A DNA stretch of 64,000 bases from an uncultured Oscillospiraceae bacterium (GTDB taxonomy: Bacteria; Bacillota; Clostridia; Oscillospirales; Oscillospiraceae), in NCBI GenBank assembly GCA_947627325.1, contig CANQVO010000003.1, forward strand, positions 43,263 to 107,262. The letters are read 5' to 3'. The translations under genes were made by a program, and so were the position numbers. Positions 1 to 64,000 of the stretch are shown one piece after another (positions within the stretch are counted from its first letter, which is position 1; every line of letters starts with the position of its first letter). The notes below the pieces were generated by a model that ran no database searches, was not told where the DNA came from, and saw only the letters and a program-made list of their open reading frames with translations.

Positions 1-1023
1 CACGCCCTGGCCCTGGCCGCCGACGGCACCGTCTACGCCTGGGGCAACGGGACCCAGGGCCAGCTGGGCGTGGACCCCTCCACCCTGACCAACAGCACGG
101 AGCAGGGGGGCGACAACTTCCAGTACAGCGTCTCCCCGGTGGTGGCGCGGAACGACAAGGGCGAGCCCCTGCGGGGGATCGTCTCCATCGCCGCGGGCGG
201 CTCGGTCTCCGTGGCCCTGAGCTACGAGGGCAGTATCTACACCTGGGGCGACAACCGCCAGGGTCAGCTGGGCATCAACGCCGACCCCAACGCCGGCGGC
301 AGCGGCAACGAGAACTTCTACCGCGACAGCGCCCAGCAGGTGACCATGGGCCAGCCCTACGGCGGCGGCGCGCCCAACACCAACCAGAGCAACGGCTACC
401 TGGCCATCGCCGCCGGAGGCCAGAGCGCCACCACCCAGAAGAGCTACGGCCACGTCCTGGCCATCCGGGCGGTGCTTACCGACAAGGTGGACAGCACCCT
501 GGTCTACGGCTGGGGCGCCAACGGCTACGGTCAGGTGGGGGACAACTCCGCCGCCCCGGAGGCCAGCCAGGTGGAGCAGACCCACGTCCTCCTGCCCACC
601 GAGGTCCGCTACCGCACCTCCTACGCCGACGAGGACGGGCTCTACTACATCGGCAACCGCACCGTCAGCGTGGCCGCCGGTACGCTCCACTCCCTGGCCA
701 TCGTCCAGAACCGGCCGGAGGGCGTCACCAACGACAGCCAGGACGTGTACTACACCTACGGCTGGGGCTATGACGACCGCGGCCAGCTGGCCCAGGGGGA
801 TGCCTCCGGCAACGTGAACACCTCCGACGGCGGCGGGGACAGCCAGCGGCGCAGTCCCATCCAGCTGCTGGCCAAGGCCCCCGTGGAGGACGGCGCGGGC
901 AACCAGATCAACACCTACGTCACCGACTCCGCCGGGGTGGCCGCCGGCAACGCCTACTCCATCTACTGGGACATCAACGGCGAGGTCTTCGGCGCGGGCT
1001 ACAACTTCACCTATCAGCTGGGC
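1..1023 (+). repeat. RCC1-like beta-propeller P1 (partial, cut by the left window edge)
   Basis: Blade ends in frame +1: HALALAADGTVYAWGNGTQGQLG (1-69), IVSIAAGGSVSVALSYEGSIYTWGDNRQGQLG (178-273), WGANGYGQVG (511-540), WGYDDRGQLA (763-792), GAGYNFTYQLG (991-1023). A ~260 aa non-RCC1 beta-rich spacer follows (1024-1806). Confidence 0.85.
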
Positions 1024-4000
1024 GCCGCGCCCACCCTCACCAGCACGCCCGACGGAAAGGGCGGCTTCCTCAGCGACCACCAGGAGACGGTCAAGCTCCC
1101 TGTCCGGGTGGGCTACGGCGTGAGCCAGAACCTGATCTACGACAAGATCTGGGTCTTCACCACCATGACCGACGAGGACACCGACGAGACCTCCACCATG
1201 CTCACCGCCCGCTACGCCGTCCAGCCCGAGACGGTGCCCCAGGCCGGTGACCCGGGTGATCCCGCCAACGGCATCCCCGCCGACTGGGACATCGCCTCCA
1301 ACGTGGCGTCCATCCCCGTGTCCAAGCTGGTGCAGAGCGGCCCCACCGACAAGACCAAGGACGAAAACCTGCCCATTTGGGACACCGAGAGCGGCCAGCT
1401 CAGCGAGGACCAGTATGACGCGCTGTACGACGTGACCATGCAGTACAACCTGACCCTGACCGACCAGCAGTACGCCGTGGTGTTCAAGGACGGGGTCAAG
1501 CGGTACTACTCCGTGGGCTTCAACATCTCCGAGCGGGACCGGGCCGTGCCCAGCGCCGAGGACAGCTCCATGCTCTACGGCTACGTCCACGAGGACGAGG
1601 CGCCCAACGTGGACATCGTGGACACCAAGGACAAGCAGGAGCCCTATCCCACCCTGACCCGGAACAACGCCGTGCTTCTGCCCACCGAGCTGAAGGACGT
1701 CTATAAGGTCGTGGGCATCGTGGAGGACGCCATCGACTGGGAGGAGAACGGCATCTACGCCGGCAAGGTCAAGGTGACGGTGGAGGACGCCAACAACTTC
1801 GCCACCCCCATGGTCAGGGCGGGGGAGAACTTCACCGTGGCCCTGAAGTCGGACGGCACCGTTTGGGCCTGGGGCGACAACTCCTACGGCCAGCTGGGCG
1901 CCGGCTACACCTATGAAGAACTGCCCTACGCGCCCTACCCCATGCGGGTGGCCGGGGTCGGCCCCCGGGACGGCGCGCCCATCATGCAGCGCCTTACCTT
2001 AATTAAAGAGGTCGCCGCCGGGGACAACTTCGCCCTGGCCCGGACGGCGGACGGCTCGGTCTACGCCTGGGGCGACAACTCCAGGGGCCAGCTGGGCCAG
2101 AACGAGGACATCTACCTGCGCTACGACGCCTCCGGCGACGAGGTGGACGTGGAGATCGACCCCGACGCCCTGGCCGCCCTGCGGGGGAGCTGTTATCCCA
2201 TCCAGGTCACCGCCGGGACCAGCGCCGAGGACAGCGGCAGTGACTACCTCATGGGCGCCACCGCCATCGGCGCGGGCGGCAGTCACGCCCTGGCCGTGGT
2301 GGGGGATATGGGCTGGGTCTATGCCTGGGGCGACAACAGCCGCGCCCAGCTGGGCACCGGGTACACCCCCGCCGCCATCGGCGATCTGCGCACCTACCCC
2401 GACCACGTGATCCAAAACCGCAACGGCGAGAGCGCCGAGCAGAAATACCTCACCGACGCCATCAGCGTCACCGGCGGCACCTGGAGTTCCTACGCCATCG
2501 GCCCCTTCCCCTACGCCAGTTCCGGCAGCGGCGCCGCCCAGGGGGACAGCACCTATGTGGCCGTTTGGGGCGACAACCGCTGGGGCCAGCTGGGCGTGGG
2601 CCCCATTGAGAGCAGCCAGATCGACGACGAATACTACCAGACCACGGTGGCCTATATGCGCCGCAAGACCGGCGACGGCGGCGAAACCGACCTGGCCGAC
2701 GGCATCACCCAAGTTGCCGCCGGCGAGCGCCATGCCGTGGCCATGACCACCGGCGGCATGATCTACGCCATGGGCGATTACAGCTACGGCCAGCTGGGCA
2801 AGGTGGGCGCGCTGGACAGCACCAACGTGGGCTACATCGGCTACGCCAACACCCTCAGCGACGAGAAGGGCACCATCAGCGACGCCCTGGGCGTGGCCGC
2901 GGGGAAGTACCACACCGTGATCCTCCGGGGCAAACGGGCCGGCGACGAGAACGACCCCGGCCCCATCACCAGCAGTTACATCCAGGTGATGGGCACCAAC
3001 ACCAACGGCCAGTTGGGCCTGCCCGCCGTGGACGAGGACGGCTACTACCAGAGCCAGAAGCTGGGCGCCGTCAATTCCGGGGAGAGCTACCAGACCATCC
3101 GCACGCCGGACAGCGCGGAGGGCGTGGTCATCGCCCTGGCCGCCGGCGGGGCCCACACCATCGCCCTCACCGACCTGGGCGAGGTGCTGGCCTGGGGCAA
3201 GAACGAGTCGGGCCAGCTGGGGGAGATGTCCCTGGTGGACCGGGGCGGACCCGCCACCAGCCAGGAGACCGGCATGGCCAGCCAGGCCGGCTTTGACGAG
3301 GCGTACATCCCCACCGCCTCCGGCGTGGTGAACTACGGCGGTGCGCTGAAGTTCGGCGTGCGGATGGAGACCTGGCGCAACGGCGCGCGCTGGGACGACC
3401 TGGGCGACGGGGACTACAACCAGTGCGAATACACCCTCTGGCCCAACCTGCCCACCAACCTGGGCACGGACCCCAACGCCGCGGAGAGCGCCGGGAAGAC
3501 CCTGCCCTACCCCCTGAAGAAGACGGTGGAGGCGGGCAACGGCAACTACACCCACTACGACGGGACGGATATCCCCGGCGGCAGCTACAACATCTGGTCC
3601 AAAGCCGATGGCGAGGACTGGAAGGACACCGGCGCCGAGGTGAAGGTGACCAAGGGCGTGGACTTTGAGGCCCACCCGGCCATCATCAACTTCTTCAAAG
3701 TCGAATTCGACGTGGTGAACTCCAACACCACCAACACCGCCGCCCCCGCCATTGAGGCGGAGTACACCGTGGGCGGCATCACCAGCACCATCCACAACGG
3801 CGACAGCGTCTGGGGCGGCGGCACTCTGGTGCTGAAGGCCATGGGCGCCGGCGGCGAGGACCCCAATTACACCTACACCTGGACCACCGTCCCCACCCTG
3901 GCGGACGGGGAGTACGAGGTCGCCCTCCAGCCCAGAGAGGGACAGCAGGCGGTGTTGGACGGGATCTTCACCATCCCCACCCTGATGAGCCAGATCCAGA

Positions 4001-7000
4001 TCCACTGCTCCATCTACACCCCGCAACTCTTTGACGTCACCCTGAACATCCGCAAGGACAACGGCCCGTGGTCCAACAGCGGCAAGCTCCTCTTCCTCAA
4101 GAGCGACTACCGCACCGTCCAGCTGCAGCCGTCCGCCGACGGCAGTAGCGCCTACGTCCCCGTGGTGTGGAACGAGACGGACGAGATCTGGGAGAAGGTC
4201 CAGCTGCCCGAAGGGGAGTACACCATCTGGGAGTACAAGAGCGACTGCTACGATACGGACGGGAACCTCCAGCTGAACCTCTGCTACGAGAGCCCCCACG
4301 TCATCCAGGTGGAGGGGCAGGACGCCACCGATGACCTGGACTACTATACCTTAAATATCGCCACCAAGCCGGTGGGCGGCGTGTCCATGGCCTATGTGGT
4401 GGTCAACTACGCCTCGGTGACCGATGACGACGGGGAGGACAAATACGCCCCCCTGAACAACTGGCGTCTGCAGGACGTGGTGATGCGGGACGCGCCGCTG
4501 ATGGTCCAGGCCATCGGCACAGTGGCCTCCGGCTTCTTCACCGGCCGGGTGAACTCCACCTGGACCGTGGGCCCGCAGAACACCAACGCCCAGACCGGCT
4601 TTACCGAGATCCCCAACCGGGACGGCACCCTGCCCAACCGCCAGCAGCAGCTCCGGGGCACCACCGCCACCCAGATCTACAAGGCCAACGGCTACGGCGT
4701 GGATCTGCTGGTCACCATGGACGGCATGGTGGGCACCGACCCCACCTTTGTCAGCCCCATGGAGATCCAGGTCACCGTCAACGGCGAGCCGAACCCCGCC
4801 GCCATCAGCGGCTACCGCTTCTTCGCCGAGAGCCAGAACGGGCGGAGCGGCGTGTCCGGCCAGCGCACCTGGGCCAGCTATGAGTTGACCAACCAGGGCG
4901 ACGGGATCTTCTACGCCCCTGACGGACTGCCCCGGGATCGGTACATGATCTACGTCCAGTACCCCGCGGAGAAAGGCAAGAGCGTCAAGATCCCCGTGAA
5001 GATGAGCGACTTTACCCTGACCCAGACCGGCTACACCACTGCGGCCTACCCCAGCGGCCTGGATCCCGAGGTCGCCCCCCTGGAGATCCCCCTGCGCCAG
5101 GTCAAGTATCAGATCCAGGCGCAGAACAACGCGGCCTCCGGCGCCTCGGGCACCGAGGGCTACGTGCAGGTCATCAGCGGCATCTCCTCTGACGCGGCCT
5201 GGGCGTGGGACTATCAGTTGCAGCCGGGCGAGGCGGATAACCATTCCGGCACCGTCCACGGCGAGCTCCACAATGGCCACACCCACCTGGGCACCATCAT
5301 CGCCGACCCGGACAACCCCGACCCCGAAAAGCAGACGGTGGTGGTGAAGAGCATCAAGGTCACCGGCGGCCAGACCGCCGATGGCAGTTTCATCGTGCCC
5401 ACGAACAACCTGATCTCGGTGCAGGCCATGGGCGACCACGCGGACACCTTTATCATCAGCGCCGAGTGGGTGACCGACAGCGCCGATAAGTACCACAACA
5501 CCAGCGACCTGCCCGCCGGCACCCCGGTCACCGTCAGCACCGACCCCAGCTACCACGTGAACCTCCCGGCCACCAGCGGGACCTACGACCCCACCTACGA
5601 TGTGGCCTGGGACTATGACAACAACACCTTTACCGGCACCTTCAGGCCCAAGGGCATTTCGGGCAACCTGGAGACGGAGGCTCTGCCCCTGGAGACCCTG
5701 AATCAGCTGACCATCGGCTTTGTGGGCTACGGCAACACACAGAGCGGCAGTTACGGCCAGGTCCAGCTCACCTCCCTGGAGATGCTGCCCCAGGAGGAGG
5801 ACGGGGACTTCTACGCCTCTATCCTGGCCAAGGGCGGCGGCTACCTGCTGACATTGGCGGCGGACACGCCCGCCCCCATGGGCGGCGCCATCCAGAGCCA
5901 GGTCATCGTCCCCGGCCGGGAGCTGGCCAACTGGGAGGCCGGCGCGCCCAAGCTGGACGCGCTCTCCCTGGGCAGCAGTATCGAGCTGATCACCGGCGAC
6001 ACGGTGGACATCGTGGGCAGTATCGAGACGTACATCCCCGACTACCGCCTGGCCTACTACTCCGCCCACCCCGACTATTACCGCAACACCACCCTGGGCG
6101 GGGACGCCATGGAACAGCCCTACATCCAGACGCCGCCGGAGAAAGTGGACGGCGCCGAAGTGGACGAGATGGGAACGCCCATCCAAGTGGTCAACCCCGA
6201 CCGCTATGTGCAGACCGGGGTGGGTGAGGACGGCGCTCCCATCTACCGGGACTTCTGGCAGGACGCGGAATTGACGCTGACCACCTCCAACCCCGACGTG
6301 GTCAGTGTGAAGGACTATACCTTGACAGCTATGGGCCAGAGCGGCTGGGCCACCGTGCGGATCTACAACACCGTCACCGGCCGGTCGGCCATGCTCCGGG
6401 TCCACGTGCTCAACGTGGAGGACGCCACCGGCGACGGCCACGAGAGCGAGTGGGCCTATAAGTCCACCCCCATGGTGGCCTATGGCGACAACTTCTCCGT
6501 GGCATTGAAGGCGGACGGCACCGTGTGGGCCTGGGGCGACAACGCCCAGGGCCAGCTGGGCGTGGGCTACGCCCCCGAGGTGCTGGCCTATTCCGAGGCG
6601 CCCATGGTGGTGCGCTGTTACGACGCCGCCAACGACGCCACCCCCACCCTGCGGAACGTGGTGGCCATCGCCGCCGGGGCGGATCACGCCGTGGCCCTCA
6701 CCCGGGACGGGCAGATCTACGCCTGGGGCGACGACAGCTTTGGCGAGCTGGGCGTGGCCCGGGAGGACTTCCCCTACACCGAGACCACCGTGGTGGACGG
6801 CGTCAACACCGAAGTCGTAGTGGGCTACGGCAGTTACTTCGCCACCCCCGCCCAGGCGGACAACATCTCCGGCCAGGTGGTGGAGATCGCCGCCGGGGAC
6901 GGCTTTACCGTGGCCCGCACGGAGCGGGGCACCGTTTGGGCCTGGGGCCGGAACGACAAGGGCCAGCTGGGTGTGGGCTACCGGGGCGACGTGCTGGGCG

Positions 7001-10000
7001 CGGACGCCGTTCGGGAGGAGAACCTCCTGCGGGTCACCGAGCCCAGCCTGTTCACCGACCTGTTCCAGACCATCTACCAGCTGGACCCCGTGAGCGACGC
7101 CGCGGAGCTGGCCGCGTTGAGCGCGCGCTATCAGCGCCCCGCCCAGGGCCTCTACCTGGACAGCTACTACCTCTATGTGAAATACCTCCGGGATCTGAGT
7201 ATCTTCGTGGCCCAGCAGGGCGGCGGCCTGACGAGTGCCGGCGCGCTGGAGATGATGTACGACAACAGCGGCGCGCTCATCGTGCCCCTGGAGGACTACC
7301 GGGGCAACGAGATGCCCACCATGGAGACCTACATCCTGGCCCTGGAGCTCTATGACGAGATGCAGAAGTATCTCCAGGAGACCCACAACACCTGGGTGAG
7401 TCTGCCCGGCACCGCCGAGGACTACAAGGCGTTCCACCGCTTTACCCCCGTGGCCAACGCCAAGGTGGACGGGCGGATCGTGTTCAACACCCAGTGGGAG
7501 CTGGCCCGGCCCACCTACACCGGGGTCAAGTGGTCCTACGAGGACTACCAGCGGGCCAAGGCCGAGTACGACCAGCGGCAGCTGGACGGCACCTGGGTCA
7601 GCGTCAACGGCGCCTACGCCAGCGGCCTGGGCGGCGACGTGTTGGAGGGGGAGCCCACCTTCGCCCTCTATACCGCCGTGCCCCAGCAGGTGATGGAGGG
7701 CGAGGCGGCCAGCAAGGGCTACTACCTCAGCGAGATCATGAGCATCAGCGCCGGCCGGGCCCACGTGATGGCCCTGCGGAAGGACGGCGCCCTGTTCGGC
7801 TGGGGCGACAACACCTACGGCCAGCTGGGCCGGGGCGTGGACAGCACCCTGGCGCGCAGTGACAAGTTCGACTGGCAGGACCGGGACGGCCTCTACACCC
7901 GGGGCCAGAAGGCCGACGACGCCGTGGGCGCCACCTTCACCTACCGGGTGCCCGTGCGGGTCAAGGTGGGCCAGATCGTGGGCGCGATGAAGAGTGAATC
8001 GTCCGCGCAGGACAACGCGCTGGGCAACCTGGTCAACGTGATGGAGGTGGCCGCCGGGGGGAACCACACCCTGGTCCTGCTGTCCGACGGCACGGTGGCC
8101 GCCTTTGGCGAGAACACCTATGGCCAGGTGGGCGACGGCACGGTGGCCCAGGTCACCTACGACGTGGCCGGCCTGGTGGACGGGACCAACGGCGAGCCGG
8201 AGGAGGACTGGGTCACCGCCCGGGATCTGGTGGAGGACCAGATCCGGGCGCGGCGCGTGCCCATGGCCGTCCAGGTCATGACAAAGGGCGGCCAGGTGCT
8301 GGGCCAGGTGACTGGCTCTGACGGCGCGGCCAACCGGGTGGTCCGCCTGGCCGCCGGCGGGGACGCCAGCGTGGCCATCGTCCGGGACACCGTGACGGTG
8401 GAGTTCGGCGGGCACACCACGGAGAACACGCTGATGGCCTGGGGCTCCAACATGGAGGGCCAGCTGGGCCTGGACGAGGTGGCGGACGACTGGGTCTCCG
8501 GCGAGCGCACCGCCTTTGTGGGCCACGCCCTCCAGGTACAGCAGGGCACCAGCACCAACACCAACCAGACCTACTCCGGCTTCACCCGGGCGGTGGAGGT
8601 GACGGCGGGCGGCCATCACATGGGCGCTCTGCGGAGCGACGGCTACGTTTGGGACTGGGGCGACAACACCTACGGCCAGCTGGGCGACGGCACCACCGAC
8701 ACCCACTTCGACGCCGTCCAGGCCGGCGACGGGGAGTCCAAGAGCCTGATCCTCAGCGAGTATCAGCGTATCGAGCCCGACGGCACCACCCATACCTATA
8801 ACCAGCTGCGTCCCATGGGTGAGGAGAACGACACCGTGGCCCAGGACGCCTCCAACGACGGCACCAACGGCAACCCCAACATCCTCATCATGGGGGAGGG
8901 GGACTACCTGCGGCTGGACCTGGCCAACATCCTCTACGCCCACCGCACCGGCTTCAACCTGTACAGCGACGGGGAGAACCTCTCCATCCAGGACAAGCTG
9001 GACAAGGTGAAGGTGGGGGTCACCGACGACTCCTACTTTGAAGTCACGGACCTGGGCGGCAGCCAGTATGAGATCCGGCCCACCCAGCGCAGTGACGGCC
9101 AGAAGCTGGGCCTGACCAGTGTCTACATCGACTACGAGTTCGGCGGGGCCACCAACGCCGACCACACCGAAGACCCCGCCACCAGCAACATGATGGTCCT
9201 GCCCATTTGGGCCAGACATAAGCAGATCTACGACGGATCGGAGGGCTCCGACCCGTCCAACGCGCATATCTCCGCGGCCCCCATGGTGGCCGCGGGGGCG
9301 AAGCACGCCGTGGCGCTGGACTCCCTGGGCCGTGTGTGGGTCTGGGGCGACAACAGCCGCGGCCAGCTGGGTCTGGACAACCTGGGCCTGGACGGCGGCG
9401 CGGCCGTGCTGTACCAGGATCACCCCGTCCAGGTCACCCAGTTCCGCAAGATCGACACCGCCACCGGCCAGATCGTGGAGGCCGTGGCTGAAGGCGGCGG
9501 GCCCCTGACCTTCACCGCCGTGGCCGCCGGGGCGTACAGCACCTACGCCGTGGACATCGACGGCCGGGTGTGGGCCTGGGGCGACAACGACAAGGACCAG
9601 CTGGGCCGGGGCACCGACGACCGGTTCCAGGACTTTGAACCCCTCCAGGTCCGGGTGCGGGTGAGCAAGCTCACCACCCTGGGCGACGAGGTCATCACCA
9701 AGGAATATCTGAAAGAACTGCCCGGCGTGGGCACGCTGATCCAGACCTATAAGGACCGGGACAAGATCGTGGCCCTGGCCGCCGGGGACGGCTTTGCCAT
9801 GGCCCTGTCGGAGAGCGGCTTTGTCTACGCCTGGGGCGACAACGCCGCCGGCCAGCTGGGCAACGGCGAGCGCAAGAAGGCCAGCGGTAACTACGCCCTG
9901 TGGGTGAGCAAGGGCAAATCCCCCAGCGACACCAACCATATGCGCGAGGCGGTGGGCATCGCCGCCGGAGGCTCCTCCGGCGCGGTCCTCTTCTCCAACG

Positions 10001-13000
10001 GCACCCTCTTTACCTTTGGACAGAACACCAACGGCCAGCTGGGCGACGGCACCGCTTACAACCGCTACTCCGCCGTCAAGGTCAGCGTGGGCGGGGCCAG
10101 CTGTTATGACAGCTCCGGCGCCGCCAACGGCAAGCCCGGCGTCAACCTCAACGACAAGAACGAAGCCTATCTGAACAAAGTGGTGGCTGTGGACATGGGC
10201 AGGACCCATGCCGCCGCCATCGCCCTGAACATCTCCAAGGCATCCGACGGCACCTTTATCACCAGCCCCGGCGTGTACGGCTGGGGCGGCAACGACCACG
10301 GGCAGATCGGCGCCATCGAGCTGGTCAACACCGACCAGTTGGACGGCGACGGCCAGCCGGTGAAGGTCGCCCAGTCCTACGGCGCCCCCCGGCGGATGAT
10401 CGATTCCGGCGCGCGGCAGCTCAGCGCCGGGTTCAACGCCACCCTGGCGCAGGTGGAGAGCGCGCAGGTCCTTCGGGACAACCTGGTGAAGGGCACCAAC
10501 TACGATCCCGTACAGCTCCTGGCCTGGGGCGACAACACCCAGGGCCAGCTGGGCAACTACGGCATCAGCAAGAACACCCCCAACGGCTCTCCTGTTGACT
10601 ACGACAATACTGTGGCCCGGGAACTCGTCAACGAGATCCAGGTCACTGACCATACCTATCCCTACCACTGGATGCAGAAGGTCTCCACCTCCGCGGTGGG
10701 GGAGACGTTCATCGTCTTCGCCCGGGAGACCGGCACCGTCTTCGCCTCCGGCGACAACACCGCCGCCCAGCTGGGCGACTACACCCTCACCTCCTCCGAA
10801 TACCCCGTGGTAGTGGGCAAACTCAGCTATGAGTCCCTGGCCGTCTACGGCACCGACCACAACGCCGCGGTCCACGACCTGGCCCCCCAAATCACCCTGA
10901 TGGGGAGCGCCGCCGGCGCGGACAAGGCGATCTTCTACCTGGACGACAGCCACACCGGCTACGTGGTGGAAAAGGGCTTCAACCTGCTGGTCCACCAGCC
11001 CATCGCCGCCCTCAAGGCCGGCGAGCTGGAGTTCACCTCCCTGGACGAGAGCATCGTCCGGCTGGAGAGCGCCACGGACACCCGGGTGACCTTCGCCACC
11101 GCCTCGCCCATCAAGTACGGCAACACCTACATCCAGGTCTACGACCGGGCCACCGGCCGCACCCTGCTGCTGCGGGTGTCGGTGGTCCCGGCGACCACCG
11201 ACAGCGGCTTTGCCACCGCCCCCATGATCGCCGCCGGGAAGGACCACGTGGTGGCGCTGAAGGCGGACGGCACCGTGTGGGCCTGGGGCCGCAACGACCA
11301 GGGCCAGCTGGGCGACGGCACCTTTATCGACCGCTCCTACCCCGTCCAGGTGAAGGACGGCGACGGCGATCCCTTTGACCGGGTGGTGGCCGTGGCCGCC
11401 GGGGACAACTTCAGCGTCGTCCTCCGGGACACCGGGGCCACCGGCGAGCTGGACACCACCGACGACCGGGAGGTCTATGTGGTGGGCGGTCTGAGCAGTA
11501 TCACCACCAACCTGATCCACACCCCCAGCGAGGAGGAGCTGACCCAGATCCACCGGGCCAACTTCGCCAAGGTGATGAAGCTGTTCGGCAACGCCGAGCA
11601 GAACGTGCTGGCCTTCTACCAGGACGAGTCCGGGGCGTGGCTCCCCGCCGAGGGCGACCCCAACGACCTCGCCAACTCCATCGGCAACTACTCCAACGAG
11701 CTGGGCGACCTGGTCCGGGGCGTGGAGATCCGGGACGAGGCGGGCGACGCGGTGGTCAACACCACCGGCAGACCCCACCTGGGCGTGAACAACGGCCAGG
11801 CGTACACCGCCCTGCCCTACTCGGAGGAGATCGTCCGCTTCGCCGAGACGATGGGCTATACCCTCTACTACCTGCCCTACTACTTCTACACCACCGCCAG
11901 CGGGGACGACGGCGGCTTCTACATGGACCGGCCCGACCAGTGCCCCAACCCCAACCTGACCCACGACGGGCACTACCTGCGCCGGGAGGTCAAGCCGGAG
12001 ACCCTGAAGTACCTGGGCCCCGCCCAGTTCCAGAACGACCCCGGCCTGACTTATCAGTACAACTCCCTCACCAACTCCGTCACCATCACCCTGGGGGTGG
12101 ATCCCGCCACCGGTGAGACCCGCACCGTGACGCTGGATCAGGTGTACCTGAACACCCACACCGGCGAGGAGTTCCTGGTCTCTCAGGCGTTCATGGACTG
12201 GTACACGACCTGGACGGTGGAGACCATGGAGCGGCTGGAGGAGGGCAACCTCAGCCCCGAGAACCAGACCGACGTCCACTATTATATGTGGAGCCTGGAC
12301 GCCAGCAAGGGCACCAACGAGCGCTGGGCGTACTTCAGCGTGATCACCCGAGATGTGGAGCGCTTCACCGGGCTGTTGCTGTGCGACTACCCGAACTGCG
12401 GGCTCCAGTACGACCCCTCCGACACCATCACCCCCGTGATCTGCAACGAGCCCGGCTGTGACAAGGTGGGCCAGCAGAACTTCCGGCTGATCTATGAGGA
12501 CGCCCAGGACGTCTGGGCCGGGAAGCGGGTCCCCGCGGGCTATGAGACCCACTGGCACCAGCTGGCGGAGGGGGAGAACTCCTACCGCATCTGGCGCTGC
12601 CAGAACGACCACGTCTGGATCGAGTACTACGACAAGGCCGAGGACGTGGCCACCCCCGAGGTCAAACTGCTCACCGACGCCGACGGCGTTGCCATCGCCG
12701 ACATCCTGGACGTGGCCGCCGGGGCGGATCACCTGCTGGCCCTCACCGCCGGGGGCGAGATCTACGCCGCCGGCGCCAACGGCCACGGCGAACTGGGCCA
12801 GAACACCACCCAGGCCATCGGCTCCGCCGTCAAGGTCAAGGGCTTCAAGGGCCGGGACACCCTGGACCACGTGGTGGACCTGGACGCGGGCGAGGGCTAC
12901 TCCATGGCCCTGCTGGGCAACGGCACCGTCTACGCCTGGGGCGACAACAGCTATGGCCAGCTGGGCAACGAACTGGTGAGCGTCACCGCCGACGAGGCCC

Positions 13001-16000
13001 AGGGCGTCGCCAACTACTCCACCACCCCCGTGCAGGTGAACAGCGGCGACTACGCCCTGGACGGCAAGGCGGAGTTCCGCCTGCTCTCCGGCGTGTACGC
13101 CATCTCCGCCGGCCGCCGCCACGCGGTGGCGGTGGCCCGGGAGAACATTTGGGATCCCGCCCAGGCCGCCTACGTCCGCGGCTCCGCCCTCTTCAGCTGG
13201 GGCGACAACACCAGCGGCCAGCTGGGCGCCCTGAGCGCCTCCACCGCCGACCAGAGCTATGAGCCCTACGCCCGCAAGGTCCAGGGCTTTGCCGGCGAAC
13301 ACGTCACCGCCGTCTCCGCCGGCGGCGCCCACACCCTGGTCCGGGTGGTGGACGCCGGGGGGAAGGCGTCGGTGGTGGCCTTTGGCAGCAACGAGTTCCA
13401 GCAGTTGACCCACGGCGTCCTGCCCGACGGCTCCTCCAGCGAGGACAGCAACCACTACCGCACCGTGGTGCGGGGCGAGTGGGTGCGGACCAAGGCCGAC
13501 GCCTGGATTTTGGACGAGGCCGCCCTGGTGGCCGCCGGCGGGGACTTCTCCGTGGTGATGCTGGAGAACGGCCGGGTGATGACCTGGGGCGACAACACCT
13601 ACGGCCAGCTGGGCCTGGCCACCAACGGCGAGAGCGGCACCCGGGACACCCGGGACGAGCCCTACTTCGCCGGTGAGCACCAGGCGGAGCTGTGGGAGTT
13701 CAGCTTCACCGGGGCCAACGTGCTGGACAGCTCCGGCGCCAGCAGTCTCACCGAGCTGGTGCTGGGCTGGACGGCGGGGAATGACTACGCCACCATCAAC
13801 ACCCGGGCCGCCACCCGCTACCTCTACGGCGGCTTCAACCTGATCACCTCCGGGGTGGACACCTTCAAGAACGTGGACATCGCCGCGACCTACCCGAGCT
13901 ACCGCTTCTACGCCACCGACCCCAGCGTGGTCAGCGTCCGCCAGCTGGCCGACGGCAGCTGGGTCATCCAGAGCGCCCCGCGCACCTACTCCTACTTCCA
14001 GAAGCTGGGCACCACCTCCGTCTCCGCCGTGGACGCCCAGGGCAACGTGATCGCCGTGTTCCGGGTGCGTATCAAGGGCACCGACGCCTCCGGCGCGTAC
14101 CGGGTGGCCACCCCCATGGTGGTGAGCACGGAGTACGGCACCGTGGCCCTGCGGGCCGACGGCTCGGTGTACGTTTGGGGCACCTTCATCACCAAGGGCT
14201 ACGGCGCCGCCGTCACCAAGCCCGCGGGCGGCCTGCCCGCCCACGGCGACCCCGCCAACCCCGTGCCTCAGGTGGTGGAGCGGTCTGTGACCTACACCAC
14301 CCCCACCCGGATGTCCCTGGGCAACGCCAAGATCGTCCAGATCGCCGCGGGCAGTTACCACAACAGCGACGCCGACCACGGCAGTCACGTGGTGGCCCTG
14401 GACACCGAGGGCAACGTCTACACCTGGGGCGACAACACCTACGGCCAGACCGGCTTCTACCAGGCGGAGGACGCCTACTACAAGACCATCATCTACAACA
14501 TCGTGGAGTACGGCCAGGTCCAGGGGGTGGAGAACGCCCCCGAGCGGTGGGATATCACCCGCAAGGTGCTCACCGGCTATACCGGCGCGCCCTTTAAGAG
14601 CACCGCCGCCGCCGATGACGCCACCTACGCCACCCAGGTGCTGGGCAGCTTCCAGAGCCTGAACGAGCACCTGGCCGCCCGGCAGCAGTGGTCGGCCTAC
14701 GAGAAGGACGACCTCTACGACGCTCTGGCCGCCGACACCGGCTATCGGGGCCGCCTGGACATCCACACCGGCGCCTTTGAGGAGAACTTTGACCCAGACA
14801 ACGAGCCCATGACCCTGCCCAGGATCGTGGCGGTGGCCGCCGGCGACCGGCACACCCTGCTGCTGGACGCCAACGGCAACGTGTGGGCCTTTGGTGACAA
14901 CTCCCAGGGCCAGCTGGGCCAGGGGGACACCGGCAAGATCTACTCCGACAAGCAAAACACCATCCGGGACACCCGCACCTACCGCGACGGCGCGCGCTAC
15001 ACCCCCGTCAAGGTCGTCCAGGGCGTGGCGGCCAGTACCGACGCCTATCTGGACAACATTATCTCCATCTCCGCGGGCGGGAACTACTCCCTGGCCCTCC
15101 GGGCCGACGGCACCGCCTTCGCCTGGGGCGGCAACGAGTGGGGCCAGCTGGGCACCATCTCCACCGGCCGGGTGGCCGTGCCCACCGAGATCGGCGCCTC
15201 CACTGACCAGGACGCCACGGAGTACTACTTCAAGAACGTGGTGGAGATCTCCGCCGGGCGGGACCACTCCCTGGCCGCCGCCATCGTGGGCAAGAAGATC
15301 CCCGCCCCCGCGCCGGAGGAGGAGGGCGAGCCCAGCGCCGACACGCTGGAGATCACCACCCGCGCCTACGCCTGGGGCTCCAACTGGTACGGCAAGCTGG
15401 GCCTGGGTAAGTACGGCATGGAGTTCTATCAGCAGGTCGAGGTGGACAAGACCATGTCCGCGGAGGGCTACCTCACCAACACCACCCGGCCCACCACCGT
15501 CTACCTGGTGGACGAGGACACCCGGGTGCTCCAGGCGCCCATGGAGGGGGTCTGGCAGGTTTTGGCCGGGCCGGAGTACTCCATGGTCCAGGTGGCCGAT
15601 ATCCTCACCGTCCGGGAGGCCCAGCACCCGCCCCTGGCCGATCCCAACGACACCCGCTACACCGATGACCACCCCGCCCTCCGGGGCACGGAGTATCTGG
15701 ACTCCCTGGTCTACACCTGGGGCCGCAATGACCAGGGCCAGCTGGGCCTTGGCTCCAAGATCGGCACCGAGCAGGTGGTCGTCCCTGACGACACCACCTT
15801 CCCCAGGAAGATGCTCAAGGGCGGCACCCTCTCCCGGGTGGAGGAGGTGGGCGGCGCGGAGCTGTCCACCTACGTGCGGGAGACCCTGGCCCTGGGCAAG
15901 GGGGAGCACACCTTCCAGACCGTCCAGGAGGACGGCACCGTCTGGTTCTCCGGCCGCAACAAGGAGCGCCAGGGCGCCGACTACACCGCCATAGAGCGCC

Positions 16001-19000
16001 AGGCCCTGACCCAGACGGGCAGCGGCACCTATTACAGCCTGGTCATCGGCGACGCCCGGGTGTATGACGAGCACGACACCTCCGACTCCGCCCAGCTCTA
16101 CCCCACCAACAGCGGCGGCGCCTACCTCTGGCCGCCCGCCATCTCCACCCAGGAGCTGCGGATGCCCCGCTCCATCACCATCTACGAAGACCAGCTCCTC
16201 TACATCAACGAAGAGGACCTGTGGGAGGTCTTCAGCAGTGAGTTCAACCTGATCGAAGACGAGTTTGAGCGCCGCCTGCCCCCCGACGCGGTGATCACCT
16301 ACACCTCCAGCGACGAGACCATCGCCCAGTTTGAATACGACGCGCAGAAGGGGATGTACTGTCTGCGGCCCACCAAGGAGGCCTACGGCCGTCTGATCAT
16401 CACCGTCAACAACGTCCACGACAACTACCGGGGGGATTATGAGGTCATCGTCCTGCCCACCGAGAGCGTGGGCGAGGGTCTGCCTGTGGCCTCCGTCACC
16501 GTGAAGGCCGCCGAGAACGCCACCATCGCCCTCCAGGCCAACGGCACGGTGTGGATGTGGGGCCGGATCGGCCTGCGCCGCGGGCCCACCGACGAGCGGG
16601 GCAGTTACACCCTCTACTGGGATAAACGCCCCCACGGCACCAGCCGACTGGTGAACGGCAGTGACAAAGACCTTGGCATCGACGTGGAACTCAACCCGGT
16701 GTACTACGTGACCTACGAGTACCCCGTCCAGGTGAACTTCAGCTCCGTGCTCAGCGCCGGGGAGTACATCGTGGACATCGACGCCTACGGCCAGTCCCTC
16801 CGGAGCGACGGCGTGCAGAGTTTCATCGCCCTGTCCAACCTGGGCCGGGTCTACACCTGGGGCAACAACGACTACGGCCAGCTGGGCAACGGCACCTGGA
16901 ACGACTACACCCGCTATATTGGCAAAAATGGCGGCTCCAGTTCCACCGACTGGAACCACTACCAGAACAGCCGCGACACCCTGACGCCGCAACGGGTCAC
17001 CGGCTTTAACGCCACCGGGGACTACACCGGCCAGAACGACGAGGTCATCCTCTCCGTGGCCATGGGCGACGGTTTTGCCCTGGCGGCTTCCAACTCCGGC
17101 AAGGTCTACGCCTGGGGCCGGAACGACCGGGGCCAGATCGGCCAGGGCTATGTGGGCCAGTGGGAGTCCCGGGTCATCAAGACCCTATCCAGCTACTCCT
17201 ACAACTACGACGACGCCATGCCCGCCGCGGGCACCATGGTCATCACCAGGCCCAAGCTGGTGCTGGGGATGCAGGGCCTGGGCACCCTTCAGCACGTGGC
17301 CCAGGTGGTGGCGGGCAAGGACCACGCCCTGGCGCTGCGCTCTGACTCCCTGGTTTACGCCTGGGGCGACAACACCCAGGGCGAGCTGGGCGACAACTGG
17401 GCCCGGGAGGGCGCGGACGCGGAGTCCCAGGCCAAGCAGCTCTACCACACCTATCCCGTCCTGGTCCGCTCGGGCGAGAGCGACGAGGACGCCTACTTCC
17501 TCCGCAACGTGGCCCGCATCGACGCCGGGGACAACTACTCCATGGTCATGACCCGGGATGGCCGGGTGTTCACCTTTGGCGACAACACCTACGGCCGCCT
17601 GGGCGTGGAGACCAACCGCAAGGGCGCCAGCCTGGTGGGCGGGCAGTCCCCCGTGCCGGTGGAGGTCCTCATCCGGGACGAGGCCACCGGCGGGATGGTC
17701 CCCCTGGAGGCCCGCCTGATCAACGCCGGGCCCAACCACGCCATGGCTCTGAGCGTGGACGCCAAGAACGAGCTGTACGCCTGGGGCAAGAACACCTTCG
17801 GCCAGCTGGGCGACGGCACCCAGGACGACCGCTCCACCCCCGTGCGGGTACTCCGCGGGGACAACGATATGACCTTCGCCACCGGGGCCGACCCGGTGGA
17901 CGGGAGCGGCCTGTTCCGCTTCGCCAACGAGTTCTCCGGCGGCGAGGACTTCACCGTCATCGCCCGGGAGGACGGCCAGATCTACATGATGGGCGACGAC
18001 AACTGGGGTAAGTACGACTACGACACGGGCGACCCCCTGATCCGGGAGGACACCCTGGTGCCCGACCGCTTTGGCAACGACACCGGCTGGCTCTACGTTT
18101 GGGCCAAGAAGACCACCGGCGCTGACGGGGACGTGTACGAAAAGCAGTCCAACGTCATCGACCTGGTCTACGCCGTCCAGCCCGACACCTACACCTTCCA
18201 CATGATGGACGCGGCGGGCTCGGCCAGCTATCAGGACGGCCGGGATGAGGACCTGGTCCCCGCCACCTCCGCCAACGTCCAGTTCATCCCCTTCCGGGAG
18301 TTGTACCAGGACTACTACTACGCCTACTCCATCCGCTTCTCCGCCTACCGCACCCCGTTTGTCAAGACGGTCAACGGGGTGGAGAGCGTGGACACCAGCA
18401 CCCTGTGGGTGGACTCCTCCGATCCCAGCGTGGCCGTGGCGGAGATCGTGCCCGGGGTGGAGGGCGGCATCCGCGTCACCACCACCGGCGTGGGCACCGC
18501 CAACATCTACCTCTACAACACCGCCGCCCCCGGCGAGCCCGACCAGGACGACGGCCACCGCCGCAGTGGGCCCTACACCACCATCTTCCGCGTCCGCTCC
18601 ACCGAGCTCTCTCAGAGCGTCCGTGCCGCCCGAGAGGACGATCCGGCGGTCTTCGCCGGCATCGCCCCCGCCACCGCTGTGCCCATGGTGGCCTCCGGGC
18701 TGAACTTCACGGTGGCCCTGAAGGCCAACGGCACGGTGTGGTTCTGGGGCCGGGCCTACAACGGCAGTACCACCTCCAGCACCACCTACCCCGTTCAGGT
18801 CACCGCCTCCGGGACGCCCATTTTGGGCAGCCATGTGGCGGCCGGGACGAACCGGGCCATCGTCGCCGCCCAGGATGGGCGGGTCTACGTGGTGGACGGG
18901 GCCTCCGCCACCCTGCAGCTCACCGCCGCGGGCGGGGCCGCCCTCTCCGGCATCACCCAGGTGGCCGCCGGAGGCGCCACCCTCTCCTGGACGGAGAGCC

Positions 19001-22000
19001 GCGTGGGCGAGACGCCCACCCGCTCCACCCGGGACTGGTTCGCCGCGCTGGACGGCACCACCGGCGAGGTCTACGTGTGGGGCAACAACCTCTTCACCGA
19101 ACTGCGTAAGAGCGGCCAGACCAGCCTGCTCTACGATCTGCCCTACCCGCAGAAGCTCCGGGCCGGTATGTCCCCCAGCCACACCGGGGAGGTCAAGGGC
19201 TCGGTGGGCCTGGAACACAACATCTACCTCACCAACATCGTGGAGATCAAGGGCGGCTACGCCTCCTTGTACCTGCTGAGCCAGGAGGGCAAGGTCTATG
19301 TGGTGGGCCAGGGCGATTTGCGCTCGCAACACCTGAACGACAACGGCGACGGCTCTCTGGACACCGCCCACATGGACAACGGCGCGGTCTCCCTGGCGGG
19401 CGACGGGGTGCGCAACAGCCTCCTGGGCGCCGGGCGGGACGGGCGCACCTACACCGTCAAGGAGTATAACCCCTACCCCGTGGCCGCCGGCGGCACCGAC
19501 GTGGGCCAGCTGGACCACGTGCTGACCTTGGCCGCGGGCAAGTACCACGCCCTGGCCCTGACCAGCGAACTGCTTTGGGACGCGGAGGCGAGCACGGCGG
19601 AGCAGGCCGTCTACTACAAGAGCCACGACCTGGTGAGCTGGGGCGACAACAGCTACGGCCAGCTGGGCCGGAACGACCTGGTCTCCGCCCCCGCCCCCGG
19701 GTATGTCACCGCCCTGACCAACACCAGCTCCGGCGTGGACGCCGCCACCGGCAAGAACACCCAGGTCCTGCGGATCTACGCCGGCGGATACAACTCCGGC
19801 GTCATCTACGACGGCGACCAGGACTACGCCACCGTGGCGCCGGAGGACAACTTCGCCTTCATTTGGGGCAAGAACGCCAACCAGAACATCGGCAACGTGT
19901 ACGCGGACGCGTCGGTGGACGGCGTGCCCGCCCCCGTGCTCACCGCCCAGCGGCCCCTGCGGGGCAACAGCCGCAACGCCCTGAGCCTGAGCGGCGAGAG
20001 CGACCCCGCGCCGCGGTACGCCGGGTATTGGAACCGGCCCTATATGCTGGCCTTCGGGGAGAACACCACCGTGGGCGTGCAGGCGGAGGGCTCGGTTTGG
20101 GCCTGGGGCTCGGACACCAACGGCGCGCTGGGCAACTACGGCGACACCGGCGCGGAGCAGGGCAGCCTGTACGGCACCACCAGCGCCAATATGCCCGTCC
20201 AGGTGGGCAAGGAGGACTTCTACGACCTCCAGGTGGATGACGCCACCCTGACCACCTACCTCATCTCCGGCACCGACAACGCCTACGCCCGCTTCTACAC
20301 CCACACCGTGGAGATGGCGCAGAGCACCCTGTTCAGCCACTCCGCCGTGACCCTCACCACCTCCGACGGCGACGGCACGGCCACCTCCTATGTGGAGTGG
20401 CCCATGAAGTGGTACAACGACGTGGACGCCCAGCTGCCCTTCGCCCAGCAGAGGGTGACCCTCCAGCCCATGCAGTATCTGACGGTGGATCTGACGCAGA
20501 TGTTCATCCGGGCGGACTGGGGCTACAACCTACGGACCGACCTGTTTGACGACGTGGGCGCCAACTGGGCGAAGATGGCGGTCAAGAGCATGAATACCGA
20601 CCTTGTGACCCCGCGCTTCCACGACTTCAAGGTCCTGGACGGCCAGGGCAGACCCGCCGAAGCCACCACTCTGGTGGGTTCGGATGTTGTGGCGCTTACC
20701 GACGCCGCCGTGACCGACAACGGCGACGGCACCTTCTCCTACATCGACGCCTCCGGCATCGCGCGGCCCTGCTATCCCACCAAGGTGGACCTGGTGCCCA
20801 ACCGGGTGAACATCGGCGCGGGCGGCCAGGTGACGGTGGTGTTCCAGGACCTGGAGCACAAGGCTCAGGCCCTGGTGATGCTGCGGGTCATCCCCGCCTA
20901 TGACGAGGACGCCGTGGACCAGTCCTACCTCCTGGACCACCTGCGGGATAAGACCGCCGCCTCCGGCGAGGGGGCGGAGGAGGCCGTCACCGTGGAGGCC
21001 ACCGACAACAACCAGAAGCTGGTGGCCCTGCCCAAGGTGGCCGCCGGCGGCGACCACTTCCTGGCCCTGAGTTCCGACGGGGCGGTCTACTCCTGGGGCG
21101 GCAACTTCCGGGGCCAGCTGGGCACCGGGACCACGGCCAACCGGGTGGAGGTCAACAAGTACGCCGACTACCTGGGCAACATCGAGCCCAACGGCTACAC
21201 CGGCTCCTCCTCCTGGCGGCACAGACTGGGCGACAACCAGAGCATCCGCTCCAACAACGGCCAGACCGCCATCCTGGGCTCCATCCACCAGGACAGCCCC
21301 CAGCAGATCCCCGCCAGCTACTTCGGCGGCGCCCCGGTCATCGACCTGGCCGCCGGGGACGAGGCGTCCATCGCCGTGAACGCCAAGGGCGTGGCCTATC
21401 AGTGGGGCTGGAGCTTCACCATGATGCAGAACGACGAGAACTGCACCAACAGCAGAGGGTACTATGACCACTACGCCCGCATCCTCATGTACCCCAGGCC
21501 GGTGCAGATCTCCGGCTGGCCCACCAACATCGTGAAGGTGGGCGTGTCCTCCCATGTGGATCTGAGCGACTGGCGCTCCACCTGGCCCTCGGCCAGCGCC
21601 AACCTGGGCAACCAGGTGGCGGTGTACTACGGCCTGAGCGCGGACGGCCATCTCTACCAGAAGTATGAGTATGGCACCATCAACAACTCCAGCGGCCAGA
21701 ACGAGGTCTCCGGCAGCAGCGGGTTGAGCTACCACACCGTCAGCCGTATGATGGTGGATCAGGACGGCAACGCCCTGTCCCACATCATCGACTTCGCCGT
21801 CAGCGAGAACGTCCTGGTCGCCCTGGCCGCGGACGGCTCGGTCTACTATCAGGACATCGCCTACAACGGCAGCGCCACCGCCTACGCCTCCGGGTATAAC
21901 AAGGTGCGGGGCAACGTCCTCCAGCACGTCTACAACGTCGCCTTTGAAGCCGCCGGGCAGGCCGACCACACCGGCGAGGACTTCTACCAGCGGAACATCA

Positions 22001-25000
22001 CCTCCGTCTCCGCGGGAGACGGGCCCATCTACATGACCCGGGAGCAGAAGGCCCTCTACGGGGCCGCCGCCGGGGCGATCCAGACGGGGGCCGATGTGGT
22101 CGCCGCCGCCACCGGCGCGACCCAGGACGCCGCCACCGGCCGCTACCCCTTCCAGGACGGCACCTCCTTCTACCTCACCGACGCCGCCTCCCACGGCGGG
22201 TCCACCCACATCCAGGGCGCCCTTTACAACGCCGACGGGACGGTGGTGGAGCGGAACGTCACCTACACCTGGGGCGCGGACGAGAACGGCCAGCTGGGCC
22301 GCGGCGGTACCGGCGACGCCGTGACAGTGGAGCGCGTGGGTGCCCACTGGAACGAGACCGATCCCGCCGAGCGCTATCTGCGGGGCATCACGCAGATGGA
22401 CGTGACCACCGGGCAGTTTGGCAAGACGGGGATCTACCTCACCGAGGCGGGGGAGATCTTCACCTCCGGCTCCAACACCCTGGGCCAGCTGGGCACCCAG
22501 GAGAATTTTGAGGGCGACGCCGCCCTGCGGACGAACGTGGACGGCAGTACGCTGACCAGCCTCTTTATTCGGAGCGGGGAGTTTGACACCGCCGTGCCCA
22601 AGCGCGCCGGGGACATGGGCCTGGAGAAGATCGTCCTCCTGGGGGCCCAGGAGAGCGACCCGTTGGGCGATCACCCGGTGGACAACCGCTTCGACGAGAG
22701 CGATCCCTTCTTCATCCTGCCCGCGGGGGACACCGCCCGGGTCACCGGCCTGGTGCTGAAGCGCTACTACGGCCTGAATTTGAGCCAGCGCGCCGAGCAG
22801 GATCCTCTGGCCAGCCACACCGGCCTGGCCACCACCGTCAACAACTACGCGGACGACCAGAACACCCTGACGATGGACCAGGTGCTGGACGGCGGCTCGG
22901 CGATCTTCGGCGCCAAGTACTGGTCCGACCTGCCCCAGGCGGGGAACACGGACCGCTTCGTGTATGAAGTCTCCGATGAGCGGCTCTTCACCGTGGAGCC
23001 CACGCTGGACGGCGACCTGCTCATCAAGGCCAACACCAACGGCTATTACGGCCAGGGCATCCTCACCGTCTATGACACGGTGACCAGGGCTCAGGGCTCG
23101 CTGTCCATCACCGTCCGCCAGGTCCTCCGGGGCGTTGGGCCGGACGGCGACGACGTGGCCGTGGCCGCCGCGCCCAAGATCGCCGCCGCGGCCAACTACT
23201 CCGCGGCCCTGACGGCGGACGGGAGCATTTGGGTGTGGGGCACCACCGGCGGCGCCAGCCCCACCCGCCTGGGCCCGGACGAGGCGCGCTTTGTGGACAT
23301 CTCCGCCGCGGACGACACCCTGCTGGCCGTGAGCGAGGACGGGCGGATCTACTCCGCCGCCAACCGCGCCGACGTCACCGCCCTGACCCCCCTCAACGGC
23401 GGGGCGGACTTCCAGGCGGAGCGGTTCGTGGCCGTGGCCGGCGGCGTTGACCACTACCTGGGCCTGTCTCAGAGCGGCCATGTGTACGCCTGGGGCAAGA
23501 ATACCCACGGCAAGCTGGGCGACGGCACCGGCGTGGACGCCGCCACCCCCGTCCGGGTGGACGGCCTGGTGGGCGGCAGCGCCCAGGAGCCCGGGCTCCA
23601 CTCGGTCATCGCCGTGGCCGCCGGAGGGGAGTCCTCCGCCGCGCTGCTCTCCAACGGGCAGATCTACACCTGGGGCCTGAACAACTACGGCCAGATGGGC
23701 GTGGACACCGACAACCAGGCCGTGGACCTGCTGGGGACCTCCGCCGCCCGGGAGTGGAACAACAAGGACGTGCCCATCGCCGTGCGGGTCACCGCGGACA
23801 GCGACGACCAGCTCAAGGGCCTGACCTATGACAAGTATCTCCGGGGCGCCATGGCCGTGACCATGGGCGACAGCTTTGTCGGCGCTCTGACTCGGCTCCA
23901 CAGCGTCTACACCTGGGGCGACAACACCTACGGCCAGCTGGGCCAGGCCAAGTACGGCCAGGCCCAGGAGGACGGCCAGCCCGCCGTGGACGCCGGCGGC
24001 ATCCCCGTGATGACCCCCGGCGGCTTTACCGCCGAGGCGGTGGACGACTCCGCCTGGCCCGGGGAGCACCCCGCTCAGATCAGCGCCCGGGGCAACAGCT
24101 TCGTGGTGATGACCCAGGAGGGCTACGGCTATATCGTGGGCCGGAATCTCAGCCTGGGGGTGGAGAAGTCCAACCAGTTCACCTCGGTGGACAAATTCAA
24201 CGCCGACACACAGATCAACCGGGGCCTGACCGACGTGTTCTACTACAACTCCAACGCCTATGAGCCGCGGCTGGACAAGATCATCTCCATCGTCCTGGGC
24301 GACCGGCACGGCCTGGCCCTGCGGGACGACGGCACCGTCTACGCCTGGGGCGCCAACGACCACCAGCAGCTGGGCGGCTACTATAACGACGCCGTGGCCG
24401 ACGTCCGCACCCAGGCCCAGGCGGAGGCCGCCGGGGAGCCCTGGACGGAGGCGGAGCGGCTGAGCGCCAGCCTGATGGAGAACAAGGCCGCCAACGGCGA
24501 TCCCAGCTGGCGCACCTACCCCTACCGGGTGGGCGCGGACGACTACCACAGCCTGTTTGTGAACAACGCCCTGTCCATCGACGAGGGCGCGTACTCCCTG
24601 CTGAACCAGGGCGATATCACCGACCGGCTCAACTGGGTGAAGCCCGAGGCGGATAATGGCGCCACGAACAACGTCACCGACCAGGCGTTCGTCACCATCC
24701 ACGAGAACCAGACCCTGACCATCGACCTGTCCAAGGTGACCATGGAGTACGTCTCCGGCTTCCACCTCTGGAACGATATGAGCACCAGCGATATGCGCGC
24801 CGCCGCCTACGGCGACCCGGCCAACAGCGTGGCGCCCACCGAGAGCTCCGCCACCACCGGCCGCACCCTTCGGGAGACCGGGCAGCTGATGGGCTTGGGC
24901 TTCTACACCGTGGCCTCCTCCAACGAGAATGTGGCGGTGGCCAAGCTGACGCCGGACGGTACCACCGTGACGATCACCCCCACCCCCGGCGGCTACGGCA

Positions 25001-28000
25001 CCGCCGTCATCCTGCTCAAGTGGACGGGCGTGGTGGATCCGACGGTGGAGCGCAGTGCCAACGGCACCGCCGAATACGGCCTTATCGCCCTGAACGTCAT
25101 TCAGGACACCACCGCCGTGCCCACCATGAACAACACCGGCGCCTACCGGGCCACCCGGATCGCCGCGCCGCAGATCGGCGCGGGCGCCGCCTTCATGGCC
25201 GCCCTCCGGGCGGACGGCACCGTGTGGACCTGGGGCCTGAACAACTACGGCCAGCTGGGCGACGGCTCCACCACCAACCGCGCCCTGCCCGTCCAGGTGG
25301 TCACCGACGTGTACGGCACCCCGCTGACCGGCATCGTGGCCATCAGCGTGGGCGACACCTTCGCCCTGGCCCTGGATAAGAACGGCCAGGTGTGGGCCTG
25401 GGGCCAGAACGGCAGCGGCCAGCTGGGCCAGGGCAACACCACCGCCCAGTACACCTACGCCCAGCGGGTCCTGCGGGGCGCGCAGGACGCCTCCGGCGAC
25501 GCCGACCAGCGCTATCTGTCCAACATCCGCGCCGTGGCCGCCGGCGGCGCCTTCGCCGGAGCGGTGGACCGCAACGGCTACGTCTACACCTGGGGCGTCA
25601 ACACCAAGGGCCAGCTGGGGGACAACACCAACGCCACCCGCACCACCCCCGTCCGGGTGCTGGCCGGCTCCACCGCCGTGGGTGCGGTCCAGACCCGCCA
25701 CGCCTACGACGGGTATCTGCGCAACGTCATCGCCCTGACCGCCGGGAAGAACCATATGCTGGCCCTGCTGGACAACAGCGCGGTGGTGGCCTGGGGCGAG
25801 AACGCCTCCGCCGCGGCGGGGGACAGCCAGCAGCTGGGCACCGAACACACCGACTCCACCGCCATCCCCCTGCCTGTGGCCCGGGGCAACAACCCCGCCG
25901 GCCGGGACGAGGTCCGGCCCAACGAGTCCCGCTTCATCCGCCAGGTCACCGGCCTGGCCGCCGGGCGGCAGACCAGCGTGTTCCAGACGGTCTCCCCCGC
26001 GGCCTGGAGCGCCGAGACTGTCTCCGGCTATGAGAAGGGCTACGCCCTGGTCACCGGCAACCTCCTGCCCCACAACGCCACCGGCCAGCGGAGCAAGTGG
26101 GACCGGCCCGCCCTGGTCACGCAGAGCGAGGACGACTTCCTGCGCGCGGACAGCATTCCCAACGTCTATCAGGTGGCCGCCGAGGCGGACAACGTCACCC
26201 TGATGACCGGCCCCGCCACCGACCCGGCGACCAGCCTGGTTTGGGGCCTGGGCGTCAACACCGACGGTCAGCTGGGCCAGAGCTACTTCACCGGCCAGAA
26301 CACCGACACCGCCGAGAACGACGCCACCATTGGCCCGGCCAAGCTCCTGGCGCCCCAGGCGCAGCAGCCGGTGGACAGCCGGGCCACCGTGACCATGTCG
26401 AACAATGCCGCCGTGGCCAGCGGCGACTTCAGCACCACCCTCTACCAGACCGACGGCACCGTTTGGGCCGTGGGTCGGGGCACCTCCGGCCAACTGGGCA
26501 ACGGCGGGACGGAGAGCCGCGCCCTGCCCGTCCAGGTGGGCCAGAGCAACACCACCTCCGTCAAGCCGGTGGATGTGTCCGTCTCCGCCGCCGCGGCGGG
26601 GGTGGCCGACCGCCGTTACCAGGCCTATCCCGCCTCCGGCCCCGCCCAGCTCCTGCCCGACTTTGTGACCATGGGCGTGGAAGACACCATGACCCTCAAC
26701 GTGGGCGAGGACAAGGGCGGCCTGCGCCTCCAGCAGAACGCCGGGTTCAACCTCTATAAGGACGCCTACCTCACCAACCTGCCCGACGGCGCGGTGGTGC
26801 GGTACACCTTGAGCGACTACACCATCGCCACCTTTATTGAAGGCACCGTGGGCTCGGACAACCAGGCCACCGGCGGCGTGGTCAAGCTGGCCAGCACCGA
26901 GAAAAAACTGGGCTCCACCGACCTGATCATCGCCGTCTACGCCTCCGCCGAGCCGGACGCCGCCATGCTGGCCGTGGGCGTCACCCGGATCACCTTCATC
27001 CAGGCCAGCCAGATCACCAAGACCGCCGTGGCCGCCGGGGTGGACCACTCCGTGGCCCTGGCCGAGGACGGCACCCTGTGGGTTTGGGGCTCCAACCGGC
27101 AGGGCCAGCTGGGCCTGCCCACCGCCAGCACCGCCGACCAGCTGGGCCACACCTACCTGGAGTACCCCTACCACCTGATCGTCACCGACGACGAGGGCAA
27201 CGAAGTGCTCTTCCAGGCCGTGGCCGCCGGGGACAACTACACCCTGGCCGTGGATCTGGACGGGACGCTGTGGGCCTGGGGCGGCTCCCGGGGCAACGTG
27301 CCCGCCAAGACGGAGCTCACTGACATCGACCAGATCGCCGCCTACCGCCAGCGGGCCATCGCCAAGGCGGGGGACACCATCTACACCTCCACCGATGCCA
27401 TGGCGACCTGGACGGAGATCGACACCCTCCACACGGTCAAGCAGGTGGCCGTGGGCGCGGAGCACTTCATGGCCCTGGCCGACTACACCGAGGAACTCGG
27501 CGGCACCGTCTACACCTGGGGCGCCAACACCTACGGCCAGCTGGGCGCCGGGCTCCAGCGCGCCACCGACAACAGCCTCTCCTGGGTGGTCAACAATGGC
27601 AGCTTTGTGGCCGCCAACGCCAACACTTCTTATAACAGCGGAAACCGGGAGGTCCACACCTCCTCCTACCTCATCCCCGACTTCGACGTGACCCGCGCCG
27701 AGCCCGAGGCGGTGGTCACGGAGACGTGGGCCAACAGCCAGATGCGGCCGGTCTACACCAACTTCCGGGGCGGCGTCTACGAGTACGTCTACCTCAACGT
27801 GGTCACCCAGGGCCGGGTGGGCAACAATGTCCAGACCCGCAAGGAGATCGACGGTCATCCCGCCTACACCTACACCGACGGCACCGGTGCGTATACAGAT
27901 GTGCTGGTCTATGAGGACGGCGGCACCTGGTACACCGAGGCCGGGGAGGCCCTGGAGACGGCGCCCGCCGCGGAGCACCTCACCGAGGCGTTTGAAACCA

Positions 28001-31000
28001 CCACCCAGTGGTCGGAGCAGTTCACCGACGAGAAGGAGTCCACCGTCCTCTCCGGCATCCGCTCCATCGCCGCCGGGGCGCACACCTCCGCCGCCGTCAC
28101 CCTGGATGGCCGGGTGTACACCTGGGGCTCCAACAGCGCCTACCAGGCCGGCATCGGCGACGCGGTCCTCACCCAGGACGCCCTGGGCGAGCCGCTCACC
28201 AACGCCCTGGGCGAGCCCACGCCCATCGTGGCCCGCGCCAACCTGGGCCACAAGAACTTCTACTCCATCGGTGATCCCACCCTGATGACCGGGGCCGACG
28301 GCCAGCCGCTGAGCGGCGTGAGCTATGTGGTCCTGGGCGAGAGCCACGGCCTGGCCGTGATGGAGAACAAGGGCGAGGTCTACGCCTGGGGCCTCAACGC
28401 CCAGGGCCAGACCGGCGTGGGCCTGGACGCTACCACCCACACCGACACCAGCGCCGGCGCCAACAACGAAAACCACAACGGCAACACCACCGTCAATCCC
28501 GACAACGACGCCTACTACATCAAGACCGCCACCCTGGTGGCCCGGGGCGACAGCTTCAACGCCGGGGCCGAGACCGGCTTCCAGAGCGCCGTGGCCCTGG
28601 CCGCGGGGGTGAGCCACAGTCTGTTCGTCCGCGCCGACGGCTTTGTCTTCGCCGCCGGGTCCAACGAGGGGTACAAGCTGGGCGCCACCAGCGTCTATGA
28701 GGACACCGCCTCCACCGGCTTCATCACCGGCACCCCCGTGCTGGTGGGCGATCTGGAGTCCAAGGGCCTGGCTATCTACCGAGCGGAGGTCCACGCCAAG
28801 ACCGCCGACGGCGACCCGGGCGATCTGAAGCGGCAGTTCACCTTCGACCCCAACGCCGCCGATCCCAACGCCACCGACGCCACCGTGGCCCAGCTGACCA
28901 TCAGCGAGGACGAGGTGGCGGTGGTGGACTACACCCCCAACGCCTCCGGGGAACAGACCGCCCTGGTGGAGGTCTACTACTCCGGCTTCAACCTGCTGGT
29001 CAACAGCCGCTCCCTGGCCCTGCGCGCCGCCGATGTGAGCCATGTGGAGTGGGTCTCCGGCGACACCAGCGTGGCTACGGTGGACGTGGTCAACAGCGAT
29101 ACCGCCCACAAGGCGGTCATGCGCCCGGTGACGGGCCATTACGGCCTCAGCGTCATCCGGGTGACCAACACCGTCTCCGGCCACACCGGCTCTCTGCGCC
29201 TGACCGTCACCCAGACCCCCGATGGCGGCATCCAGGTGGCGCCCATGGCGGTCACCGGCCTGAACTTCTCCGCCGTCCTGCGCTCTGACGGCACCGTCTG
29301 GGCCTGGGGCAACAACGACTTCGGCCAGCTGGGCGACGGCACCCACGTCACCCGCACCAGCCCCACCCAGGTCCAGATCCAGAACCTGACCGGCCAGGGC
29401 AAGCTGTACCTCACCAACGTGGTGGCCATCGCCGCGGGCGCCAACCACCTGGTCATGCTCACCAACGATGGCGCGGTCTACACCACCGGCGACAACTCCT
29501 TCGGCCAGCTGGGCTACGCCGACGCCGCCACCTACGTCCGGGACGAGGCGGGCGATATCGTCCAGGAACTGGACGCGCGGACCGGCGAGATGGTGAATAA
29601 GATCAACACCGACGTGCCCTACAAGACTGGCTACGCCATGCGGGTGGTCTTCTACGACGAGCTGGGGGCCAGGCTGGAACAGCAGCCCTTCTTCACCGCC
29701 GTGGCCGCCGGGTATCAGCACACCCTGGCCCTGACCCGGGGCGTGCAGGTCACCCAGTATAGCGCTACGGGGGAGGTCACCACCACCGTGAACGGCGGCG
29801 AGGTCTGGGCCTGGGGCGCCAACAGCGCGCCTCTGGGCGCGGGCAACGCGCAGACGCCCACCTTCCAGCTGGGCCGGGGCACCAGCGTGGGCGGCGCCTA
29901 CGCCTACATCCCCCAGCGGGTGCTGAAGGGCGAGAGCGCCTCCGACACCGACTACCTGAGCTCCATCACCGCCATCGCCGCCGGACAGTATAACTCCTTC
30001 GCCGTCCGTTCTGACGGCGTGGTGGCGGGCTGGGGCCTGAACAACTACGGCCAGCTGGGCGACGGCTCCAACGACAACCGGGGCTTGCCCGTCCTCATGC
30101 GGGCCGGGATGAGCGAGAGCGCCGACGGCTATCTCCACAACGCCTTTATGGTCTCCGCCGGACTGAACCACACCATGGTGCTGGTGCGGGTGGAAGACCT
30201 TGTCTATCACCCGGGCCAGGTCCGCAGCGAGATCTACACCGTGGGCGATAACACTTACGGCCAGCTGGGCGCCTGGAGCATGGATCACTTCGGCGCCGCC
30301 AACGCCCAGCACGCCTACGTGGAGTACAGTTCCCTGACCCCCGTCCGCGTCCTGGGCGACCCCAGCGTGAACGACAGCCACAACTGGTTCGGCTCCACCT
30401 TTGACACCGACCACGGCGACAACGTGGTGCTGGTGGCGGTGGCGGCCGGCACCTACCAGAGCTACGCCGTCAGCGAAACCGGGGACCTCTACGCCTGGGG
30501 CAACAACGACCACGGCGAGCTGGGCATCACCGAGCTTGCCGACACCGCCAAGGCGGCCAACACGGAGAACATCCTGCCCACCCGGGTCCTGGCCGGTCTG
30601 AGCGGCACCGGCGCGGCGGGGGAGACCTTCTCCGCGGGCCGGGCCCTGTCGGCCACCTACCACCACGCCCTGGCCCTGAAGGCGGACGGCACCGTGTGGG
30701 CCTGGGGCCAGAACAACGACTGGAAGCTGGGTGAGAACCTGTCCGACCGGACGGTGGCCAGCGGCTCCTACATCTATAACGGCTATCAGTACACCGACCA
30801 GTACGCCGCCGGACAGGACAACACCGGCGAGCGGTGGAACCTGAGTACCAGCCACGTCCACGCGGCCACCACCGTGGCCGCCAACGAGTTGCGCCCCGCC
30901 GCCATCGACGCCACCCGCAACTACCCGGTCCGGGTGGGCGAGGTGGAGGACACGCTGATGATGCTCAGCGACGACCCCGGCAGCTGGGGTGTTGACCTCT

Positions 31001-34000
31001 GGCCCGCCGAGGGGGAGAGCGGCACCGTCTACTTCGCCGGGGACGAGATCATCCGCCTCCGGGACGACCAGCAGGCCGTCATCCGCCTGTCCGATCTCAA
31101 ACAGCAGTACCTGGCCGGCTTCAATACGCTCCAGCGCAACAGCGCCGAGCTGGCCTTTGACGGCCTCACCGTGGCCGATCCCAACCTGCGCGTCAGCCTC
31201 ACCGATCCCCGCCTGGGCCGGGTGGAGAAGGTCGCCAACGTGACCGACGGGGTGGACGGCATCGTCTTCACCCCCAGCACCGACACCATGGGCTCCACCA
31301 TGATGGAGATCAGCTACACCGCCGCCGACGGCGCGACCTACACCATGCTGATCCACCTGGTGGTCAGCCGCCGCGCCAGCGACAGCGCCACCCGCTTTGA
31401 CCAGCGCGCCCGCGCCGACGTGGCTACCCCCGCCCTCAGCGCCGGCGCCGCCCACACCATCTCCCTGAAGGCGGACGGCACCGTCTGGACCTGGGGCTCC
31501 GGCGCTCAGGGCCAGCTGGGCGATGGCACCACCAACTCCTTCGCCTATCCCATCCCCGTCTACCGGGGCGACCAGGAGGAGTACTTCTACTGTCCCGTGT
31601 GCGACAAGCCCATCCCCGCCAGCGCCTTTGACGCCAACGGCCATTACACCTGCGCCCACCTGGACGGCTCCCTGGAGCTGGATCGGGCGGCGCTGGAGAG
31701 CACCGGGCCCTACCTCCACCACATCGTGGCGGTGGCCGCCGGGAGCAACTTCTCCCTGGCCCTGGATATGTGGGGCAACGTGTGGGCCTGGGGTTCCGGG
31801 CCGGTGGTCAACGGCGGGACCATGAGCGTCCTGCCGGTGAAGGTGGACTTCTCCGCCGCCTTTGACGAGGACTACCCGGACATCTCCGGCCAGCCCGCCA
31901 CGCCGGACGCCGCCGACGAAGACGGGGTCATCGTGGTGTCCATCGCCGCCGGGCGGGACCACGCCGTGGCCCTGGACGCCAACGGCTCGGTCTGGGCCTG
32001 GGGCAACGACGGCTTCGGCCAGCTGGGCGACGACGCGGCCACCTACACCGACGCCGCCGGCGCCAGCGTGGACAAGTGGAACTGGAGCGTCAACTACGCC
32101 GGCGCCGTGAGCACCTACGACCTCTACAACGGCTCCTGGCACAGCTACGCCCGGATCCGGGAGGACCTGCTCTACAACCTCCTGGCCGACCAGGCCGCCA
32201 GCCTCTCCGCCCGGGACACCCAGTACGCCCCCGTCCACGTGACCCGGGGCGAGGCCGCCGTCCGGGGCCTGAGCCCCACGGTGGGCTATAAGTATCTGGA
32301 CCACATCGTGGACATCGCCGCCGGGGACTACTTCACTATGGCCCTGCGCTCCGACGGCACCGTCTACATTTGGGGCAAGAACGACACCGCCCAGCTGGGC
32401 CAGGGCAACCTGACGGCCGGGAACGGGACGCGGGTCCAGGCCGACCGGCTGGACCGCTACGTGCCCACCCAGGTCAAGAGCGCCGACGGCCGGCGCGCCC
32501 TCACCGGCGTTGTGGACCTGGACGGCGGCAAGAGCCACGCCGTGGCCCTGACCCGGGACGGCGCGGTGTACACCTGGGGCCAGACCTACCTGCGCTATGA
32601 CTACCCCAGCGGCACCTCCTACGTCCGGGGCAGCAACGCCGAGGCCAGCACCGACTACGACCACTACGGCGAGTACTTCCCCGACTACCGCTATGAGAAC
32701 CACAGCCTGCCCGTGGCGGTGACCATTCCCGCCGGGGAGGACGACCGGGTGGTGTCGGTGGCCGCCGGGGCCCACGCCAGCTACGCCGGGACGGCGGGCG
32801 GCGCGGTGTACGCCTGGGGCTCCAAGTCCAACGGCCAGCGGGCTGGCGGGGACAACGCCAGCACCGCGGTGAACAACGCCTGGAACAACGCGGGCTTCGC
32901 CGTGTCCGTGGACCGCGCCGGCGGCGCCGTCCAGACCGACGACAGCGGCGCCATCCGCTATACCTCCGGCGACGTGACCCAGGTGGTGCACGGGGAGGGC
33001 CCCGCCGACGACAGCGGCGCCTACCTCGACCACGTGACCGCCCTGGCCGCCGGGGAGAACACCGCCTTCTTCCTCACCGAGGATGGCTACGTCTACGCCG
33101 CGGGGACCAACTCCGAAGGGCAGACCGGCTCCCTGGCCTACGGCGGCACCATGCACGCCGACGGCCTCAGCGTGGGCCATCCCGTGCTGGTGGGCGCGCG
33201 GGCCGCGGAGCTGACCCGGATCACCACCGGCTCCCTCACCGCCGCCGTGGACAGCGGCGCGGACGTGAACATCACCGCCAACCCCGCCAACGACACCCGG
33301 GGCCGGGCCCAGTATTTCGCCCCCGCCCAGGCCGCCGCCGTGGACGTGGCGGGCAGCAGCCTGAACACCCAGGACCTCCTCTACATGGGCGGTCTGCCCG
33401 TGGAGGTGCAGATGACCCGCAGCCAGGTCCTCACCGTGGACGCCGCCTCCATCGTGGAGGACAGCGAGAAGGGCTATAACCTCCACTGGACCCGCACCGT
33501 GCGGAACGCGGACACCGCCGTGGCCGACGGGGAGGCCCAGTCCGCCGCCGACTACGCCGACCGCTTCACCTTCTTCTCCAGCGACGAGAGCATCGTCCAG
33601 ATCAACTACGTCACCGACAGCGAGGGCCGGAACGTGGGGGCGAAGATCATCCCCACCGGCCAGATCGAGGGCGAGTACTACGACCGCTTCGGCACCGCCA
33701 CCGTGGTGGTGGTGGACCGGGTCAACAAGAACTGGGGCTCCTTCAAGGTCACCGTCTTTGGAGAGGGCACCAATGAGGACGGGGACGCCATCGTCTCGGT
33801 GGAGAAGGTCTACGCCGGTTACGACACCACCTACGCCATCAAGCGTAACGGCACCGTCTGGACCTGGGGCCACAACCTCAACGGCAACCTGGGCCTGTCC
33901 ACCCAGTCCGCCGAGCAGGTGGAGACGATCACCGAGTCCCCCGCCCGGTACTTCACCTGGAAGTTCTACCCCGCCGACCACTATCAGGCCGGGGAGGACG

Positions 34001-37000
34001 GCGATTGGGACACCGCCTACGAGGCCGCGGAGACCGCCCTGGCCACCTGGACGGCCACCGAGAGCGCCCGCCTGAGCGCCTACAACACCGCCAAGAGCGA
34101 CCTGGACGCCATGGGCTGGGCCGCCCAGCGGGACGACCTCATCGCCCGCATCGACGCCCTGGCCAACGAGACCACCGCCGCCATCACCCAGATCGACCAG
34201 AGCGTCACCACCCTGAACACCTACGACGTTCCCGAGATCAGCAAGATGGCCGAGCATATGGCCGCGCTGAAGACCGCGCTGACCACCCGCCTCGCGGGCT
34301 ATCAGAATATGCGCCAGGCCCTGGCGAACCTGGGAGACGACCCCGCCGCCAGCGAGTTCGCCGCCCTGGTGTCCAACCTCACCGACAGCTATGAAAAGGG
34401 CGGTGTGACGGTGGGCCAGAACGCCATCAACGATCTGTTGGCCGCCGGCGGACCCTTCGATCCCAACGTGACCGTCCCCACCGACTACGCCTCCGCCACC
34501 ACCGACCGGGAGAAGTTTGAGGTGGCCGTGCGGGCCGTGATGCCGCCGGACGGCGGCGACGCGTCCCAGGCCATTGTGCAACCCGACCCGCTGGACGAGT
34601 ACAAGAGCGCCTATGACGCCGTCACCCGCATCGACAAGCTCCTGCAGGGCGCCGAGATCGACCCGGCCGGGGCCAGCGCCGCCCCCGGCGCCGGGAGCAG
34701 CGCCCTGTCCACCGCCGCGGCGGACCTCTTCAACGCCTACAAGGCGATGAACGCCAACGAGTACTTCCAGAAGCGCACCACGGTGGACGACAAGTGGACG
34801 GAGTGGATGGACGCGAAGAAAGAGGCCGACCCGTACCGCAACACCATGGCCTTCTACCAGGCGATGATGGATCTGGACCGGGTCGACCAGGCCGACGGCT
34901 CCTACACCAACCGCTACCCCGGCGTGGTGGCCATCACCGGCCTGAGCGACGAGGGCAAGGCGGCCCGGGAGTTGGTCCTGCCCACCCGCCTCACCGAGAG
35001 CGACTACACCACCGTCTTCCAGAACGACCAGACCGCCGCCGACGCGCTGGCCCTGACGCCCAGCGTGCCCGTGGTCCTGGTGGACTTTGATGAGAACAAC
35101 ACCGGCCATCAGTTCTCTGACGGAGCCTTCACCTCCCTGACCCTGTCCGGGAGCTATCAGGTCGTGCGCGTGGGCGCCTTCCAGAACACCCGGATGAACA
35201 CCCTGGTGTTCCAGGCGGAGATCCCCACCAGCGGCGCGATCCTGGCCTCCTCCTTCACCTCGGACGCCTATACCGACACCCCGTACAGCCAGCCCAACAG
35301 CTATCTGACCCAGGTGGAGGTGGACAACGTCCAGCTCGCCGGCGGCCAGATGAAGCCGGACGCCCTGGCGGCCACCGGCATCTTCTCCGGCGTGCACATC
35401 GTGGCGGTGGAGCCCGAGGAGGCGGAGGAGGAGCCCGACCGCGAGAGCACCACCATCATCACCCCCACGCAGATGGCCGGCGTGGAGGGCCGGGGCCAGC
35501 TGGGCACCGGCACCGACTGGAACCCGGCCATCGTGAAGATGGCGGTCAACCGGGACCACCCCGAAATGTCCGGCGCGGGCGGCCACGCCCTGGCGGTGGA
35601 CGCCTACGGCAACGTCTACGCCTGGGGCTACAACTCCTACGGCCAGCTTGGCAACGGCAACACCAACTACTATAAGTATCCCACCCGGGTGCTGGCCGGG
35701 ACCAGCCCCTACTGGTACGTCATGGGCAGCGACGAGCGCCGCTACTACACCGACGGCGGCGAGGGCTACTATACGGTGGACGAGCACAAGAACAGGGTCT
35801 ACTATGTGGACCGGGACGCCGTTCTGGTGGCCCTGGGGGAGGAGGGCTCCCTGGGTGAGGAGCGGTATCTGACCGGCGTGGTGGACGTGGCCGTGGGCTT
35901 TGACCACTCCCTGGCCCTTCTGCGGGACGGCACCGTGCTGGCCTGGGGCAACAGCTACCGCGGCCAGGCCGGCGATGCCAACGACGGCGTGGCCCGCTCC
36001 CTGACCCCGCAGTTCGTCCGTCAGGGCGGCAGTGTGGGCGAGGGCATCTGGCTCAACAACGTGATCTCGGTCAGCGCCTCCGGCCAGTCCACGGTGGAGG
36101 GCACCTCCGCCGTCCTGCGCTCCGACGGCACCGTGCTGGCCTGGGGCTCCAACGCCAACCGCCAGCTGGGCGACGGCACCACCCAGAGCGCGCAGGGCCC
36201 CCGGGGCGTCCAGACGGACACCGACGGCTTCACCGGCAAGGGCACCAGCGACCAGACCTACCTGGACGCCGCCGGTCAACCGCGCTATATCGACCCGCAC
36301 CAGCAGAAGAACTACGCCGACCTCGGCGGCGCCGGGATCGTGCCCGACACCGACAACTACCTGGTGGGCGTGGGGACTCTGCTGGGCCAGGACAGCGCCG
36401 CGGGCGGCGTCGTGGAGCTGGATATGAGCCGCAACCACGCCGTGGCTTTGAAGGATACCTATACCTGGTACGACTATAACGGGAAGCTCTATCCCTGGCG
36501 GTCCTCCGGCACCGTGTACACCTGGGGCGTGGACAGCAAGGGCTCCCTGGGCCGCGCCGTCGTCTCCCTGGGGACGGACTCCCTGGGCCGGGCCGTGAGC
36601 GGCGCCGGCCTGGCCGGCCCGGTCACCGGCACCGACGCCACTGACCCGGAGAGCTATGTGGTGGAGAACATCTACTACCGCATGGCCAGGGAGTACGGCG
36701 CCTCCCGCGCCCTCACCGACGAGGAGAAGATCATGGTCGCCAAGTTCCAGGCCCTGGCCTGGATCCGGGACCAGGCGGCCGGGAAGTCCTACACCGTCAC
36801 CTCCGACGACGTGGCCGCGGACCACGGCGGCTGGGAGAAGTGGGCGTCGGACGACGTGGACGCCACCAAGTATCCCAACAGTCCGCTGTGGACTGTCTCC
36901 GGCGTGGGCCAGGGACAGCTGATGATCTCCCACGTCCAGGCGGGCGGCACCTTCTCCCTCTTTGACACCGAGGAAGGGGACGTGTACAGCTGGGGCGACA

Positions 37001-40000
37001 ACGCCGACGGCCAGCTGGGCGTCACCGAGGACGACAAGGTGACCGGCAACGTGTCCTCCGCCGCCACGCCTCAGCGGGTGATGGACGGCGCCAACAACAT
37101 GGCCGTCCGGGACCTGAACGACACGGAGATCCTCTATCAATACACCACCAACGACACCTCGGGCGGCCTGGTGACCCTGAACGGCACCGCCCGGACGCTG
37201 TACTTCGCCCGCAACCAGGGCCTGGCCGCCGGGTATCGGCACTCCGCCGCCATCAACTGGGAGGGCTACGTGTACGTTTGGGGCAACGGCGAGAACGCCC
37301 AGGTGGGCAACTTTGGCACCGAGACCGCCTACTTCCCCACCCGCTCCGGCCCGCTGCCCTACAAGAGCCTGGAGATCCAGCGCTCCACCATCCAGGACGC
37401 CAACGGCCAGGTGCGGGAGCGCTACTACGCCAACACCGACAACGAGCCGCCGCTGGAGGTCATGCTCCACCACGGCCAGCGCTATGCGATGCCCTGGGAC
37501 GACGGGGCCATGCTCCAGATCAACTACAAGGGCTTCAACCTGTACAGCGACATCGACATCTCCGACGTGTACGGCAACCACGTGGAGATGAGCTCCTCCA
37601 ACCCCGACGTGGTGAAGGTCTGGCGGGACAAGGCCGGCGTCTGGTACGCCGCCCCCACCGACAACGAGGTCTTTGGCCGCTCCACCGTCACCTTCAGCAT
37701 CACCCTGCCCGACAACACGGTGTACTCCGGCTCGGTGCTCATCGCCGTGCTGGACGACGGGGCGAAGGCCGTGCCCATGCTGGCCTCCGGCAACGACTTC
37801 ACCATCGCCCTGCGCTCCGACGGCACCGTTTGGGCCTGGGGCGCCAACGACTACGGCCAGCTGGGCACCGGCGAGGCCATGGACCAGAGCAACACCCTCA
37901 ACAGCGGCGTGGGCGCCGCCCGCAACGCCCCCGTCCGCGTGCAGATCCCCGCCGACGTGGCGATCAGCTACATCGCCGCGGGCAACACCTTCGCCCTCGC
38001 CGTCACCGACCAGGGCAACGTCTACGCCTGGGGCAACAACGGCTCCGGCCAGCTGGGTATCAACGTCGGCACCGCCGCCGTCTCCACCCCCACGCTGGTG
38101 GCCAACCTCTACGGCGAGGCCGGTGTGCTGGAGCACATCGTCCGGGTGGAGGCCGGGGACAACTTCGCCCTGGCCCTGTCCTCTGACGGCGGCGGCGCTC
38201 TGGCCTGGGGCGACAACACCTACGGCCAGCTGGGCAACAACACCTGGCAGTCCCGGCCCTTCCCCGTGCGGGTGCTGGGCTACATGGGCGGCAACTACAT
38301 GACCAACTCCTCCGGCATCGCCGCCGGCGCCCGCCACGCCCTGGCCATCCGCTCCGACGGCGCGGTGCTGGCCTGGGGCGACAACGCCGACGGTCAGCTG
38401 GGCGTCAAGGACGCCCTGACCAAGTCCCGCAACACCGCGGACGTGGTCAAGAACCAGGAGGGCGACCAAGACCAGTACACCCAGGGCGCCGACGGCATCA
38501 CCAGGATCACCAGCGTGGTGGCCGGGGACAACTTCACCCTGGCCCTGGCCCGCAACGGCACCGTCTTCGCCTGGGGCTCCGACCTCATTGGCAAGGCGGG
38601 CAGTCAGACCCTCTACGGCCAGCTGGGCCTGGGCGAGGGGGACAACTCCTCCAACTTCCCGAAGAAGCTGGGCGATATGACCAACATCGTGGCCCTGTCC
38701 GCCAAGGGCGCCACCGCCCTGGCGCAGAGCTCCAACACCTATGCCTACACCCTGGACGGCGAGACTTACGAGTTCCGCATCAGCCAGATGACCCCGGGCA
38801 ACACCACCGTCCCCGGCGGCGCGGCCCACAGCTACAGCTGCCAGATGGATCAGCCCGATCCCGACGGCAACCCCATCTCCCGGGATGACGCCTGCGGGGA
38901 GACCCATGTCTACTACGACGGCGTGCCGGAGTACGTCAACGTCACCGCCACCGCCCGGAAGGCGGACGGCACCACCCGGCAGGTGGAGTTCAACCGTGGC
39001 ACCCAGGCGGTCCAGGGCAACCACATCTACGTTTGGGGCAACAACGACCACGGCCAGCTGGGCGTGGGGTACAGCAACAGCGGCATCCTCAACAGCGAGA
39101 CCCCCATCCTGGCCGACTTCAACACCCCCGGGTACGACACCTACTTTAACAACTTCGCCTACAACACCTTCCAGGCCAGCGTGGGCAAGACCCACACCGC
39201 CGTGCTGGGCGAGGACGGGTACGTTTACAGCTTCGGCGAGGGCGAGCTGGGCGAGCTGGGCGACGGCCGGGCCATCTCCAGCGACCAGCCCCTGCGTACC
39301 GGCGCCCGGGAGGAGAGCGTGGTGGTGGAGTACCCCGACGCCAACACCATCCGGCCCGACACCTCCATCAACACCGACGTCTCCCGCCGGGTGGTCACCC
39401 TGAACAGCAACCGCGTCAGCAACGGCGCTGTGCACACCGACAGCTATGAGCTGAACCTCAACGACCTGTGGCTCAAGGAGTACACCGGCTTCAACCTCTT
39501 CCTGCCCGACACCAAGATGAGCGCGCTCACCGCCCACGGCGGCACCCTGGCCGGCAACCTCCACGTGAAGATCGTGGACGAGAGCCTGCTGACCTACGCC
39601 TACGACCGCAGCCGCACCCGCCTGACCTTCAGCGCCGTCCACCCCGACAAGTTCGGCGAGACCATGGTGGTGCTCACCTATGACTACACCGACCCCGCCA
39701 CCGGGGAGACCTTCCACTACGTCTACCAGTTCCCGGTCTTCGTGAAGGACACCAACAAGTCCACCAACGACAGCGCCACCGTGGCCCAGGTGGGCGCGGG
39801 CAACTACCACTCCGCGGTGCTCCGTCCCGACGGGACCGTGTGGACCTGGGGCCAGGGCACCTCCGGCCAGCTGGGCGACGGCGCGGCCACCCTGGAGCGC
39901 AAGGCGTACCCCGTCCAGGTGACGGCGGGGGCACAGAGCGCCGCCTGGGCCTGCCCGCAGTGCGGCCGGGTCTACGACGAGGCCCACAGCTTCGCCACCG

Positions 40001-43000
40001 ATGACGCCATCCCCTGCGCCACCTGCGGGGCCACCGTGACCAAGACCGACGAGGTGGACTACCTCCACGACATTGTGACCATCGCCGTGGGCGGGGACCA
40101 CACCCTGGCCGTGGACGCCTTCGGCGCGGTGTGGGCCTGGGGCCTCAACGACCGTGGCCAGCTGGGCATGGGCACCGACGCCAAGGGCGCCTACCTCACC
40201 GCCAACCAGAACGCCCCTGTGAAGGTGGCGCTGGCCTACCCCAACGGCGAGGCGCCCGTCATCGTGGCCGTGTCCGCGGGGAACAAGTTCTCCCTGGCCC
40301 TGGACGACAAGGGCTATGTTTGGGCCTGGGGCGACAACTCCCAGGGCCAGCTGGGCCGGGATCTCTACATCCCGGACGGCGCCACCGTCTACACCTCCGT
40401 GCCCGGCCGGGTGTCCGCCGGTATGGCCGCCGGGCCCGCGGACGCCAACAGCGCCTTCAACACCAGCGCCAACGAGCCGTACAGCTATCTGAGCCACATC
40501 GTGTCCATCTCCGCCGGGACCGCCACCGCCGCGGCGGTGCGCTCCAACGGGCAGGTGTACAGCTGGGGCCTGAACACCTCCGGCCAGACCGGCACCGGCG
40601 TCCAGGGCGACAACGTGGCCACCACCCCCACCCGGGCCTACATCTCCGCCCCCGTGGGCGTCCGGGCCGACTGGGACAATGAGAACACCGACCTGGTCAA
40701 GTCCAACACCACCCGGGTGCCCAGCAGCCGCAACTACGCCGCCAACACCATCAACGACCCGCTGGTGGAGCACTTCTCCCGCACCAACGAGTTCATGTAC
40801 CAGGTGGTCAGTGCGGCGGTGGGCGAGCACCACACCCTGCTCCTTACCAGCTCCAACGCCGTGACGAAGGACGCGGAGGGCAACGTCCTCAGCCAGAACT
40901 TCACCGTCAGCGAGAACAACGTCTACGCCATGGGCACCAACCTCTATGGTGAGATGGGTCTGCCCGTGGATCCCGCCTCCGCCAATAACACCTACCTGAC
41001 GCCGGTGCTGGTCCTGCGCCACCTGGATCCCAACTATAACGTGACCATTCTGGACACCACCGTGGGCGAGGACGGCAGTACCGTGCCCGTCCGGGACGCC
41101 CAGGGCAACTACGTGGAAAAGCAGTCTGACCTGCAGACCGAGGGCGAGGTCATCGTGGATATCTCCGCCGGGATCGGGTATTCCGCCCTGCGGATGGTGC
41201 GCTATGCCCAGGCGGCCACCGAGGCCAACGGCGCCCTCACCGAGCTGAGCCACTCCTACGCCTTTGGCATCAACGACCGGGGCCAGCTGGGCAACGGCGC
41301 CACCACCGCCAGCTATATCCCCGTGCGGACCCGCAAGGGCAGCTACGAAGAGCACAACGACGACTACCTCTACCTGGAGGGTGTGTACGACCTGGACGCC
41401 GGTCCCTACCACGCCTTGTCCATCGCCCTCTACTATAAGTCCTTCACCAACTACGTCAACGAGCCCACCGGGAAGACGGACGACGTTCTGGACGGGATGT
41501 TCGGCTACGTTTGGGGCTGGGGCAACAACGCCACCACCGCCACCGGCACCACCATCCTGGGTCAGCTGTCCGACCTGATCGCCGCCTACCTGACCACCCC
41601 CACCCAGATCGGCGCCCGGGAGTCCATGGACCTGATGGTGGACTACATGGAGGCCGTGACCTTCAACAACGCCGACGGCAGCGTGAACGGCAGTTACGAC
41701 ACCCACGCCGTCCGGGCCTGGAAGAGCGACTACCAGGGCCATTTGAGCAAGGCCGGGACCTCGGGCTACAACAGCGAGGGCTACTACGGCGTGATGCGCG
41801 GCCCGGCGGTGGAGCCCACCAACGTGGTGCCGTTGCGGATCACCCTGGGCTCCAACGAGCGGCTGATCATCTACAAGGAGAACACCCACCTCCACTACGA
41901 CTCCGGCTTCTCCCTCTATCCCATCAGCCACGATCTGAACTCCGTGCTGTGGAACAAGGGCACCGGCACGGCTGACGCCACGCCCTACCAGCCGGTGGGC
42001 GAGTACTGGGCCGCCGTCATGTCCAACCCGGACATCGCCCGGGTGGACGTGACCAACAACGCCAGCGACAACGTCCTCATCTTCAGCGAGGGCTACTGCC
42101 TGGATCCCTATGATTACCGGGTCGGCCCCACCACCCTGACCCTGGGCGCCTCCTACAACAACGGCCCCGGCACCCGGGACACCATCAACACCTCCAAGGT
42201 CTCCGCCCCCGGACGGAACACCGAGGTGATCTACGACAGCGACTACGATCCCAACGATTGGCAGGTCTTCGGCGACTACGACCTGGTGGGCGACTGGACG
42301 CCCGATATGGTGGTCACCGGTGAGTACACCTTCACCCTGGACATCGACCTCCAGGCCTCCAGCAACGAGATCGTCACCACCACCGTGGCCGGGATGAACT
42401 TCTCCGCCATGAACACCACCGACGGCAACGTGTGGGTGTGGGGCGACAACGTCTACGGCGTGCTGGGCCAGGGCAACCTGGGCGGCACCCGGAACGTGAA
42501 CGTCTCCAACTCCGGCTCCAGCGCCACCTCCGTGCTCAGCAACCTGGGCGAGGCGCAGAACCCCGACGGCGGCAGCGACTCCCCGCGGGTCACCGCCTAC
42601 TCCGCCACCAGCGTGGCCAACCCCCAGAAGGTCAAGGCCCTCCTGGTGGATGACGAGGGCAACGAGACCGGGGACGTGGGCTACCTGTCCAACATCAAGG
42701 CCATCGCCGCCGGGTACGAGCACATGGTGGCCCTGGACGAGAGCGGCCACGTCTGGACCTGGGGCCGCAACGACTCCGGCCAGCTGGGCTACGCCACCAG
42801 CGACAAGAACGGCTCGGTCACCTACTCCGCCTACGCCCGCCGGGTGAACGGCATGACGAACGCCGACGGCACCGACGTGGTGGTGATGAGCATCGCCGCC
42901 GGCCGGTACCACACCGTGGTGGCCACCAACACCGGCGAGGTCTGGGCCTGGGGCGCCAACAACTACGGCCAGCTGGGCCGGGAGACCCTGCCTGAGAAGT

Positions 43001-46000
43001 GGGCCAACAGCTATGTCCCGGTCAAGGTCCTGGGCGACCGCGGCGAGGGGCACCTGGGCAACGTGGTGGTCGTGGACGCCGGCGGCGACACCTCCGCCGC
43101 CCTGAAGGGCGACGGCACCGTGTGGACCTGGGGCCGCAACGACGCCGGTCAGCTGGGCATCAACGAGAACCAGAAGCCCATCGGCGCGCCCACCCAGGTG
43201 CGTAAGGGCGATTCGGACAACGACGGCAACTACCTCACCGGCATCGGCGCCATCGCCGTGGGCGAGAACCATATGCTGGCCATCCAGAGCTCCGTGGTCT
43301 TTGACGCGGACCTGACCGGGGACGCCCTGGAGGCCGCCCAGCAGAAGGTCTACGGCTGGGGCGGCAACAACAGAAAGCAGTTGACCTCCGGCAAGGCCAT
43401 TGTGGACGAGGCCACCGGCGCCATCACCGGCTCTTACGATGACCAGCCCGCCGAATACTTCTACGAGCCCAGGATCCAGTACGCCGCCCCGGTGGTGGAC
43501 CAGGCGGGCCATGTGAGCCAGACCCACCTCTACGGGGTGAAGAGCGTGGCCGCGGGCGTGTACACCTCCGCCGCCATCAACCGCATCGACCACGAGAACA
43601 CCGAGCTCATCGACCCGGCCCGGCCGGAGTTGGGGACGCGGTACATCCGGGACGCCGAGCTCTACACCTGGGGCGACGGCGACCTGGGCCAGCTGGGCGA
43701 CGGCAATTCCGCCACCCACGATGTGCCCTTCCCGCGGTTCGTCCAGGACGGCGAGACTGCCGCGCACACCGCCGCGGGCGACGTGCTGGACACCAGCGCG
43801 AGCACCCAGGGCTACAAGGTCACCGAGAAGACCGGCAGTCTGACCGACGTGAAGGACATCTCCCTGGGCTACAACCACGCCTCCACCATCCGCTACGACG
43901 GCTACATTTGGGGCTGGGGCAACAACCGCTACCTCCAGCTGGGCACCATCAACCTCCAACGTCTGGAGAACAACACCCCCGTCATCAGCGGCTACCGCTA
44001 CGACGGCGGCATCTACCTCACCGGCAGTGTGGACCAGCCCGACGGGGACACCACCCCCAGCGACCAGCCGGACAACTCCGACACCGACCAGATGCTCAAC
44101 GGCGTGACGGTGAACTCCACCGTCTCCCTGGGCGGCGGCAGAGAGCTGGTGACCATGACCGAGGCCGACGCGGCCGGGCAGAACGCCTGGCGCTACCGCA
44201 TGGACGACAGCCGGCAGCTGCGCCTGAAGGCGGACGGCTACATCGCCTATTCCGGCACCAACGCCACCACCCAGCGGGTGCTGGTCCAGGCCGGGGCGGG
44301 GGAGACGCCCACCAGCTACATCACCGTGGAGGTCACCGATCCCACCATCGCCGTGGCCAACAACGTGGGCGGCCAGTGGGTCATCCGCTCCGCCGGGCGC
44401 AACGAGTACGGCCAGACCAGCGTGGTCTTCAAGGCCTACGAGGCCCTGCGGGACAAGAAGGGCGATCCCCTGTACACCAACGGCACCACCGAGCCCGACG
44501 ACGACAACCCCGGTTACCAGTTCCAGGTGGTGGCCACCAGCGTCCTCCAGTTGGAGATCTACCCCAAGACCGGCATCGCCACCCCCATGGTGGTCTCCGG
44601 CGTGAACCACACCCTGGCCCTGAAGGCGGACGGCACCGTTTGGGCCTGGGGCTCCAACGTCATGGGCCAGCTGGGCATCGCCACCTCCGTTGACCGCAAC
44701 CATTACACCACCTACTCCAGCTGCTGCGGCTACACCCCGCGCAGTGAGTACTGGACCACCGCCACCGACGCCCAGGGCCGGAGCGTCCTGAAGTCCTACA
44801 CCACCCCGCAGAAGGTCCTGGGGATGAAGGCGGGCGACCTCAACGGCAACGGCGGTACCGGCGCGCTGAGCGGCATCATCCAGATCGCCGCCGGGGAGTA
44901 CACCTCCTACGCCCTGGCCGCCGACGGCACCGTCTACTCCTGGGGCTACAACAACGCCGGCGAGCTGGGCAACGGCAACTGGAACTTCACCTACGTCTAC
45001 CTCTACGACCGCTGCCCCCACAGCGGCTACTACTGGCACCAGTGCTATCCCGAGTACTGGTCCGCCATCCGGGACACCAACGCCTACTCCCCCGTCCGGG
45101 TGACCAACGTGGGCGCCAGCGTCACCTACTCCGGCGCGGAGTACACCGGCAACCACTTTGTCTCCGGCGTGAACGGCGGCTTCCTGTCCGACGCGGTGCA
45201 GATCGCCGCGGGCCGGGACTTCGCCCTGGCCCTGCGCTCTGACGGCACGGTGATCTACTGGGGCAACACCGGCACCTATCAGTCCCTGGCCTATGTGAAC
45301 GTGGACTTCACCCGCAACAGCCAGTACGGCAGCGTCACCGGCTCCGCCGTGGATACCCAGCGCGCCTTTGGCTCCACCATGCGCGGCGGCGACGCCGCCC
45401 TGGGCGAGTGGCACGCCATCAAGACCATGAGCGGCGGCAACAGCGGCTGGGACAGCCAGCACGACAACAGCAACGACATCTACTACGGCTATCAGGGCGT
45501 GACCAACTCCCACATGAGCACCACGTACAGCGACAGCTCCAACTACATCACCAAGCTGGTGCCGGTCACCGTCCTGGGCCTCCACGGCACCGACTATTTG
45601 GGCGACAACGACCTGAACGAGGACCTGACCACCTCGGACAAGTCCCTGGCCGCGCCCACCAAGACCATGACCGCCGCCAACTACTCCGCCCGGATCACCA
45701 AGATCGCCGCGGGCGACGAGTTCTCCGTGGCCCTCACCTCCGCTGGCACCGTATTCACCTGGGGGATGAACACCAAGGGTACCGCCAGCGCCTACACCAT
45801 GCCCAACACCATCTACTACAACTCGCCCCACACCTACACCCCCGCCTGGAACAGCCCCGGCGCCCTGGGCGACGGCAGTGATTTGGACCGGGCCTATCCC
45901 GTCCAGGTGAAGGCCGGGGAGCAGACCACCTCCACCAACTACCTCACCGACATCGTGGACATCGCCGTGGGCGACGGCCATGTGCTGGCCCTGGACAGCT

Positions 46001-49000
46001 TCGGCCAGGTTTGGGCCTGGGGCCGCAACGACAAGGGCCAGCTGGGCGCCGGCGACGGCCGGGGCGACAGCTCCAACGTGCCGCTGAAGGTGCTGACCAC
46101 CGGGAACCATCTGGATCTGCCCATCACCCGCATCTTCGCCGGAGGCGACTCCTCCGCCGCCATCGACGCCCAGGGTCACCTGTACGTTTGGGGCGACAAC
46201 GCCTACGGCCAGTTGGGTCTGCCCGCCGCGGACAAGGAGGGCCTCCCCCTGGAGCAGGAGAGCGTGGTCACCACCCTCCAGCGCGCCGTGGCCGGGGAGA
46301 GCCGGGAGAGCGGCCTCGCCGGGACGCCCTGCGTCACCGCCGGGGACGACAACGCCTTCCTGGGCGCCCAGAGCGTGGCGCTGAGCCACTCTCAGACCAC
46401 CATCTATAAGAACAACGTCTGGGTGACCGACGCCGATGGCATCACCCGCACCCAGGCGCCGCAGAACGGCGGGAGCCTCTACGCCATGGGTACCACCGGC
46501 GCGGGCACCTTCCTGAACGTGAACAGCGGCGCGAGCATCTACCACAGCTCCACCAACACCCTGGGCGACGACAAGACCGCGGGCTCGCCCAACCTGCCCG
46601 TGCTGGTGGGCACCCGGGACGAGGACACCATCTACATCAGTCAGATCGGCTACATCGCCGACTTCATGCACTACGGCGACGTGGTCTACCAGGACTTTGA
46701 CGGCGCCCTGACCCAGCACACCCTGGCCGACCCGGCCAGCGGCCACGGCTCGGCCACCACCGGCGAGTTCAACACCGCCCGCGTCCAGCTCACCGAAGGG
46801 GACGCTCTGCGGCTGAACCTCACCTACCACAAGGAGATCGAGGTGGTGGACCAGGCGGAGGCCCCGGAGGATCGGAACGAAGAGCTGGACGGCCCGTGGA
46901 CGCCGACCACCCATACGGAGACCGTCACCGGCGACAACCTCCAGCGCTACGCCGTGGTGGGCACCGACCTGTTCCGCACCGCCGGTACGGAGGGGGCGGA
47001 GGACGGCCTGTTCCTCTTCAGCACCCAGGACAACGGCCCCGGCACCGCGGGGATCGACAAGGGCGTTTACACCGCCAGCCGCAAGCCCATGGAGACCGGG
47101 GACTTCACTGTCATCTCTTCCGATGAGTCCATCCTGGCCGTCCACGTCAAGCCCGGCACGGACGGGTATTTCGAGCTGCGCGCCATGCCCAACGCCTTCG
47201 GCACCGTCACCGTGATGATCCGGGAGAACACCACCCAGGTCACCCGTATGTTCTCCGTGTCCGTCCGGCCCAAGGAGGACCGCACCGAGTCGCCCAACGT
47301 GAAGCTGGCCGCCCCCAAGGTGGTCTACGGGGAGAACTTCGCCCTGGCCCTGATGAGCGACGGCACCGTCTGGACCTGGGGCGACAACACCCACGGCCAG
47401 CTGGGCGACGGCACCATCGGCGCGGGCGCCTATGAATACGCCCCCGTCCAGGTCCGGGGCAAGAACGGCAACGGCTACCTCAAGGGCATCGTGGACGTGG
47501 TCGCGGGCGCCCACTACGCCATGGCCCTGGCCGCCGACGGCACCCTGTGGGCCTGGGGCGACAACACCCACGGCCAGCTGGGCGTGGGCAGCAGTGAAAA
47601 TGACCAGCGCTATCCCGTGGAGACCAATTTGAGCGCTGTCAACGCCTACGGCGCCGTCGCGCAGATCTCCGCCGGCTACGACCACGTCCTGGCCGTCACC
47701 GACCGGGGCTACGCCTTCGGCTGGGGCACCAACGGCTACGGCCAGATCAACCGCCGGAGCGAGAGCTTCAACGACGTGACCACCCCCGTCCGCCTGGAGC
47801 GGCTGGGCCTGATAAACAACGTCGAGCACAACACCGACCACATCTATGACGAGGGCTTCCTGGTGAATGTGGAGAGCGTCTACGCCGGGCGGCAGTACAG
47901 CCTGATCCGCACGGTGGGCGGCGCGGTGTACAGCTTTGGCCGCATCAACGGCGGCAGTTACGACATCGGCGATTCCGGCGTCTCCGCCACCAACGGCGAG
48001 GCCCGCCAGCGCCTGCCCATGCCCGTCCGGGAGGGCGGCGAGCGCAACCAGGAGGGCAACTATCTGCGGGACGTGCTGTTGGTGGCCGCGGGCAACCTCT
48101 CCACCGCCGACCACATCCTGCTCCTGAGCGCCAACGCCGTGAGCTATGCCCCCAAGGCCGAGGGCGGCGCCACCACCATTCGGGCGAGCGCCACCGGGGA
48201 CGACCCGTCCCGGGTCTACGCCGTCGGAGACGACACGCGGGCGGTTGCCCTCATCGAGAGCGACAAGAGCGGCACCCTCTACGGCATCGGCTCCAACAGC
48301 CAGAACCAGCTGGGGGCCGACCGGCCCGCCGACCTGGCCGCCGCGCGGCCTGTGGTGGTCAACGGCCTGACCAGCGCGCTGGACACCGACCTGGGCGAGA
48401 TCCCCGCCGCCGTCAGCGCGGAGGACCGGGTGGTCTTCCTGGCGGTGGGCGGCACCCGCGGCGGCGTCCTCACCCGGGCGGGCGACGTGCACCAGTGGGG
48501 CGGCGGCGCGACGGAGGTGAGCACCCTCCGGGCCGAGGCGGTGAACGCCACCGCCGTCAGCGACCAGAACTACGGCGAGACCGGCCTGGACTTCAGCGAG
48601 GGCAAGGTGAAGCAGACCTACGCCCTGGCCATGGGCAACGGGGCCAGCGTCATCCTCAAGAGCGACGGCACCCTGTGGGCCTGGGGCGACAACACCTACG
48701 GCCAGTTGGGCGTGGGCGTGGCGGACGTGGCCTACACCGCCGCCATGGACACCCCCGGCCAGGTCTACTACGCCCAGGAGCAGACCTACCGCCTGGCCCT
48801 CCAGCAGGTGGAGGTAGGCGCCGGGGACGACAGCGGCGCCTTCAGCGCGGCCTTCGCCCTGCATATGCCCTGGGAGATCCAGCTGAGCAAACAACAGCGC
48901 CAGACCTTCCGCATCCCCGCCGAGGAGATCGCCGTCCAGCGCGCCGACACCTTCAACCTCCTGACCCAGGATGTGTGGTATCCGGGCCTGTACGCCTCCG

Positions 49001-52000
49001 ACGAGGAGCGCAAGCGCCTGGTGTTCAAGAGCCTGAACACCCGCCTGATCACCTTCTCCGACAGCGCCACGGGCCTGGCCCTCATCCACTGGGAGAACGT
49101 GGAGACGGGGATGTACACCTATGTCACCGTCACCGATATCAACACCGGCTACACCGCCCAGATCCGGGTGGCCTTTGTGGACGACGCCCTCACCTACACC
49201 GGCGGCAGCGCCATCGGCGTGGAGGGCCACCTGGGCGAGGGCGGCCTGGTCCGGCAGAGCGCCGTGCCGCAGATCGTCCTGGGCGAGGAGTACTCCTTCG
49301 CCCTGCGCGCCGACGGCACCGTGTGGGCCTGGGGCCAGAACCAGAGCTATAACGACCTGAGCGCGGGCAACGTGGGCAGTGACAGCCCCATCTTCGTGCC
49401 CACCCAGGTCCGCGATCCGATGGACGAGAGCGGCTACCTCACCGGCGTGACGCAGATCGCCGGGGGCGACCACTTCACCCTCTTCCTCAAGGGCAGCGGC
49501 CAGGTCTACGCCTGGGGCCTGGGCGACCACGGCCAGCTGGGCTATGGGGACGCCGCCACCCGCAACATCGCCGGGAACGGGCCGATGGCGGTGAAGCTGG
49601 ACGCCGTCCAGTACACCTATCCCAACACCCTCAGCGGCAATCCCGACGTCCGCCTGGGCCAGCTGGAGAAGTTTGACGGCGCCTACGCCACCTACGCCCT
49701 GGGCGGGCCCGCCGGGCTCTTCGGCGGCGGGGCCTACGGCCCCTACGGCCTGGACCAGGCCGGCCAGCCCTACGGCTCCTACGACAACACCCAGGCCCTG
49801 CTCCACGACGGGGTGGACAAGACGGCCTACGATTACAGCGGCCATCACCTCACCGACGGCTTCGCCGTGGGCGCGGACTACTACACCCACAGCTACATCG
49901 ACCGGGTCATCAAGGTGGCCGCCGGGGCCCAGCACGCCGCGGCCCTGACCCAGGACGGCTCGGTGTACGTCTGGGGCTATGACAACGCCGGGGAGCTTGG
50001 CCGGGACAAGATGTCCTACGGCAGCTTCGCCACCGCCGCCCGGGTGAAGACCGACAACGTCACCGACCTGGCCGCCGGACGGGACCACACCCTGATGCTC
50101 AAGGGCGACGGCACCGTTTGGGCCTTCGGCTCCAACAGCCACGGCCAGCTGGGCCACGGCGCCGCCGACGTGGCGGCGAGCCAGCTCGGCCTGACCACCC
50201 CGGGCCGCTATGACGACCCCGTCCAGGTGCTCCGCGCCCTGGAGGACGGGGAGACCGCCGCCCTCACCGGCATCGTGGCCATCCAGGCCGGGGATCTCTT
50301 CTCCCTGGCCCTGGACGACAGCGGCCATGTGTGGTACTGGGGCCAGGTCGACGGCCAGGACTACCTGACCGCCCAGCGCCTGGATCTGAGCCGGGCGGGC
50401 GGGGAAGACCTCATCTACCAGATCGTCGCCAAGCACAACTCCGCCGCCCTGCTCACCGCCGGGCTGTCCTGGCCGGAGAGCGGCGTGGATGGGCTGAACC
50501 TGTCCAACCAGGGCCAGGTCTACCGCTGGCAGAACGTGGACAGCGCCCTGCCCACCGCCGACAGCCTGGTTCTGACCGGGGAGGCATACCTCACCACCAG
50601 CGACCCCGACGACACCGCCGACCATTTGCTCAGCGACGTGTCCGCCCTGGGCGTGGCGGACAGCCACATGGTCCTCATGACCGAGAACGGCGCGCTGTAC
50701 GCCTACGGCTCCGACGCCTACGCCGCCCTGGGCGACAAGGACGGCTTCACCGACCAGAGCGGCGACGGCAGCCTGTCCCAGCGGGACAAGGCCGCCCTCC
50801 ACCGTATCACCGGCGACCGCTACGGGCTGCTTCCCACCCTCTATGAAGACGTGACCGATCCTCTGTCCCCGGTGACCAAGAGCGTCCCCGGCGGCCAGGG
50901 CGAGCAGGGGAGGATCCTCCTCTATAACGGCCAGTCCATCCGCCTGACCCAGCTGGCGGCCAACGAGCCCTACGCCTTCAACCTCACCCGCTACCAGAGC
51001 CGCCAGGCGCGGTCCATGGACCTGGGCCGCTATCAGGTGGAGATCCTGGGCGGGGAGAACATCGTCTCCTATGACCCGACCACCGGCACCCTCACCGCCT
51101 CCGCCACCGCCACCGGCGTGGTCCAGGTCGTGGTCCGGGACGTGGAGCATATGGACGCCAACGGCCAGTATCTGGAACTGGGCGTGATCACCCTGGTGGT
51201 CAACCGCTCCAGCGGCGCCGGGGAGGAGACCAACACCGTAGCGCCCATGGTGGCCGCGGGCGACGACTTCACCATGGCCCTCACCGCCGATGGCAGGATC
51301 TACACCTGGGGCACCACCGACAACGGCGTGCTGGGCCGGGACGTCACCGGCACCCCCGCCAACGTGGCCGGAGAGGTGACCCTGCTGGGCAGCCGCACGG
51401 TGCTCACCGACGACGGCACCGGCGCCATGGTGGAGACCACCGAGACCTACCCGCTCCGGGCGGTGGCCATCGCCGCGGGGCAGTACCACGCCGTGGCCAT
51501 CGACGAGGAAGGCGCGCTGTGGACCTGGGGCCACAACTACTACGGCCAGCTGGGCCGCGCCACCGCCGGCAACTACGACGGTACCCCCGTCCGCCTGACC
51601 ATCTCCGACGTCTCCGCCGAGGGCCGCCCGGCCCAGGTCTACCCCTTCGTGTCCGTGGCGGCGGGCGACCACTTCACCCTGGCTCTGGACAGCCACGGCC
51701 AGGTGTGGGCCTGGGGCCGCAACGACGAGGGACAGACCGGCGCCGCCATCCCCGGCGGCAACGTCACCGCGCCCACCCAGGTCATGGGCTTCTCCACCAG
51801 CTCCCAGCAGCTGGAGAACAGCCACACCCCGTACAAGCTGGACGGCGTTGTGAAGATCGCCGCCGGCGACCGCCACGCCGTGGCTCTGACCGCGGGCGGC
51901 GCGGTGTACACCTGGGGCGCCAACGACCACGGCCAGCTGGGCATCGGCCAGATGCGCGCGGTCTACGCCCAGGGCGTGGCCGACCCGACCTACGACTACC

Positions 52001-55000
52001 AGGCCCGGGAGATCCTGGAAGAGGGCCTCTATCCCTTCAGCTATCACCACACGGTGGTGGACATCGCCGCGGGCGACACCTTCACCCTGATCCTCACCGA
52101 CGACGGCGCGGAGGGCAACACCGACGCCGGCAACGTCTACGCCTTCGGCTACAACTACCTGGGCTCCCTGGGCACCGGCGACCAGGTGGACCGCTACTAT
52201 CCCGCCAAGGTCCTCACCACACAGAACACCGCCCAGGCCGCCGTGCCCGTCCAGCACATCGCCGGGATCGCCGCCGGCGGGTACAGCGCCTTCGCCTTCA
52301 CCGCCGACGACCAGGTCTACACCTGGGGCCAGAACACCTACGGCCAGCTGGGCGATGGCTCCGCCGCCACCAAGCTCTACGCCGCCATCAACTACTACCC
52401 CCACAACGCCGGCCTCCTCTACGACCAGAAGCGCGACCTGACCGGCGCGGGGCTCTACGCCGCCACGTATGACGACGGCCTGGGAACGCATGACATCCAG
52501 GCGGACACCGTGCCCACCACCACCGTGCCCAACGGCCGGCCGGTGGCGAAGCTGGAGGGCGGCCAGCTGATCTACGTGACCGACGACTACGGCCGCCAGC
52601 TCTACTACGATCCCTCCATCACCCTGGTGGAGACCACCGATCCCACCGCCTGGCCCGTGATGGTGGGGGCGGACGACTTCACCTTCGACGGCGCCAACGC
52701 CGGGACCTCGGTGAACGTGGACAGCGGCTACCTCACCGACATCCGCCAGATCGACGTGAGCGATGAACACATGGTGATGATCCGGGACGACGGCTTCGTC
52801 CTCACCTCCGGCCGCAACGACCACGGCCAGATCGGCATGGGCGACAGCGATGTGGCCCAGGTCACCATCCCCAGCATCGTGGAGAAGCAGAGCGCCGACG
52901 GCCTCACCGCGCCGCGCTCCATCCACTACGCCCTCACCCGCTACGCCGCCGACCTGACCGACCCCGTGGCGGTGGACGCCGTGGCCGCGGGCGGGACGGT
53001 GAGCATGGAGAACGACAAGATCCTGGCCCTCAGTGAGCTGAAGCTCCTGTTGGACAACGGCGGGGCCGGCCTGCTGAACGTCTTTGGCAACACCCTGCTC
53101 AGCGACGCCAACACCAACTTCAAGGTCTCCGCCTCCAACCCCATCGTGGACGTGATCCAGCGCCAGGACAGCGCGGGCGGGAGCCTGTTCTACATCCGTC
53201 CCGTCTACGCCGAGTATGTGGGCGCTGACGGCGTGCTCCGCAACGGCGTGGAGGGCTCCACCGTCATCACCATCACCGAGACGGTCACCGGCCTGAGCGT
53301 CCAGTTCACCCTGAACATCCTCAAGACCAACGAGATCAACGCCCCCACCGACCTCAAGACCATCACCGAGCCCAAGGTGGCGGCGGGCGCGGACTTCGCC
53401 CTGGCCCTGCGCGCCGACGGCACCGTGTGGGCCTGGGGCAGCAACACCTACGGCCAGCTGGGTACCGACTCCGCCGCCGACGTGACCGGGCTGGCGGTGC
53501 CCACCCAGGTGGTCCGGGACGACAGCTACCGCAACACCAACGCCCTCACCGGCATCGTCTCCATCGCCGCCGGCGGCCAGCACGCCGTGGCCATCGACAA
53601 GGACGGCAAGGTCTACACCTGGGGCCGCAACGCGTACAGCACCGACGCCGGGGACCAGTACGCCAGCCCCCTGGGCCGTCCCTCCAGCAACGCCCCCACC
53701 AGCAACATCCTGGGCTCCGGCCTGTCCGGCGAGGACAACTACCGCGGCAAGGCCATGGAGGCCGCCAACGTGGCCACCTACACCAACGGCACGCCGGTGA
53801 AGGCCCTGGCCGGGGATCAGATCATCGGCTACGTCACCACCACCGGCTACGTCTACTCCCTGGAGTGGTACTACACCGGCGCCACCAACACCCCCAAGAT
53901 CTGGCGGCCCTATCAGCGGGCCACCGGCGTGGCCGACGCCGACTATATGGGCAACACCCTGGTCTATGTGACCACCGGCGGCGCGGGCTATGTCAGCGGC
54001 GTCTCCGGCGCGGTGGTGTCCAGCGGCGTCAAGGCCGTGGCCGCGGGCAGCGCCCACACCCTGTTCCTCACCTCCGCCGGCACCGTCTACGCCTACGGCT
54101 CCAACAGCCGCGGCCAGCTGGGCACCAACGGCGGCGCGGGCTACGTCCTGCGGCCTGACCGCTCCATCCTGGGCGCGGACGACCCGGTGGTCCACATCGC
54201 CGCCGGCGGCAACGTGTCCATGGCGGTCACCCAGTCCGGCCTGCTCTACCTGTGGGGCCAGGGCGACGTGGGCCAGCAGGGCGACGGCGCCCGCTATGAC
54301 CGCCTCTACGCCACCGAGCTGTCCGCCCGCTCCGGCTTCTACACCGGCATCGGTCTGGACCTGGACGGTGACGGCGTGACCACCACCCTGTCCGCCGCCC
54401 AGAGCGGCCGGCCCGCCATGGCCGCCACCGGGACCAGCGTCTTCGCCATGGACGCCAAGGGCGCCATCTACGGCTGGGGCTCCAACGCCCGCGGCGCGCT
54501 GGGCATTGGCCAGAGCCAGGAGCGGGTGGACCAGGTCCTGACCCCCCAGGCGGTGGGCGCCAACAAGGATCTGGAGGTGGGCTACGCCGCCGTCCTCAAC
54601 CTGGACGAGACTTACGCCAACGCCGACAGCGCCACCATCGCCGCCTTCTTCAACTACTACGGCTTCGACCGTCTGGCCGCGTACATCACCACCGGCGAGG
54701 ACCTCCAGGCGCCCGCGGAGGAGCCCGTGGAAGAGCCCGCCCAGGCCTCCGAGGAGGAGATGGCGGAAGAGCCCGCCGCGGCCGCCATGTCCATCGCCGC
54801 CCAGGGGACGGGTATCCAGCTCATGGCCCTGGACGAGCCGGAGGACGTGTCCTTCCTGTCCTCCATGGTCCGGGTGCCGGAGATGAACCAGGTGGTGGCG
54901 GACGGCGTGCTGTTCAACGCCGCCAACCCGCTGGGCGACAAGGTCGTTATGGGCGAGGGCCAGGTGTTCATCCTGAAGAAGAGCGCCGTCTTTGAGGTGG

Positions 55001-58000
55001 ACAACTTCTACCTCAACCTGCTCCACGGCTACTCCAACGACTCCCGCCGGGTGGAGGATCTGAGCATGGTCTCCTCCAACATGGCCCAGTTCGAGAGCCT
55101 GGAGGACTGGATCGTTCTGCCCCACGCGCAGAAGGACCAGCGCTTTGAGTCCACCACCATCACCCTGTCCGACCGCTACCTGGCCGATAACGACGCCGAC
55201 AACGGCCTGGGCAACTACGCCGATTACACCACCTACGGCTACGGCCGGGCCGCCCGGGACATCACCCTGGAGTACCGCCATCAGGACGACATCGCCGACG
55301 CGGCCGCCCTGGGCACCTGGGCCAAGCCCGAGGACTCCAGCGTGGACGTGACGCCCATGGTGGTCTCCTACAACAACTTCACCGTGGCCCTGATGAGCGA
55401 CGGCACCGTGTGGACCTGGGGCGCCAACGACTACGGCGTGGGCGGCACCGGCGTCAGCCAGACGGGCCGGAGCCAGATCGAGACGCCCATGCAGGTGCGC
55501 GCCTACATTGGCGCCGATGTGAGCACCTATGGCGACTACCTGCAGAACATCGTCAAGCTGGCGGCGGGGAACAACCACATCCTGGCCCTGGACCGGGGCG
55601 GCAGTGTCTACGCCTGGGGCTACAACGACCAGTCCCAGCTGGGCGGCGGCTCCGCCACCTCCAGCCAGAGCAGTTACTCCGCCGTGCCCGTGCGGGTGCT
55701 CAAGGGCCAGCAGGACACCGCCGCGGGCGACTATCTGAGCAATATCGTGGACATCGCCGCGGGCAACCGCTTCTCCGTGGCGGTGGACGCGGACGGGTTC
55801 GTCTACACCTGGGGCGCCAACAACTCCGGCGTGCTGGGCATCAACCGCACCGGCCCGCGCGCCTCCAACGGCAACTACGGCTACGAGAGCGAACAGCTCA
55901 AGAACGCCCAGCCCACCCCCATGCGCGTCCTCCGGGGCACCCCCACCGGCGGCGACTTCTACTATAACTCCATCCTGGATCCCGCCATGGCCGCCATGAC
56001 CGGCGACCTGCCCACCTGGACGTGGGACCAGGAGGCGCTGGCCGACCCGAGCCAGGTCTATCTGACCAACATCGTCTCCGTGGCCGCCGGCGACCGCCAC
56101 ATCCTGGCCCTGGACCAGTACGGCAACGTCTACGCCTGGGGCGACAACGCCTACGGCCAGCTGGGCAACGCCAGGGATATGCTCAACCAGGACTACCGCA
56201 CCGTCACCGACGTGGTGCTCAACGAGACCTTCCAGGCGGTGCCCATGCGCGTCTCCATCAGCGACGCCGCCTCCATCTACGCCGGGTTCAACACCTCCGC
56301 CGTCATCCGCCAGGACGGCACCGTGTGGCTCTTCGGCGACCAGAGCTACGGCGGCCAGAGCGTCAAGAGCGCCGTGCCCACCCAGCTCACTCGCCCGGAC
56401 GGCCAGGCCCTTCTGGCCACCCAGGTGGCCATCGGCTACCGGCACATGATGGCCCTGGGCCGTGACGGCGCCGTGTACAGCTGGGGCAGCGACAACTTCG
56501 GCCAGCTGGGCCACGGCGTGTCCGGGGTCAACGCCCAGCCCATGGACTACGCCAACATCCTCACCGACATCCGCTACGTCCAGGAGCCCGTGGGCGAGTG
56601 GGACGAGGTCTCCGGCATCTGGATCGAGACCGGGGAGACCGTCCAGCGCCGCCAGGGCACCACCGTCACCCTCAACGGCACCGCGGGCCACCGGGCCCTG
56701 GCCGTGAGCGCCGGGATGTACCACAGCGTCGTCCTCATGGAGGACGGCACGGTGTACGCCATGGGCTACAACAACACCATGCAGCTGGGCAGCACCTACG
56801 CCGAGCAGAACGCCGTGGAGCCCAAGGGCCTCCAGGTGGGGGTGGATCAGCGGATCCTGGGCCTCTACCTCAACGAGCTGACCTGGACGGCCACCAAGAG
56901 CGGGGCCGAGGGCCCGGTGCCTCTGACCTGGAGCGAGGTGGCGGCCGCCAACGGCAACAGCGATCCCGCCGACAACGTCTCTCTCACCTCCGCCGCGGTG
57001 GACTATGAGTACGTCCGCTTCGTGGGCGGCCAGATCGTGCTGGATCTGGACCGCCTGGGCACCAAGACCTGGGACGGCTTCAACCTCATCAACGCCAACG
57101 TCATCCGCCGGCTGGACGCCGACGCGGTGACCCTGCGCTCCCTCAACGAGGAGGTGGCGGTGATCCGCACCGAGACCACCGCCGACGGCCGGAACGTGGC
57201 CGTGGTGGACGTGGTGGGCTTCGGCGTGGGCTACATCGTCGCCGAGTACGTGGATCCCGACACCGGCCTCCACTACTCCAACGCCTTCCGGGTCTACGGC
57301 AAGCCGCTGCCCGAGAACGAAGACGACCTGGAGAGCATCCCCAGCCTGACCTATCCCCAGGTGGGCGTGGGCGAGAACTTCTCCGTGGTCCTGCGGGACA
57401 ACGGCACCGTCTGGACCTTCGGCAGCAACTACGACACCGCCACCGGCGTGGGCGACGGCCGCCTGGGCAAGGGCCGGGCCGACCAGGTCACCTACACCAC
57501 CCCGCAGCAGATCATCGGCGCGGGGATGGTGAGCGGTCTGGACGCCACGCTGGTGAACATGACCATCACCAAGATCGCCGTGGGCGCCAACTTCACCGTG
57601 GCCCTCACCGACAGCAAGGATCCCAGGGAACAGCTGGTGGTCTGGGGCAATAACCAGCACGGCCAGCTGGGCATCGGCACCAACAACGGCCAGCTGGAGA
57701 ACGTCCTCACCCCCACCGTGGTGGACGTGAGCGCCTATCTGGTCCGGCCCGGGGACTACATCGTGGACATCGCCGCCGGGGAGAACTACACCCTGTTCCT
57801 CACCAAGGCCGGGGACGTGTACGGCATGGGTTCCAACGCCGACGGCAAGCTGGTCATGGGCGAGCGGGGCATGAAGAGCGTCCAGACCGTGCCCACCCGG
57901 ATCCTCCTGCCCGACAACGCCCGGGCGGTGGACATCGCCGCCAACATCTCCACCAGCCACGTCCTCACCTGGACTGGCGACGTGGTCAGCTGGGGCGAGG

Positions 58001-61000
58001 CCGCCCACGGCCAGTTCGGCACCCCCAACTACTCCCTGCAAGGGCCCAACTACGCCGAGATCGGCTCCTTCGTCCGCATGGCCGCCGACGGCGTCAGCGT
58101 GGAGGAGGCCCTGCCCACGGACTACGCGGGCCATCCCATCCGCTCCGCCAGCCGCTTCATCGCCATCGGCGCCGGGGCCGGGTCCGTGGCCGCCATCGAC
58201 GTGGACGGCGCGGTGGCCGTTTGGGGCTCCAACGCCAAGGGCCAGCTGAGCGCCTTTGAGACCAAGCAGATCTACACCCCCGCCACCTACGACCTGGTCT
58301 CCGCCGGGACGGACAGCGAGGGCAACGAGCTCCAGGCCAAGGTCCTGAAGGATCCGGGCTACTTCACGGTGACCGGGGACAGCCAGCCCGCCAATGTCCT
58401 GTACGCCAGCTATCAGAACACCTACAACACCACCTACACCGACGTTTACACCGTGGGCGGTGATACCCAGCTCATCGGCACCTACCGCTCCGTGGCCCTC
58501 CAGACCGCCATGGGCCAGACCGGCTATGTGCTCTACACCAAGCTGGGCGACGCCACCCTGGACGCGGACGGGACGGCAGACCGTTCCGCCCTGATCCCCT
58601 ACACCCTCCTGGCCTCCGGCTCCAACGCCTATGGCCAGCTGGGCATCGGCCGCGGCGGCGTGAGCGTTGCCATGTCCGCCCGGGCGGTCATGGCCGGGGA
58701 GGCCAACCCCGTGAACGCCCAGGAGCGGGTGGATAACCTGATGTTCATCGCCACCGCGCCCTACGGCGGCACCACCCTGGCCTACGACAACAACTACGGC
58801 TCGGTGTACGCCTGGGGCAACAACACCAGCGGCCAGGTGGGCGACGGCACCTACGGCAACCAGACCACCCCCGTGATGGTGCTCAAGGACGGCGGCGGGT
58901 CCTATCTGGACATCACCCACGTGCTGGTCAACGACGATCCCACCCTGCCCGACTACACCGCCACCATCCTCTTCAACGTGGCGGAGGCGGACGCCGCCGC
59001 CTCCACCGCCCAGCTGGCGGTGGCGGGCCAGGTGTTCACCGACTTCACCGGCGCCACCTCCACCGTGAAGGCCCCCGCCGGCACCGCCATCGACGCGCAG
59101 ATCGTCATGGCCCCCGAGTACACCATCGGCGCCGCGGCCATGATTACCGCCAGCGGGGTGGTGGTCCCCCTGGGCTTCACCAAGGGCGACGGCTCCGGCA
59201 CCCTGGCCGCCGGGGACAGCATCGACCGCTTCACCATGCCCGCCGAGGACGTGACCATCATGGTCACCGTGGTGGACGTGGCCTTCGGCAGCGGCGGCGT
59301 GGAGTACACCGTGCGCCTGGGCGACCAGCTGCTGGCCGCGGCCCCGTACAGCTACCTGGGCCTGAGCACGGCCCCCGCCACCAGCGCCAAGGCCATGGTG
59401 GGCGACGAGGTGCCCTTCGCCATCCAGATCCCGGACGGCCAGACTCTGACCCGCCTGCACTACTACCAGACGGACAATGAAGACGAGATCGTGGGCCTGG
59501 AGTTCACGGTGGACACCTCCACCGCGCCCAACGTGGCCTACGGCCAGTTCGTCATGGGCTCCACCGACGACAACCAGAATATCCAGTACGTCATCGAAGC
59601 GGAGTTCGGCCCCGCCGGGAGCAACCCGGCCTACGGCTTGGAGCTGGACGTGGTGGACAACTACAACCCGGTGCCCGGCACCTCCACCACCGCCAGCAAC
59701 TCCGTGTCCATCACCTCCACCAGCGGCGGCCTGGGCCTGAGCGGGATCACCGCCGACAACGACATCCTCAACGGCCAGACCGCCATCCGGGCCGGTGACC
59801 TGGTCACCGTGACCGCCAACCTGGGCAGCCCCGCCTACTACATCCAGGTGACCGCCGCCACCAAGAACTTCGGCACGTACACCGTGCCCGTCTACGTCCA
59901 AGACGGCTCCACCGCCACCTTCGTCATGCCCTCGGACGACGTGGAGCTCACCGTCAAGTTCCTCTACGGCGCTATCACCACCGTCCAGTACGACACCCTC
60001 ATCTCCGCCAAGGGGGAGATCACCACCGCCATCAACTACGGCGACGCGGTGCGGATCGCGGTGAAGGACATCGTGGCCAACCTGGGCTTCAACGCCTACG
60101 GCCCCTTCCGCTACACCCCCAAGCCGGAGAACCTGACCTTTATCTCCACCAACGAGCGGGTGGCCACCGTGGACAACAACTGCTTCCTGGTGGACGGCTA
60201 CGGGAACTACGTGGACCAGGCCGGGAACGTGGTGAACGAGGCTGACCGGGTCTATAACCCCGACTTCGGCCTGGTGAAGGCGGGCTCTGAGACCGCCGGA
60301 TACACCTACATCATCGTCAGCGACGACCGGGGCAACGTGGGCTACTTCAAGCTGGGCGTGGTGCCCGGGCCGCAGATGGTGGACGGCGTGGCCCTGAAGA
60401 AGGACGTGGCCTTCCCCATGATCGAAGTGGGCGCCCAGCACACCATCGCTTTGAAGTCGGACGGCTCGGTCTGGGCCTGGGGCCGCAACAACCTGGGCCA
60501 GCTGGGCCTCCAGCGGGGCACCACCCAGTCCACCACGCCCACGGAGGTCCTGGCCGTGGTGGATAACCGGGGCAACACCGCCCCCTTGACCGGCGTGGTG
60601 AAGATCGCCGCGGGCGGCAACCACAACCTGGCGCTGAAGTCGGACGGCTCGGTCTGGGCCTGGGGCGACAACGCCTTGGGCGCCCTGGGCATCGGCAACC
60701 AGGGCGGCGTGCAGTACGCCGCCGTCCAGGTCCACGGCATCAACCCCATGGACAACGGGATGCTGGGCAGCGACCTCTACTCCTCCGCCATCGTGGACAT
60801 CGTGGCCGCCGGGGCGGTGGACCAGAGCGGCGCCACCACCCGCCAGTACTCCATGGCGCTGGATAAGAGCGGCCGGGTCTTCGCCTGGGGCAGCAACTAC
60901 CACGGCGTGGTCAACCCCGCCGACAACACCGGCGACCGGGCCGGGGTCATCACCGTGCCCATCAACATCAGCCAGAACTTCACCACCCTCAACGATCCTC

Positions 61001-63999
61001 TGACCCTGTCGGCGGATAAGATCGCCGCCAACGCCCGGGTCCTGAAGCGGGACGGCCAGGTCATCACCTGGGGCGTCAACGACGAGACGCACCGCGCCTA
61101 CGGCGGCTACGGCACCACCGAGAGCCCCGAGCGGGCGGTGCTGGGCGGCCGCGCCCTGGAGGTCAGCGGCGGCGTGTACAACGCCGTGGCCGTCACCACC
61201 GGCGGCCAGGTGAAGACCTGGGGCGGCGACAACTCCATCGGCGGGTACGACACCCGCTACGCCAACGGCAAGCACGACGTGGAGATCCTGCCCGGGGAGC
61301 AGATGATCGACCGGGACGGCAAGCCGCAGACCGAGAGCCAGCGGCTGCCCTACGTGGACAACTACGGCAATCCCATCTACGTCCGCTATGACGACGAGAC
61401 CGGCGCCATCCTCTCCCAGGCGTACATGAACATGGGCACGGGCCGGTACTACAACGCCACCTCCGACCAGGGCGAGGACCTGGGCACCGCCGAACAGCTG
61501 GCGGAGAAGGGCTACCAGGTCTGGTACAGCGACCAGGAGACCATCGTGCCGGTCACCAACACCACCGGCGAGGCCGTGGTGGTGGAAGACGTGCTGGAGA
61601 ACTACGTCCTGCCCTCCACCTTCACCGCCCTGAGCAAGGGCTATGAGTATGGCCGGGAGGTCATCGGCTTCATCTACTCCGGCGCCACCCAGGCCGCCGA
61701 CAGCGTCACCCAGGCCGCGCCGCTGCCCGAGGCGGGCTATCCCGGCACGGTGACCATCGAGGCCGTGGAGGCCGGCTCCGCCACCGGCGGGGACGACGCC
61801 CTCTACCATAAGTCTGCCCTGCTCTACGGCTATGTGGAGATGTACAGCAAGGACCGCCAGCTCATCGGCTACGCCCCCGCGTCTTACTTCAAGCAGGACG
61901 GCGACAGCCTGGTGGTGGGCGAGGACTCCAACGGCGTGCCCTACACCACCGAGGACCTGGCCGAGGTCCTGCTGTCCCTGAACGATCTGATCGCCGGGTA
62001 TGAGACCCCCGCGGGCTACACCAAGCTCACCCGGCCCATCTATCTTGGAATGCCCGTCACCGCCGACATCTCCACCTACCTCCAGGTGGCCTACAACGAC
62101 GGCAAGCTGTGGAGCGTCGGGCCCTTCCAGTACATGAGAAAGACCACCTCCGCCGACGGCGCCAAGGACCTCTACGGTCCCGCCCTGGGCCAGGGCGGCA
62201 ACCTGGACGAAAACGGCGAGAGCTACGTCTACGCCTACCGCCAGACCGGCGATGGCGGAGAGTACCTGGTGGACGCCGACGGCCAGTATGTCCCCCAGCG
62301 GGACGAGAACGGCTATCCCATCGAGGACAAGACCCTTTGGGGCGTGCCCGGCTGGGTCTCCGCCGGTTCCGCCGGCGTGGCGGGCGCGGCCATCAACGGC
62401 ATCGTGGAGGTGAAGAACTCCGTCTCCGTCACCGACCAGCACTCCATCGTCATGAAGGCCAACGGCTCCCTGTGGGCCTACGGCAAGAACGACAACGGCC
62501 GCATTGGCGACGGCACCTCCACCTCCACCTCCATCCCCGTCCGGGTGGGCGCCAGCTACTTCATCCTGGAGGATTACCTGGTCTCCATCCGGGAGGGCGA
62601 GACCTTCCAGTTCAACGTGGATCCCAAGATCTCCGCCTTCAACGTCCTCAACAGCCTGGAGGAGGACGCCTCCAACCAGGATCTGGCCTGGTTCGTTTGG
62701 GACGCGGAGGAGGACTCCGACTGGAGCCAGCAGGGTCCCGACGAGCTCTACAAGACCTCCTGGAACGACGTGGTCAAGGTGGAGTACGAGACGCTTACCC
62801 CCAGCGAGAGCGCCGCCAAGGGCCTGAAGTACACCCAGAGCGACAAGCGGGCCACCATCACCGGCCTGAAGGCCGGGGTCACCTATGTCCTGATCTCCGT
62901 GGCCAACGACCCGCTGATCGTGGGCGCCTTCCGGGTGGAGGTCCGGCCCGGGGACGAGGTCAGCAGCGTGGCCGCCGACGGCACGCGGAAGGTCATCCAG
63001 GTGGGCGTCAGCGAGACGGCCACGATGGAGGACCGGGTGAGCGTCATGGGCGCGGACAACGCCAAGAGCGAACAGCTCCTGGCCCTGAACCGCCAGCTGG
63101 CGGAGGCCGGGACCTATGTGCCGGTGGAGCGTCAGGGCGACGTCTACGTGCCCGGCGCGGCCCGGGACAGCGAGAGCGCCGATCCGGTGCCCGCCTATCC
63201 CAGCGGCGGGCTCTACCAGGGGATGTACGACGCCTATGACGAGGCCATCCTGACCGCCCAGCACAACACCACCAAGCTGAACGCCGTCTACGGCGACAGC
63301 GTGGCCTATCCCATGGTGAGCAGCGGCACCAACTTCACCGTGGCCCTGGCCGCCGACGGCACCGTGTGGACCTGGGGCGCCAACGACTACGGCCAACTGG
63401 GCCAGGGCGACCTCTTCGGCACCACCGCCGCCCCGCGGCAGGTCATCGCCCAGGTCCGGGCCGACCAGTACGACGGCTTCCCGGCGGGCACTGTCATCCG
63501 CTACGAATACCTCAACAACGTCCGCAAGGTGGTGGCCGCGGGCAACTTCGCCTACGCCTTGAAGAACGACGGCACCGTGTGGGCCTGGGGCCGCAACAGC
63601 TCCGGCCAGCTGGGCCTGGGCGGCGGCTACCAGGAGTACCTGCGCGTGCCCTACGCCACACAGATGCTGGCCGGCGGCCAGGCCGCCGCCACCTACTCCA
63701 GCGTCTACCTCCAGGAGATCGTGGATATCGCCGCCGGCGGCGTTGACGACGCCCACGGCTTCGGCTACTTCATCCAGTCGGTCTACCGCCGGGGCCAGGT
63801 GGAGGACGCGGAGTCCACCACCGGGCTGACCACCAAGTTCTACAACCTCACCGACAACGTCTTCGGCGTGGGCGACAACGCCAGCAACCAGCTGAGCCTG
63901 CTCAGCACCACCAGGACCTTTACCACCCCCGTGTCCATCCGGGTCTCCAGCGGCATCGCCGCCCAGGTGTCCATCGGCACCGCCGCCACCGGCTCCATC
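1..63999 (+). CDS. Internal fragment of one giant multi-domain protein (at least 21,333 codons visible; 5' and 3' ends both outside the window): tandem RCC1-like beta-propellers separated by Ig-like (Big_2-like) and other beta-sandwich domains
   Basis: Frame +1 gives the RCC1 blade signature (hydrophobic-AAG-x2-H-x-[VL]AL-x2-DG-x-[VLI]-[YW]-x-WG-x-N-x2-GQLG) from codon 1 to the last codons. One example is VAIAAGADHAVALTRDGQIYAWGDDSFGELG at 6661-6753. Third codon positions are almost always G/C in this frame. The ORF track reports only ORFs that end in a stop, and it lists no frame-1 + ORF at all, so frame +1 has no stop in 64 kb. Hand translation of segments from every module met no stop and no frame change. 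All four giant minus ORFs are in the same codon register (start coordinate mod 3 = 1), as expected for antisense shadows of a frame +1 gene. Confidence 0.93.
1807..3222 (+). repeat. RCC1-like beta-propeller P2 (seven blades counted)
   Basis: Entry [33 protein letters not shown] (1801-1899). Later blades end YAWGDNSRGQLG (to 2097), YAWGDNSRAQLG, VWGDNRWGQLG, YAMGDYSYGQLG, VMGTNTNGQLG and LAWGKNESGQLG (to 3222). Confidence 0.85.
3223..6468 (+). other. ~1,080 aa non-RCC1 beta-rich array between P2 and P3 (several InlB-B-repeat-like / Ig-like units, ending in a Big_2-like domain)
   Basis: There are no GQLG/WG blade motifs here. Units repeatedly end in an F-x-[IV]-P-...-alternating hydrophobic strand, e.g. 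GIFTIPTLMSQIQIHCSIY (~3960-4020) and GSFIVPTNNLISVQAMGDHADTFIISAEW (~5385-5470). The terminal Big_2-like stretch is LTLTTSNPDVVSVKDYTLTAMGQSGWATVRIYNTVTGRSAMLRVHVLN (6271-6414). Confidence 0.5.
6469..8685 (+). repeat. RCC1-like beta-propeller P3 (seven blades counted, split by a helical insertion)
   Basis: Entry [32 protein letters not shown] (6466-6561). The last blade, [31 protein letters not shown], ends at 8685. The downstream spacer 8686-9279 contains the Ig-like VKVGVTDDSYFEVTDLGGSQYEIRPTQRSDGQKLGLTSVYIDYEF (9007-9141). Confidence 0.85.
7021..7731 (+). other. ~237 aa probably alpha-helical insertion between blades 3 and 4 of P3
   Basis: NLLRVTEPSLFTDLFQTIYQLDPVSDAAELAALSARYQRP...METYILALELYDEMQKYLQETHNTW...WSYEDYQRAKAEYDQRQLDGTW. 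The segment has helix-favouring composition, heptad-like hydrophobic spacing and no blade motifs. The propeller resumes at [32 protein letters not shown] (~7735-7830). Confidence 0.5.
9280..10776 (+). repeat. RCC1-like beta-propeller P4 (seven blades counted)
   Basis: Entry APMVAAGAKHAVALDSLGRVWVWGDNSRGQLG (9277-9372). The last blade, GETFIVFARETGTVFASGDNTAAQLG, ends at 10776. A Big_2-like domain follows: LEFTSLDESIVRLESATDTRVTFATASPIKYGNTYIQVYDRATGRTLLLRVSVVP (11026-11190). Confidence 0.85.
11491..12702 (+). other. ~400 aa mixed alpha/beta insertion inside P5 that carries a Cys4 motif
   Basis: It starts after blade 2 (…REVYVVGG) with LSSITTNLIHTPSEEELTQIHRANFAKVMKLFGNAEQNVLAFYQDESGAW… and ends before ILDVAAGADHLLALTAGGEIYAAGANGHGELG. 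It has no blade motifs and is rich in Y/W/F. Confidence 0.55.
12382..12459 (+). other. Cys4 motif C-x4-C-x14-C-x4-C (possible zinc-ribbon-like knuckle pair)
   Basis: Codon-by-codon read: LLL-C-DYPN-C-GLQYDPSDTITPVI-C-NEPG-C-DKV. The Cys codons are at 12382, 12397, 12442 and 12457. A further WRCQNDH lies at ~12592-12612. Cys is otherwise very rare in this protein. Confidence 0.4.
14113..15975 (+). repeat. RCC1-like beta-propeller P6 (seven blades counted, long loops)
   Basis: Entry [25 protein letters not shown] (14107-14181). Internal blades include [32 protein letters not shown] (~14827-14922) and [32 protein letters not shown] (~15058-15153). One blade loop carries an E/P-rich PAPAPEEEGEPSADT (15301-15345). 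The propeller ends at FSGRNKERQG (15975). A Big_2-like domain follows: VITYTSSDETIAQFEYDAQKGMYCLRPTKEAYGRLIITVNNVHDNYRGDYEVIVLP (16291-16458). Confidence 0.8.
16495..18012 (+). repeat. RCC1-like beta-propeller P7 (seven blades counted)
   Basis: Entry VTVKAAENATIALQANGTVWMWG (16495-16563). Later blades include GFALAASNSGKVYAWGRNDRGQIG, VVAGKDHALALRSDSLVYAWGDNTQGELG, DAGDNYSMVMTRDGRVFTFGDNTYGRLG and NAGPNHAMALSVDAKNELYAWGKNTFGQLG. A Big_2-like domain follows: LWVDSSDPSVAVAEIVPGVEGGIRVTTTGVGTANIYLYNT...YTTIFRVRS (18403-18600). Confidence 0.8.
18682..20133 (+). repeat. RCC1-like beta-propeller P8
   Basis: Entry AVPMVASGLNFTVALKANGTVWFWG (18679-18750). Later blades include LAAGKYHALALTSELLW...[13 protein letters not shown] (~19530-19665) and the last blade, FGENTTVGVQAEGSVWAWGSDTNGALG, which ends at 20133. 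A ~300 aa spacer follows (20134-21030), ending in the Ig-like strands VNIGAGGQVTVVFQDLEHKAQALVMLRVIP (~20806-20895). Confidence 0.8.
21031..22494 (+). repeat. Degenerate RCC1-like propeller P9 (most blades have lost the WG-x-N-x2-GQLG motif)
   Basis: Entry LPKVAAGGDHFLALSSDGAVYSWGGNFRGQLG (~21028-21123), exit LTEAGEIFTSGSNTLGQLG (to 22494). Blades in between keep only the strand cores: VIDLAAGDEASIAVNAKGVAYQWGWSFTMMQ, VAVYYGLSADGHLYQKYEYG and VLVALAADGSVYYQDIAYNG. A Big_2-like domain follows: FVYEVSDERLFTVEPTLDGDLLIKANTNGYYGQGILTVYDTVTRAQGSLSITVRQV (22957-23124). Confidence 0.65.
23173..24375 (+). repeat. RCC1-like beta-propeller P10
   Basis: Entry APKIAAAANYSAALTADGSIWVWG (23170-23241). Blades include [58 protein letters not shown] and [27 protein letters not shown]. 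The last blade, LGDRHGLALRDDGTVYAWGANDHQQLG, ends at 24375. A Big_2-like domain follows: FYTVASSNENVAVAKLTPDGTTVTITPTPGGYGTAVILLKW... (24901-25104). Confidence 0.8.
25168..26499 (+). repeat. RCC1-like beta-propeller P11
   Basis: Entry [32 protein letters not shown] (25165-25260). Blades include VGDTFALALDKNGQVWAWGQNGSGQLG and AAGGAFAGAVDRNGYVYTWGVNTKGQLG. The propeller ends at TDGTVWAVGRGTSGQLG (26499). A Big_2-like domain follows: VVRYTLSDYTIATFIEGTVGSDNQATGGVVKLASTEKKLGSTDLIIAVY... (26794-27000). Confidence 0.8.
27022..28683 (+). repeat. RCC1-like beta-propeller P12 (contains a ~165 aa beta-rich loop insertion at ~27560-28050)
   Basis: Entry TAVAAGVDHSVALAEDGTLWVWGSNRQGQLG (~27022-27114). 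Blades include [81 protein letters not shown] and LGESHGLAVMENKGEVYAWGLNAQGQTG. The propeller ends at AAGSNEGYKLG (28683). A Big_2-like domain follows: VEWVSGDTSVATVDVVNSDTAHKAVMRPVTGHYGLSVIRVTNTVSGHTGSLRLTVTQ (29044-29214). Confidence 0.8.
29242..30732 (+). repeat. RCC1-like beta-propeller P13
   Basis: Entry [32 protein letters not shown] (29239-29334). Blades include [56 protein letters not shown] and AAGTYQSYAVSETGDLYAWGNNDHGELG. The propeller ends at [24 protein letters not shown] (30732). The spacer 30733-31428 contains the Ig-like LRVSLTDPRLGRVEKVANVTDGVDGIVFTPSTDTMGSTMMEISYTAADGATYTMLIHLVVS (31186-31368). Confidence 0.8.
31429..33129 (+). repeat. RCC1-like beta-propeller P14 (zinc-knuckle insertion after blade 1)
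   Basis: Entry [31 protein letters not shown] (31429-31521). Blades include [79 protein letters not shown] and GGKSHAVALTRDGAVYTWGQ. The propeller ends at YAAGTNSEGQTG (33129). A Big_2-like domain follows: FTFFSSDESIVQINYVTDSEGRNVGAKIIPTGQIEGEYYDRFGTATVVVVDRVNKNWGSFKVTV (33565-33762). Confidence 0.8.
31591..31659 (+). other. CxxC-x16-CxH zinc-ribbon-like knuckle inserted in the loop after blade 1 of P14
   Basis: Codon read: EEYFY-C-PV-C-DKPIPASAFDANGHYT-C-A-H-LDG. Cys codons are at 31591, 31600 and 31651, and His is at 31657 (another His at 31642). Confidence 0.45.
34003..34914 (+). other. ~300 aa Ala/Leu/Asp/Thr-rich, probably alpha-helical (possibly coiled-coil-like) segment inside the P15 insertion
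   Basis: Verified codon by codon: DWDTAYEAAETALATWTATESARLSAYNTAKSDLDAMGWAAQRDDLIARIDALANETTAAITQIDQSVTTLNTY...MAEHMAALKTALTTRLAGYQNMRQALANLGDD...YDAVTRIDKLLQGAEID...AADLFNAYKAMNANEYFQKRTTVDDKWTEWMDAKKEADPYRNTMAFYQAMMDLDRV. Long stretches have no Gly or Pro, and there are no blade motifs. Confidence 0.55.
34915..35409 (+). other. Possible BspA-type leucine-rich-repeat (LRR_5-like) patch, followed by an acidic EPEEAEEEPDRES linker (35410-35448)
   Basis: YPGVVAITGLSDEGKAARELVLPTRLTESDYTTVFQ...VVLVDFDENNTGHQFSDGAFTSLTLSGSYQVVRVGAFQNTRMNTLVFQAEIPTSGAILASSFTS...YLTQVEVDNVQLAGGQMKPDALAATGIFSGVHIVAV. The repeated x-AF-x4-L-x2-L/V-x-F/V pattern resembles BspA-like LRRs. This is pattern recognition only. 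Confidence 0.3.
37774..39261 (+). repeat. RCC1-like beta-propeller P16 (carries an ~90 aa loop insertion with an H/C motif)
   Basis: Entry [32 protein letters not shown] (37771-37866). Blades include [105 protein letters not shown] and NHIYVWGNNDHGQLG. The propeller ends at YSFGEGELGELG (39261). A Big_2-like domain follows: LHVKIVDESLLTYAYDRSRTRLTFSAVHPDKFGETMVVLTYDYTDPATGETFHYVYQFPVFVKD (39559-39750). Confidence 0.8.
39778..41571 (+). repeat. RCC1-like beta-propeller P17 (zinc-ribbon insertion after blade 1)
   Basis: Entry [33 protein letters not shown] (39778-39876). Blades include [95 protein letters not shown]...NVYAMGTNLYGEMG and SYAFGINDRGQLG. The propeller ends at GYVWGWGNNATTATGTTILGQLS (41571). 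The spacer 41572-42381 contains a weak Ig-like signature, WAAVMSNPDIARVDVTNNASDNVLIFSEG... (42001-42170). Confidence 0.8.
39952..40026 (+). other. Classical CxxC-x17-CxxC zinc-ribbon motif inserted in the loop after blade 1 of P17
   Basis: Codon read: AAWA-C-PQ-C-GRVYDEAHSFATDDAIP-C-AT-C-GATVTK. Cys codons are at 39952, 39961, 40015 and 40024. It sits between PVQV (blade 1 exit) and [14 protein letters not shown] (blade 2). Confidence 0.6.
42382..43954 (+). repeat. RCC1-like beta-propeller P18
   Basis: Entry TVAGMNFSAMNTTDGNVWVWGDNVYGVLG (42382-42468). Blades include [94 protein letters not shown]...KVYGWGGNNRKQL and AELYTWGDGDLGQLG. The propeller ends at GYIWGWGNNRYLQLG (43954). A Big_2-like domain follows: ITVEVTDPTIAVANNVGGQWVIRSAGRNEYGQTSVVFKAYE...FQVVATSVLQLEIYP (44317-44565). 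Confidence 0.8.
44584..46512 (+). repeat. RCC1-like beta-propeller P19 (long aromatic/His/Cys-containing loops)
   Basis: Entry [32 protein letters not shown] (44581-44676). Blades include [100 protein letters not shown] and GGDSSAAIDAQGHLYVWGDNAYGQLG (to 46218). A degenerate last blade runs to ~46512. The spacer 46513-47313 ends in the Big_2-like FTVISSDESILAVHVKPGTDGYFELRAMPNAFGTVTVMIRENTTQVTRMFSVSVRP (47101-47268). Confidence 0.75.
47314..48711 (+). repeat. RCC1-like beta-propeller P20
   Basis: Entry [32 protein letters not shown] (47311-47406). Blades include [75 protein letters not shown] and TLYGIGSNSQNQLG. The propeller ends at [24 protein letters not shown] (48711). A Big_2-like domain follows: LVFKSLNTRLITFSDSATGLALIHWENVETGMYTYVTVTDINTGYTAQIRVAFVDD (49018-49185). 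Confidence 0.8.
49267..50733 (+). repeat. RCC1-like beta-propeller P21
   Basis: Entry [26 protein letters not shown] (49264-49341). Blades include [83 protein letters not shown] and AGDLFSLALDDSGHVWYWG. The propeller ends at SHMVLMTENGALYAYGSDAYAALG (50733). A Big_2-like domain follows: YQVEILGGENIVSYDPTTGTLTASATATGVVQVVVRDVEHMDANGQYLELGVITLVVN (51031-51204). Confidence 0.8.
51244..52836 (+). repeat. RCC1-like beta-propeller P22 (a ~125 aa insertion precedes the last blade)
   Basis: Entry APMVAAGDDFTMALTADGRIYTWGTTDNGVLG (51241-51336). Blades include [97 protein letters not shown]...NVYAFGYNYLGSLG and [28 protein letters not shown]. The last blade, VSDEHMVMIRDDGFVLTSGRNDHGQIG, ends at 52836. 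A Big_2-like domain follows: FKVSASNPIVDVIQRQDSAGGSLFYIRP...GSTVITITETVTGLSVQFTLNILK (53119-53325). Confidence 0.8.
53371..54504 (+). repeat. RCC1-like beta-propeller P23 (several degenerate blades)
   Basis: Entry [32 protein letters not shown] (53368-53463). Blades include AAGGQHAVAIDKDGKVYTWGRNAY, AAGSAHTLFLTSAGTVYAYGSNSRGQLG and AAGGNVSMAVTQSGLLYLWGQGDVGQQG. The propeller ends at FAMDAKGAIYGWGSNARGALG (54504). Confidence 0.75.
54697..54786 (+). other. Acidic E/P/A-rich low-complexity linker (probably disordered)
   Basis: Codon read: EDLQAPAEEPVEEPAQASEEEMAEEPAAAA. It lies in the P23-P24 spacer (54505-55353). That spacer is the only propeller junction without a recognisable Big_2-like signature. 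Confidence 0.6.
55354..56790 (+). repeat. RCC1-like beta-propeller P24
   Basis: Entry [32 protein letters not shown] (55351-55446). Blades include AAGNNHILALDRGGSVYAWGYNDQSQLG, AAGNRFSVAVDADGFVYTWGANNSGVLG, AAGDRHILALDQYGNVYAWGDNAYGQLG, GFNTSAVIRQDGTVWLFGDQSYG and GYRHMMALGRDGAVYSWGSDNFGQLG. The propeller ends at SAGMYHSVVLMEDGTVYAMGYNNTMQLG (56790). A Big_2-like domain follows: VTLRSLNEEVAVIRTETTADGRNVAVVDVVGFGVGYIVAEYVDPDTGLHYSNAFRVYG (57127-57300). Confidence 0.8.
57355..58842 (+). repeat. RCC1-like beta-propeller P25
   Basis: Entry YPQVGVGENFSVVLRDNGTVWTFGSNYDTATGVG (57352-57453). Blades include [108 protein letters not shown] and LLASGSNAYGQLG. The propeller ends at NYGSVYAWGNNTSGQVG (58842). 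Confidence 0.8.
58843..60414 (+). other. ~520 aa non-RCC1 beta-sandwich array: three ~100 aa InlB-B-repeat-like units plus a terminal Big_2-like domain
   Basis: Verified codon by codon. Unit ends are DRFTMPAEDVTIMVTVVDVAF (~59224-59286), GQFVMGSTDDNQNIQYVIEAEF (~59542-59607) and ATFVMPSDDVELTVKF (~59911-59958), each preceded by an a-x-aGd-x-V-x-V/I-type strand (e.g. IRAGDLVTVTANLGSPAYYIQVTAA). The Big_2-like stretch is LTFISTNERVATVDNNCFLVDG...GLVKAGSETAGYTYIIVSDDRGNVGYFKLGVVP (60133-60366). Confidence 0.45.
60415..62508 (+). repeat. RCC1-like beta-propeller P26, interrupted by a ~385 aa insertion before the last blade
   Basis: Entry [32 protein letters not shown] (60412-60507). Blades include [68 protein letters not shown] and YNAVAVTTGGQVKTWGGDNSIGG (to ~61245). 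The last blade, VTDQHSIVMKANGSLWAYGKNDNGRIG, ends at 62508. A Big_2-like domain follows: VVKVEYETLTPSESAAKGLKYTQSDKRATITGLKAGVTYVLISVANDPLIVGAFRVEVRP (62770-62949). Confidence 0.75.
61246..62400 (+). other. ~385 aa non-RCC1 insertion of unknown fold inside P26
   Basis: YDTRYANGKHDVEILPGEQMIDRDGKPQTESQRLPYVDNYGNPIYVRYDDETGAILSQAYMNMGTGRYYNATSDQGEDLGTAEQLAEKGYQVWYSDQETIVPV...YLGMPVTADISTYLQVAYNDGKLWSVGPFQYMRKTTSADGAKDLYG...YVYAYRQTGDGGEYLVDADGQYVPQRDENGYPIEDKTLWGVPGW. It is Tyr/Gly/Asp-rich, with no blade motif and no family signature that I recognise. Confidence 0.45.
63310..63999 (+). repeat. RCC1-like beta-propeller P27 (partial, cut by the right window edge)
   Basis: Entry [32 protein letters not shown] (63307-63402). 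It continues with [29 protein letters not shown] (~63529-63615), IVDIAAGGVDDAHGFGYFIQSVY... and NVFGVGDNASNQLS. The frame is still open at 63999. Confidence 0.8.
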
Positions 64000-64000
64000 C

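Follow-up and report, generated by a model that had tools for sequence, protein, structure and literature searches.

Does a reading frame that runs without a stop through an entire 64-kb stretch of bacterial DNA belong to one real gene and, if so, what kind of protein would that gene encode? The locus raising this question is referred to below as the window, meaning the whole 64-kb stretch that was analyzed.

Coding signal and conservation of the open frame

A six-frame stop count over nt 1–63,999 found 0 stops among the 21,333 codons of frame +1, in agreement with the sequence-only reading, which had described one uninterrupted frame filling the window. Because base composition alone predicts approximately 430 stops in this frame, the probability of finding none is about e^-430. 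Stops number 205, 505, 734, and 975 in four of the other frames, and 4 in frame −2. The GC content of frame +1 is 0.63, 0.47, and 0.95 at the first, second, and third codon positions (GC3 0.95), and the amino-acid composition of its product is normal. By stop count, codon-position GC, and composition, nt 1–63999 of the plus strand form an internal part of a giant ORF, 21,333 codons long and without start or stop; no start, stop, tRNA, or Rfam family was found inside the 64-kb window. The visible product has a mass of 2.27 MDa, a pI of 4.49, a net charge of about −1,196, and a Cys content of 0.15%.

Orthologous loci were found in two uncultured Oscillospiraceae MAGs of a mouse gut catalogue (L001 and L002, on contigs of 384 and 199 kb) and on an NCBI MAG contig (L006). 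The fetched loci are open from end to end (20.7, 20.7, and 11.5 kb, respectively). Alignments of the window with its relatives are collinear at 57%, 56%, and 44% identity over 3,786, 1,312, and 3,486 aa, the collinearity of L001 and L002 beginning at about aa 17,590 (nt ~52,770). The order of modules is kept between species. Between L001 and L002, dN/dS is 0.118 across 6,858 codons, staying between 0.08 and 0.17 in each bin of 1,000 codons, and the 23 indel runs are without exception in frame. The window lies inside one genuine protein-coding giant gene of a Clostridia bacterium with high GC content, a relative of gut Oscillospiraceae, and its coding frame is under purifying selection.

Two other origins of the open frame have to be weighed against this conclusion. 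Repeat-driven mis-assembly, a worry of the earlier reading, might have joined or expanded shorter RCC1 genes, or an RCC1 array, into an apparent 64-kb ORF: the sequence probably derives from a metagenome assembly, related genes are broken into many short contigs in other assemblies, and repetition does exist at the level of motifs, with WGxNxxGQLG-encoding stretches recurring 60–90 times. However, the longest exact repeat in the window is only 41 nt, no more than 48 distinct 31-mers are repeated, and the DNA repeats are at most 143 nt long with 60–80% identity. Modules compared with one another at the protein level share 23–37% identity (median ~30%) and, to judge from their sequences, are old paralogues. 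The fusion of separate genes would also import stops, intergenic DNA, and start regions, none of which occurs in 64 kb, and at both window ends the module order is collinear over 3.5–3.8 thousand aa in independent assemblies of other species. The 41-nt longest exact repeat and the ~30% identity of the modules largely remove the worry, and an assembly artefact is very improbable.

The other origin is suggested by the minus strand, on which a shadow ORF in frame −2 (nt 20533–63999, minus strand) is open for 14,489 codons, the frame having 4 stops in the window; in addition, one relative (L003) contains a TAG and another (L004) a frame switch. Frame +1 might then be a decaying or non-expressed relic, or the true gene might lie in frame −2. 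The dN/dS of 0.12 along the whole orthologue pair and the in-frame position of all indels argue against this idea, which is extremely improbable. The frame −2 product is abnormal (22% Gly, 17.5% Val, and a single Trp) and gave no Pfam match over 10,000 aa, and this candidate gene was rejected. Its near-openness is an arithmetic result: the first base of its codons pairs with the third base of frame +1 codons, which is A in just 0.9% of them, and thus stops beginning with T are almost excluded. Three low-coverage assemblies of relatives carry a nonsense codon, a frame switch, or a terminal stop; the defects in L003 and L004 sit in contigs of 1.9x and 6x coverage. These three defects are probably errors, although they could also reflect a broken gene in some strains.

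Modular architecture of the product

Pfam RCC1 families were detected above their curated thresholds in every scanned segment (E from 1e-64 down to 0), with PF25390 scoring 957–1,298 bits per 5,000 aa (cut-off 150) and PF13540 scoring 621–898 bits per 5,000 aa (cut-off 22). A blade HMM derived from the window's own sequence counted 170 RCC1 blades from aa 8 to aa 21,320, corresponding to approximately 27 propellers and 25 modules, with the blade groups covering just ~58% of residues. The consensus of 14 modules contains seven WG.N..GQLG motifs. An AF2 model of the module at nt 28981–31113 (pLDDT 61; 70–95 in the propeller core) resembles UVR8 (Foldseek E 2e-29; TM 0.83 normalised to the full target) and RCC1 (TM 0.64–0.69 normalised to the target). 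The claims that recognizable domains occur throughout and that they form RCC1 propellers separated by Ig-like spacers are therefore upheld by the Pfam scores, the 170 blades, and the match of the seven-bladed model.

The propellers are preceded by 24 copies of a domain of ~100–130 aa, termed X, which was all-beta in the AF2 model. Its proposed identity as Big_2 holds at the level of profiles but not at that of the Pfam threshold: no X domain in the window reaches the 22.8 bits required for Big_2 (PF02368), just one of the 22 scanned matches at all (12.8 bits, E 0.12), and linker scans gave no Big_2 match at E ≤ 1. One orthologous copy in L001, however, passes the Pfam Big_2 model (37.8 bits, 1.8e-9), and the X profile (22 copies) aligns with this L001 domain at 90% hhalign probability (E 1.6e-6). 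Against PDB sequences, the same profile matched the surface protein 7z47 (7.8e-5), Nup210, Sap, LigA/LigB, and “Bacterial Ig-like domain, group 2.” In the repeat unit, a seven-bladed RCC1-like beta-propeller comes directly after a divergent Big_2-like Ig domain.

All modules lie on the plus strand. The blade HMM and the alignment with a homologue (P0025) place a partial first module, comprising five RCC1 blades (aa 8–374) and a linker, at nt 1–1512, and the next module (nt 1513–6237) contains X (aa 505–617), a seven-blade propeller (aa 618–1088), and an orphan blade-free region (aa 1089–2079). X with eight blades occurs at nt 6238–8946 and nt 8947–10971, and nt 10972–13827 encode X, one blade, an orphan region (aa 3809–4215; alpha+beta, aromatic-rich, with a Cys4 cluster), and six blades. 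X is followed by seven blades at nt 13828–16236 and by six detected blades at nt 16237–18357; a double module at nt 18358–22908 then combines X with 11 detected blades in two propellers and a weak second X (aa 6815–6914). Five detected blades follow X at nt 22909–24858, six detected blades at nt 24859–26739, and seven blades at nt 26740–28980, ahead of the module taken for the structure model, in which an all-beta X precedes a complete seven-bladed propeller. The module at nt 31114–33504 has X and seven blades, and that at nt 33505–37527 has X, one blade, an orphan blade-free region (aa 11308–11869), and further blades (aa 11870–12450). X with seven blades (nt 37528–39483) precedes a second double module (nt 39484–44253; X and 14 blades, forming two propellers, and a second, weak X at aa 13944–14074), after which X is accompanied by seven blades at nt 44254–47064, six detected blades at nt 47065–48945, five or more at nt 48946–50970, and seven at nt 50971–53070. 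Collinearity with L001 and L002 begins just upstream of nt 53071–55101 (X and five or more blades). X and seven blades recur at nt 55102–57072 and, together with an orphan all-beta region (aa 19642–20027), at nt 57073–60081. The module at nt 60082–63081 is atypical, with X, three blades, an orphan stretch (aa 20344–20820), an isolated blade (aa 20821–20871) that is 92% identical to its orthologues, and another orphan stretch (aa 20872–21027). An X-like segment with three blades (nt 63082–63999) is cut by the window end.

The description of the protein as propellers and Ig spacers is thus correct for those parts but not for the whole, since at least five conserved orphan regions of 390–990 aa (the largest 991 aa) interrupt the array. 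Approximately 40% of the visible protein has no recognizable family. Identity to orthologues is 55–62% in the orphan regions and 56–72% in the propellers, so that the orphan regions are as conserved as the propellers. The largest, a beta-rich region of 991 aa delimited by the blade map and domain scans (nt 3265–6237), matched nothing in Pfam, NCBIfam, or PDB sequences, and a search of 1.84 billion representative proteins yielded just 11 relatives, all of them fragments of the same giant-protein family. The orphan region at aa 19642–20027 is 57% identical to its orthologue, and its AF2 model is too weak for classification.

The window also contains three small zinc-ribbon-like Cys clusters: CX4C-X14-CX4C, found by a Cys motif scan at aa 4128–4153 (nt 12382–12459); CX2C-X16-C at nt 31591–31653, inside the module at nt 31114–33504; and CPQCG-X17-CATCG at aa 13318–13342 (nt 39952–40026), a rubredoxin-type zinc-ribbon knuckle pair in a propeller segment. 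CPxCG-type zinc knuckles are commoner in intracellular proteins, which counts against an extracellular reading.

Probable full length and export, and possible function

Both ends of the gene lie outside the window, as had been proposed. The homologue P0025 (56% identity) starts ~964 aa upstream of the first codon of the window, the window start aligning to its residues 965 onward, and orthologues extend at least 3,114 aa, or three or more further propellers, past the window end. Because of these extensions, the full protein, as carried over from homologues at 56–57% identity, probably comprises at least ~25,400 aa (~2.7 MDa or more). No relative in the searched databases exceeds 3,822 aa (one index holds products of 5,000 aa or less only), and relatives show up only as short “hypothetical protein, partial” fragments because catalogues and databases largely miss the gene. 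Some fragments were binned to wrong taxa, carrying Muribaculaceae or Roseburia bin labels at odds with their 65% GC. One MAG bin holds three divergent copies of the same region; therefore, several paralogous giants may exist in some genomes.

An AT-rich intergenic region and a Shine-Dalgarno-like motif, AAAGGGG, lie ahead of the start of P0025. Its N-terminus, M..KRLGMRFVCGVLTASMLLSTAATGFAAGVGA, is signal-peptide-like as judged by eye and hydropathy (Kyte-Doolittle 15-residue mean of 1.81 in the hydrophobic core), and is followed by an acidic, Thr/Glu/Asp-rich low-complexity stretch of ~500–800 aa. From P0025 we infer a Sec-type signal peptide, or else a signal anchor, at the start of the window protein. 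Within the window, the reported absence of an enzymatic domain, transmembrane run, and signal peptide was reproduced: Pfam returned RCC1 families only, and no convincing transmembrane segment was found in 21,333 aa, the highest Kyte-Doolittle 19-residue mean (1.77) falling in beta-strand-like segments. LPXTG is absent from the 21,333 visible aa, Pfam detected no SLH or other wall-binding domain in the visible window and homologue parts, and no enzymatic, toxin, Rhs, or peptidase family occurs in the 21,333 + 3,114 + 965 aa of the window and homologues.

These features are best explained by a multivalent fibre or adhesin, acidic (pI 4.5) and exported through Sec to the outside of the cell. The suggestion of a surface fibre or adhesin had been made from the window itself, and it gains support from the signal-like N-terminus of P0025, the pI of 4.49, and the 0.15% Cys. 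A feasible model may be that the chain is exported through Sec, that the N-terminal low-complexity stretch forms a flexible stalk close to the cell wall or passing through it, and that rigid Ig-propeller beads form an acidic extracellular fibre hundreds of nanometres long. Through its many differing propeller faces, the fibre would bind multivalently to other cells, to particles of food, or to the mucus or glycans of the host, and the product would act as a giant adhesin or tether rather than as an enzyme. Since RCC1 propellers have no single conserved function, the binding role is drawn from domain types and physico-chemistry only. Taken as a whole, the explanation that the window is an internal piece of one real giant gene, built of tandem Ig-like and RCC1 propeller modules and encoding a Sec-exported giant adhesin or tether fibre, is held with good confidence.

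The exported array could instead be a cell-envelope or matrix scaffold without specific ligands, such as an S-layer-like coat, a sheath, or an intercellular tether for chains or aggregates. The features supporting secretion fit such a scaffold as well, the Ig-domain profile also matches the S-layer protein Sap, and conservation of the module order, even of the orphan regions, would be expected for a structural assembly. However, the propellers are only ~30% identical and yet each is under purifying selection, which suggests individually specialised surfaces rather than a uniform block, and the visible parts contain no SLH or other wall-binding domain; such a scaffold is considered unlikely. 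It is also quite unlikely that the array delivers a C-terminal toxin or enzymatic effector in the style of polymorphic toxins, or is itself the effector, reaching or penetrating a target cell. The visible sequence stops short of the C-terminus, where a toxin or an enzymatic domain could still lie, no family was recognized for ~40% of the visible protein, and West-Roberts et al. (2023) mention bacterial RCC1 proteins that contribute to pathogenicity as well as a Yersinia toxin complex containing an RCC1-like propeller. By contrast, the scans of the window and its homologues detected neither toxin, Rhs, nor peptidase families nor any other enzymatic one, and structural surface proteins typically show such beads of Ig domains and propellers and a composition that is acidic and poor in Cys.

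It is tempting to speculate, with a small chance of being right, that the protein is more than a passive adhesin, namely an N-terminally tethered extracellular “receptor array” of more than 30,000 aa, in which each of 30 or more anciently diverged but individually conserved propellers, with the orphan and zinc-ribbon inserts, recognizes a different ligand. If so, it would be among the largest proteins of the mammalian gut microbiome and a multi-specific capture or recognition device without a characterised counterpart. At more than 25,000 aa (~2.7 MDa or more), a protein of this mammalian-gut Clostridia lineage would in any case rank among the largest known bacterial proteins. The module map, which covers the Ig domains and propellers as well as the orphan domains and Cys clusters, offers, together with the probable export signal, a basis for choosing antigens, proteomics peptides, and binding-screen constructs, and these may help to show by what means the abundant Oscillospiraceae of the gut adhere to mucus, particles, or partner cells.

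Comparison with known propeller and giant proteins

The window protein shares seven blades and the WG.N..GQLG motif with the RCC1-like propellers of RCC1, UVR8, HERC2 RLDs, and RPGR (PF00415/PF13540/PF25390). Those proteins, mostly regulators inside eukaryotic cells, contain between one and three propellers each, whereas the window protein is bacterial, is predicted to be secreted, and has at least 27 propellers in tandem, many of them with long inter-blade insertions that distinguish them from the RCC1/UVR8-type examples. Among giant Gram-positive surface adhesins, Staphylococcus aureus Ebh has a mass of ~1.1 MDa, and the Lig proteins of Leptospira are rich in Big_2 domains. Adhesins of the Ebh/Lig type resemble the window protein in their export signal (seen here via the homologue), beta-rich repeat arrays, acidic and Cys-poor composition, and presumed rod or fibre shape. 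By contrast with Ebh, the window protein is at least twice the size, propellers rather than Ig or helical repeats form its main beads, no wall anchor was seen in its visible part, and its repeats are anciently diverged and not near-identical. The 36,805-aa protein of Chlorobium chlorochromatii is of the same size order, and a cell-contact role has been proposed for it.

Giant proteins of Omnitrophota, which reach 85,804 aa, are likewise of this size order, and a role in contacting other cells has been proposed for them as well; however, they have many transmembrane regions, along with SecA-like DEAD helicase domains and a mix of enzymatic or dockerin content, whereas the window protein has no transmembrane or enzymatic domain in 21,333 aa (West-Roberts et al., 2023). 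The earlier novelty statement, that no characterised giant protein is known to be built mainly of RCC1 propellers, is out of date: a class of “Oscillospiraceae RCC1-type giant genes” has already been described, in one paragraph of section 12 of West-Roberts et al. (2023; bioRxiv 10.1101/2023.11.21.568195), although none of its members is known to have been characterised experimentally. The class is assigned to Oscillospiraceae (Clostridia), mostly from mammalian gut metagenomes, and an extracellular location was predicted for its members, which lack transmembrane anchor regions (West-Roberts et al., 2023). The paragraph describes them as wholly one repeating domain, whereas ~40% of the window protein is not RCC1 but Big_2-like Ig domains, orphan regions, and Cys clusters. 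Proteins are termed “giant” in that study from 30,000 aa and “large” from 10,000 aa, and the window protein comprises at least 21,333 visible aa and at least ~25,400 aa by collinearity. The gene belongs to this already reported, experimentally uncharacterised class, with which it shares RCC1 repeats along the whole length, the lack of a transmembrane anchor in the visible part, and a predicted extracellular location; its collinear orthologues in mouse-gut MAGs suggest the Oscillospiraceae lineage as well, and the giant size class may also apply.

An open reading frame and its antisense shadow

Frame +1 contains no stop in any of its 21,333 codons, compared with about 430 predicted from base composition alone, which upholds the claim of an uninterrupted frame made in the sequence-only reading. 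The codon-position GC of this frame is 0.63, 0.47 and 0.95, and its product has an ordinary composition, rich in Gly, Ala, Thr, Val and Asp. Across the whole window the remaining frames contain 205–975 stops each, except frame −2, which contains four and is open for 14,489 codons on the minus strand (positions 20533–63999). This openness follows from the register of the two frames: each frame −2 codon begins opposite a third position of frame +1, where A makes up only 0.9% of bases, so that T, with which all stop codons start, is almost excluded from the first position. The frame −2 “product” contains 22% Gly, 17.5% Val and one Trp, and a Pfam search of its translation gave no match across 10,000 residues. 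An antisense gene in frame −2 is ruled out by this odd composition, the silence of Pfam and the arithmetic origin of the openness; the long antisense frame is purely a by-product of the high GC3 of the sense frame, and it can easily mislead gene callers and ORF finders. Scans of the window for tRNAs and Rfam families gave no match.

In a self-comparison of the protein, the best matches between modules were 23–37% identical, with a median of 30% between propellers. The DNA repeats in the window reach at most 143 nt at 60–80% identity, and exact repeats extend to 41 nt at most. This comparison shows the internal repeats to be old, and repeats of this kind would be unable to mislead an assembler using ordinary reads. 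Repeat-collapse mis-assembly is ruled out by the 41-nt maximum exact repeat and the low identity between modules.

A scan of GTDB genomes with a chimeric query built from two unique linkers identified L001 and L002, two loci on contigs of 384 kb (CAJTUE010000001.1; stretch used, 103,470–124,171) and 199 kb (CAJUAS010000001.1), both from uncultured Oscillospiraceae MAGs in a mouse gut catalogue; a metagenome scan yielded L003, a contig of the same species as L001. Neither scan recovered the contig of the window itself. In L001 and L002, one frame is open across all 20.7 kb each, the other forward frames containing 131–221 stops, and the translations are collinear with window aa ~17,590–21,333 (one or two HSPs, ~57% identity). 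The two loci share 88.8% aa identity with a dN/dS of 0.118 (0.08–0.17 in every 1,000-codon bin), and all 23 indel runs between them are in frame. Judged from these ratios, purifying selection acts on the entire length of the protein. The notion that the apparent ORF is an assembly artefact is effectively excluded, and so, with still less credence, is the notion that the gene is a relic or that the real gene lies antisense, for all the length of the open frame −2. A eukaryotic or viral origin is ruled out by the bacterial MAG orthologues and by a PolA-type exonuclease gene beside the start of a homologue. An exact 40-mer taken from the window matched no viral contig.

Local interruptions were observed in relatives of the frame. 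L003, a metagenome contig of 6x coverage, differs from L001 at 4 positions in 11,968 nt; at L003:10446 (L001:19136), GAG is replaced by TAG inside the giant ORF, a change that reflects either a nonsense mutation in this strain or an error in sequencing. In a further contig of 1.85x coverage (L004:2190–2540), the ORF switches from frame +2 to +3 within a Pro/Glu/Thr-rich low-complexity stretch and is split into two called genes, probably through an assembly error. The ORF of P0025, a homologue with an N-terminus on contig L005, stops at a TAG (L005:7090–7123) where the MEGAHIT contig drops from ~60% to ~25% GC over its final 33 nt. The frame stays open here in other orthologues, and the TAG probably belongs to spurious sequence at the contig end or to the border of an insertion.

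Propeller modules, orphan regions and Cys clusters

The Pfam families found in the window are of the RCC1 type alone (PF25390, PF13540, PF00415 and PF25384) and score very highly in each segment, so that recognisable domains do extend throughout frame +1, as first proposed. An HMM for blades (RCC1 repeat units), built iteratively from the window, detected 170 of them at i-E≤0.1. A second iterated HMM, seeded with one linker, detected 24 strong copies of a domain of ~100–130 aa (X), each directly N-terminal to a propeller. The spacing from X to X is typically 630–800 aa and holds seven blades; two such segments contain two propellers each, and the total is ~27 propellers, the first and last of which are cut by the window. 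An AlphaFold model of one module (X plus propeller), based on an alignment of 14 paralogous modules, scores pLDDT 61 and pTM 0.64, a moderate confidence for the whole, and its propeller core is predicted well; the model best matches UVR8 (E 2e-29, TM 0.83 over the whole target), followed by RCC1, HERC2 and RPGR. X is all-beta in this model. Searched singly against Pfam Big_2, copies of X remained below threshold (best of 22, 12.8 bits, E 0.12). A profile of the 22 copies matched a surface protein in the PDB (7.8e-5), then Nup210, Sap, LigA and LigB (Big_2-type Ig), and aligned with the Pfam-positive Big_2 domain of an orthologue at 90% probability; on account of these matches, X is designated a divergent Big_2-like Ig domain. 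The “Ig-like spacer” of the sequence-only reading is thus supported by profiles, although single copies miss the Pfam threshold.

The description of the protein as RCC1 propellers and Ig spacers alone requires revision, as orphan regions add other, non-RCC1 content. Five large blade-free regions (aa 1089–2079, 3809–4215, 11308–11869, 19642–20027 and 20344–20820) have no Pfam, NCBIfam or PDB sequence match, and searches of linker and blade-free segments (Pfam at E≤1 on 20, NCBIfam on 10, phmmer against PDB on two) gave nothing credible. Where orthologues allow a comparison, the orphan regions (55–62% identity) are no less conserved than the propellers (56–72%). An exhaustive HMMER search of 1.84 billion representative proteins with the 991-aa region (aa 1089–2079) found only 11 relatives, all of them fragments collinear with the first ~3,500 aa of the window protein (28–56% identity), and tblastn of this region against plasmids and phages found no match. 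In word-indexed protein searches, a 1,051-aa blade-free stretch (aa 1121–2171) had no match, the 3′ linker matched one 180-aa fragment, and aa 19,650–20,820 matched two family fragments and generic RCC1 proteins. The AlphaFold model of aa 19,642–20,027 (3-sequence alignment) is all-beta, and at pLDDT 43 too uncertain to classify. Motifs such as LPEGEYTIWEY and RDRYMIYVQYP in aa 1089–2079 (nt 3265–6237) bear some resemblance to Cna-B or prealbumin-like adhesin domains, without a profile match.

An isolated RCC1-like blade between two orphan regions (aa 20821–20871, nt 62461–62613) shares 92% identity with the MAG orthologues, compared with an average of ~57%, and is the most conserved element observed. 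A PTEPTEPTEP-type low-complexity insert of ~60 aa in L001 (~8690–8750) is absent from the window (aa ~20465) and is where the L003 contig breaks off. The visible product contains 32 Cys, 11 of which fall within three clusters of zinc-ribbon-like spacing: CDYPNC-X14-CNEPGC (nt 12382–12459), CPVC-X16-C (nt 31591–31653) and CPQCG-X17-CATCG (nt 39952–40026). These clusters are surprising for a presumed extracellular, otherwise almost Cys-free protein, and all three lie outside the region covered by L001 and L002.

Gene ends, minimum size and proposed role

Exhaustive search identified P0025 (2,258 aa), residues 965–2254 of which align with window aa 1–1312 at 56% identity. Its N-terminus, MTVVDANIGELKRLGMRFVCGVLTASMLLSTAATGFAAGVGA, comprises a basic n-region, a hydrophobic core of ~19 residues and, where cleavage is likely, small residues; it is followed by a Thr/Glu/Asp-rich low-complexity stretch; Pfam detected no domain ahead of the first propeller (~residue 826). 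On L005, the DNA ahead of the start is intergenic and AT-rich, with AAAGGGG as a Shine-Dalgarno-like motif, and GTG codons stand at nt 316 and 325. The upstream PolA-type 5′–3′ exonuclease gene, present as a fragment, is encoded on the other strand and points to a chromosomal location. Homology to P0025 places the expected start of the window's gene ~2.9 kb before the window and predicts that the gene encodes an export signal. At the other end, L001 and L002 extend 3,114 aa past the window's last codon, add 22–23 blades and one canonical Big_2, and end mid-propeller. Both ends therefore lie beyond the window, as had been surmised, and the extents of the homologues suggest a minimum protein size of about 25,400 aa (~964 + 21,333 + 3,114).

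The visible product has a mass of 2.27 MDa, a pI of 4.49 and a net charge of ~−1,200 spread evenly along the chain, with no convincing TM segment and no LPXTG motif. The predicted Sec-type signal would direct export, the acidic low-complexity N-terminal stretch may serve as a stalk, and ~30 rigid Ig-propeller beads could form a giant extracellular fibre acting as a multivalent adhesin or tether. The features noted fit this reading: the signal, the stalk, the beads, the strong acidity, the near absence of Cys, and the lack of any enzymatic family across the sequence examined. They lend support to the surface fibre or adhesin proposed earlier. A propeller measures ~4–5 nm and an Ig domain ~4 nm; the visible part would then span roughly 200–250 nm, in line with the earlier estimate of ~200 nm. 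Since the propellers are anciently diverged and yet each is conserved between species, their binding faces may be individually specialised rather than a uniform building block. Among the alternatives, a matrix or envelope scaffold ranks first, and a scaffold delivering a C-terminal toxin that would lie beyond the visible sequence comes behind it, both ahead of the artefact and the relic. A giant adhesin is the most likely role, and a conventional one.

Family fragments and the known class of RCC1 giants

The longest relative returned from the protein databases searched is 3,822 aa, and the contig index searched holds products of 30–5,000 aa only; such giant genes are therefore effectively invisible in the catalogues used, save for fragments on short contigs. 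The fragments P0021, P0022 and P0024 (bin NC311), P0002 and P0023 (bin NC131), and the contig L006 are deposited as “hypothetical protein, partial.” The MAG bins are labelled Muribaculaceae and Roseburia, and the one contig fetched (L006, from NC311) has 65% GC; these labels look like mis-binning. The three NC311 fragments overlap in the region covered with a mutual identity of only 35–39%, so that NC311 is either several species mixed in one bin or one genome with paralogous giant genes.

The sequence-only reading knew of no characterised giant protein built mainly from RCC1 propellers. That statement is outdated: proteins consisting primarily of RCC1 repeats are described in the RCC1 portion of a preprint on giant proteins (West-Roberts et al., 2023, bioRxiv 10.1101/2023.11.21.568195), from human, mouse and rabbit gut metagenomes and one Pseudoflavonifractor genome, and are there characterized as lacking TM anchors and predicted to be extracellular. 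Full-text literature searches beyond this preprint yielded no second paper describing the class. The giant proteins in the 2026 “Hodor” megaplasmid preprint were rejected as kin, being a different family with S-layer/MBG domains. The window gene probably belongs to this reported, experimentally uncharacterised class; its size is striking, and the class has already been reported. New here are the module grammar, with a Big_2-like Ig domain ahead of each propeller, the conserved orphan domains and zinc-ribbon-like inserts, the signal-peptide-like N-terminus of the homologue, and the quantified purifying selection and collinearity across species. The gene resembles the RCC1 giants of West-Roberts et al. 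(2023) in composition and predicted location and, as far as its orthologues indicate, in lineage. That preprint sets “giant” at ≥30,000 aa; the minimum drawn from homologues puts the window protein at ~25,400 aa or more. Unlike the proteins as described there, it carries conserved orphan domains, and so is not “entirely” one repeat.

Follow-up and report, generated by a model that had tools for sequence, protein, structure and literature searches.

The 64,000-nucleotide stretch of DNA analysed here (the window), from an uncultured Oscillospiraceae bacterium, raises the question of what is encoded by a reading frame that enters at one edge and leaves at the other, and of what use such a product would be to the cell. 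Plus-strand frame 0 is free of stops from nt 1 to 63999 (21,333 codons) and open at both edges; neither the start nor the stop codon of the ORF lies within the 64-kb window, which falls wholly inside one giant gene of at least 21,333 codons. If collinear with its orthologs the gene may reach at least 24,000 codons, possibly many more, which would place it among the largest bacterial ORFs.

Coding evidence and properties of the product

The GC content at codon positions 1, 2 and 3 of frame 0 is 0.63, 0.47 and 0.95, and the third-position value is restricted to this frame; the frame is therefore considered genuine coding sequence. The host is high-GC, with 68% for the window compared to 60−63% in the orthologs. 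The ORFs of the minus strand (766−14,408 aa) were rejected as high-GC shadow ORFs, as the codon bias and all domains fall in plus frame 0; ORF finders that skip open-ended frames give only these spurious antisense ORFs here, which is a warning for annotation. The product is acidic (pI 4.5) with few Cys residues. No transmembrane-like segment was seen in the window part of the protein (maximum 19-residue Kyte-Doolittle mean of 1.77), and the highest-scoring segments are strand-like and carry charged residues. Within the window, an internal piece with both termini outside it, the protein shows no signal peptide, anchor or effector domain; Pfam found SLH domains absent from the window and from L001 (an orthologous fragment) and L002, and Rfam and tandem-repeat scans of the window returned nothing relevant.

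Architecture of the propeller and Ig-like array

The product has a beads-on-a-string architecture, in which an RCC1-like propeller leads via a short variable connector into a single divergent Big_2 Ig-like spacer of approximately 100 aa (Table 1). The window contains 27 of these modules, 25 complete and two cut, and the RCC1 repeat array spans it from the first residue to the last. Pfam RCC1 (PF00415), RCC1_2 (PF13540) and WD40_RLD (PF25390) are present in all 27 pieces cut at the propeller entry points, with RCC1 and RCC1_2 scores far above the gathering scores in each. The sequence-only reading, made before any database search, had claimed about 27 consecutive RCC1 propeller modules, and this number holds; an HMM of the blade, trained on window sequence, places a blade start no more than 5 aa from each of its 26 entry points. 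With the same HMM 171 blades are found at E<0.01; exactly seven are detectable in 18 of the 25 complete modules, and the other seven have four to six blades plus weak or degenerate extras under relaxed thresholds. The blade recurrence given earlier (150−180 nt) was too short, the measured median being 73 aa or 219 nt (IQR 189−273 nt), and the module period of about 1.9−2.9 kb, longer with insertions, is corrected to 1.85−4.66 kb (618−1,554 aa).

The AF2 model of M4, the sole module modelled with its propeller, has a pTM of 0.72; in Foldseek it matches the complete propellers of UVR8, HERC2-RLD and RCC1 with target-normalised TM-scores of 0.80−0.82 (full range 0.72−0.82), at a sequence identity to RCC1 and UVR8 of 16−22%. 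This model agrees with the closed propellers proposed from the sequence, and supports the prediction that the modules are closed, seven-bladed and of RCC1 type.

The linker of M6 is predicted by AF2 to form an Ig-like sandwich (pLDDT 78.8, core >90); residues 45−145 of the model are mostly above 90, with one 10-residue block averaging 67. Its top Foldseek matches in the PDB are the C-terminal Ig domain of lambda gpV (probability 1.0, E 4e-3) and Ig domains of S-layer proteins; the linker profile matches Sap and a 'surface protein' of phage SU10, and weakly also intimin and LigA/LigB. None of 22 window linkers reaches the Pfam threshold for Big_2 (PF02368), with a single match at E 0.37, and no whole module among the 27 pieces matches at E≤0.01; the link to Big_2 is thus drawn from the profile, the predicted structure and an orthologous linker, aa 4083−4164 of L001, which matches Pfam Big_2 at E 3e-10 (40.3 bits) and the window-derived linker HMM at E 4e-7. 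This evidence supports the spacer as a predicted divergent Big_2 domain, which has its fold in common with those of lambda gpV, LigA/LigB and intimin at weak profile similarity, but differs in scoring below the Pfam threshold and in the GFNL motif, specific to the family, that the window linkers bear in their first half. Of the 'beta spacer + Ig' read earlier, the Big_2-like Ig is retained; a more fitting description of the spacer part is a short variable connector leading to one Ig-like sandwich.

Table 1. Predicted features of the window (positions in nt unless marked aa; Ig, Ig-like domain of the linker)
Feature	Position	Strand	Description
Giant ORF	1..63999	+	Internal fragment of a single giant ORF; 21,333 codons, 2.27 MDa, pI 4.5
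M1	1..1806	+	Edge-cut propeller (1-1125, 5 blades); linker without significant Ig match
M2	1807..6468	+	7-blade propeller 1807-3234; 973-aa orphan beta-rich insert 3235-6153; Ig 6154-6426
M3	6469..9279	+	7-blade propeller 6469-8739; 248-aa insert 6991-7734 between blades 3 and 4; Ig 8902-9138
M4	9280..11220	+	7-blade propeller 9280-10821; Ig 10930-11193; AF2-modelled
M5	11221..14112	+	7-blade propeller; 405-aa orphan insert 11488-12702 with C-x4-C...C-x4-C cluster; Ig 13783-14091
M6	14113..16494	+	7-blade propeller 14116-16029; linker 16030-16494, AF2-modelled; Ig 16192-16464
M7	16495..18681	+	7-blade propeller; Ig 18367-18618
M8	18682..21030	+	7-blade propeller; 273-aa tail, weak Ig signal
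M9	21031..23172	+	Degenerate propeller, 4 significant blades, seven strand motifs readable; Ig 22861-23124
M10	23173..25167	+	7-blade propeller; Ig 24709-25041
M11	25168..27021	+	Propeller, 6 blades + 1 weak; Ig 26710-26988
M12	27022..29241	+	Propeller, 6 detectable blades, 163-aa gap; Ig 28954-29223
M13	29242..31428	+	7-blade propeller; Ig 31069-31368
M14	31429..33798	+	7-blade propeller with CxxC...C at aa 10531-10551; Ig 33424-33771
M15	33799..37773	+	7-blade propeller, blade 1 followed by 550-aa orphan insert 33925-35574 (alpha-helical-looking); Ig 37489-37755
M16	37774..39777	+	7-blade propeller; Ig 39448-39762
M17	39778..42381	+	7-blade propeller; zinc-ribbon-like loop CxxC-x17-CxxC (aa 13318-13342, nt 39952-40026); Ig 41863-42159
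M18	42382..44583	+	7-blade propeller; Ig 44236-44442
M19	44584..47313	+	Propeller, 6 blades (strict) or 7 (relaxed); 236-aa extra segment 46303-47010; Ig 47011-47283
M20	47314..49266	+	Propeller, 6 blades + 1 weak; Ig 48901-49173
M21	49267..51243	+	Propeller, 6 blades + 1 weak; weak Ig signal in linker
M22	51244..53370	+	7-blade propeller; Ig 53020-53337
M23	53371..55353	+	Propeller, 5 blades + 1 weak; 265-aa linker without significant Ig match
M24	55354..57354	+	7-blade propeller; Ig 57034-57318; full-length ortholog in P0121
M25	57355..60414	+	7-blade propeller; 395-aa orphan beta-rich segment 58888-60072; Ig 60073-60378
M26	60415..63309	+	Propeller broken by 395-aa orphan insert 61234-62418; Ig 62749-62958
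M27	63310..63999	+	Edge-cut propeller, first 3 blades only

Divergence, orthologs and selection

Protein identity between modules is 24−30% (approximately 27%, maximum 38%), and the best DNA self-match in the window is 83% over 112 nt; the array is therefore not an assembly artefact, and the near-identical modules that would mark an assembly duplication were looked for in the DNA self-comparison and not found. Recent tandem duplication was rejected on the relation of similarity to array distance (Spearman −0.01), and only 3 of the 27 modules have a neighbour as their best partner. Homologous arrays, expected in related genomes, are present: three orthologous fragments, collinear with the window and recovered from mouse-gut MAGs, are 57−69% identical to the window protein. 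The 57% orthologs belong to two MAGs labelled 'uncultured Oscillospiraceae bacterium', and the 69% ortholog to a contig labelled Muribaculaceae, possibly mis-binned; fragmented assemblies can conceal such genes or give them the wrong taxonomic label. These three independent assemblies are open over 20 kb each, and the ortholog gene extends at least 3,096 aa further than the window. From two of the three fragments dN/dS is 0.12 over 6,843 codons, with 0.08−0.18 in every bin.

Loops are 55−65% identical between orthologs and large inserts 59−70%, with few gaps; the loop decorations ascribed to each propeller in the sequence-only reading are real, and so is the mutual divergence of the modules. 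Loops and inserts that belong to no recognisable family make up one third of the residues. The orphan inserts have no credible match in Pfam (E≤1) or among PDB sequences and no similarity to one another by BLASTP, and the 973-aa insert, used as query in a word-indexed protein search, gave zero matches. Since the propellers are all different, and each has its own loops and inserts kept in position in the orthologs, the array is an ordered set of modules. Orthologs at 57−69% identity, set against paralogous modules at about 27%, and the low dN/dS show, on sequence comparison, that the array is old and under purifying selection, its modules individually selected, loops and inserts included, and not the outcome of recent expansion; old duplications under selection were what the earlier reading had proposed.

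A chimeric query of both window ends returned solely orthologs of the 3' part from the genome collection and just the strain of L001 from the metagenome scan; among 150 representatives no fragment reaches past L001. No ortholog was obtained when M22 and M1 were used as queries in word-indexed protein searches, the matches being generic RCC1 proteins of at most 1,241 aa and 41% identity, and the plasmid (near) and phage (protein) collections gave no match or merely distant single RCC1 propellers.

Relatives, known systems and proposed function

RCC1-family proteins had been taken to carry one propeller, sometimes a few; this does not hold, as multi-propeller RCC1 arrays are common in metagenomes, with at least 28 blades in 117 of the top 150 cluster representatives. 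The smaller arrays of Clostridia and Paenibacillus have 1−12 propellers (up to approximately 7,200 aa) compared to at least 27 here, at 22−33% identity; their termini are known, whereas the window gene is known from its internal part alone. The mini-homolog L003 has seven propeller and Ig modules and three SLH domains (PF00395, E 1e-35), and the N-terminus of its ORF1, MQKDLFTRLISGLLATSMVLSMVTSSGLGYVNASA, looks by eye like a Sec signal peptide; it is merely about 30% identical to the window protein, therefore its termini may differ from those of the window gene. The first propeller of L003 was considered as an ortholog of M1, which would put the gene start approximately 2 kb upstream, and was rejected because 30% identity is not above paralog level; it is a hint only. 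Other relatives have a hydrophobic, anchor-like N-terminal segment (by eye) and a C-terminal dockerin with M23 peptidase. Seven proteins among the top matches share an HLHFE-type end; the linker Ig is found in P0124, P0135, P0160, P0168 and P0184 and is absent in P0139 and P0145, and the C-terminus of P0124, the sole HLHFE-type end put through Pfam, contains Dockerin_1 and Peptidase_M23. L003 and P0124 have the propeller and linker Ig unit of the window protein, and the Paenibacillus RCC1 and SLH proteins P0019, P0041 and P0274 have the propeller in common with it; these smaller proteins carry extracellular targeting signals.

The eukaryotic RLD proteins RCC1, UVR8 and HERC1/HERC2 are cytoplasmic or nuclear regulators with one to three propellers (HERC up to three RLDs). 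The seven-bladed fold, at the TM-scores given above, and the Pfam RCC1 families are common to them and the window protein, which differs in its low sequence identity and in showing no sign of GEF or photoreceptor function; nucleotide-exchange activity is not expected for an extracellular protein. Giant extracellular adhesins and fibres of bacteria include Ebh, SiiE, the MpIBP/LapA-type RTX adhesins and SwmB, and titin is a structural protein; in all of these the repeat units are short, of about 100 aa (Ig/BIg/FN3-like), and copies often resemble each other closely. The window protein is, like these, a megadalton string of beta-rich domains suited to a long reach or binding rod; however, its unit is a propeller and Ig module of 600−900 aa with approximately 27% identity between copies.

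SwmB and titin are also named in the preprint that describes the 'Oscillospiraceae RCC1-type giant genes' (West-Roberts et al. 2023, bioRxiv). The window gene is considered a member of this class, a kind already known since 2023 and ascribed to Oscillospiraceae (class Clostridia), for the most part of mammalian guts; the passage on the class presents it as without TM anchors and predicted extracellular, and the giant RCC1-repeat ORF, the lack of TM anchors (for the window part) and the mouse-gut Oscillospiraceae relatives are in common. A cultivated carrier mentioned in the preprint is a Pseudoflavonifractor. That passage speaks of 'a single repeating protein domain', whereas the repeat unit proper joins a propeller to a divergent Big_2 domain, with module-specific orphan inserts; this detail goes beyond the published paragraph, as do the collinear orthology and purifying selection reported here and the Sec/SLH or dockerin/M23 ends of small relatives.

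A surface location is inferred because the window part has no TM-like segment, a pI of 4.5 and few Cys, because L003 has a Sec-like N-terminus and SLH domains and other relatives have dockerin and M23, and because the class is predicted extracellular in the published paragraph. By analogy with the smaller relatives, the array suggests a secreted, wall-associated, multivalent binding fibre. The protein would be exported by Sec and not embedded in the membrane, and the chain would stay attached to the cell wall or close to it, as may be the case for its smaller relatives, forming a fibre of perhaps hundreds of nanometres in length; the propeller faces would offer many distinct candidate ligand-binding sites, through which the cell would adhere in the gut, in a multivalent and multi-specific way, to surface molecules derived from host, diet or microbes. 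Taken together, a giant propeller-Ig chain with ordered array, export, wall association and multi-specific adhesion is considered somewhat probable.

A structural envelope component without specific ligands, such as an S-layer-like coat, sheath or matrix scaffold serving spacing, protection or biofilm structure, would fit the SLH domains of L003 and of many Paenibacillus and Clostridia RCC1 proteins, the likeness of the linker to Ig domains of Sap, SbsB and SbsC (all S-layer proteins), and the acidic, Cys-poor composition. Structural repeats, however, usually stay alike; here the modules are distinct, with loops and inserts conserved across species, which suggests module-specific interactions, and no SLH domain was seen in the window part, making this role unlikely. 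A delivery stalk is judged quite unlikely: in this case the chain would be a long reach or targeting arm presenting a terminal catalytic or toxic domain to the wall of other cells or of its own, for antagonism, predation or wall remodelling instead of adhesion as such. The seven HLHFE-ended top matches, with dockerin and M23 in P0124, point this way, and the 2023 preprint (West-Roberts et al. 2023, bioRxiv) connects giant proteins with the degradation of cell walls; but no catalytic domain was found in the window (21,333 aa) or in the 3,096 aa that the ortholog adds, the M23-bearing relatives are just 22−25% identical to the window protein, and a simple stalk would not need distinct, individually conserved propellers.

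The fold alone, with UVR8, HERC2 and RCC1 as best structural matches, would allow a cytoplasmic RCC1-type regulator, a scaffold or GEF serving small GTPases, as known from eukaryotes and Legionella effectors; this is very improbable given homologs with signal peptides (by eye) and SLH, dockerin or M23, the Big_2 spacers and acidic composition typical of extracellular proteins, and the 16−22% identity to RCC1 and UVR8. An artefact or dead gene (repeat mis-assembly, high-GC chance ORF or decaying pseudogene) is hardly credible either: high-GC DNA does yield spurious long ORFs, including the 14,408-aa frame of the minus strand, and two related assemblies have an in-frame stop (as in L004) or a frameshift, but the third-position GC bias is found in frame 0 only, Pfam domains lie along the full length, near-identical repeats are absent, and the three open ortholog assemblies and the dN/dS of 0.12 stand against decay.

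The multivalent binding fibre thus remains the preferred reading, and it has a narrower, doubtful form: a 'library' on one polypeptide, with at least 30 non-interchangeable receptor modules in fixed order, in which each propeller would recognise a different ligand and conserved loops or orphan domains (coiled-coil-like, zinc-ribbon-like and the 973-aa beta-rich insert) may be the recognition parts. To our knowledge multi-specific adhesion of this type is undescribed for any characterised adhesin; if true, the 'library' would be a new mode of multi-specific adhesion. Such genes count among the longest recorded for bacteria and are carried by common gut Clostridia, and with the detail given here a giant repeat protein becomes a set of separately testable candidate binding modules.

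An open frame throughout the window

A six-frame scan that included open-ended frames finds plus-strand frame 0 free of stop codons from nt 1 to 63999 (21,333 codons) and open at both ends. Its GC content at codon positions 1, 2 and 3 (0.63, 0.47 and 0.95; 68% for the window) is the signature of a real gene of a 68% GC genome, and the frame is therefore considered to be one. The translated fragment has a mass of 2.27 MDa, a pI of 4.5 and only 32 Cys; no transmembrane-like segment is found in the 21,333-aa translation, the highest 19-residue hydropathy being 1.77. The ORF tool listed only minus-strand ORFs, the largest of 14,408 aa, and skipped the plus-strand frame because it is open-ended; the listed ORFs are rejected as genes, since they are shadows of a gene whose third-position GC is 0.95; here they would mislead automatic annotation. 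A 36-nt tandem repeat in two copies (81% match; 54705-54777, plus strand) lies in the linker of the twenty-third module, a region without a detectable Ig domain; Rfam and tandem-repeat scans of the window returned nothing else of note.

In L001, the MGBC108936 locus of a mouse-gut Oscillospiraceae MAG, the orthologous frame stays open for 3,096 aa past the equivalent of the window end, through further propellers, a Big_2 linker, a helical-looking insert of ~620 aa and a CxxC...CxxC motif. If collinear with L001, the window gene would exceed 24,000 codons, with neither end reached. Metagenome contig ERZ779629 NODE-98 (~6x coverage) is 99.97% identical to L001; its GAG->TAG change at 10446-10448 places a stop within the giant ORF, which a nonsense polymorphism or an error of sequencing would explain.

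Propellers, Ig-like spacers and inserts

The sequence-only reading described about 27 consecutive RCC1 propellers, and cutting the protein at its 26 propeller entries gave 27 pieces, all of which match the Pfam families RCC1 and RCC1_2 as well as WD40_RLD, which models a whole propeller. A blade HMM derived from the window itself and refined by iteration detects 171 blades at a strict threshold of E<0.01, with a blade start within 5 aa of every one of the 26 entries. Blades recur at a median of 73 aa (219 nt), longer than the 150-180 nt first reported, and module length ranges from 618 to 1,554 aa. Exactly seven blades are found in 18 of the 25 complete modules and 4-6 in the others; relaxed thresholds add one weak blade in most of the latter, and in M9 seven degenerate strand motifs are readable in the sequence. 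About 38% of residues fall in HMM-detected blades and 10% in Ig domains. Module M4, modelled with AlphaFold2 with the remaining modules serving as alignment, reaches a pTM of 0.72, with pLDDT >90 in blade cores and low values in loops. Since Foldseek superposes this model on entire UVR8, HERC2 RLD and RCC1 propellers (target-normalised TM 0.72-0.82), the repeats are predicted to close into seven-bladed propellers as had been proposed, by modelling for M4 and by extension for the other modules.

A linker HMM built from the region before each entry yields 22 significant copies, one at each junction, which end 6-118 aa ahead of the next propeller (6-48 aa in 20 of them) and carry a conserved GFNL motif followed by the pattern SSD..VA.V...G...V.V.D...G....V.V. 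Pfam does not recognize the window linkers as Big_2, the single match in 22 having an E of 0.37. Among PDB sequences, the linker profile matches a 'surface protein' of phage SU10 (E 1.7e-5), as well as intimin, LigA/LigB and Sap, an S-layer protein. Modelled with AF2, the M6 linker (pLDDT 78.8; residues 45-145 mostly >90) forms a single nine-strand sandwich, structurally closest to the C-terminal Ig domain of the lambda tail-tube protein gpV, to Ig domains of the S-layer proteins SbsB and SbsC and to titin Ig; one same-position linker of an orthologous gene scores above the threshold set by Pfam for Big_2 (40.3 bits, E 3e-10), and the window-derived HMM matches that same stretch (E 4e-7). On these grounds the spacer is a divergent Big_2 domain; of the proposed beta spacer plus Big_2-like Ig, the former proves to be a short variable connector.

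No family could be assigned to 16 segments of 120 aa or longer, which together make up 4,956 aa. No two of them resemble each other, and nothing credible was found for the 10 largest against Pfam at E<=1 or for four of these against PDB sequences. The largest, in M2, has no homolog in a word-indexed protein collection and is matched credibly by neither Pfam nor PDB sequences (one PDB match, E 0.027); in P0165, a distant relative, the first propeller is followed by an extra segment of comparable kind. The two helical-looking inserts might mediate oligomerisation. Most of the few Cys sit in clusters inserted in propeller loops or linkers; M17 has one weak Pfam Zn_ribbon_8 match (E 0.0035).

Positions of inserts, Cys clusters and rejected antisense ORFs (window nt unless stated)
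Feature	Position	Strand	Remarks
Beta-rich segment, 973 aa	3235-6153	+	between M2 propeller and M2 Ig spacer
Insert, 550 aa	33925-35574	+	looks alpha-helical/coiled-coil; between propeller blades; no family match
Insert, ~620 aa	L001 aa ~5230-5850		looks alpha-helical/coiled-coil; between propeller blades; no family match
Cys clusters	39952-40026, 12382-12459, 31591-31653	+	CxxC...CxxC or C-x4-C...C-x4-C; zinc-ribbon-like
Cys cluster	L001 aa ~4180-4206		zinc-ribbon-like
Antisense ORFs	20530-63756, 4351-16992, 17185-20340, 1999-4299	-	only large ORFs listed by ORF tool

Age and conservation of the array

The best DNA self-match in the window is 83% over 112 nt and modules share 24-30% protein identity (maximum 38%), in agreement with the divergence noted earlier and without near-identical copies. 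Module similarity is independent of array distance (Spearman -0.01), the best partner being adjacent in only 3 of 27 cases. The suggested search for homologous arrays was productive: a species-representative genome scan found orthologs in two 'uncultured Oscillospiraceae bacterium' MAGs of a mouse-gut catalogue, each a 20.6-kb locus with one open frame and 52-53 blades, collinear with window aa ~17,580-21,333 at 57% identity. An exhaustive search of protein representatives adds the closest ortholog, P0121 (MCM1295859.1; 6,712 aa, occupying the whole of a 20,136-bp contig), which aligns with aa 14,134-20,707 in a single alignment at 68.8%. NCBI labels P0121 as from a Muribaculaceae (Bacteroidota) MAG while the other orthologs are from Oscillospiraceae; the contig may be mis-binned. 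GC is 68% in the window against 60-63% in the two MAG loci despite 57% protein identity, and the window source is a distinct lineage of higher GC, which the species-representative genome set lacks.

Orthologous modules are far more alike than paralogous ones, thus the array and its module order are older than these species. Between window and orthologs, with few gaps, identity is 72-79% in blades, 68-76% in Ig spacers, 55-65% in loops and 59-70% in large inserts; the module-specific loops are thereby borne out, and the individuality of each module is itself conserved. Across the 6,843 codons compared between the two MAG orthologs dN/dS is 0.12, and each bin of 600 codons gives a value of 0.08-0.18. 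Judged from sequence comparison, the array is old and selected and not an artefact, as the earlier reading of old duplications under selection held.

Relatives, proposed function and place among giant RCC1 genes

L003, a Logan contig of 19 kb, codes for a small version of the protein (~5,500 aa) that runs from an N-terminal sequence reading as a Sec signal peptide through a Ser/Thr-rich region and seven propeller+Ig modules to three SLH domains (Pfam E 1e-35). One in-frame TAG (4928-4930) and one frameshift (~15808-15838) break its ORF into three called genes, which could reflect assembly error, decay or recoding. Seven Clostridia-type relatives of 4,700-7,200 aa with long RCC1 arrays (P0124, P0135, P0139, P0145, P0160, P0168 and P0184) carry at the N-terminus a hydrophobic segment that reads as a membrane anchor and end in a common sequence of the HLHFE type; five have the window-type linker Ig. 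Pfam identifies a dockerin and Peptidase_M23 at the C-terminus of P0124, and this family may be a tethered peptidoglycan hydrolase.

Because of these termini, the Big_2 spacers and an acidic composition free of TM segments, the window gene product is most likely a Sec-exported, wall-associated fibre; at an assumed ~8-9 nm per module, from typical domain sizes, the part encoded in the window would by itself be some 200 nm long or longer, and distinct propeller faces may bind different ligands. Less likely alternatives are a stalk that delivers a terminal enzyme and an envelope component with a structural role only; a multivalent surface-binding fibre, its location and binding both putative, is somewhat favoured as the best guess.

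West-Roberts et al. (2023) described Oscillospiraceae RCC1-type giant genes in gut metagenomes of human, mouse and rabbit and in one Pseudoflavonifractor; they report products that lack TM anchors and predict an extracellular location. In the literature library searched, no second paper on such genes was found. A module is matched at E<=1e-30 by 6,384 proteins of a representative library clustered at 50% identity; of the best 150, 117 contain 28 blades or more and 35 contain 49 or more, so the view that these proteins have a single propeller or a few is out of date. The observation itself is confirmed and its structural and evolutionary interpretation supported, but not the novelty first claimed; the window gene belongs to this known, barely studied kind. 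Compared with the published paragraph, the present work refines the picture without establishing a system of a new type: it recognises propeller plus Big_2 as the supermodule, shows that module order is conserved, analyses selection, and records orphan inserts as well as SLH and M23 ends in small relatives.

What the first reader, a model, noticed from the sequence alone, without database searches (positions are those of the whole stretch)
1999..63756. The 14,408-aa, 4,213-aa, 1,051-aa and 766-aa minus-strand ORFs are in-register antisense shadows, broken only by four rare sense codons
All four minus ORFs share the codon register of frame +1 (1999, 4351, 17185 and 20530 are all 1 mod 3). Each of their stop codons is the reverse complement of a sense Leu codon that I read directly: TTA at 1999-2001 (L in RLTLIKE), TTA at 4351-4353 (YYTLNI), CTA at 17185-17187 (IKTLSS) and CTA at 20530-20532 (GYNLRT). 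I checked the gaps between the ORFs and found no further TTA/CTA/TCA codons. The sense gene therefore uses only 4 such codons, and no TCA, in about 21,333 codons. That extreme bias produces a 43-kb stop-free antisense frame. The antisense translations are G/A/V/D/H/L/P-rich strings with no recognisable domain. Naive longest-ORF or length-weighted gene calling on this locus would pick the wrong strand or fragment the gene.
Basis: seen in the sequence. Interest (0 to 1): 0.6.

Follow-up and report, generated by a model that had tools for sequence, protein, structure and literature searches.

The report
Mirror-image ORFs opposite giant gene
The huge minus-strand reading frames are non-coding mirror images of a real 40,653-codon surface-protein gene that almost never uses the three codons that read as stops backwards; this is an extreme example of a well-known artefact, not a new gene.

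Summary
Frame +1 is open across all 21,333 codons of the window. It holds exactly four TTA/CTA codons, at 1999, 4351, 17185 and 20530, and no TCA, so the in-register antisense frame has only four stops.

- The sense frame has GC3 of 0.95, a positive coding score and overwhelming RCC1-propeller hits in every 5,000-aa piece.
- Five other species of the same genus keep it as an open frame of 39,600 to 42,500 codons.
- The antisense translations (19,949 aa tested) hit no Pfam family, score negative on the genome's codon model and find no relative among 5.8 billion proteins.
- In an alignment of six species, only 9% of codon changes are synonymous in the antisense frame, against 32% in the sense frame.

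The lack of antisense stops is a by-product. All A-ending codons are 6 to 40 times rarer here than in the rest of the genome. Control codons whose complements are not stops (CCA, ATA) are just as depleted.

Three corrections apply.
- The gene really spans 40,653 codons, and the longest shadow frame is 20,417 codons (61 kb).
- Pfam finds no Big_2 domain in the window.
- A longest-ORF caller would still pick the sense strand.

The gene class (Oscillospiraceae RCC1-type giant genes) and the shadow-ORF mechanism are both published.

The parts
1..64000 (+). Internal part (about codons 1,025 to 22,357) of a 40,653-codon gene for a secreted giant protein built of RCC1 propellers. The gene runs from the ATG at contig C3:40191 to the TGA at C3:162150.
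   Evidence: Open frame with 0 stops. Full extent, Shine-Dalgarno site and signal-peptide-like N-terminus. RCC1, RCC1_2 and WD40_RLD hits at E from 1e-166 to 0 in each 5,000-aa piece. Orthologous open frames of 39,571 to 42,514 codons in five species of the same genus.
1999..2001 (+). Sense Leu codon TTA, read as antisense stop TAA
4351..4353 (+). Sense Leu codon TTA, read as antisense stop TAA
17185..17187 (+). Sense Leu codon CTA, read as antisense stop TAG
20530..20532 (+). Sense Leu codon CTA, read as antisense stop TAG
1..1590 (-).
   Evidence: In the genome this stop-free stretch is C3:39954-45260.
1999..4299 (-). Non-coding in-register shadow ORF, 766 aa
   Evidence: no Pfam family
4351..16992 (-). 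Non-coding in-register shadow ORF, 4,213 aa
   Evidence: no Pfam family. Between species, the antisense translations match at 69 bits over 222 aa, against 298 bits over 705 aa for the sense translations.
17185..20340 (-). Non-coding in-register shadow ORF, 1,051 aa
   Evidence: no Pfam family; no relative among 5.8 billion public proteins
20530..63999 (-). Non-coding in-register shadow frame. It is 14,408 aa from the first GTG at 63756 and is open to the window's right edge. In the genome it is 20,417 codons stop to stop.
   Evidence: No Pfam family in 13,919 aa of it.

Best explanation
The minus-strand ORFs are not genes. They are the codon-for-codon reverse complement of one real plus-strand gene of 40,653 codons, which encodes a secreted protein built of RCC1 beta-propellers in an uncultured gut Oscillospiraceae bacterium.

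In that register an antisense stop can only arise opposite a sense TTA, CTA or TCA. The sense gene ends 95% of its codons in G or C and only 0.9% in A. It therefore holds just 7 such codons in all (4 in the window), and the mirror frame stays open for up to 20,417 codons. These steps are shown directly.

The cause of the bias is inferred: unusually strong translational selection on this gene. Its codon preferences shift in the same direction as those of the genome's ribosomal-protein, chaperone and elongation-factor genes, but further. Avoidance of A/T-ending codons also strengthens steadily from the 5' to the 3' end. That is what selection against costly ribosome drop-off or errors in a very long message would produce. 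The open antisense frame is a passive by-product and is not itself selected.
For: Register and stops.

The sense frame is coding:
- GC1/2/3 of 0.63/0.47/0.95.
- +0.77 bits per codon on a codon model trained on the rest of the genome.
- RCC1 families at E from 1e-166 to 0.
- Orthologous open frames of 39,571 to 42,514 codons in five species of the same genus, at about 40% protein identity.
- No internal DNA repeats above about 70% identity over 300 bp, so it is not an assembly artefact.

The antisense frame is not coding:
- -0.23 bits per codon.
- In 0 of 2,707 sliding 60-codon windows does any other frame outscore the sense frame.
- 0 Pfam families in 19,949 aa.
- No homologue for the 1,051-aa ORF.
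- Composition without W or Y.
- In a six-species alignment of 166 codons, differences at sense positions 1/2/3 are 0.31/0.31/0.43. Differing codons are synonymous in 32% of cases in the sense frame and 9% in the antisense frame.
- BLASTP between species gives 298 bits for the sense and 69 bits for the antisense translation.

By-product, not selection on the antisense frame:
- All A-ending codons are 0.015 to 0.28 times the genome level, apart from GAA at 0.54. Control codons CCA (0.025) and ATA (0.067) match TCA (0.015) and TTA/CTA (0.066/0.091).
- Orthologues also have long shadow frames, but stop density differs: 2, 3, 3 and at least 8 per 6,666 codons.
- Other large genes of this genome carry shadows of 2,100 to 3,800 aa.
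- tRNAs for TTA, CTA and TCA are present.

Translational selection:
- The lowest-A3 genes of the genome include rplB and groEL.
- The codon shift correlates with that of the highly expressed set, Spearman 0.65.
- There is a 5'-to-3' decline in A/T-ending codons, z about -8 within synonymous groups. It is shared by 26 of 27 other large genes and resets at each gene start.

Literature:
- The frame -1 mechanism is described in bioRxiv 10.1101/724807 and in Silke 1997, Gene 194:143, as cited in PMC3454372.
- The gene class is described in bioRxiv 10.1101/2023.11.21.568195.
Against: Antisense expression is therefore not excluded experimentally.

CTA plus TCA are somewhat rarer than the pooled A-ending share of the other four-fold boxes predicts: 2 observed against 13 expected (P=2e-4). 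That pooled share is inflated by GGA, and CCA is equally depleted.

The highly expressed gene set is on average much less biased than the giant gene (A3 3.4% against 0.87%). Expression level alone therefore may not explain the bias. A mutational or gene-conversion contribution was not tested.

Orthologues were sampled over only 20 kb each.
Confidence: 0.96

Rival explanations
1. One or more of the antisense ORFs, or a short piece of one, is a real overlapping gene translated from an antisense transcript. Such genes have been reported in Pseudomonas aeruginosa and seen nested in other giant genes.
For: Long stop-free frames exist. Real antisense overlapping genes are documented (PMC8850804, listed). 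Earlier notes of this scan describe small genes nested antisense in other giant genes. The antisense translations of two species still align at 69 bits over 222 aa.
Against: The evidence against is broad.
- No Pfam hit in 19,949 aa, and no homologue in 5.8 billion proteins.
- A negative coding score throughout, with 0 of 2,707 windows in which another frame outscores the sense frame.
- Substitutions behave as non-synonymous in the antisense frame.
- The residual antisense similarity lies only where the sense protein is best conserved. It is expected from shared second codon positions.
- The composition is unlike a protein.
Confidence: 0.02
2. The openness of the antisense frame is itself under selection, meaning TTA, CTA and TCA are avoided because they make antisense stops, for some strand-symmetric reason.
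For: The three codons rank 1st, 3rd and 5th lowest among the 14 A-ending codons in their ratio to the genome. CTA plus TCA are below the pooled expectation.
Against: Matched controls whose complements are not stops are just as depleted: CCA 0.025, ATA 0.067, GTA 0.12. The counts involved are tiny (1 to 4). Stop density in the mirror frame varies at least four-fold among orthologues. The same shadows occur opposite many unrelated genes of this genome.
Confidence: 0.02
3. The shadows are non-coding, but the extreme GC3 and low A3 of the sense gene come from a neutral process rather than translational selection. Candidates are mutation bias, GC-biased gene conversion among its many paralogous propeller units, or acquisition from a genome richer in GC.
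For: The gene is more biased than the average ribosomal-protein gene. It consists of dozens of paralogous modules that could recombine. Contig C3 has the highest GC among the large contigs.
Against: The evidence favours selection over a neutral process.
- The shift is towards C-ending codons specifically (C3 64% against 50%, while G3 falls from 38% to 32%), not towards GC in general.
- The direction of the shift matches that of highly expressed genes.
- The gradient follows the direction of translation, resets at gene starts and is shared by 26 of 27 large genes.
- Internal repeats are at most about 70% identical, so recent gene conversion is unlikely.
- The gene is vertically conserved across the genus.
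Confidence: 0.2

Closest known systems
Frame -1 'shadow' or antiparallel ORFs caused by biased codon usage (Silke 1997, Gene 194:143, cited in PMC3454372; Mir et al. 2012, PMC3454372; bioRxiv 10.1101/724807)
   Same: The register is exact, codon for codon. Antisense stops arise only opposite sense TTA, CTA and TCA. The long open mirror frames are explained by avoidance of these rare Leu and Ser codons in GC-rich or codon-optimised genes, and nothing shows that they code.
   Different: The difference is only one of scale. The window holds 14,408 codons from the first start codon (14,489 to its edge), and the genome holds 20,417 codons (61 kb) stop to stop. That is far longer than the hundreds to a few thousand codons usually discussed, because the sense gene is itself 40,653 codons.
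Oscillospiraceae RCC1-type giant genes (West-Roberts et al. 2023, bioRxiv 10.1101/2023.11.21.568195)
   Same: The sense gene encodes more than 30,000 aa and is made of RCC1 propeller repeats along its length. It is predicted to be extracellular and comes from a Clostridia/Oscillospiraceae genome of gut type.
   Different: That preprint does not use the words 'antisense' or 'codon'. The extreme codon bias, the 5'-to-3' gradient and the shadow frames described here are therefore not discussed there. Here the last 1,500 aa and a 1,082-aa segment have no Pfam hit.
Translated antisense overlapping genes in Pseudomonas aeruginosa (Kreitmeier et al. 2022, PMC8850804)
   Same: These are long antisense ORFs embedded in annotated genes of a GC-rich bacterium.
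   Different: Those ORFs are reported to be translated and under purifying selection. Here the antisense frame shows no purifying selection, no homologues and a negative coding score.

Membership tests
Non-coding frame -1 shadow ORF | Exact codon register with a sense gene, with every antisense stop opposite a sense TTA, CTA or TCA | tested here: met
   the four stops lie at 1999, 4351, 17185 and 20530, all in phase with frame +1.
Non-coding frame -1 shadow ORF | The sense frame is demonstrably the coding one | tested here: met
   GC3 of 0.95. RCC1 hits at E from 1e-166 to 0. Orthologous frames of about 40,000 codons in five species. Excess of substitutions at third positions.
Non-coding frame -1 shadow ORF | The antisense translation lacks domains, homologues, coding-type codon usage and purifying selection | tested here: met
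   0 families; no homologue; negative score; no other frame ever outscores the sense frame; 9% synonymous against 32% in the sense frame.
Non-coding frame -1 shadow ORF | The lack of stops is explained by the general codon bias of the sense gene | tested here: met
   All A-ending codons are depleted, and control codons CCA and ATA are as depleted as TCA, TTA and CTA. Shadows are found across the genome.
Non-coding frame -1 shadow ORF | No transcription or translation of the antisense frame | not testable with these tools
No proteomic resource was available.
Oscillospiraceae RCC1-type giant gene | A single ORF of more than 30,000 aa | tested here: met
   40,653 codons from the ATG at C3:40191 to the TGA at C3:162150.
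Oscillospiraceae RCC1-type giant gene | RCC1 repeats (PF00415) along the length of the protein | tested here: met
   Each of four 5,000-aa pieces has 13 to 21 RCC1 and 12 to 15 RLD stretches, and the N-terminal 1,024 aa also hit. The last 1,500 aa have no hit. The 15,400 aa between the window and that tail were not scanned.
Oscillospiraceae RCC1-type giant gene | Host belongs to the family Oscillospiraceae (Clostridia) | tested here: met
   The best EF-G matches are uncultured Oscillibacter (84%), Dysosmobacter (83%) and Oscillospiraceae MAGs. This assigns the taxon by nearest relatives, not by a formal phylogeny.
Oscillospiraceae RCC1-type giant gene | Secreted, without transmembrane anchors | tested here: inconclusive
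   A signal-peptide-like N-terminus was read by eye. No signal-peptide or transmembrane predictor was run.
Functional antisense overlapping gene | Purifying selection or conservation of the antisense product beyond what the sense frame imposes | tested here: not met

The most novel reading that the evidence does not exclude
The near-absence of A/T-ending codons may be more than the organism's ordinary bias. It may be a signature of selection that scales with length and position. Across a 40,653-codon message, every ribosome stall, frameshift or drop-off wastes an enormous investment. Rare codons are therefore purged more strongly than in ribosomal-protein genes, and increasingly so towards the 3' end: about 6% falling to 3.3% A/T-ending, with z about -8 within synonymous groups. 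If so, this conserved gene family would be a natural test-bed for the 'nonsense-error' theory of codon usage, and the record-length shadow frame would be its visible side effect.
Probability: 0.4. Interest if true: 0.45.

Novelty: already known. Interest (0 to 1): 0.2.

Why it matters
The main value is practical. On contigs that lie wholly inside such giant genes, ORF lists that demand a start and a stop show only the mirror frames. Annotators and automated scans should therefore assign the strand by GC3 or codon usage, not by ORF completeness.

The instance is also a striking teaching example: a 61-kb stop-free frame that codes for nothing.

The codon-usage side is mildly interesting for translation biology. 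The bias is stronger than in ribosomal-protein genes, and it forms a monotonic 5'-to-3' gradient over 122 kb. The mechanism of the shadow frames themselves has been textbook knowledge since the 1990s.

Tried and rejected
- The search for related loci with the 1,082-aa non-propeller segment found no relative in genome contigs.
- Loci fetched from other genomes are not readable in the Python box. The orthologues' antisense frames were therefore sampled with the ORF listing on one 20-kb piece each, not counted over their whole length.
- The first DNA alignment (A1) used the wrong strand and end for three loci and was discarded. A2 replaced it.
- I considered that the antisense frame's openness is itself selected. 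I rejected this because control codons are equally depleted.
- I considered small genes nested antisense, as seen in other giant genes. I rejected this because in none of 2,707 sliding windows does another frame outscore the sense frame.
- I considered an assembly artefact from repeats. I rejected this because internal DNA similarity is at most about 70% over less than 300 bp, and five other assemblies show the same gene length.

Full report
**Observation.** The window is one uninterrupted plus-strand reading frame of 21,333 codons, open at both ends. A direct count finds 0 stops in frame +1 and 4 in the in-register antisense frame. The other four frames have 205 to 975. The only TTA/CTA/TCA codons in frame +1 are TTA at 1999 and 4351 and CTA at 17185 and 20530; there is no TCA. 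The four minus-strand ORFs have exactly the stated coordinates and lengths. A fifth in-register shadow ORF (1..1590) runs off the left edge.

**Wider context.** The window is contig C3:43263-107262 of a 2.30-Mb assembly of 30 contigs with about 65% GC. The frame continues on both sides. It is 40,694 codons from stop to stop. The likely start is an ATG at C3:40191, preceded by GGAGG and followed by a signal-peptide-like sequence, which gives 40,653 codons. The whole gene holds 7 TTA/CTA/TCA codons.

The gene has no internal DNA repeats better than about 70% identity over less than 300 bp. It is therefore not a repeat-assembly artefact, and its codons are effectively independent observations. 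EF-G places the genome among uncultured gut Oscillospiraceae, with Oscillibacter and Dysosmobacter MAGs as best matches at 83 to 84%.

**Which strand codes.**
- *Base composition.* GC at codon positions 1/2/3 is 0.63/0.47/0.95 in frame +1. The mirror frame has 0.95 at its first position, which is why T-initial stop codons are so rare there.
- *Coding score.* On a codon model trained on about 1,480 other ORFs of the genome, frame +1 scores +0.77 bits per codon and the in-register antisense frame -0.23. The other frames score -0.64 to -1.72. In 0 of 2,707 sliding 60-codon windows over the whole gene does any other frame outscore the sense frame. Nothing therefore suggests a small nested antisense gene of the kind noted in other giant genes.
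- *Domains.* Pfam gives RCC1, RCC1_2 and RCC1-like-domain hits at E from 1e-166 to 0 in each of four 5,000-aa sense pieces. It gives no family at E<=0.01 in 19,949 aa of antisense translation.
- *Homologues and composition.* The 1,051-aa antisense ORF has no relative among 5.8 billion public proteins, not even a call from this assembly. The antisense composition (G 22%, V 18%, A 14%, L 10%, H 7%; essentially no W or Y) is not protein-like.

**Comparative evidence.** Five other species of the same genus carry open frames of 39,571 to 42,514 codons at the homologous locus, at about 38 to 43% protein identity. Over one orthologous segment, the sense translations of two species align at 298 bits across all 705 residues. 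The antisense translations reach 69 bits over 222 residues, only where the sense protein is best conserved.

A six-species DNA alignment of 166 gap-free codons gives the same answer. Pairwise differences are 0.31, 0.31 and 0.43 at sense positions 1, 2 and 3. Differing codons are synonymous in 32% of cases in the sense frame but in only 9% in the antisense frame. Purifying selection therefore acts on the sense protein alone.

The orthologues also have long mirror frames, with differing stop densities. In 6,666-codon samples there are 2, 3, 3 and at least 8 stops.

**Why the mirror frame is open.** TTA, CTA and TCA together occur at 0.17 per 1,000 codons in the giant gene. The rate is 3.3 to 3.9 per 1,000 in the rest of the genome and about 1.7 in a crude set of highly expressed genes. 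At the genome's rate the window would hold about 69 such codons rather than 4.

This depletion is not specific to those three codons. Nearly all A-ending codons are 0.015 to 0.28 times the genome level (GAA is 0.54), and A3 is 0.87% against 4.9%. Control codons whose complements are not stops are just as depleted: CCA at 0.025 and ATA at 0.067, compared with TCA at 0.015, TTA at 0.066 and CTA at 0.091. tRNAs for all three codons are present. Other large genes of the genome carry in-register shadows of 2,100 to 3,800 aa. The open mirror frame is thus a passive result of codon bias, as the literature on frame -1 ORFs describes.

**Cause of the bias (inferred).** The giant gene lies at the extreme of its genome's own range but inside it. 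Its A3 is in the lowest 1.3% of genes and its GC3 in the top 3.4%. It shares that extreme with rplB, groEL and genes of the ribosomal-protein operon on C8.

Its codon shift relative to the background correlates with that of the highly expressed set (Spearman 0.65, P about 2e-8). The shift is much larger, and it goes towards C-ending codons specifically.

A/T-ending codons decline steadily along the gene, from about 6% to 3.3% (Spearman -0.90 over 20 bins). The trend holds within synonymous groups (z = -8.1; 16 of 18 groups). It is shared by 26 of 27 other genes of at least 1,500 codons, and it resets at each gene start.

This pattern fits translational selection that grows with the investment already made in a nascent chain. 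That idea is old: positive length-bias correlations in E. coli were attributed to selection for accuracy (Eyre-Walker 1996, from my own knowledge; the expectation is restated in the abstract of PMC3096941). A mutational or gene-conversion contribution was not excluded.

**Comparison with what is known.** The sense gene belongs to the 'Oscillospiraceae RCC1-type giant genes' described by West-Roberts et al. 2023. Shadow ORFs in frame -1, whose stops lie opposite TTA, CTA and TCA, are a long-recognised consequence of codon bias. The present case is larger but of the same kind.

- No Big_2 domain is detected by Pfam in the window. Big_2 and SLH domains do occur in a neighbouring 3,644-aa gene.
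- A longest-ORF rule would still choose the sense strand, because the sense frame is always the longer one. Only tools that require complete ORFs on contigs internal to the gene are at risk.

**Limits.** Orthologues were sampled over 20 kb each, because their DNA could not be read in scripts. The background gene set was defined crudely, as long ORFs with a coding-type GC pattern, and includes short 5' extensions.

**Verdict.** This is an ordinary, well-understood phenomenon at record scale, and its interest is low.

Noticed in passing
Contig C3:40191-162152 (the window is C3:43263-107262): The gene that fills the window is 40,653 codons (122 kb, 5.3% of the genome). Five other species of the same genus keep it as an open frame of 39,571 to 42,514 codons at only about 40% protein identity.
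   Followed up: partly
Whole giant gene, including window 1-64000: A/T-ending codons fall steadily from about 6% at the 5' end to 3.3% at the 3' end (z about -8 within synonymous groups). The same sign is seen in 26 of 27 other genes of at least 1,500 codons, and the gradient resets at each gene start.
   Followed up: partly
Contig C3:162452-194237 (downstream of the window): Three more large same-strand genes (1,927, 3,644 and 5,007 aa) follow the giant gene directly. The 3,644-aa one has SLH and Big_2 domains, which suggests a cell-surface gene cluster of about 154 kb.
   Followed up: partly
Window 3223-6468, and C3:157650-162149: A 1,082-aa non-propeller segment and the last 1,500 aa of the giant protein have no Pfam hit at E<=0.1. 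The 1,082-aa segment is nevertheless conserved across the genus at E of 1e-82 to 1e-165.
   Followed up: partly
Whole genome (aragorn run): aragorn reports a tRNA-His with anticodon ATG beside the normal GTG. It finds no tRNA-Ile(GAT) or tRNA-Ala(TGC), which probably sit in unassembled rRNA operons.
   Followed up: no
Contigs C16, C26, C29, C30: These contigs have GC of 0.37 to 0.56, against about 0.65 for the rest of the assembly. They may be mobile elements or bin contamination.
   Followed up: no
Window 1-64000, + strand: Third positions are strongly C-rich (C3 64%, G3 32%), and the sense strand has negative GC skew throughout (-0.04 to -0.10) with positive AT skew.
   Followed up: no

Follow-up and report, generated by a model that had tools for sequence, protein, structure and literature searches.

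A putative tethered binding head: an LRR-like core and helical bundle nested in one RCC1 propeller of a giant Oscillospiraceae protein

RCC1-type giant genes of Oscillospiraceae are an already described class, in which the encoded proteins are described as extracellular and as consisting of one repeating domain over their entire length (West-Roberts et al. 2023, bioRxiv 10.1101/2023.11.21.568195). BspA-like proteins act as adhesins on the surface of mucosal microbes (PMC2843621). The window, which is the whole 64,000-nucleotide stretch of DNA that was analyzed, is a single +1 open frame of 21,333 residues and covers part of a gene of 40,694 codons from a rabbit gut metagenome. Like the described giant genes, this gene lies in a gut Oscillospiraceae MAG, has an open reading frame of more than 30,000 aa, is dominated by RCC1 propellers, and encodes a protein predicted to be extracellular; a signal-peptide-like sequence can be seen by eye at the N terminus. 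Its giant-gene relatives likewise come from MAGs of uncultured Oscillospiraceae or Clostridia. In contrast to the single-domain description, the RCC1 blades extend only to about aa 28,373 of the 40,694, and one propeller contains a predicted folded non-RCC1 module. RNA support for the locus consists of two short contigs only. A dockerin at the C terminus is not claimed, since Pfam calls only a Cadherin-like domain there.

Host propeller and insertion site

To locate the blades, an RCC1-blade HMM was built for this analysis, and it matched the complete protein of 40,694 aa at 223 places. The host propeller has its blade 1 at aa 11252 to 11303 (43 bits), and the next blades start at aa 11827/11838, leaving a gap of 524 aa after aa 11303. 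This gap agrees with a preliminary description made from the letters of the DNA, according to which an insertion of ~530 aa (nt 33895 to 35480) splits the propeller after blade 1. The blade motif GHNLNGNLG ends at nt 33894, as had been noted, and RCC1 blades resume in the expected place, with TPTQMAG..GRGQLG from ~35461. Together with later hits at aa 11838, 11945, 12008, 12115, 12294, and 12391, the blade tally is 1 + 6 = 7, and seven hits are the norm for the other well-resolved propellers of the protein. Pfam searches of nt 30001 to 39000 returned WD40_RLD (E 2.5e-199), RCC1_2 (E 7e-148), and RCC1, all above threshold, which together with the 1 + 6 blades identifies an RCC1-like propeller whose ring closure is unseen in the model. 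An AF2 job on 1196 aa (the whole propeller including the insert) left the propeller unfolded at a pLDDT of 42 and is unusable as evidence for closure. The blade count and the shorter version of the insert in the relative G095 (see below) suggest that the propeller closes again around the insert.

BLASTP detected no paralogue of the insert within the window, and a profile search detected no second copy of its C-terminal part in the full 40,694-aa protein. Homology to a helical insertion in propeller P3 (nt 7021 to 7731) was rejected (BLASTP E 0.87). A second, small helical insertion was observed within the later blades of the host propeller, at nt 36664 to 36792, and other propellers of the protein carry unrelated insertions with no Pfam match. 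At the level of the assemblies, misassembly as the source of the insertion is excluded, because independent MAGs, produced by different studies, carry the same insertion in the same position.

Architecture and ancestry of the insert

When the insert was modeled alone, AF2 returned a mean pLDDT of 86.2 and a pTM of 0.78, with 313 of 526 residues at a pLDDT of at least 90 and low confidence limited to the two ends and one loop. The model is composed of one beta-strand, ~290 residues of antiparallel helices (15 to 42 residues each), and then an alpha/beta part, with disordered ends (Table 1). The confidence of the long helices may be flattering, because the AF2 alignment comprised just 13 sequences, of which several are close.

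Table 1. Positions of the insert and of the host propeller within the window
Feature	Position (nt)	Strand	Evidence
Blade 1 of host RCC1 propeller, aa 11262-11298, ...NGTVWTWGHNLNGNLG	33784..33894	+	Blade HMM, Pfam
N-terminal tether, LSTQSAEQVETITESP	33895..33942	+	AF2, orthologue comparison
Strand beta-0, ARYFTWKFYPAD, part of LRR-like core	33943..33978	+	AF2 strand E18-24, block pLDDT 86-92
Helical-bundle excursion, ~290 aa, aa 11327-11616	33979..34848	+	AF2, block pLDDT mostly 85-97
LRR-like alpha/beta core, aa 11617-11803: AFYQAMMD helix, RYPGVVAITGL, LVLPTRLTESDY, VVLVDFD, ...GIFSGVHIVAV	34849..35409	+	AF2, profile
Recognizable BspA-type (LRR_5) repeats, ~two units, aa 11700-11754, NTGHQFSDGAFTSLTLSGSYQVVRVGAFQNTRMNTLVFQAEIPTSGAILASSFTS	35098..35262	+	hhalign, PDB profile
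Acidic C-terminal tether, EPEEAEEEPDRES	35410..35448	+	AF2, orthologue comparison
Six further blades of host propeller, TTIITPTQMAG... to ...YVWGNGENAQVGNFG	35449..37317	+	Blade HMM

Two stretches of low model confidence, one of them acidic, connect the core with the propeller. Model residues 1 to 9 (aa 11301 to 11309) of the N-terminal tether have a pLDDT of <50, and its sequence varies among orthologues. The acidic linker that had been reported before the blades resume is present and is predicted by AF2 to be disordered, with model residues 507 to 526 at a pLDDT of <50. This acidic run is kept across the genus and in the relatives G200 and P0004 and is missing in G095.

The helices of the bundle span model residues 35-70, 73-105, 111-142, 150-166, 168-180, 202-211, 232-248, 268-282, and 285-326, and the last of these runs on to aa 11626, into the LRR-like core segment. 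The same helices reappear in the independent 1196-aa model. The first ~300 residues had been described as helical, and nt 34003 to 34914 as rich in Ala, Leu, Asp, and Thr with long Gly/Pro-free stretches. The former is borne out by the confident model and the latter by the composition (Ala, 18.8%; Asp, 10.5%; Thr, 9.2%; Leu, 6.9%). Gly makes up 4.9% of this region versus 11.3% of the whole frame, and the region contains the three longest stretches of the 21,333-residue frame that are free of Gly and Pro (45, 38, and 37 aa). The bundle has no Pfam match and no PDB sequence match, and phmmer of the whole insert against PDB sequences yielded nothing at E≤10. Searched with Foldseek against PDB and viral structures, the insert model had no match at E≤0.001. 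Pfam matches of the insert to Ebola HR1-HR2 (E 0.19) and CBM60 (E 0.05) are at chance level, and hhalign gives no support for repeats within the helical part (probabilities, 0.6 to 38%).

The compact alpha/beta core that sits in the loop between blades 1 and 2 is of BspA-type LRR descent. The profile of its family (A4) aligned over 52 columns with canonical LRR_5 repeats from the same genome (hhalign probability, 91.6%; E 8.2e-7), and all seven of its matches in the PDB are BspA-type LRR proteins, the best being 4gt6 (E 4.8e-7) and 4h09 (E 1.2e-6). These data bear out the suspected BspA-type LRR patch as kinship at the profile level, confined to about two repeats. The proposed LRR_5 (PF13306) match was not obtained, as neither the insert nor its LRR subrange in the window copy matched this family at E≤10. 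LRR_5 was nevertheless the only Pfam family to recur, being found below threshold in four of nine members and in G200 as well. Scores of the homologues were 14.1 (L003), 21.1 (P0003 and P0004), and 18.2 bits (G200), and no copy reached the gathering cutoff of 27.7 bits that Pfam membership requires. In the AF2 model, short strands lie at model residues 341, 357, 388, 412, 434, 471, and 499 (block pLDDT, 75 to 96). The last five are spaced 22 to 37 residues apart, of which a spacing of 22 to 28 residues would be compatible with LRR rungs, the repeats of a BspA-type solenoid being ~23 residues long; about two repeats align, and the Foldseek hits are dominated by the helical part. The core is 46 to 49% identical to its orthologues and contains conserved polar motifs, e.g., LPTxLTESDY, VDYD, and SFTxDAYxxxPY.

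Relatives, nesting, and domain gain and loss

The preliminary description had proposed a comparison of homologous genes to distinguish a conserved from a lineage-specific insertion. The same site proved to be filled in five genomes of the same genus (G002, G003, G004, G006, and G007; ORFs of 39.6k to 42.5k aa; 36 to 42% identity) and in two of another genus (G200, 30,029-aa frame, E 1e-33; G095, 23,568-aa frame, E 6e-18). Five further genomes of the same genus, in which an orthologue with an empty site was sought, gave no match and contain giant-gene fragments at most, with open frames of ≤7,968 aa in three and no RCC1-domain match in two, so that they are uninformative on this point. The helices of G200 are homologous to those of the window (BLASTP E 6e-11). 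As judged by these matches, the insertion is old, with a bundle that predates the split of the two genera.

G095 retains FTWNYF...FWDVLATYAANNGYPGLPIITGL and the core, has no helices, and has just ~200 aa between blade 1 and blade 2. Because G095 keeps the core without the helices, the bundle is nested inside the core: it emerges as ~290 aa of antiparallel helices between the first strand (YFTWKFY, whose FTW is kept in all orthologues) and the first helix (AFYQAMMD). The serial layout proposed earlier, a helical stalk followed by an LRR patch, is thereby replaced, since this strand and this helix belong with the core. In G004 and L019, ~190 extra beta residues lie between helices 2 and 3. Neither Pfam nor PDB sequences gave a match to the extra segment of G004, and its reading by eye as MucBP-like is not supported by these searches. 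Compared across these genomes, the bundle was cleanly lost in one lineage, and two further beta domains were gained in one turn elsewhere.

A phmmer search of 1.84 billion representative proteins retrieved only three fragments, each belonging to this type of gene and covering the LRR-like core part only, so that there is no broader family to draw on. A metagenome scan for the insert added no diversity.

Interpretation and comparison with known systems

The layout is best explained as three domains nested one inside another, the outermost being one seven-bladed RCC1 propeller of a secreted protein. We consider the nested module to be a tethered, side-mounted predicted binding head, composed of an LRR-derived core and a helical bundle in a propeller loop, with a probability of roughly 0.6. 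The module would hang off the side of the propeller chain; the conserved LRR-like core may serve in binding or as a scaffold, as is typical of BspA-type surface proteins, and the fast-evolving bundle may form a variable, projecting surface or arm. Candidate ligands are host mucus, dietary particles, other microbes, and another part of the same fiber.

Selection was estimated from two close genome pairs, in which dN/dS was 0.15 and 0.38 for the helical part, 0.22 and 0.45 for the core, and 0.11 and 0.16 for the blades, at dS values of 0.35 to 1.0. By these ratios, the entire module is constrained by purifying selection, though two to three times less strongly than the blades. Relaxed selection, like lineage-specific loss of the bundle, would be expected as well of a tolerated passenger, in which an LRR gene fragment captured long ago is decaying in a permissive loop without a function of its own. 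Erosion of the LRR_5 similarity below the Pfam threshold, large lineage-specific indels that extend to complete loss of the helical part, and the Pfam-less insertions of other propellers are also in keeping with a passenger. We nonetheless regard this explanation as unlikely, since dN/dS still lies between 0.15 and 0.45, nine insert copies across two genera contain no stops or frameshifts, the predicted fold is confident, and the polar core motifs are conserved. In addition, no piece of the locus is better conserved than the adjoining blade 1, which has 77 to 87% identity to five orthologues versus 50 to 60% for the remaining six blades.

The insert had also been called coiled-coil-like, of which the helical part stands and the coiled-coil part holds only loosely. 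A 3.5-residue periodicity exceeded that of 2000 shuffles in two of seven helices (H73-105, p 0.016; H232-248, p 0.004), and the heptad signal is absent in the longest helices of the insert. The longest helix has 42 residues, and Gly/Pro turns occur every 15 to 42 residues. Where a canonical coiled coil has long uninterrupted helices between chains, AF2 packs these helices within one chain, and a canonical coiled coil in the insert is not established by the model. The two periodic helices, the several amphipathic helices of 30 to 42 residues, and the low model confidence of both tethers would suit an oligomerization or hinge element, whose helices pair with neighboring molecules or with another part of the fiber and thereby bundle the proteins or bend the chain; oligomeric helical proteins, e.g., ClyA, are also among the weak Foldseek neighbors. 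We judge such an element to be quite improbable, because the bundle is predicted to be self-contained in a single chain, five of the seven helices have no heptad signal, G095 lacks the bundle, and beta domains interrupt it in G004 and L019. Furthermore, the insert cannot be a hinge in the chain axis, because it lies in a side loop of the propeller and not between beads. The evidence leans toward a head on tethers and away from a fiber-axis hinge.

That there is no insertion, with blade 1 an orphan remnant and the segment a linker before a six-bladed propeller, is very hard to credit: the long AF2 job assembled no propeller, so closure was not seen directly, but the other well-resolved propellers have seven blades, blade 1 directly follows an Ig-like spacer like every other propeller entry, the insert is followed by a canonical TPTQxxG blade-entry strand with no Ig-like spacer, and blades 1 and 2 of G095 are close together.

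The proposed head adds a modest detail to a class of giant genes that had been described before. The analysis shows that individual propellers harbor conserved and foldable modules of non-RCC1 type, one or more of which descend from adhesin-type LRRs, and it provides a clean natural case in which domains are nested three levels deep within a loop of a beta-propeller. In gut Oscillospiraceae, giant RCC1 proteins amount to ~5% of a 2.3-Mb genome, and inserted modules are the first concrete handles on their function, being small enough for expression, binding, and structure work. Gain and loss of modules between lineages mark sites where the protein adapts. Only tentatively do we suggest that this is an undescribed type of inserted head for bacterial giant fibers, in which an LRR-derived core presents a fast-evolving helical bundle whose fold has no recognizable relative and lineages lose, keep, or decorate it with extra beta domains to retune binding, with the RCC1 chain as display scaffold. 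If so, the chain would display different inserted heads and would not be a monotonous repeat protein.

Among known systems, BspA-type LRR proteins (LRR_5, PF13306; 4gt6, 4h09, 4fdw, 4fd0, and PcpA 4cp6) resemble the core over ~55 residues (aa 11700 to 11754), which align profile to profile with the repeat F-x-x-C-x-x-L-T-x-V-x-I-P-x-x-V-x-x-I-G-x-x-A-F, and the setting, an extracellular protein of a gut Firmicute, is also shared. However, only about two repeats are recognizable here, they have lost the motif Cys, and the Pfam gathering score is not attained. Unlike BspA-type arrays, which stand free, the core lies within a propeller loop and is in turn broken by the 290-aa bundle. The best, weak Foldseek neighbors, Trypanosoma brucei HpHbR (4x0j) and ClyA (4pho), are likewise elongated bundles of long antiparallel helices, a resemblance that at E values of 0.02 to 0.07 and TM-scores of 0.1 to 0.3 is generic and is no evidence of relationship. 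The alpha-subunit of integrins has an I (inserted) domain in a seven-bladed beta-propeller, and its ligand binding is proven. As a functional analogy only, both proteins have a separately folding domain between two early blades, two linkers, and a side-mounted head, whereas the integrin domain has a vWF-A fold with no homology to the module described here, for which a binding role is proposed.

The host gene and the insertion site

The window is a single open reading frame in frame +1 throughout its 64 kb and forms part of a giant ORF of 40,694 codons, which makes up about 5% of the 2.3-Mb source genome (68% GC). The giant ORF likely starts at an ATG with GGAGG upstream, followed by what reads by eye as a putative signal-peptide-like sequence (...ILSLFVTPVAAATGSAQ). 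With a blade HMM trained on the protein's own sequence, we found 175 RCC1 blades in the window, corresponding to about 27 propellers that are mostly seven-bladed and separated by spacers of 150 to 270 aa. Around the insert, Pfam matched RCC1, RCC1_2, and WD40_RLD. The last RCC1 blades lie at about aa 28,373 of 40,694, and the remaining ~12,300 aa are something else; the sole Pfam match in the final 2,321 aa is Cadherin-like, and dockerin-like DxNxDGxID loops were read there by eye only. The relatives are MAGs titled uncultured Oscillospiraceae or Clostridia, and rabbit-gut metagenome runs match the window sequence at 100%. The gene class is known as "Oscillospiraceae RCC1-type giant genes" (bioRxiv 10.1101/2023.11.21.568195), and the insert is a new variant within this already known class.

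Upstream of the giant gene, a by-eye reading gave housekeeping-like genes (SecA-like, PurL-like). Directly downstream are two large ORFs with signal-peptide-like starts, putatively secreted: the first (1,922 aa) has no Pfam match, and the second (at least 2,569 aa) matches MBG_2 and He_PIG. An antisense open frame of 14,408 codons opposite the giant gene is presumably a by-product of high GC and sense-frame codon usage.

The preliminary description placed an insertion after blade 1 of one propeller. The blade HMM confirmed this, with a blade-free gap of 524 aa, and all quoted boundary strings were found where they had been located. Blade 1 comes after the Ig-like spacer just as in other propeller entries. 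Past the insert, the chain resumes with the customary "TPTQxxG" strand and a further six blades, giving the host propeller 1 + 6 = 7 blades, the norm in the giant protein. The helical subrange contains 18.8% Ala and 4.9% Gly, versus 11.3% Gly overall, and its long Gly/Pro-free stretches, also described earlier, include the three longest to be found anywhere in the 21,333-aa frame. No paralogue of the insert was found within the window, and a profile search detected no second copy of its C-terminal part in the full giant protein. Elsewhere in the window, five more stretches without blades (346 to 1,064 aa), some of them insertions within propellers, yielded no Pfam family at an E value of ≤0.01. 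Between later blades, the host propeller carries another small helical insertion (ENIYYRMAREYG...LTDEEKIMVAKFQALAWIRDQAAGKSY), whose length differs among orthologues; it showed up only in the long AF2 model, which is of low confidence.

Coordinates of the insert and of associated features (model residue 1 = aa 11301 of the giant protein)
Feature	Location	Strand	Remark
Open frame	window 1-63999	+	frame +1
Giant ORF	G000:C3:40068-162152		source genome
Downstream ORFs	G000:C3:162467-176000		locus L038
Antisense open frame	window 20530-63756	-	
Blade 1	window 33784-33894	+	blade HMM hit ends at aa 11303
Next blade	aa 11827/11838		start
Strand YFTWKFY	model 18-24		AF2, insert alone
Helices	model 35-70, 73-105, 111-142, 150-166, 168-180, 202-211, 232-248, 268-282, 285-326		AF2, insert alone
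Alpha/beta part, short strands	model 341-348, 357-359, 363-365, 388-394, 412-415, 434-437, 471-475, 499-503		AF2, insert alone
Low-confidence stretches	model 1-9, 257-262, 507-526		507-526, acidic linker
LRR-aligned columns	aa 11700-11754		52 columns
Matches to RNA-run contigs	window 34189-34339, 35299-35469		runs X13, X10
Second small helical insertion	window 36664-36792	+	same propeller
Other blade-free stretches	window 3232-6423, 11488-12660, 46231-47268, 58855-60372, 61240-62358	+	
Loci with extra residues in bundle	L013:2911-5115	-	
	L019:3199-5400	+	

Predicted fold and LRR ancestry of the insert

An AF2 model from blade 1 to the propeller end (1,196 aa, 6 sequences) failed overall, with a pLDDT of 42, yet contained helices in the insert at pLDDT values of 60 to 80. 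When the insert was modeled alone (13 sequences), the mean pLDDT was 86.2 and the pTM was 0.78, with low confidence limited to three stretches. No Foldseek relative of this model was found in PDB or BFVD at an E value of ≤0.001; the best neighbors were weak and were elongated helical bundles of a generic kind, namely trypanosome HpHbR, ClyA, and designed bundles. Of seven helices, only two had a heptad periodicity above that of shuffles, and no internal repeats were detected in the helical part, indicating a single-chain antiparallel helical bundle. Thus, of the segment formerly called helical and coiled-coil-like, the helical character is supported by the AF2 model and a coiled coil is not demonstrated.

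A possible BspA-type LRR patch had also been proposed. Pfam LRR_5 does not match the window's own copy. LRR_5 is the sole Pfam family that recurs among homologues, always under the 27.7-bit cutoff: in locus L003 (E value, 0.046), in protein fragments P0003 and P0004 (3e-4), in the second-genus genome G200 (0.002), and in four of the nine members of the C-terminal-part alignment, A4. When a profile of the nine C-terminal parts was compared with PDB sequences, all seven matches were BspA-type LRR proteins (4gt6, 4.8e-7; 4h09, 1.2e-6; then 4fdw, 4fd0, PcpA 4cp6, 4fs7, and 4oju). Profile-profile comparison with the genome's own canonical LRR_5 repeats gave a probability of 91.6% and an E value of 8.2e-7. 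These two results show that the proposal was right in ancestry, though not as a Pfam-grade family member. The patch comprises about two recognizable repeats, set in an alpha/beta core that is larger and irregular. In two same-genus genomes (G002 and G007), a 22-aa insertion falls within the LRR repeats.

Distribution, nesting, and selection

The insert is conserved in homologues, being present at the same site in 5 of 10 same-genus genomes at 36 to 42% identity, in giant proteins of 39.6k to 42.5k aa; the other five hold fragments of the giant gene at most and hence are uninformative. Searching 301 family genomes with the C-terminal-part profile revealed the module in a second genus as well, in the giant frames of G200 (30,029 aa; E value, 1e-33) and G095 (23,568 aa; 6e-18). 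A search of 1.84 billion representative proteins matched no more than three fragments, all from the same kind of gene; hence, the module is restricted to this giant-gene lineage. In both second-genus genomes, the giant gene consists of two adjacent long frames (G095, locus L034 on G095:C3, 8,404 and 23,568 aa; G200, locus L033 on G200:C1, 8,036 and 30,029 aa), which could mean that the gene is truly split, that a stop codon interrupts it, or that the assembly is wrong. An insert-bearing fragment of a giant RCC1 gene (L019; CAZMHE010000064.1, 13.6 kb) lies in a MAG labeled Sangeribacter (Bacteroidota), probably through a binning error.

The preliminary description laid out the parts of the insert in series. 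In G095, the order is blade 1, ...SAFTWNYF-DVATMTANSTAAGD-FWDVLATYAANNGYPGLPIITGL..., the LRR-like part, and blade 2, such that the strand and last helix turn are retained without the ~290-aa bundle. G200, of the same genus, has a bundle homologous to that of the window (E value, 6e-11; 29% over 234 aa), indicating that the bundle is older than the split of the two genera and was lost in G095. In genome G004 and contig L019, ~190 extra beta-rich residues lie in the turn that links helices 2 and 3; this piece resembles two beta domains (Y-x-V-x-H-Y ... L-x-L-x-L-Y-Y) and has no sequence match in Pfam or PDB. The layout is thus nested rather than serial: the propeller holds the LRR-like core, which holds the helical bundle, which in some lineages holds the beta domains. 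The rest of the earlier structural interpretation largely stands.

Identity to the window is 24 to 38% for the helical part, 46 to 49% for the C-terminal part, and 77 to 87% for blade 1, versus 50 to 60% for later blades. Blade 1, which has GNLG in place of the usual GQLG, adjoins the insert and may touch it. Values of dN/dS (Nei-Gojobori), from two pairs of close genomes, were 0.11 and 0.16 for the blades, 0.15 and 0.38 for the helical part, and 0.22 and 0.45 for the C-terminal part. These values indicate that the insert is under purifying selection that is weaker than on the blades by a factor of two to three. The main sober rival, in which the insert is a passenger that is simply tolerated, is unlikely. 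The insert is old, real, and constrained. Strain variants at ~94 to 96% identity occur in other gut samples. Short contigs from two runs labeled RNA align to the insert, each with a single mismatch, and hint weakly that it is transcribed in vivo.

Proposed working of the module

The insert is a separately folding module in the loop between blades 1 and 2, to which it connects through two stretches of low model confidence; it is conserved and evolves under purifying selection. Its function is inferred. We picture the module as a tethered head that would project sideways from the propeller chain. Its conserved core, which carries polar motifs such as LPTxLTESDY, VDYD, and SFTxDAYxxxPY, could supply a binding or scaffold role of the kind known for BspA-type surface proteins (PMC2843621), and the bundle would act as a rapidly evolving extension that is dispensable. 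Oligomerization of the giant protein through the insert helices is, taken together with a hinge, improbable. A hinge in the fiber axis is unlikely because the module sits in a side loop. For the insert as a tethered side head, the closest working analogy, without homology, is the integrin I-domain.
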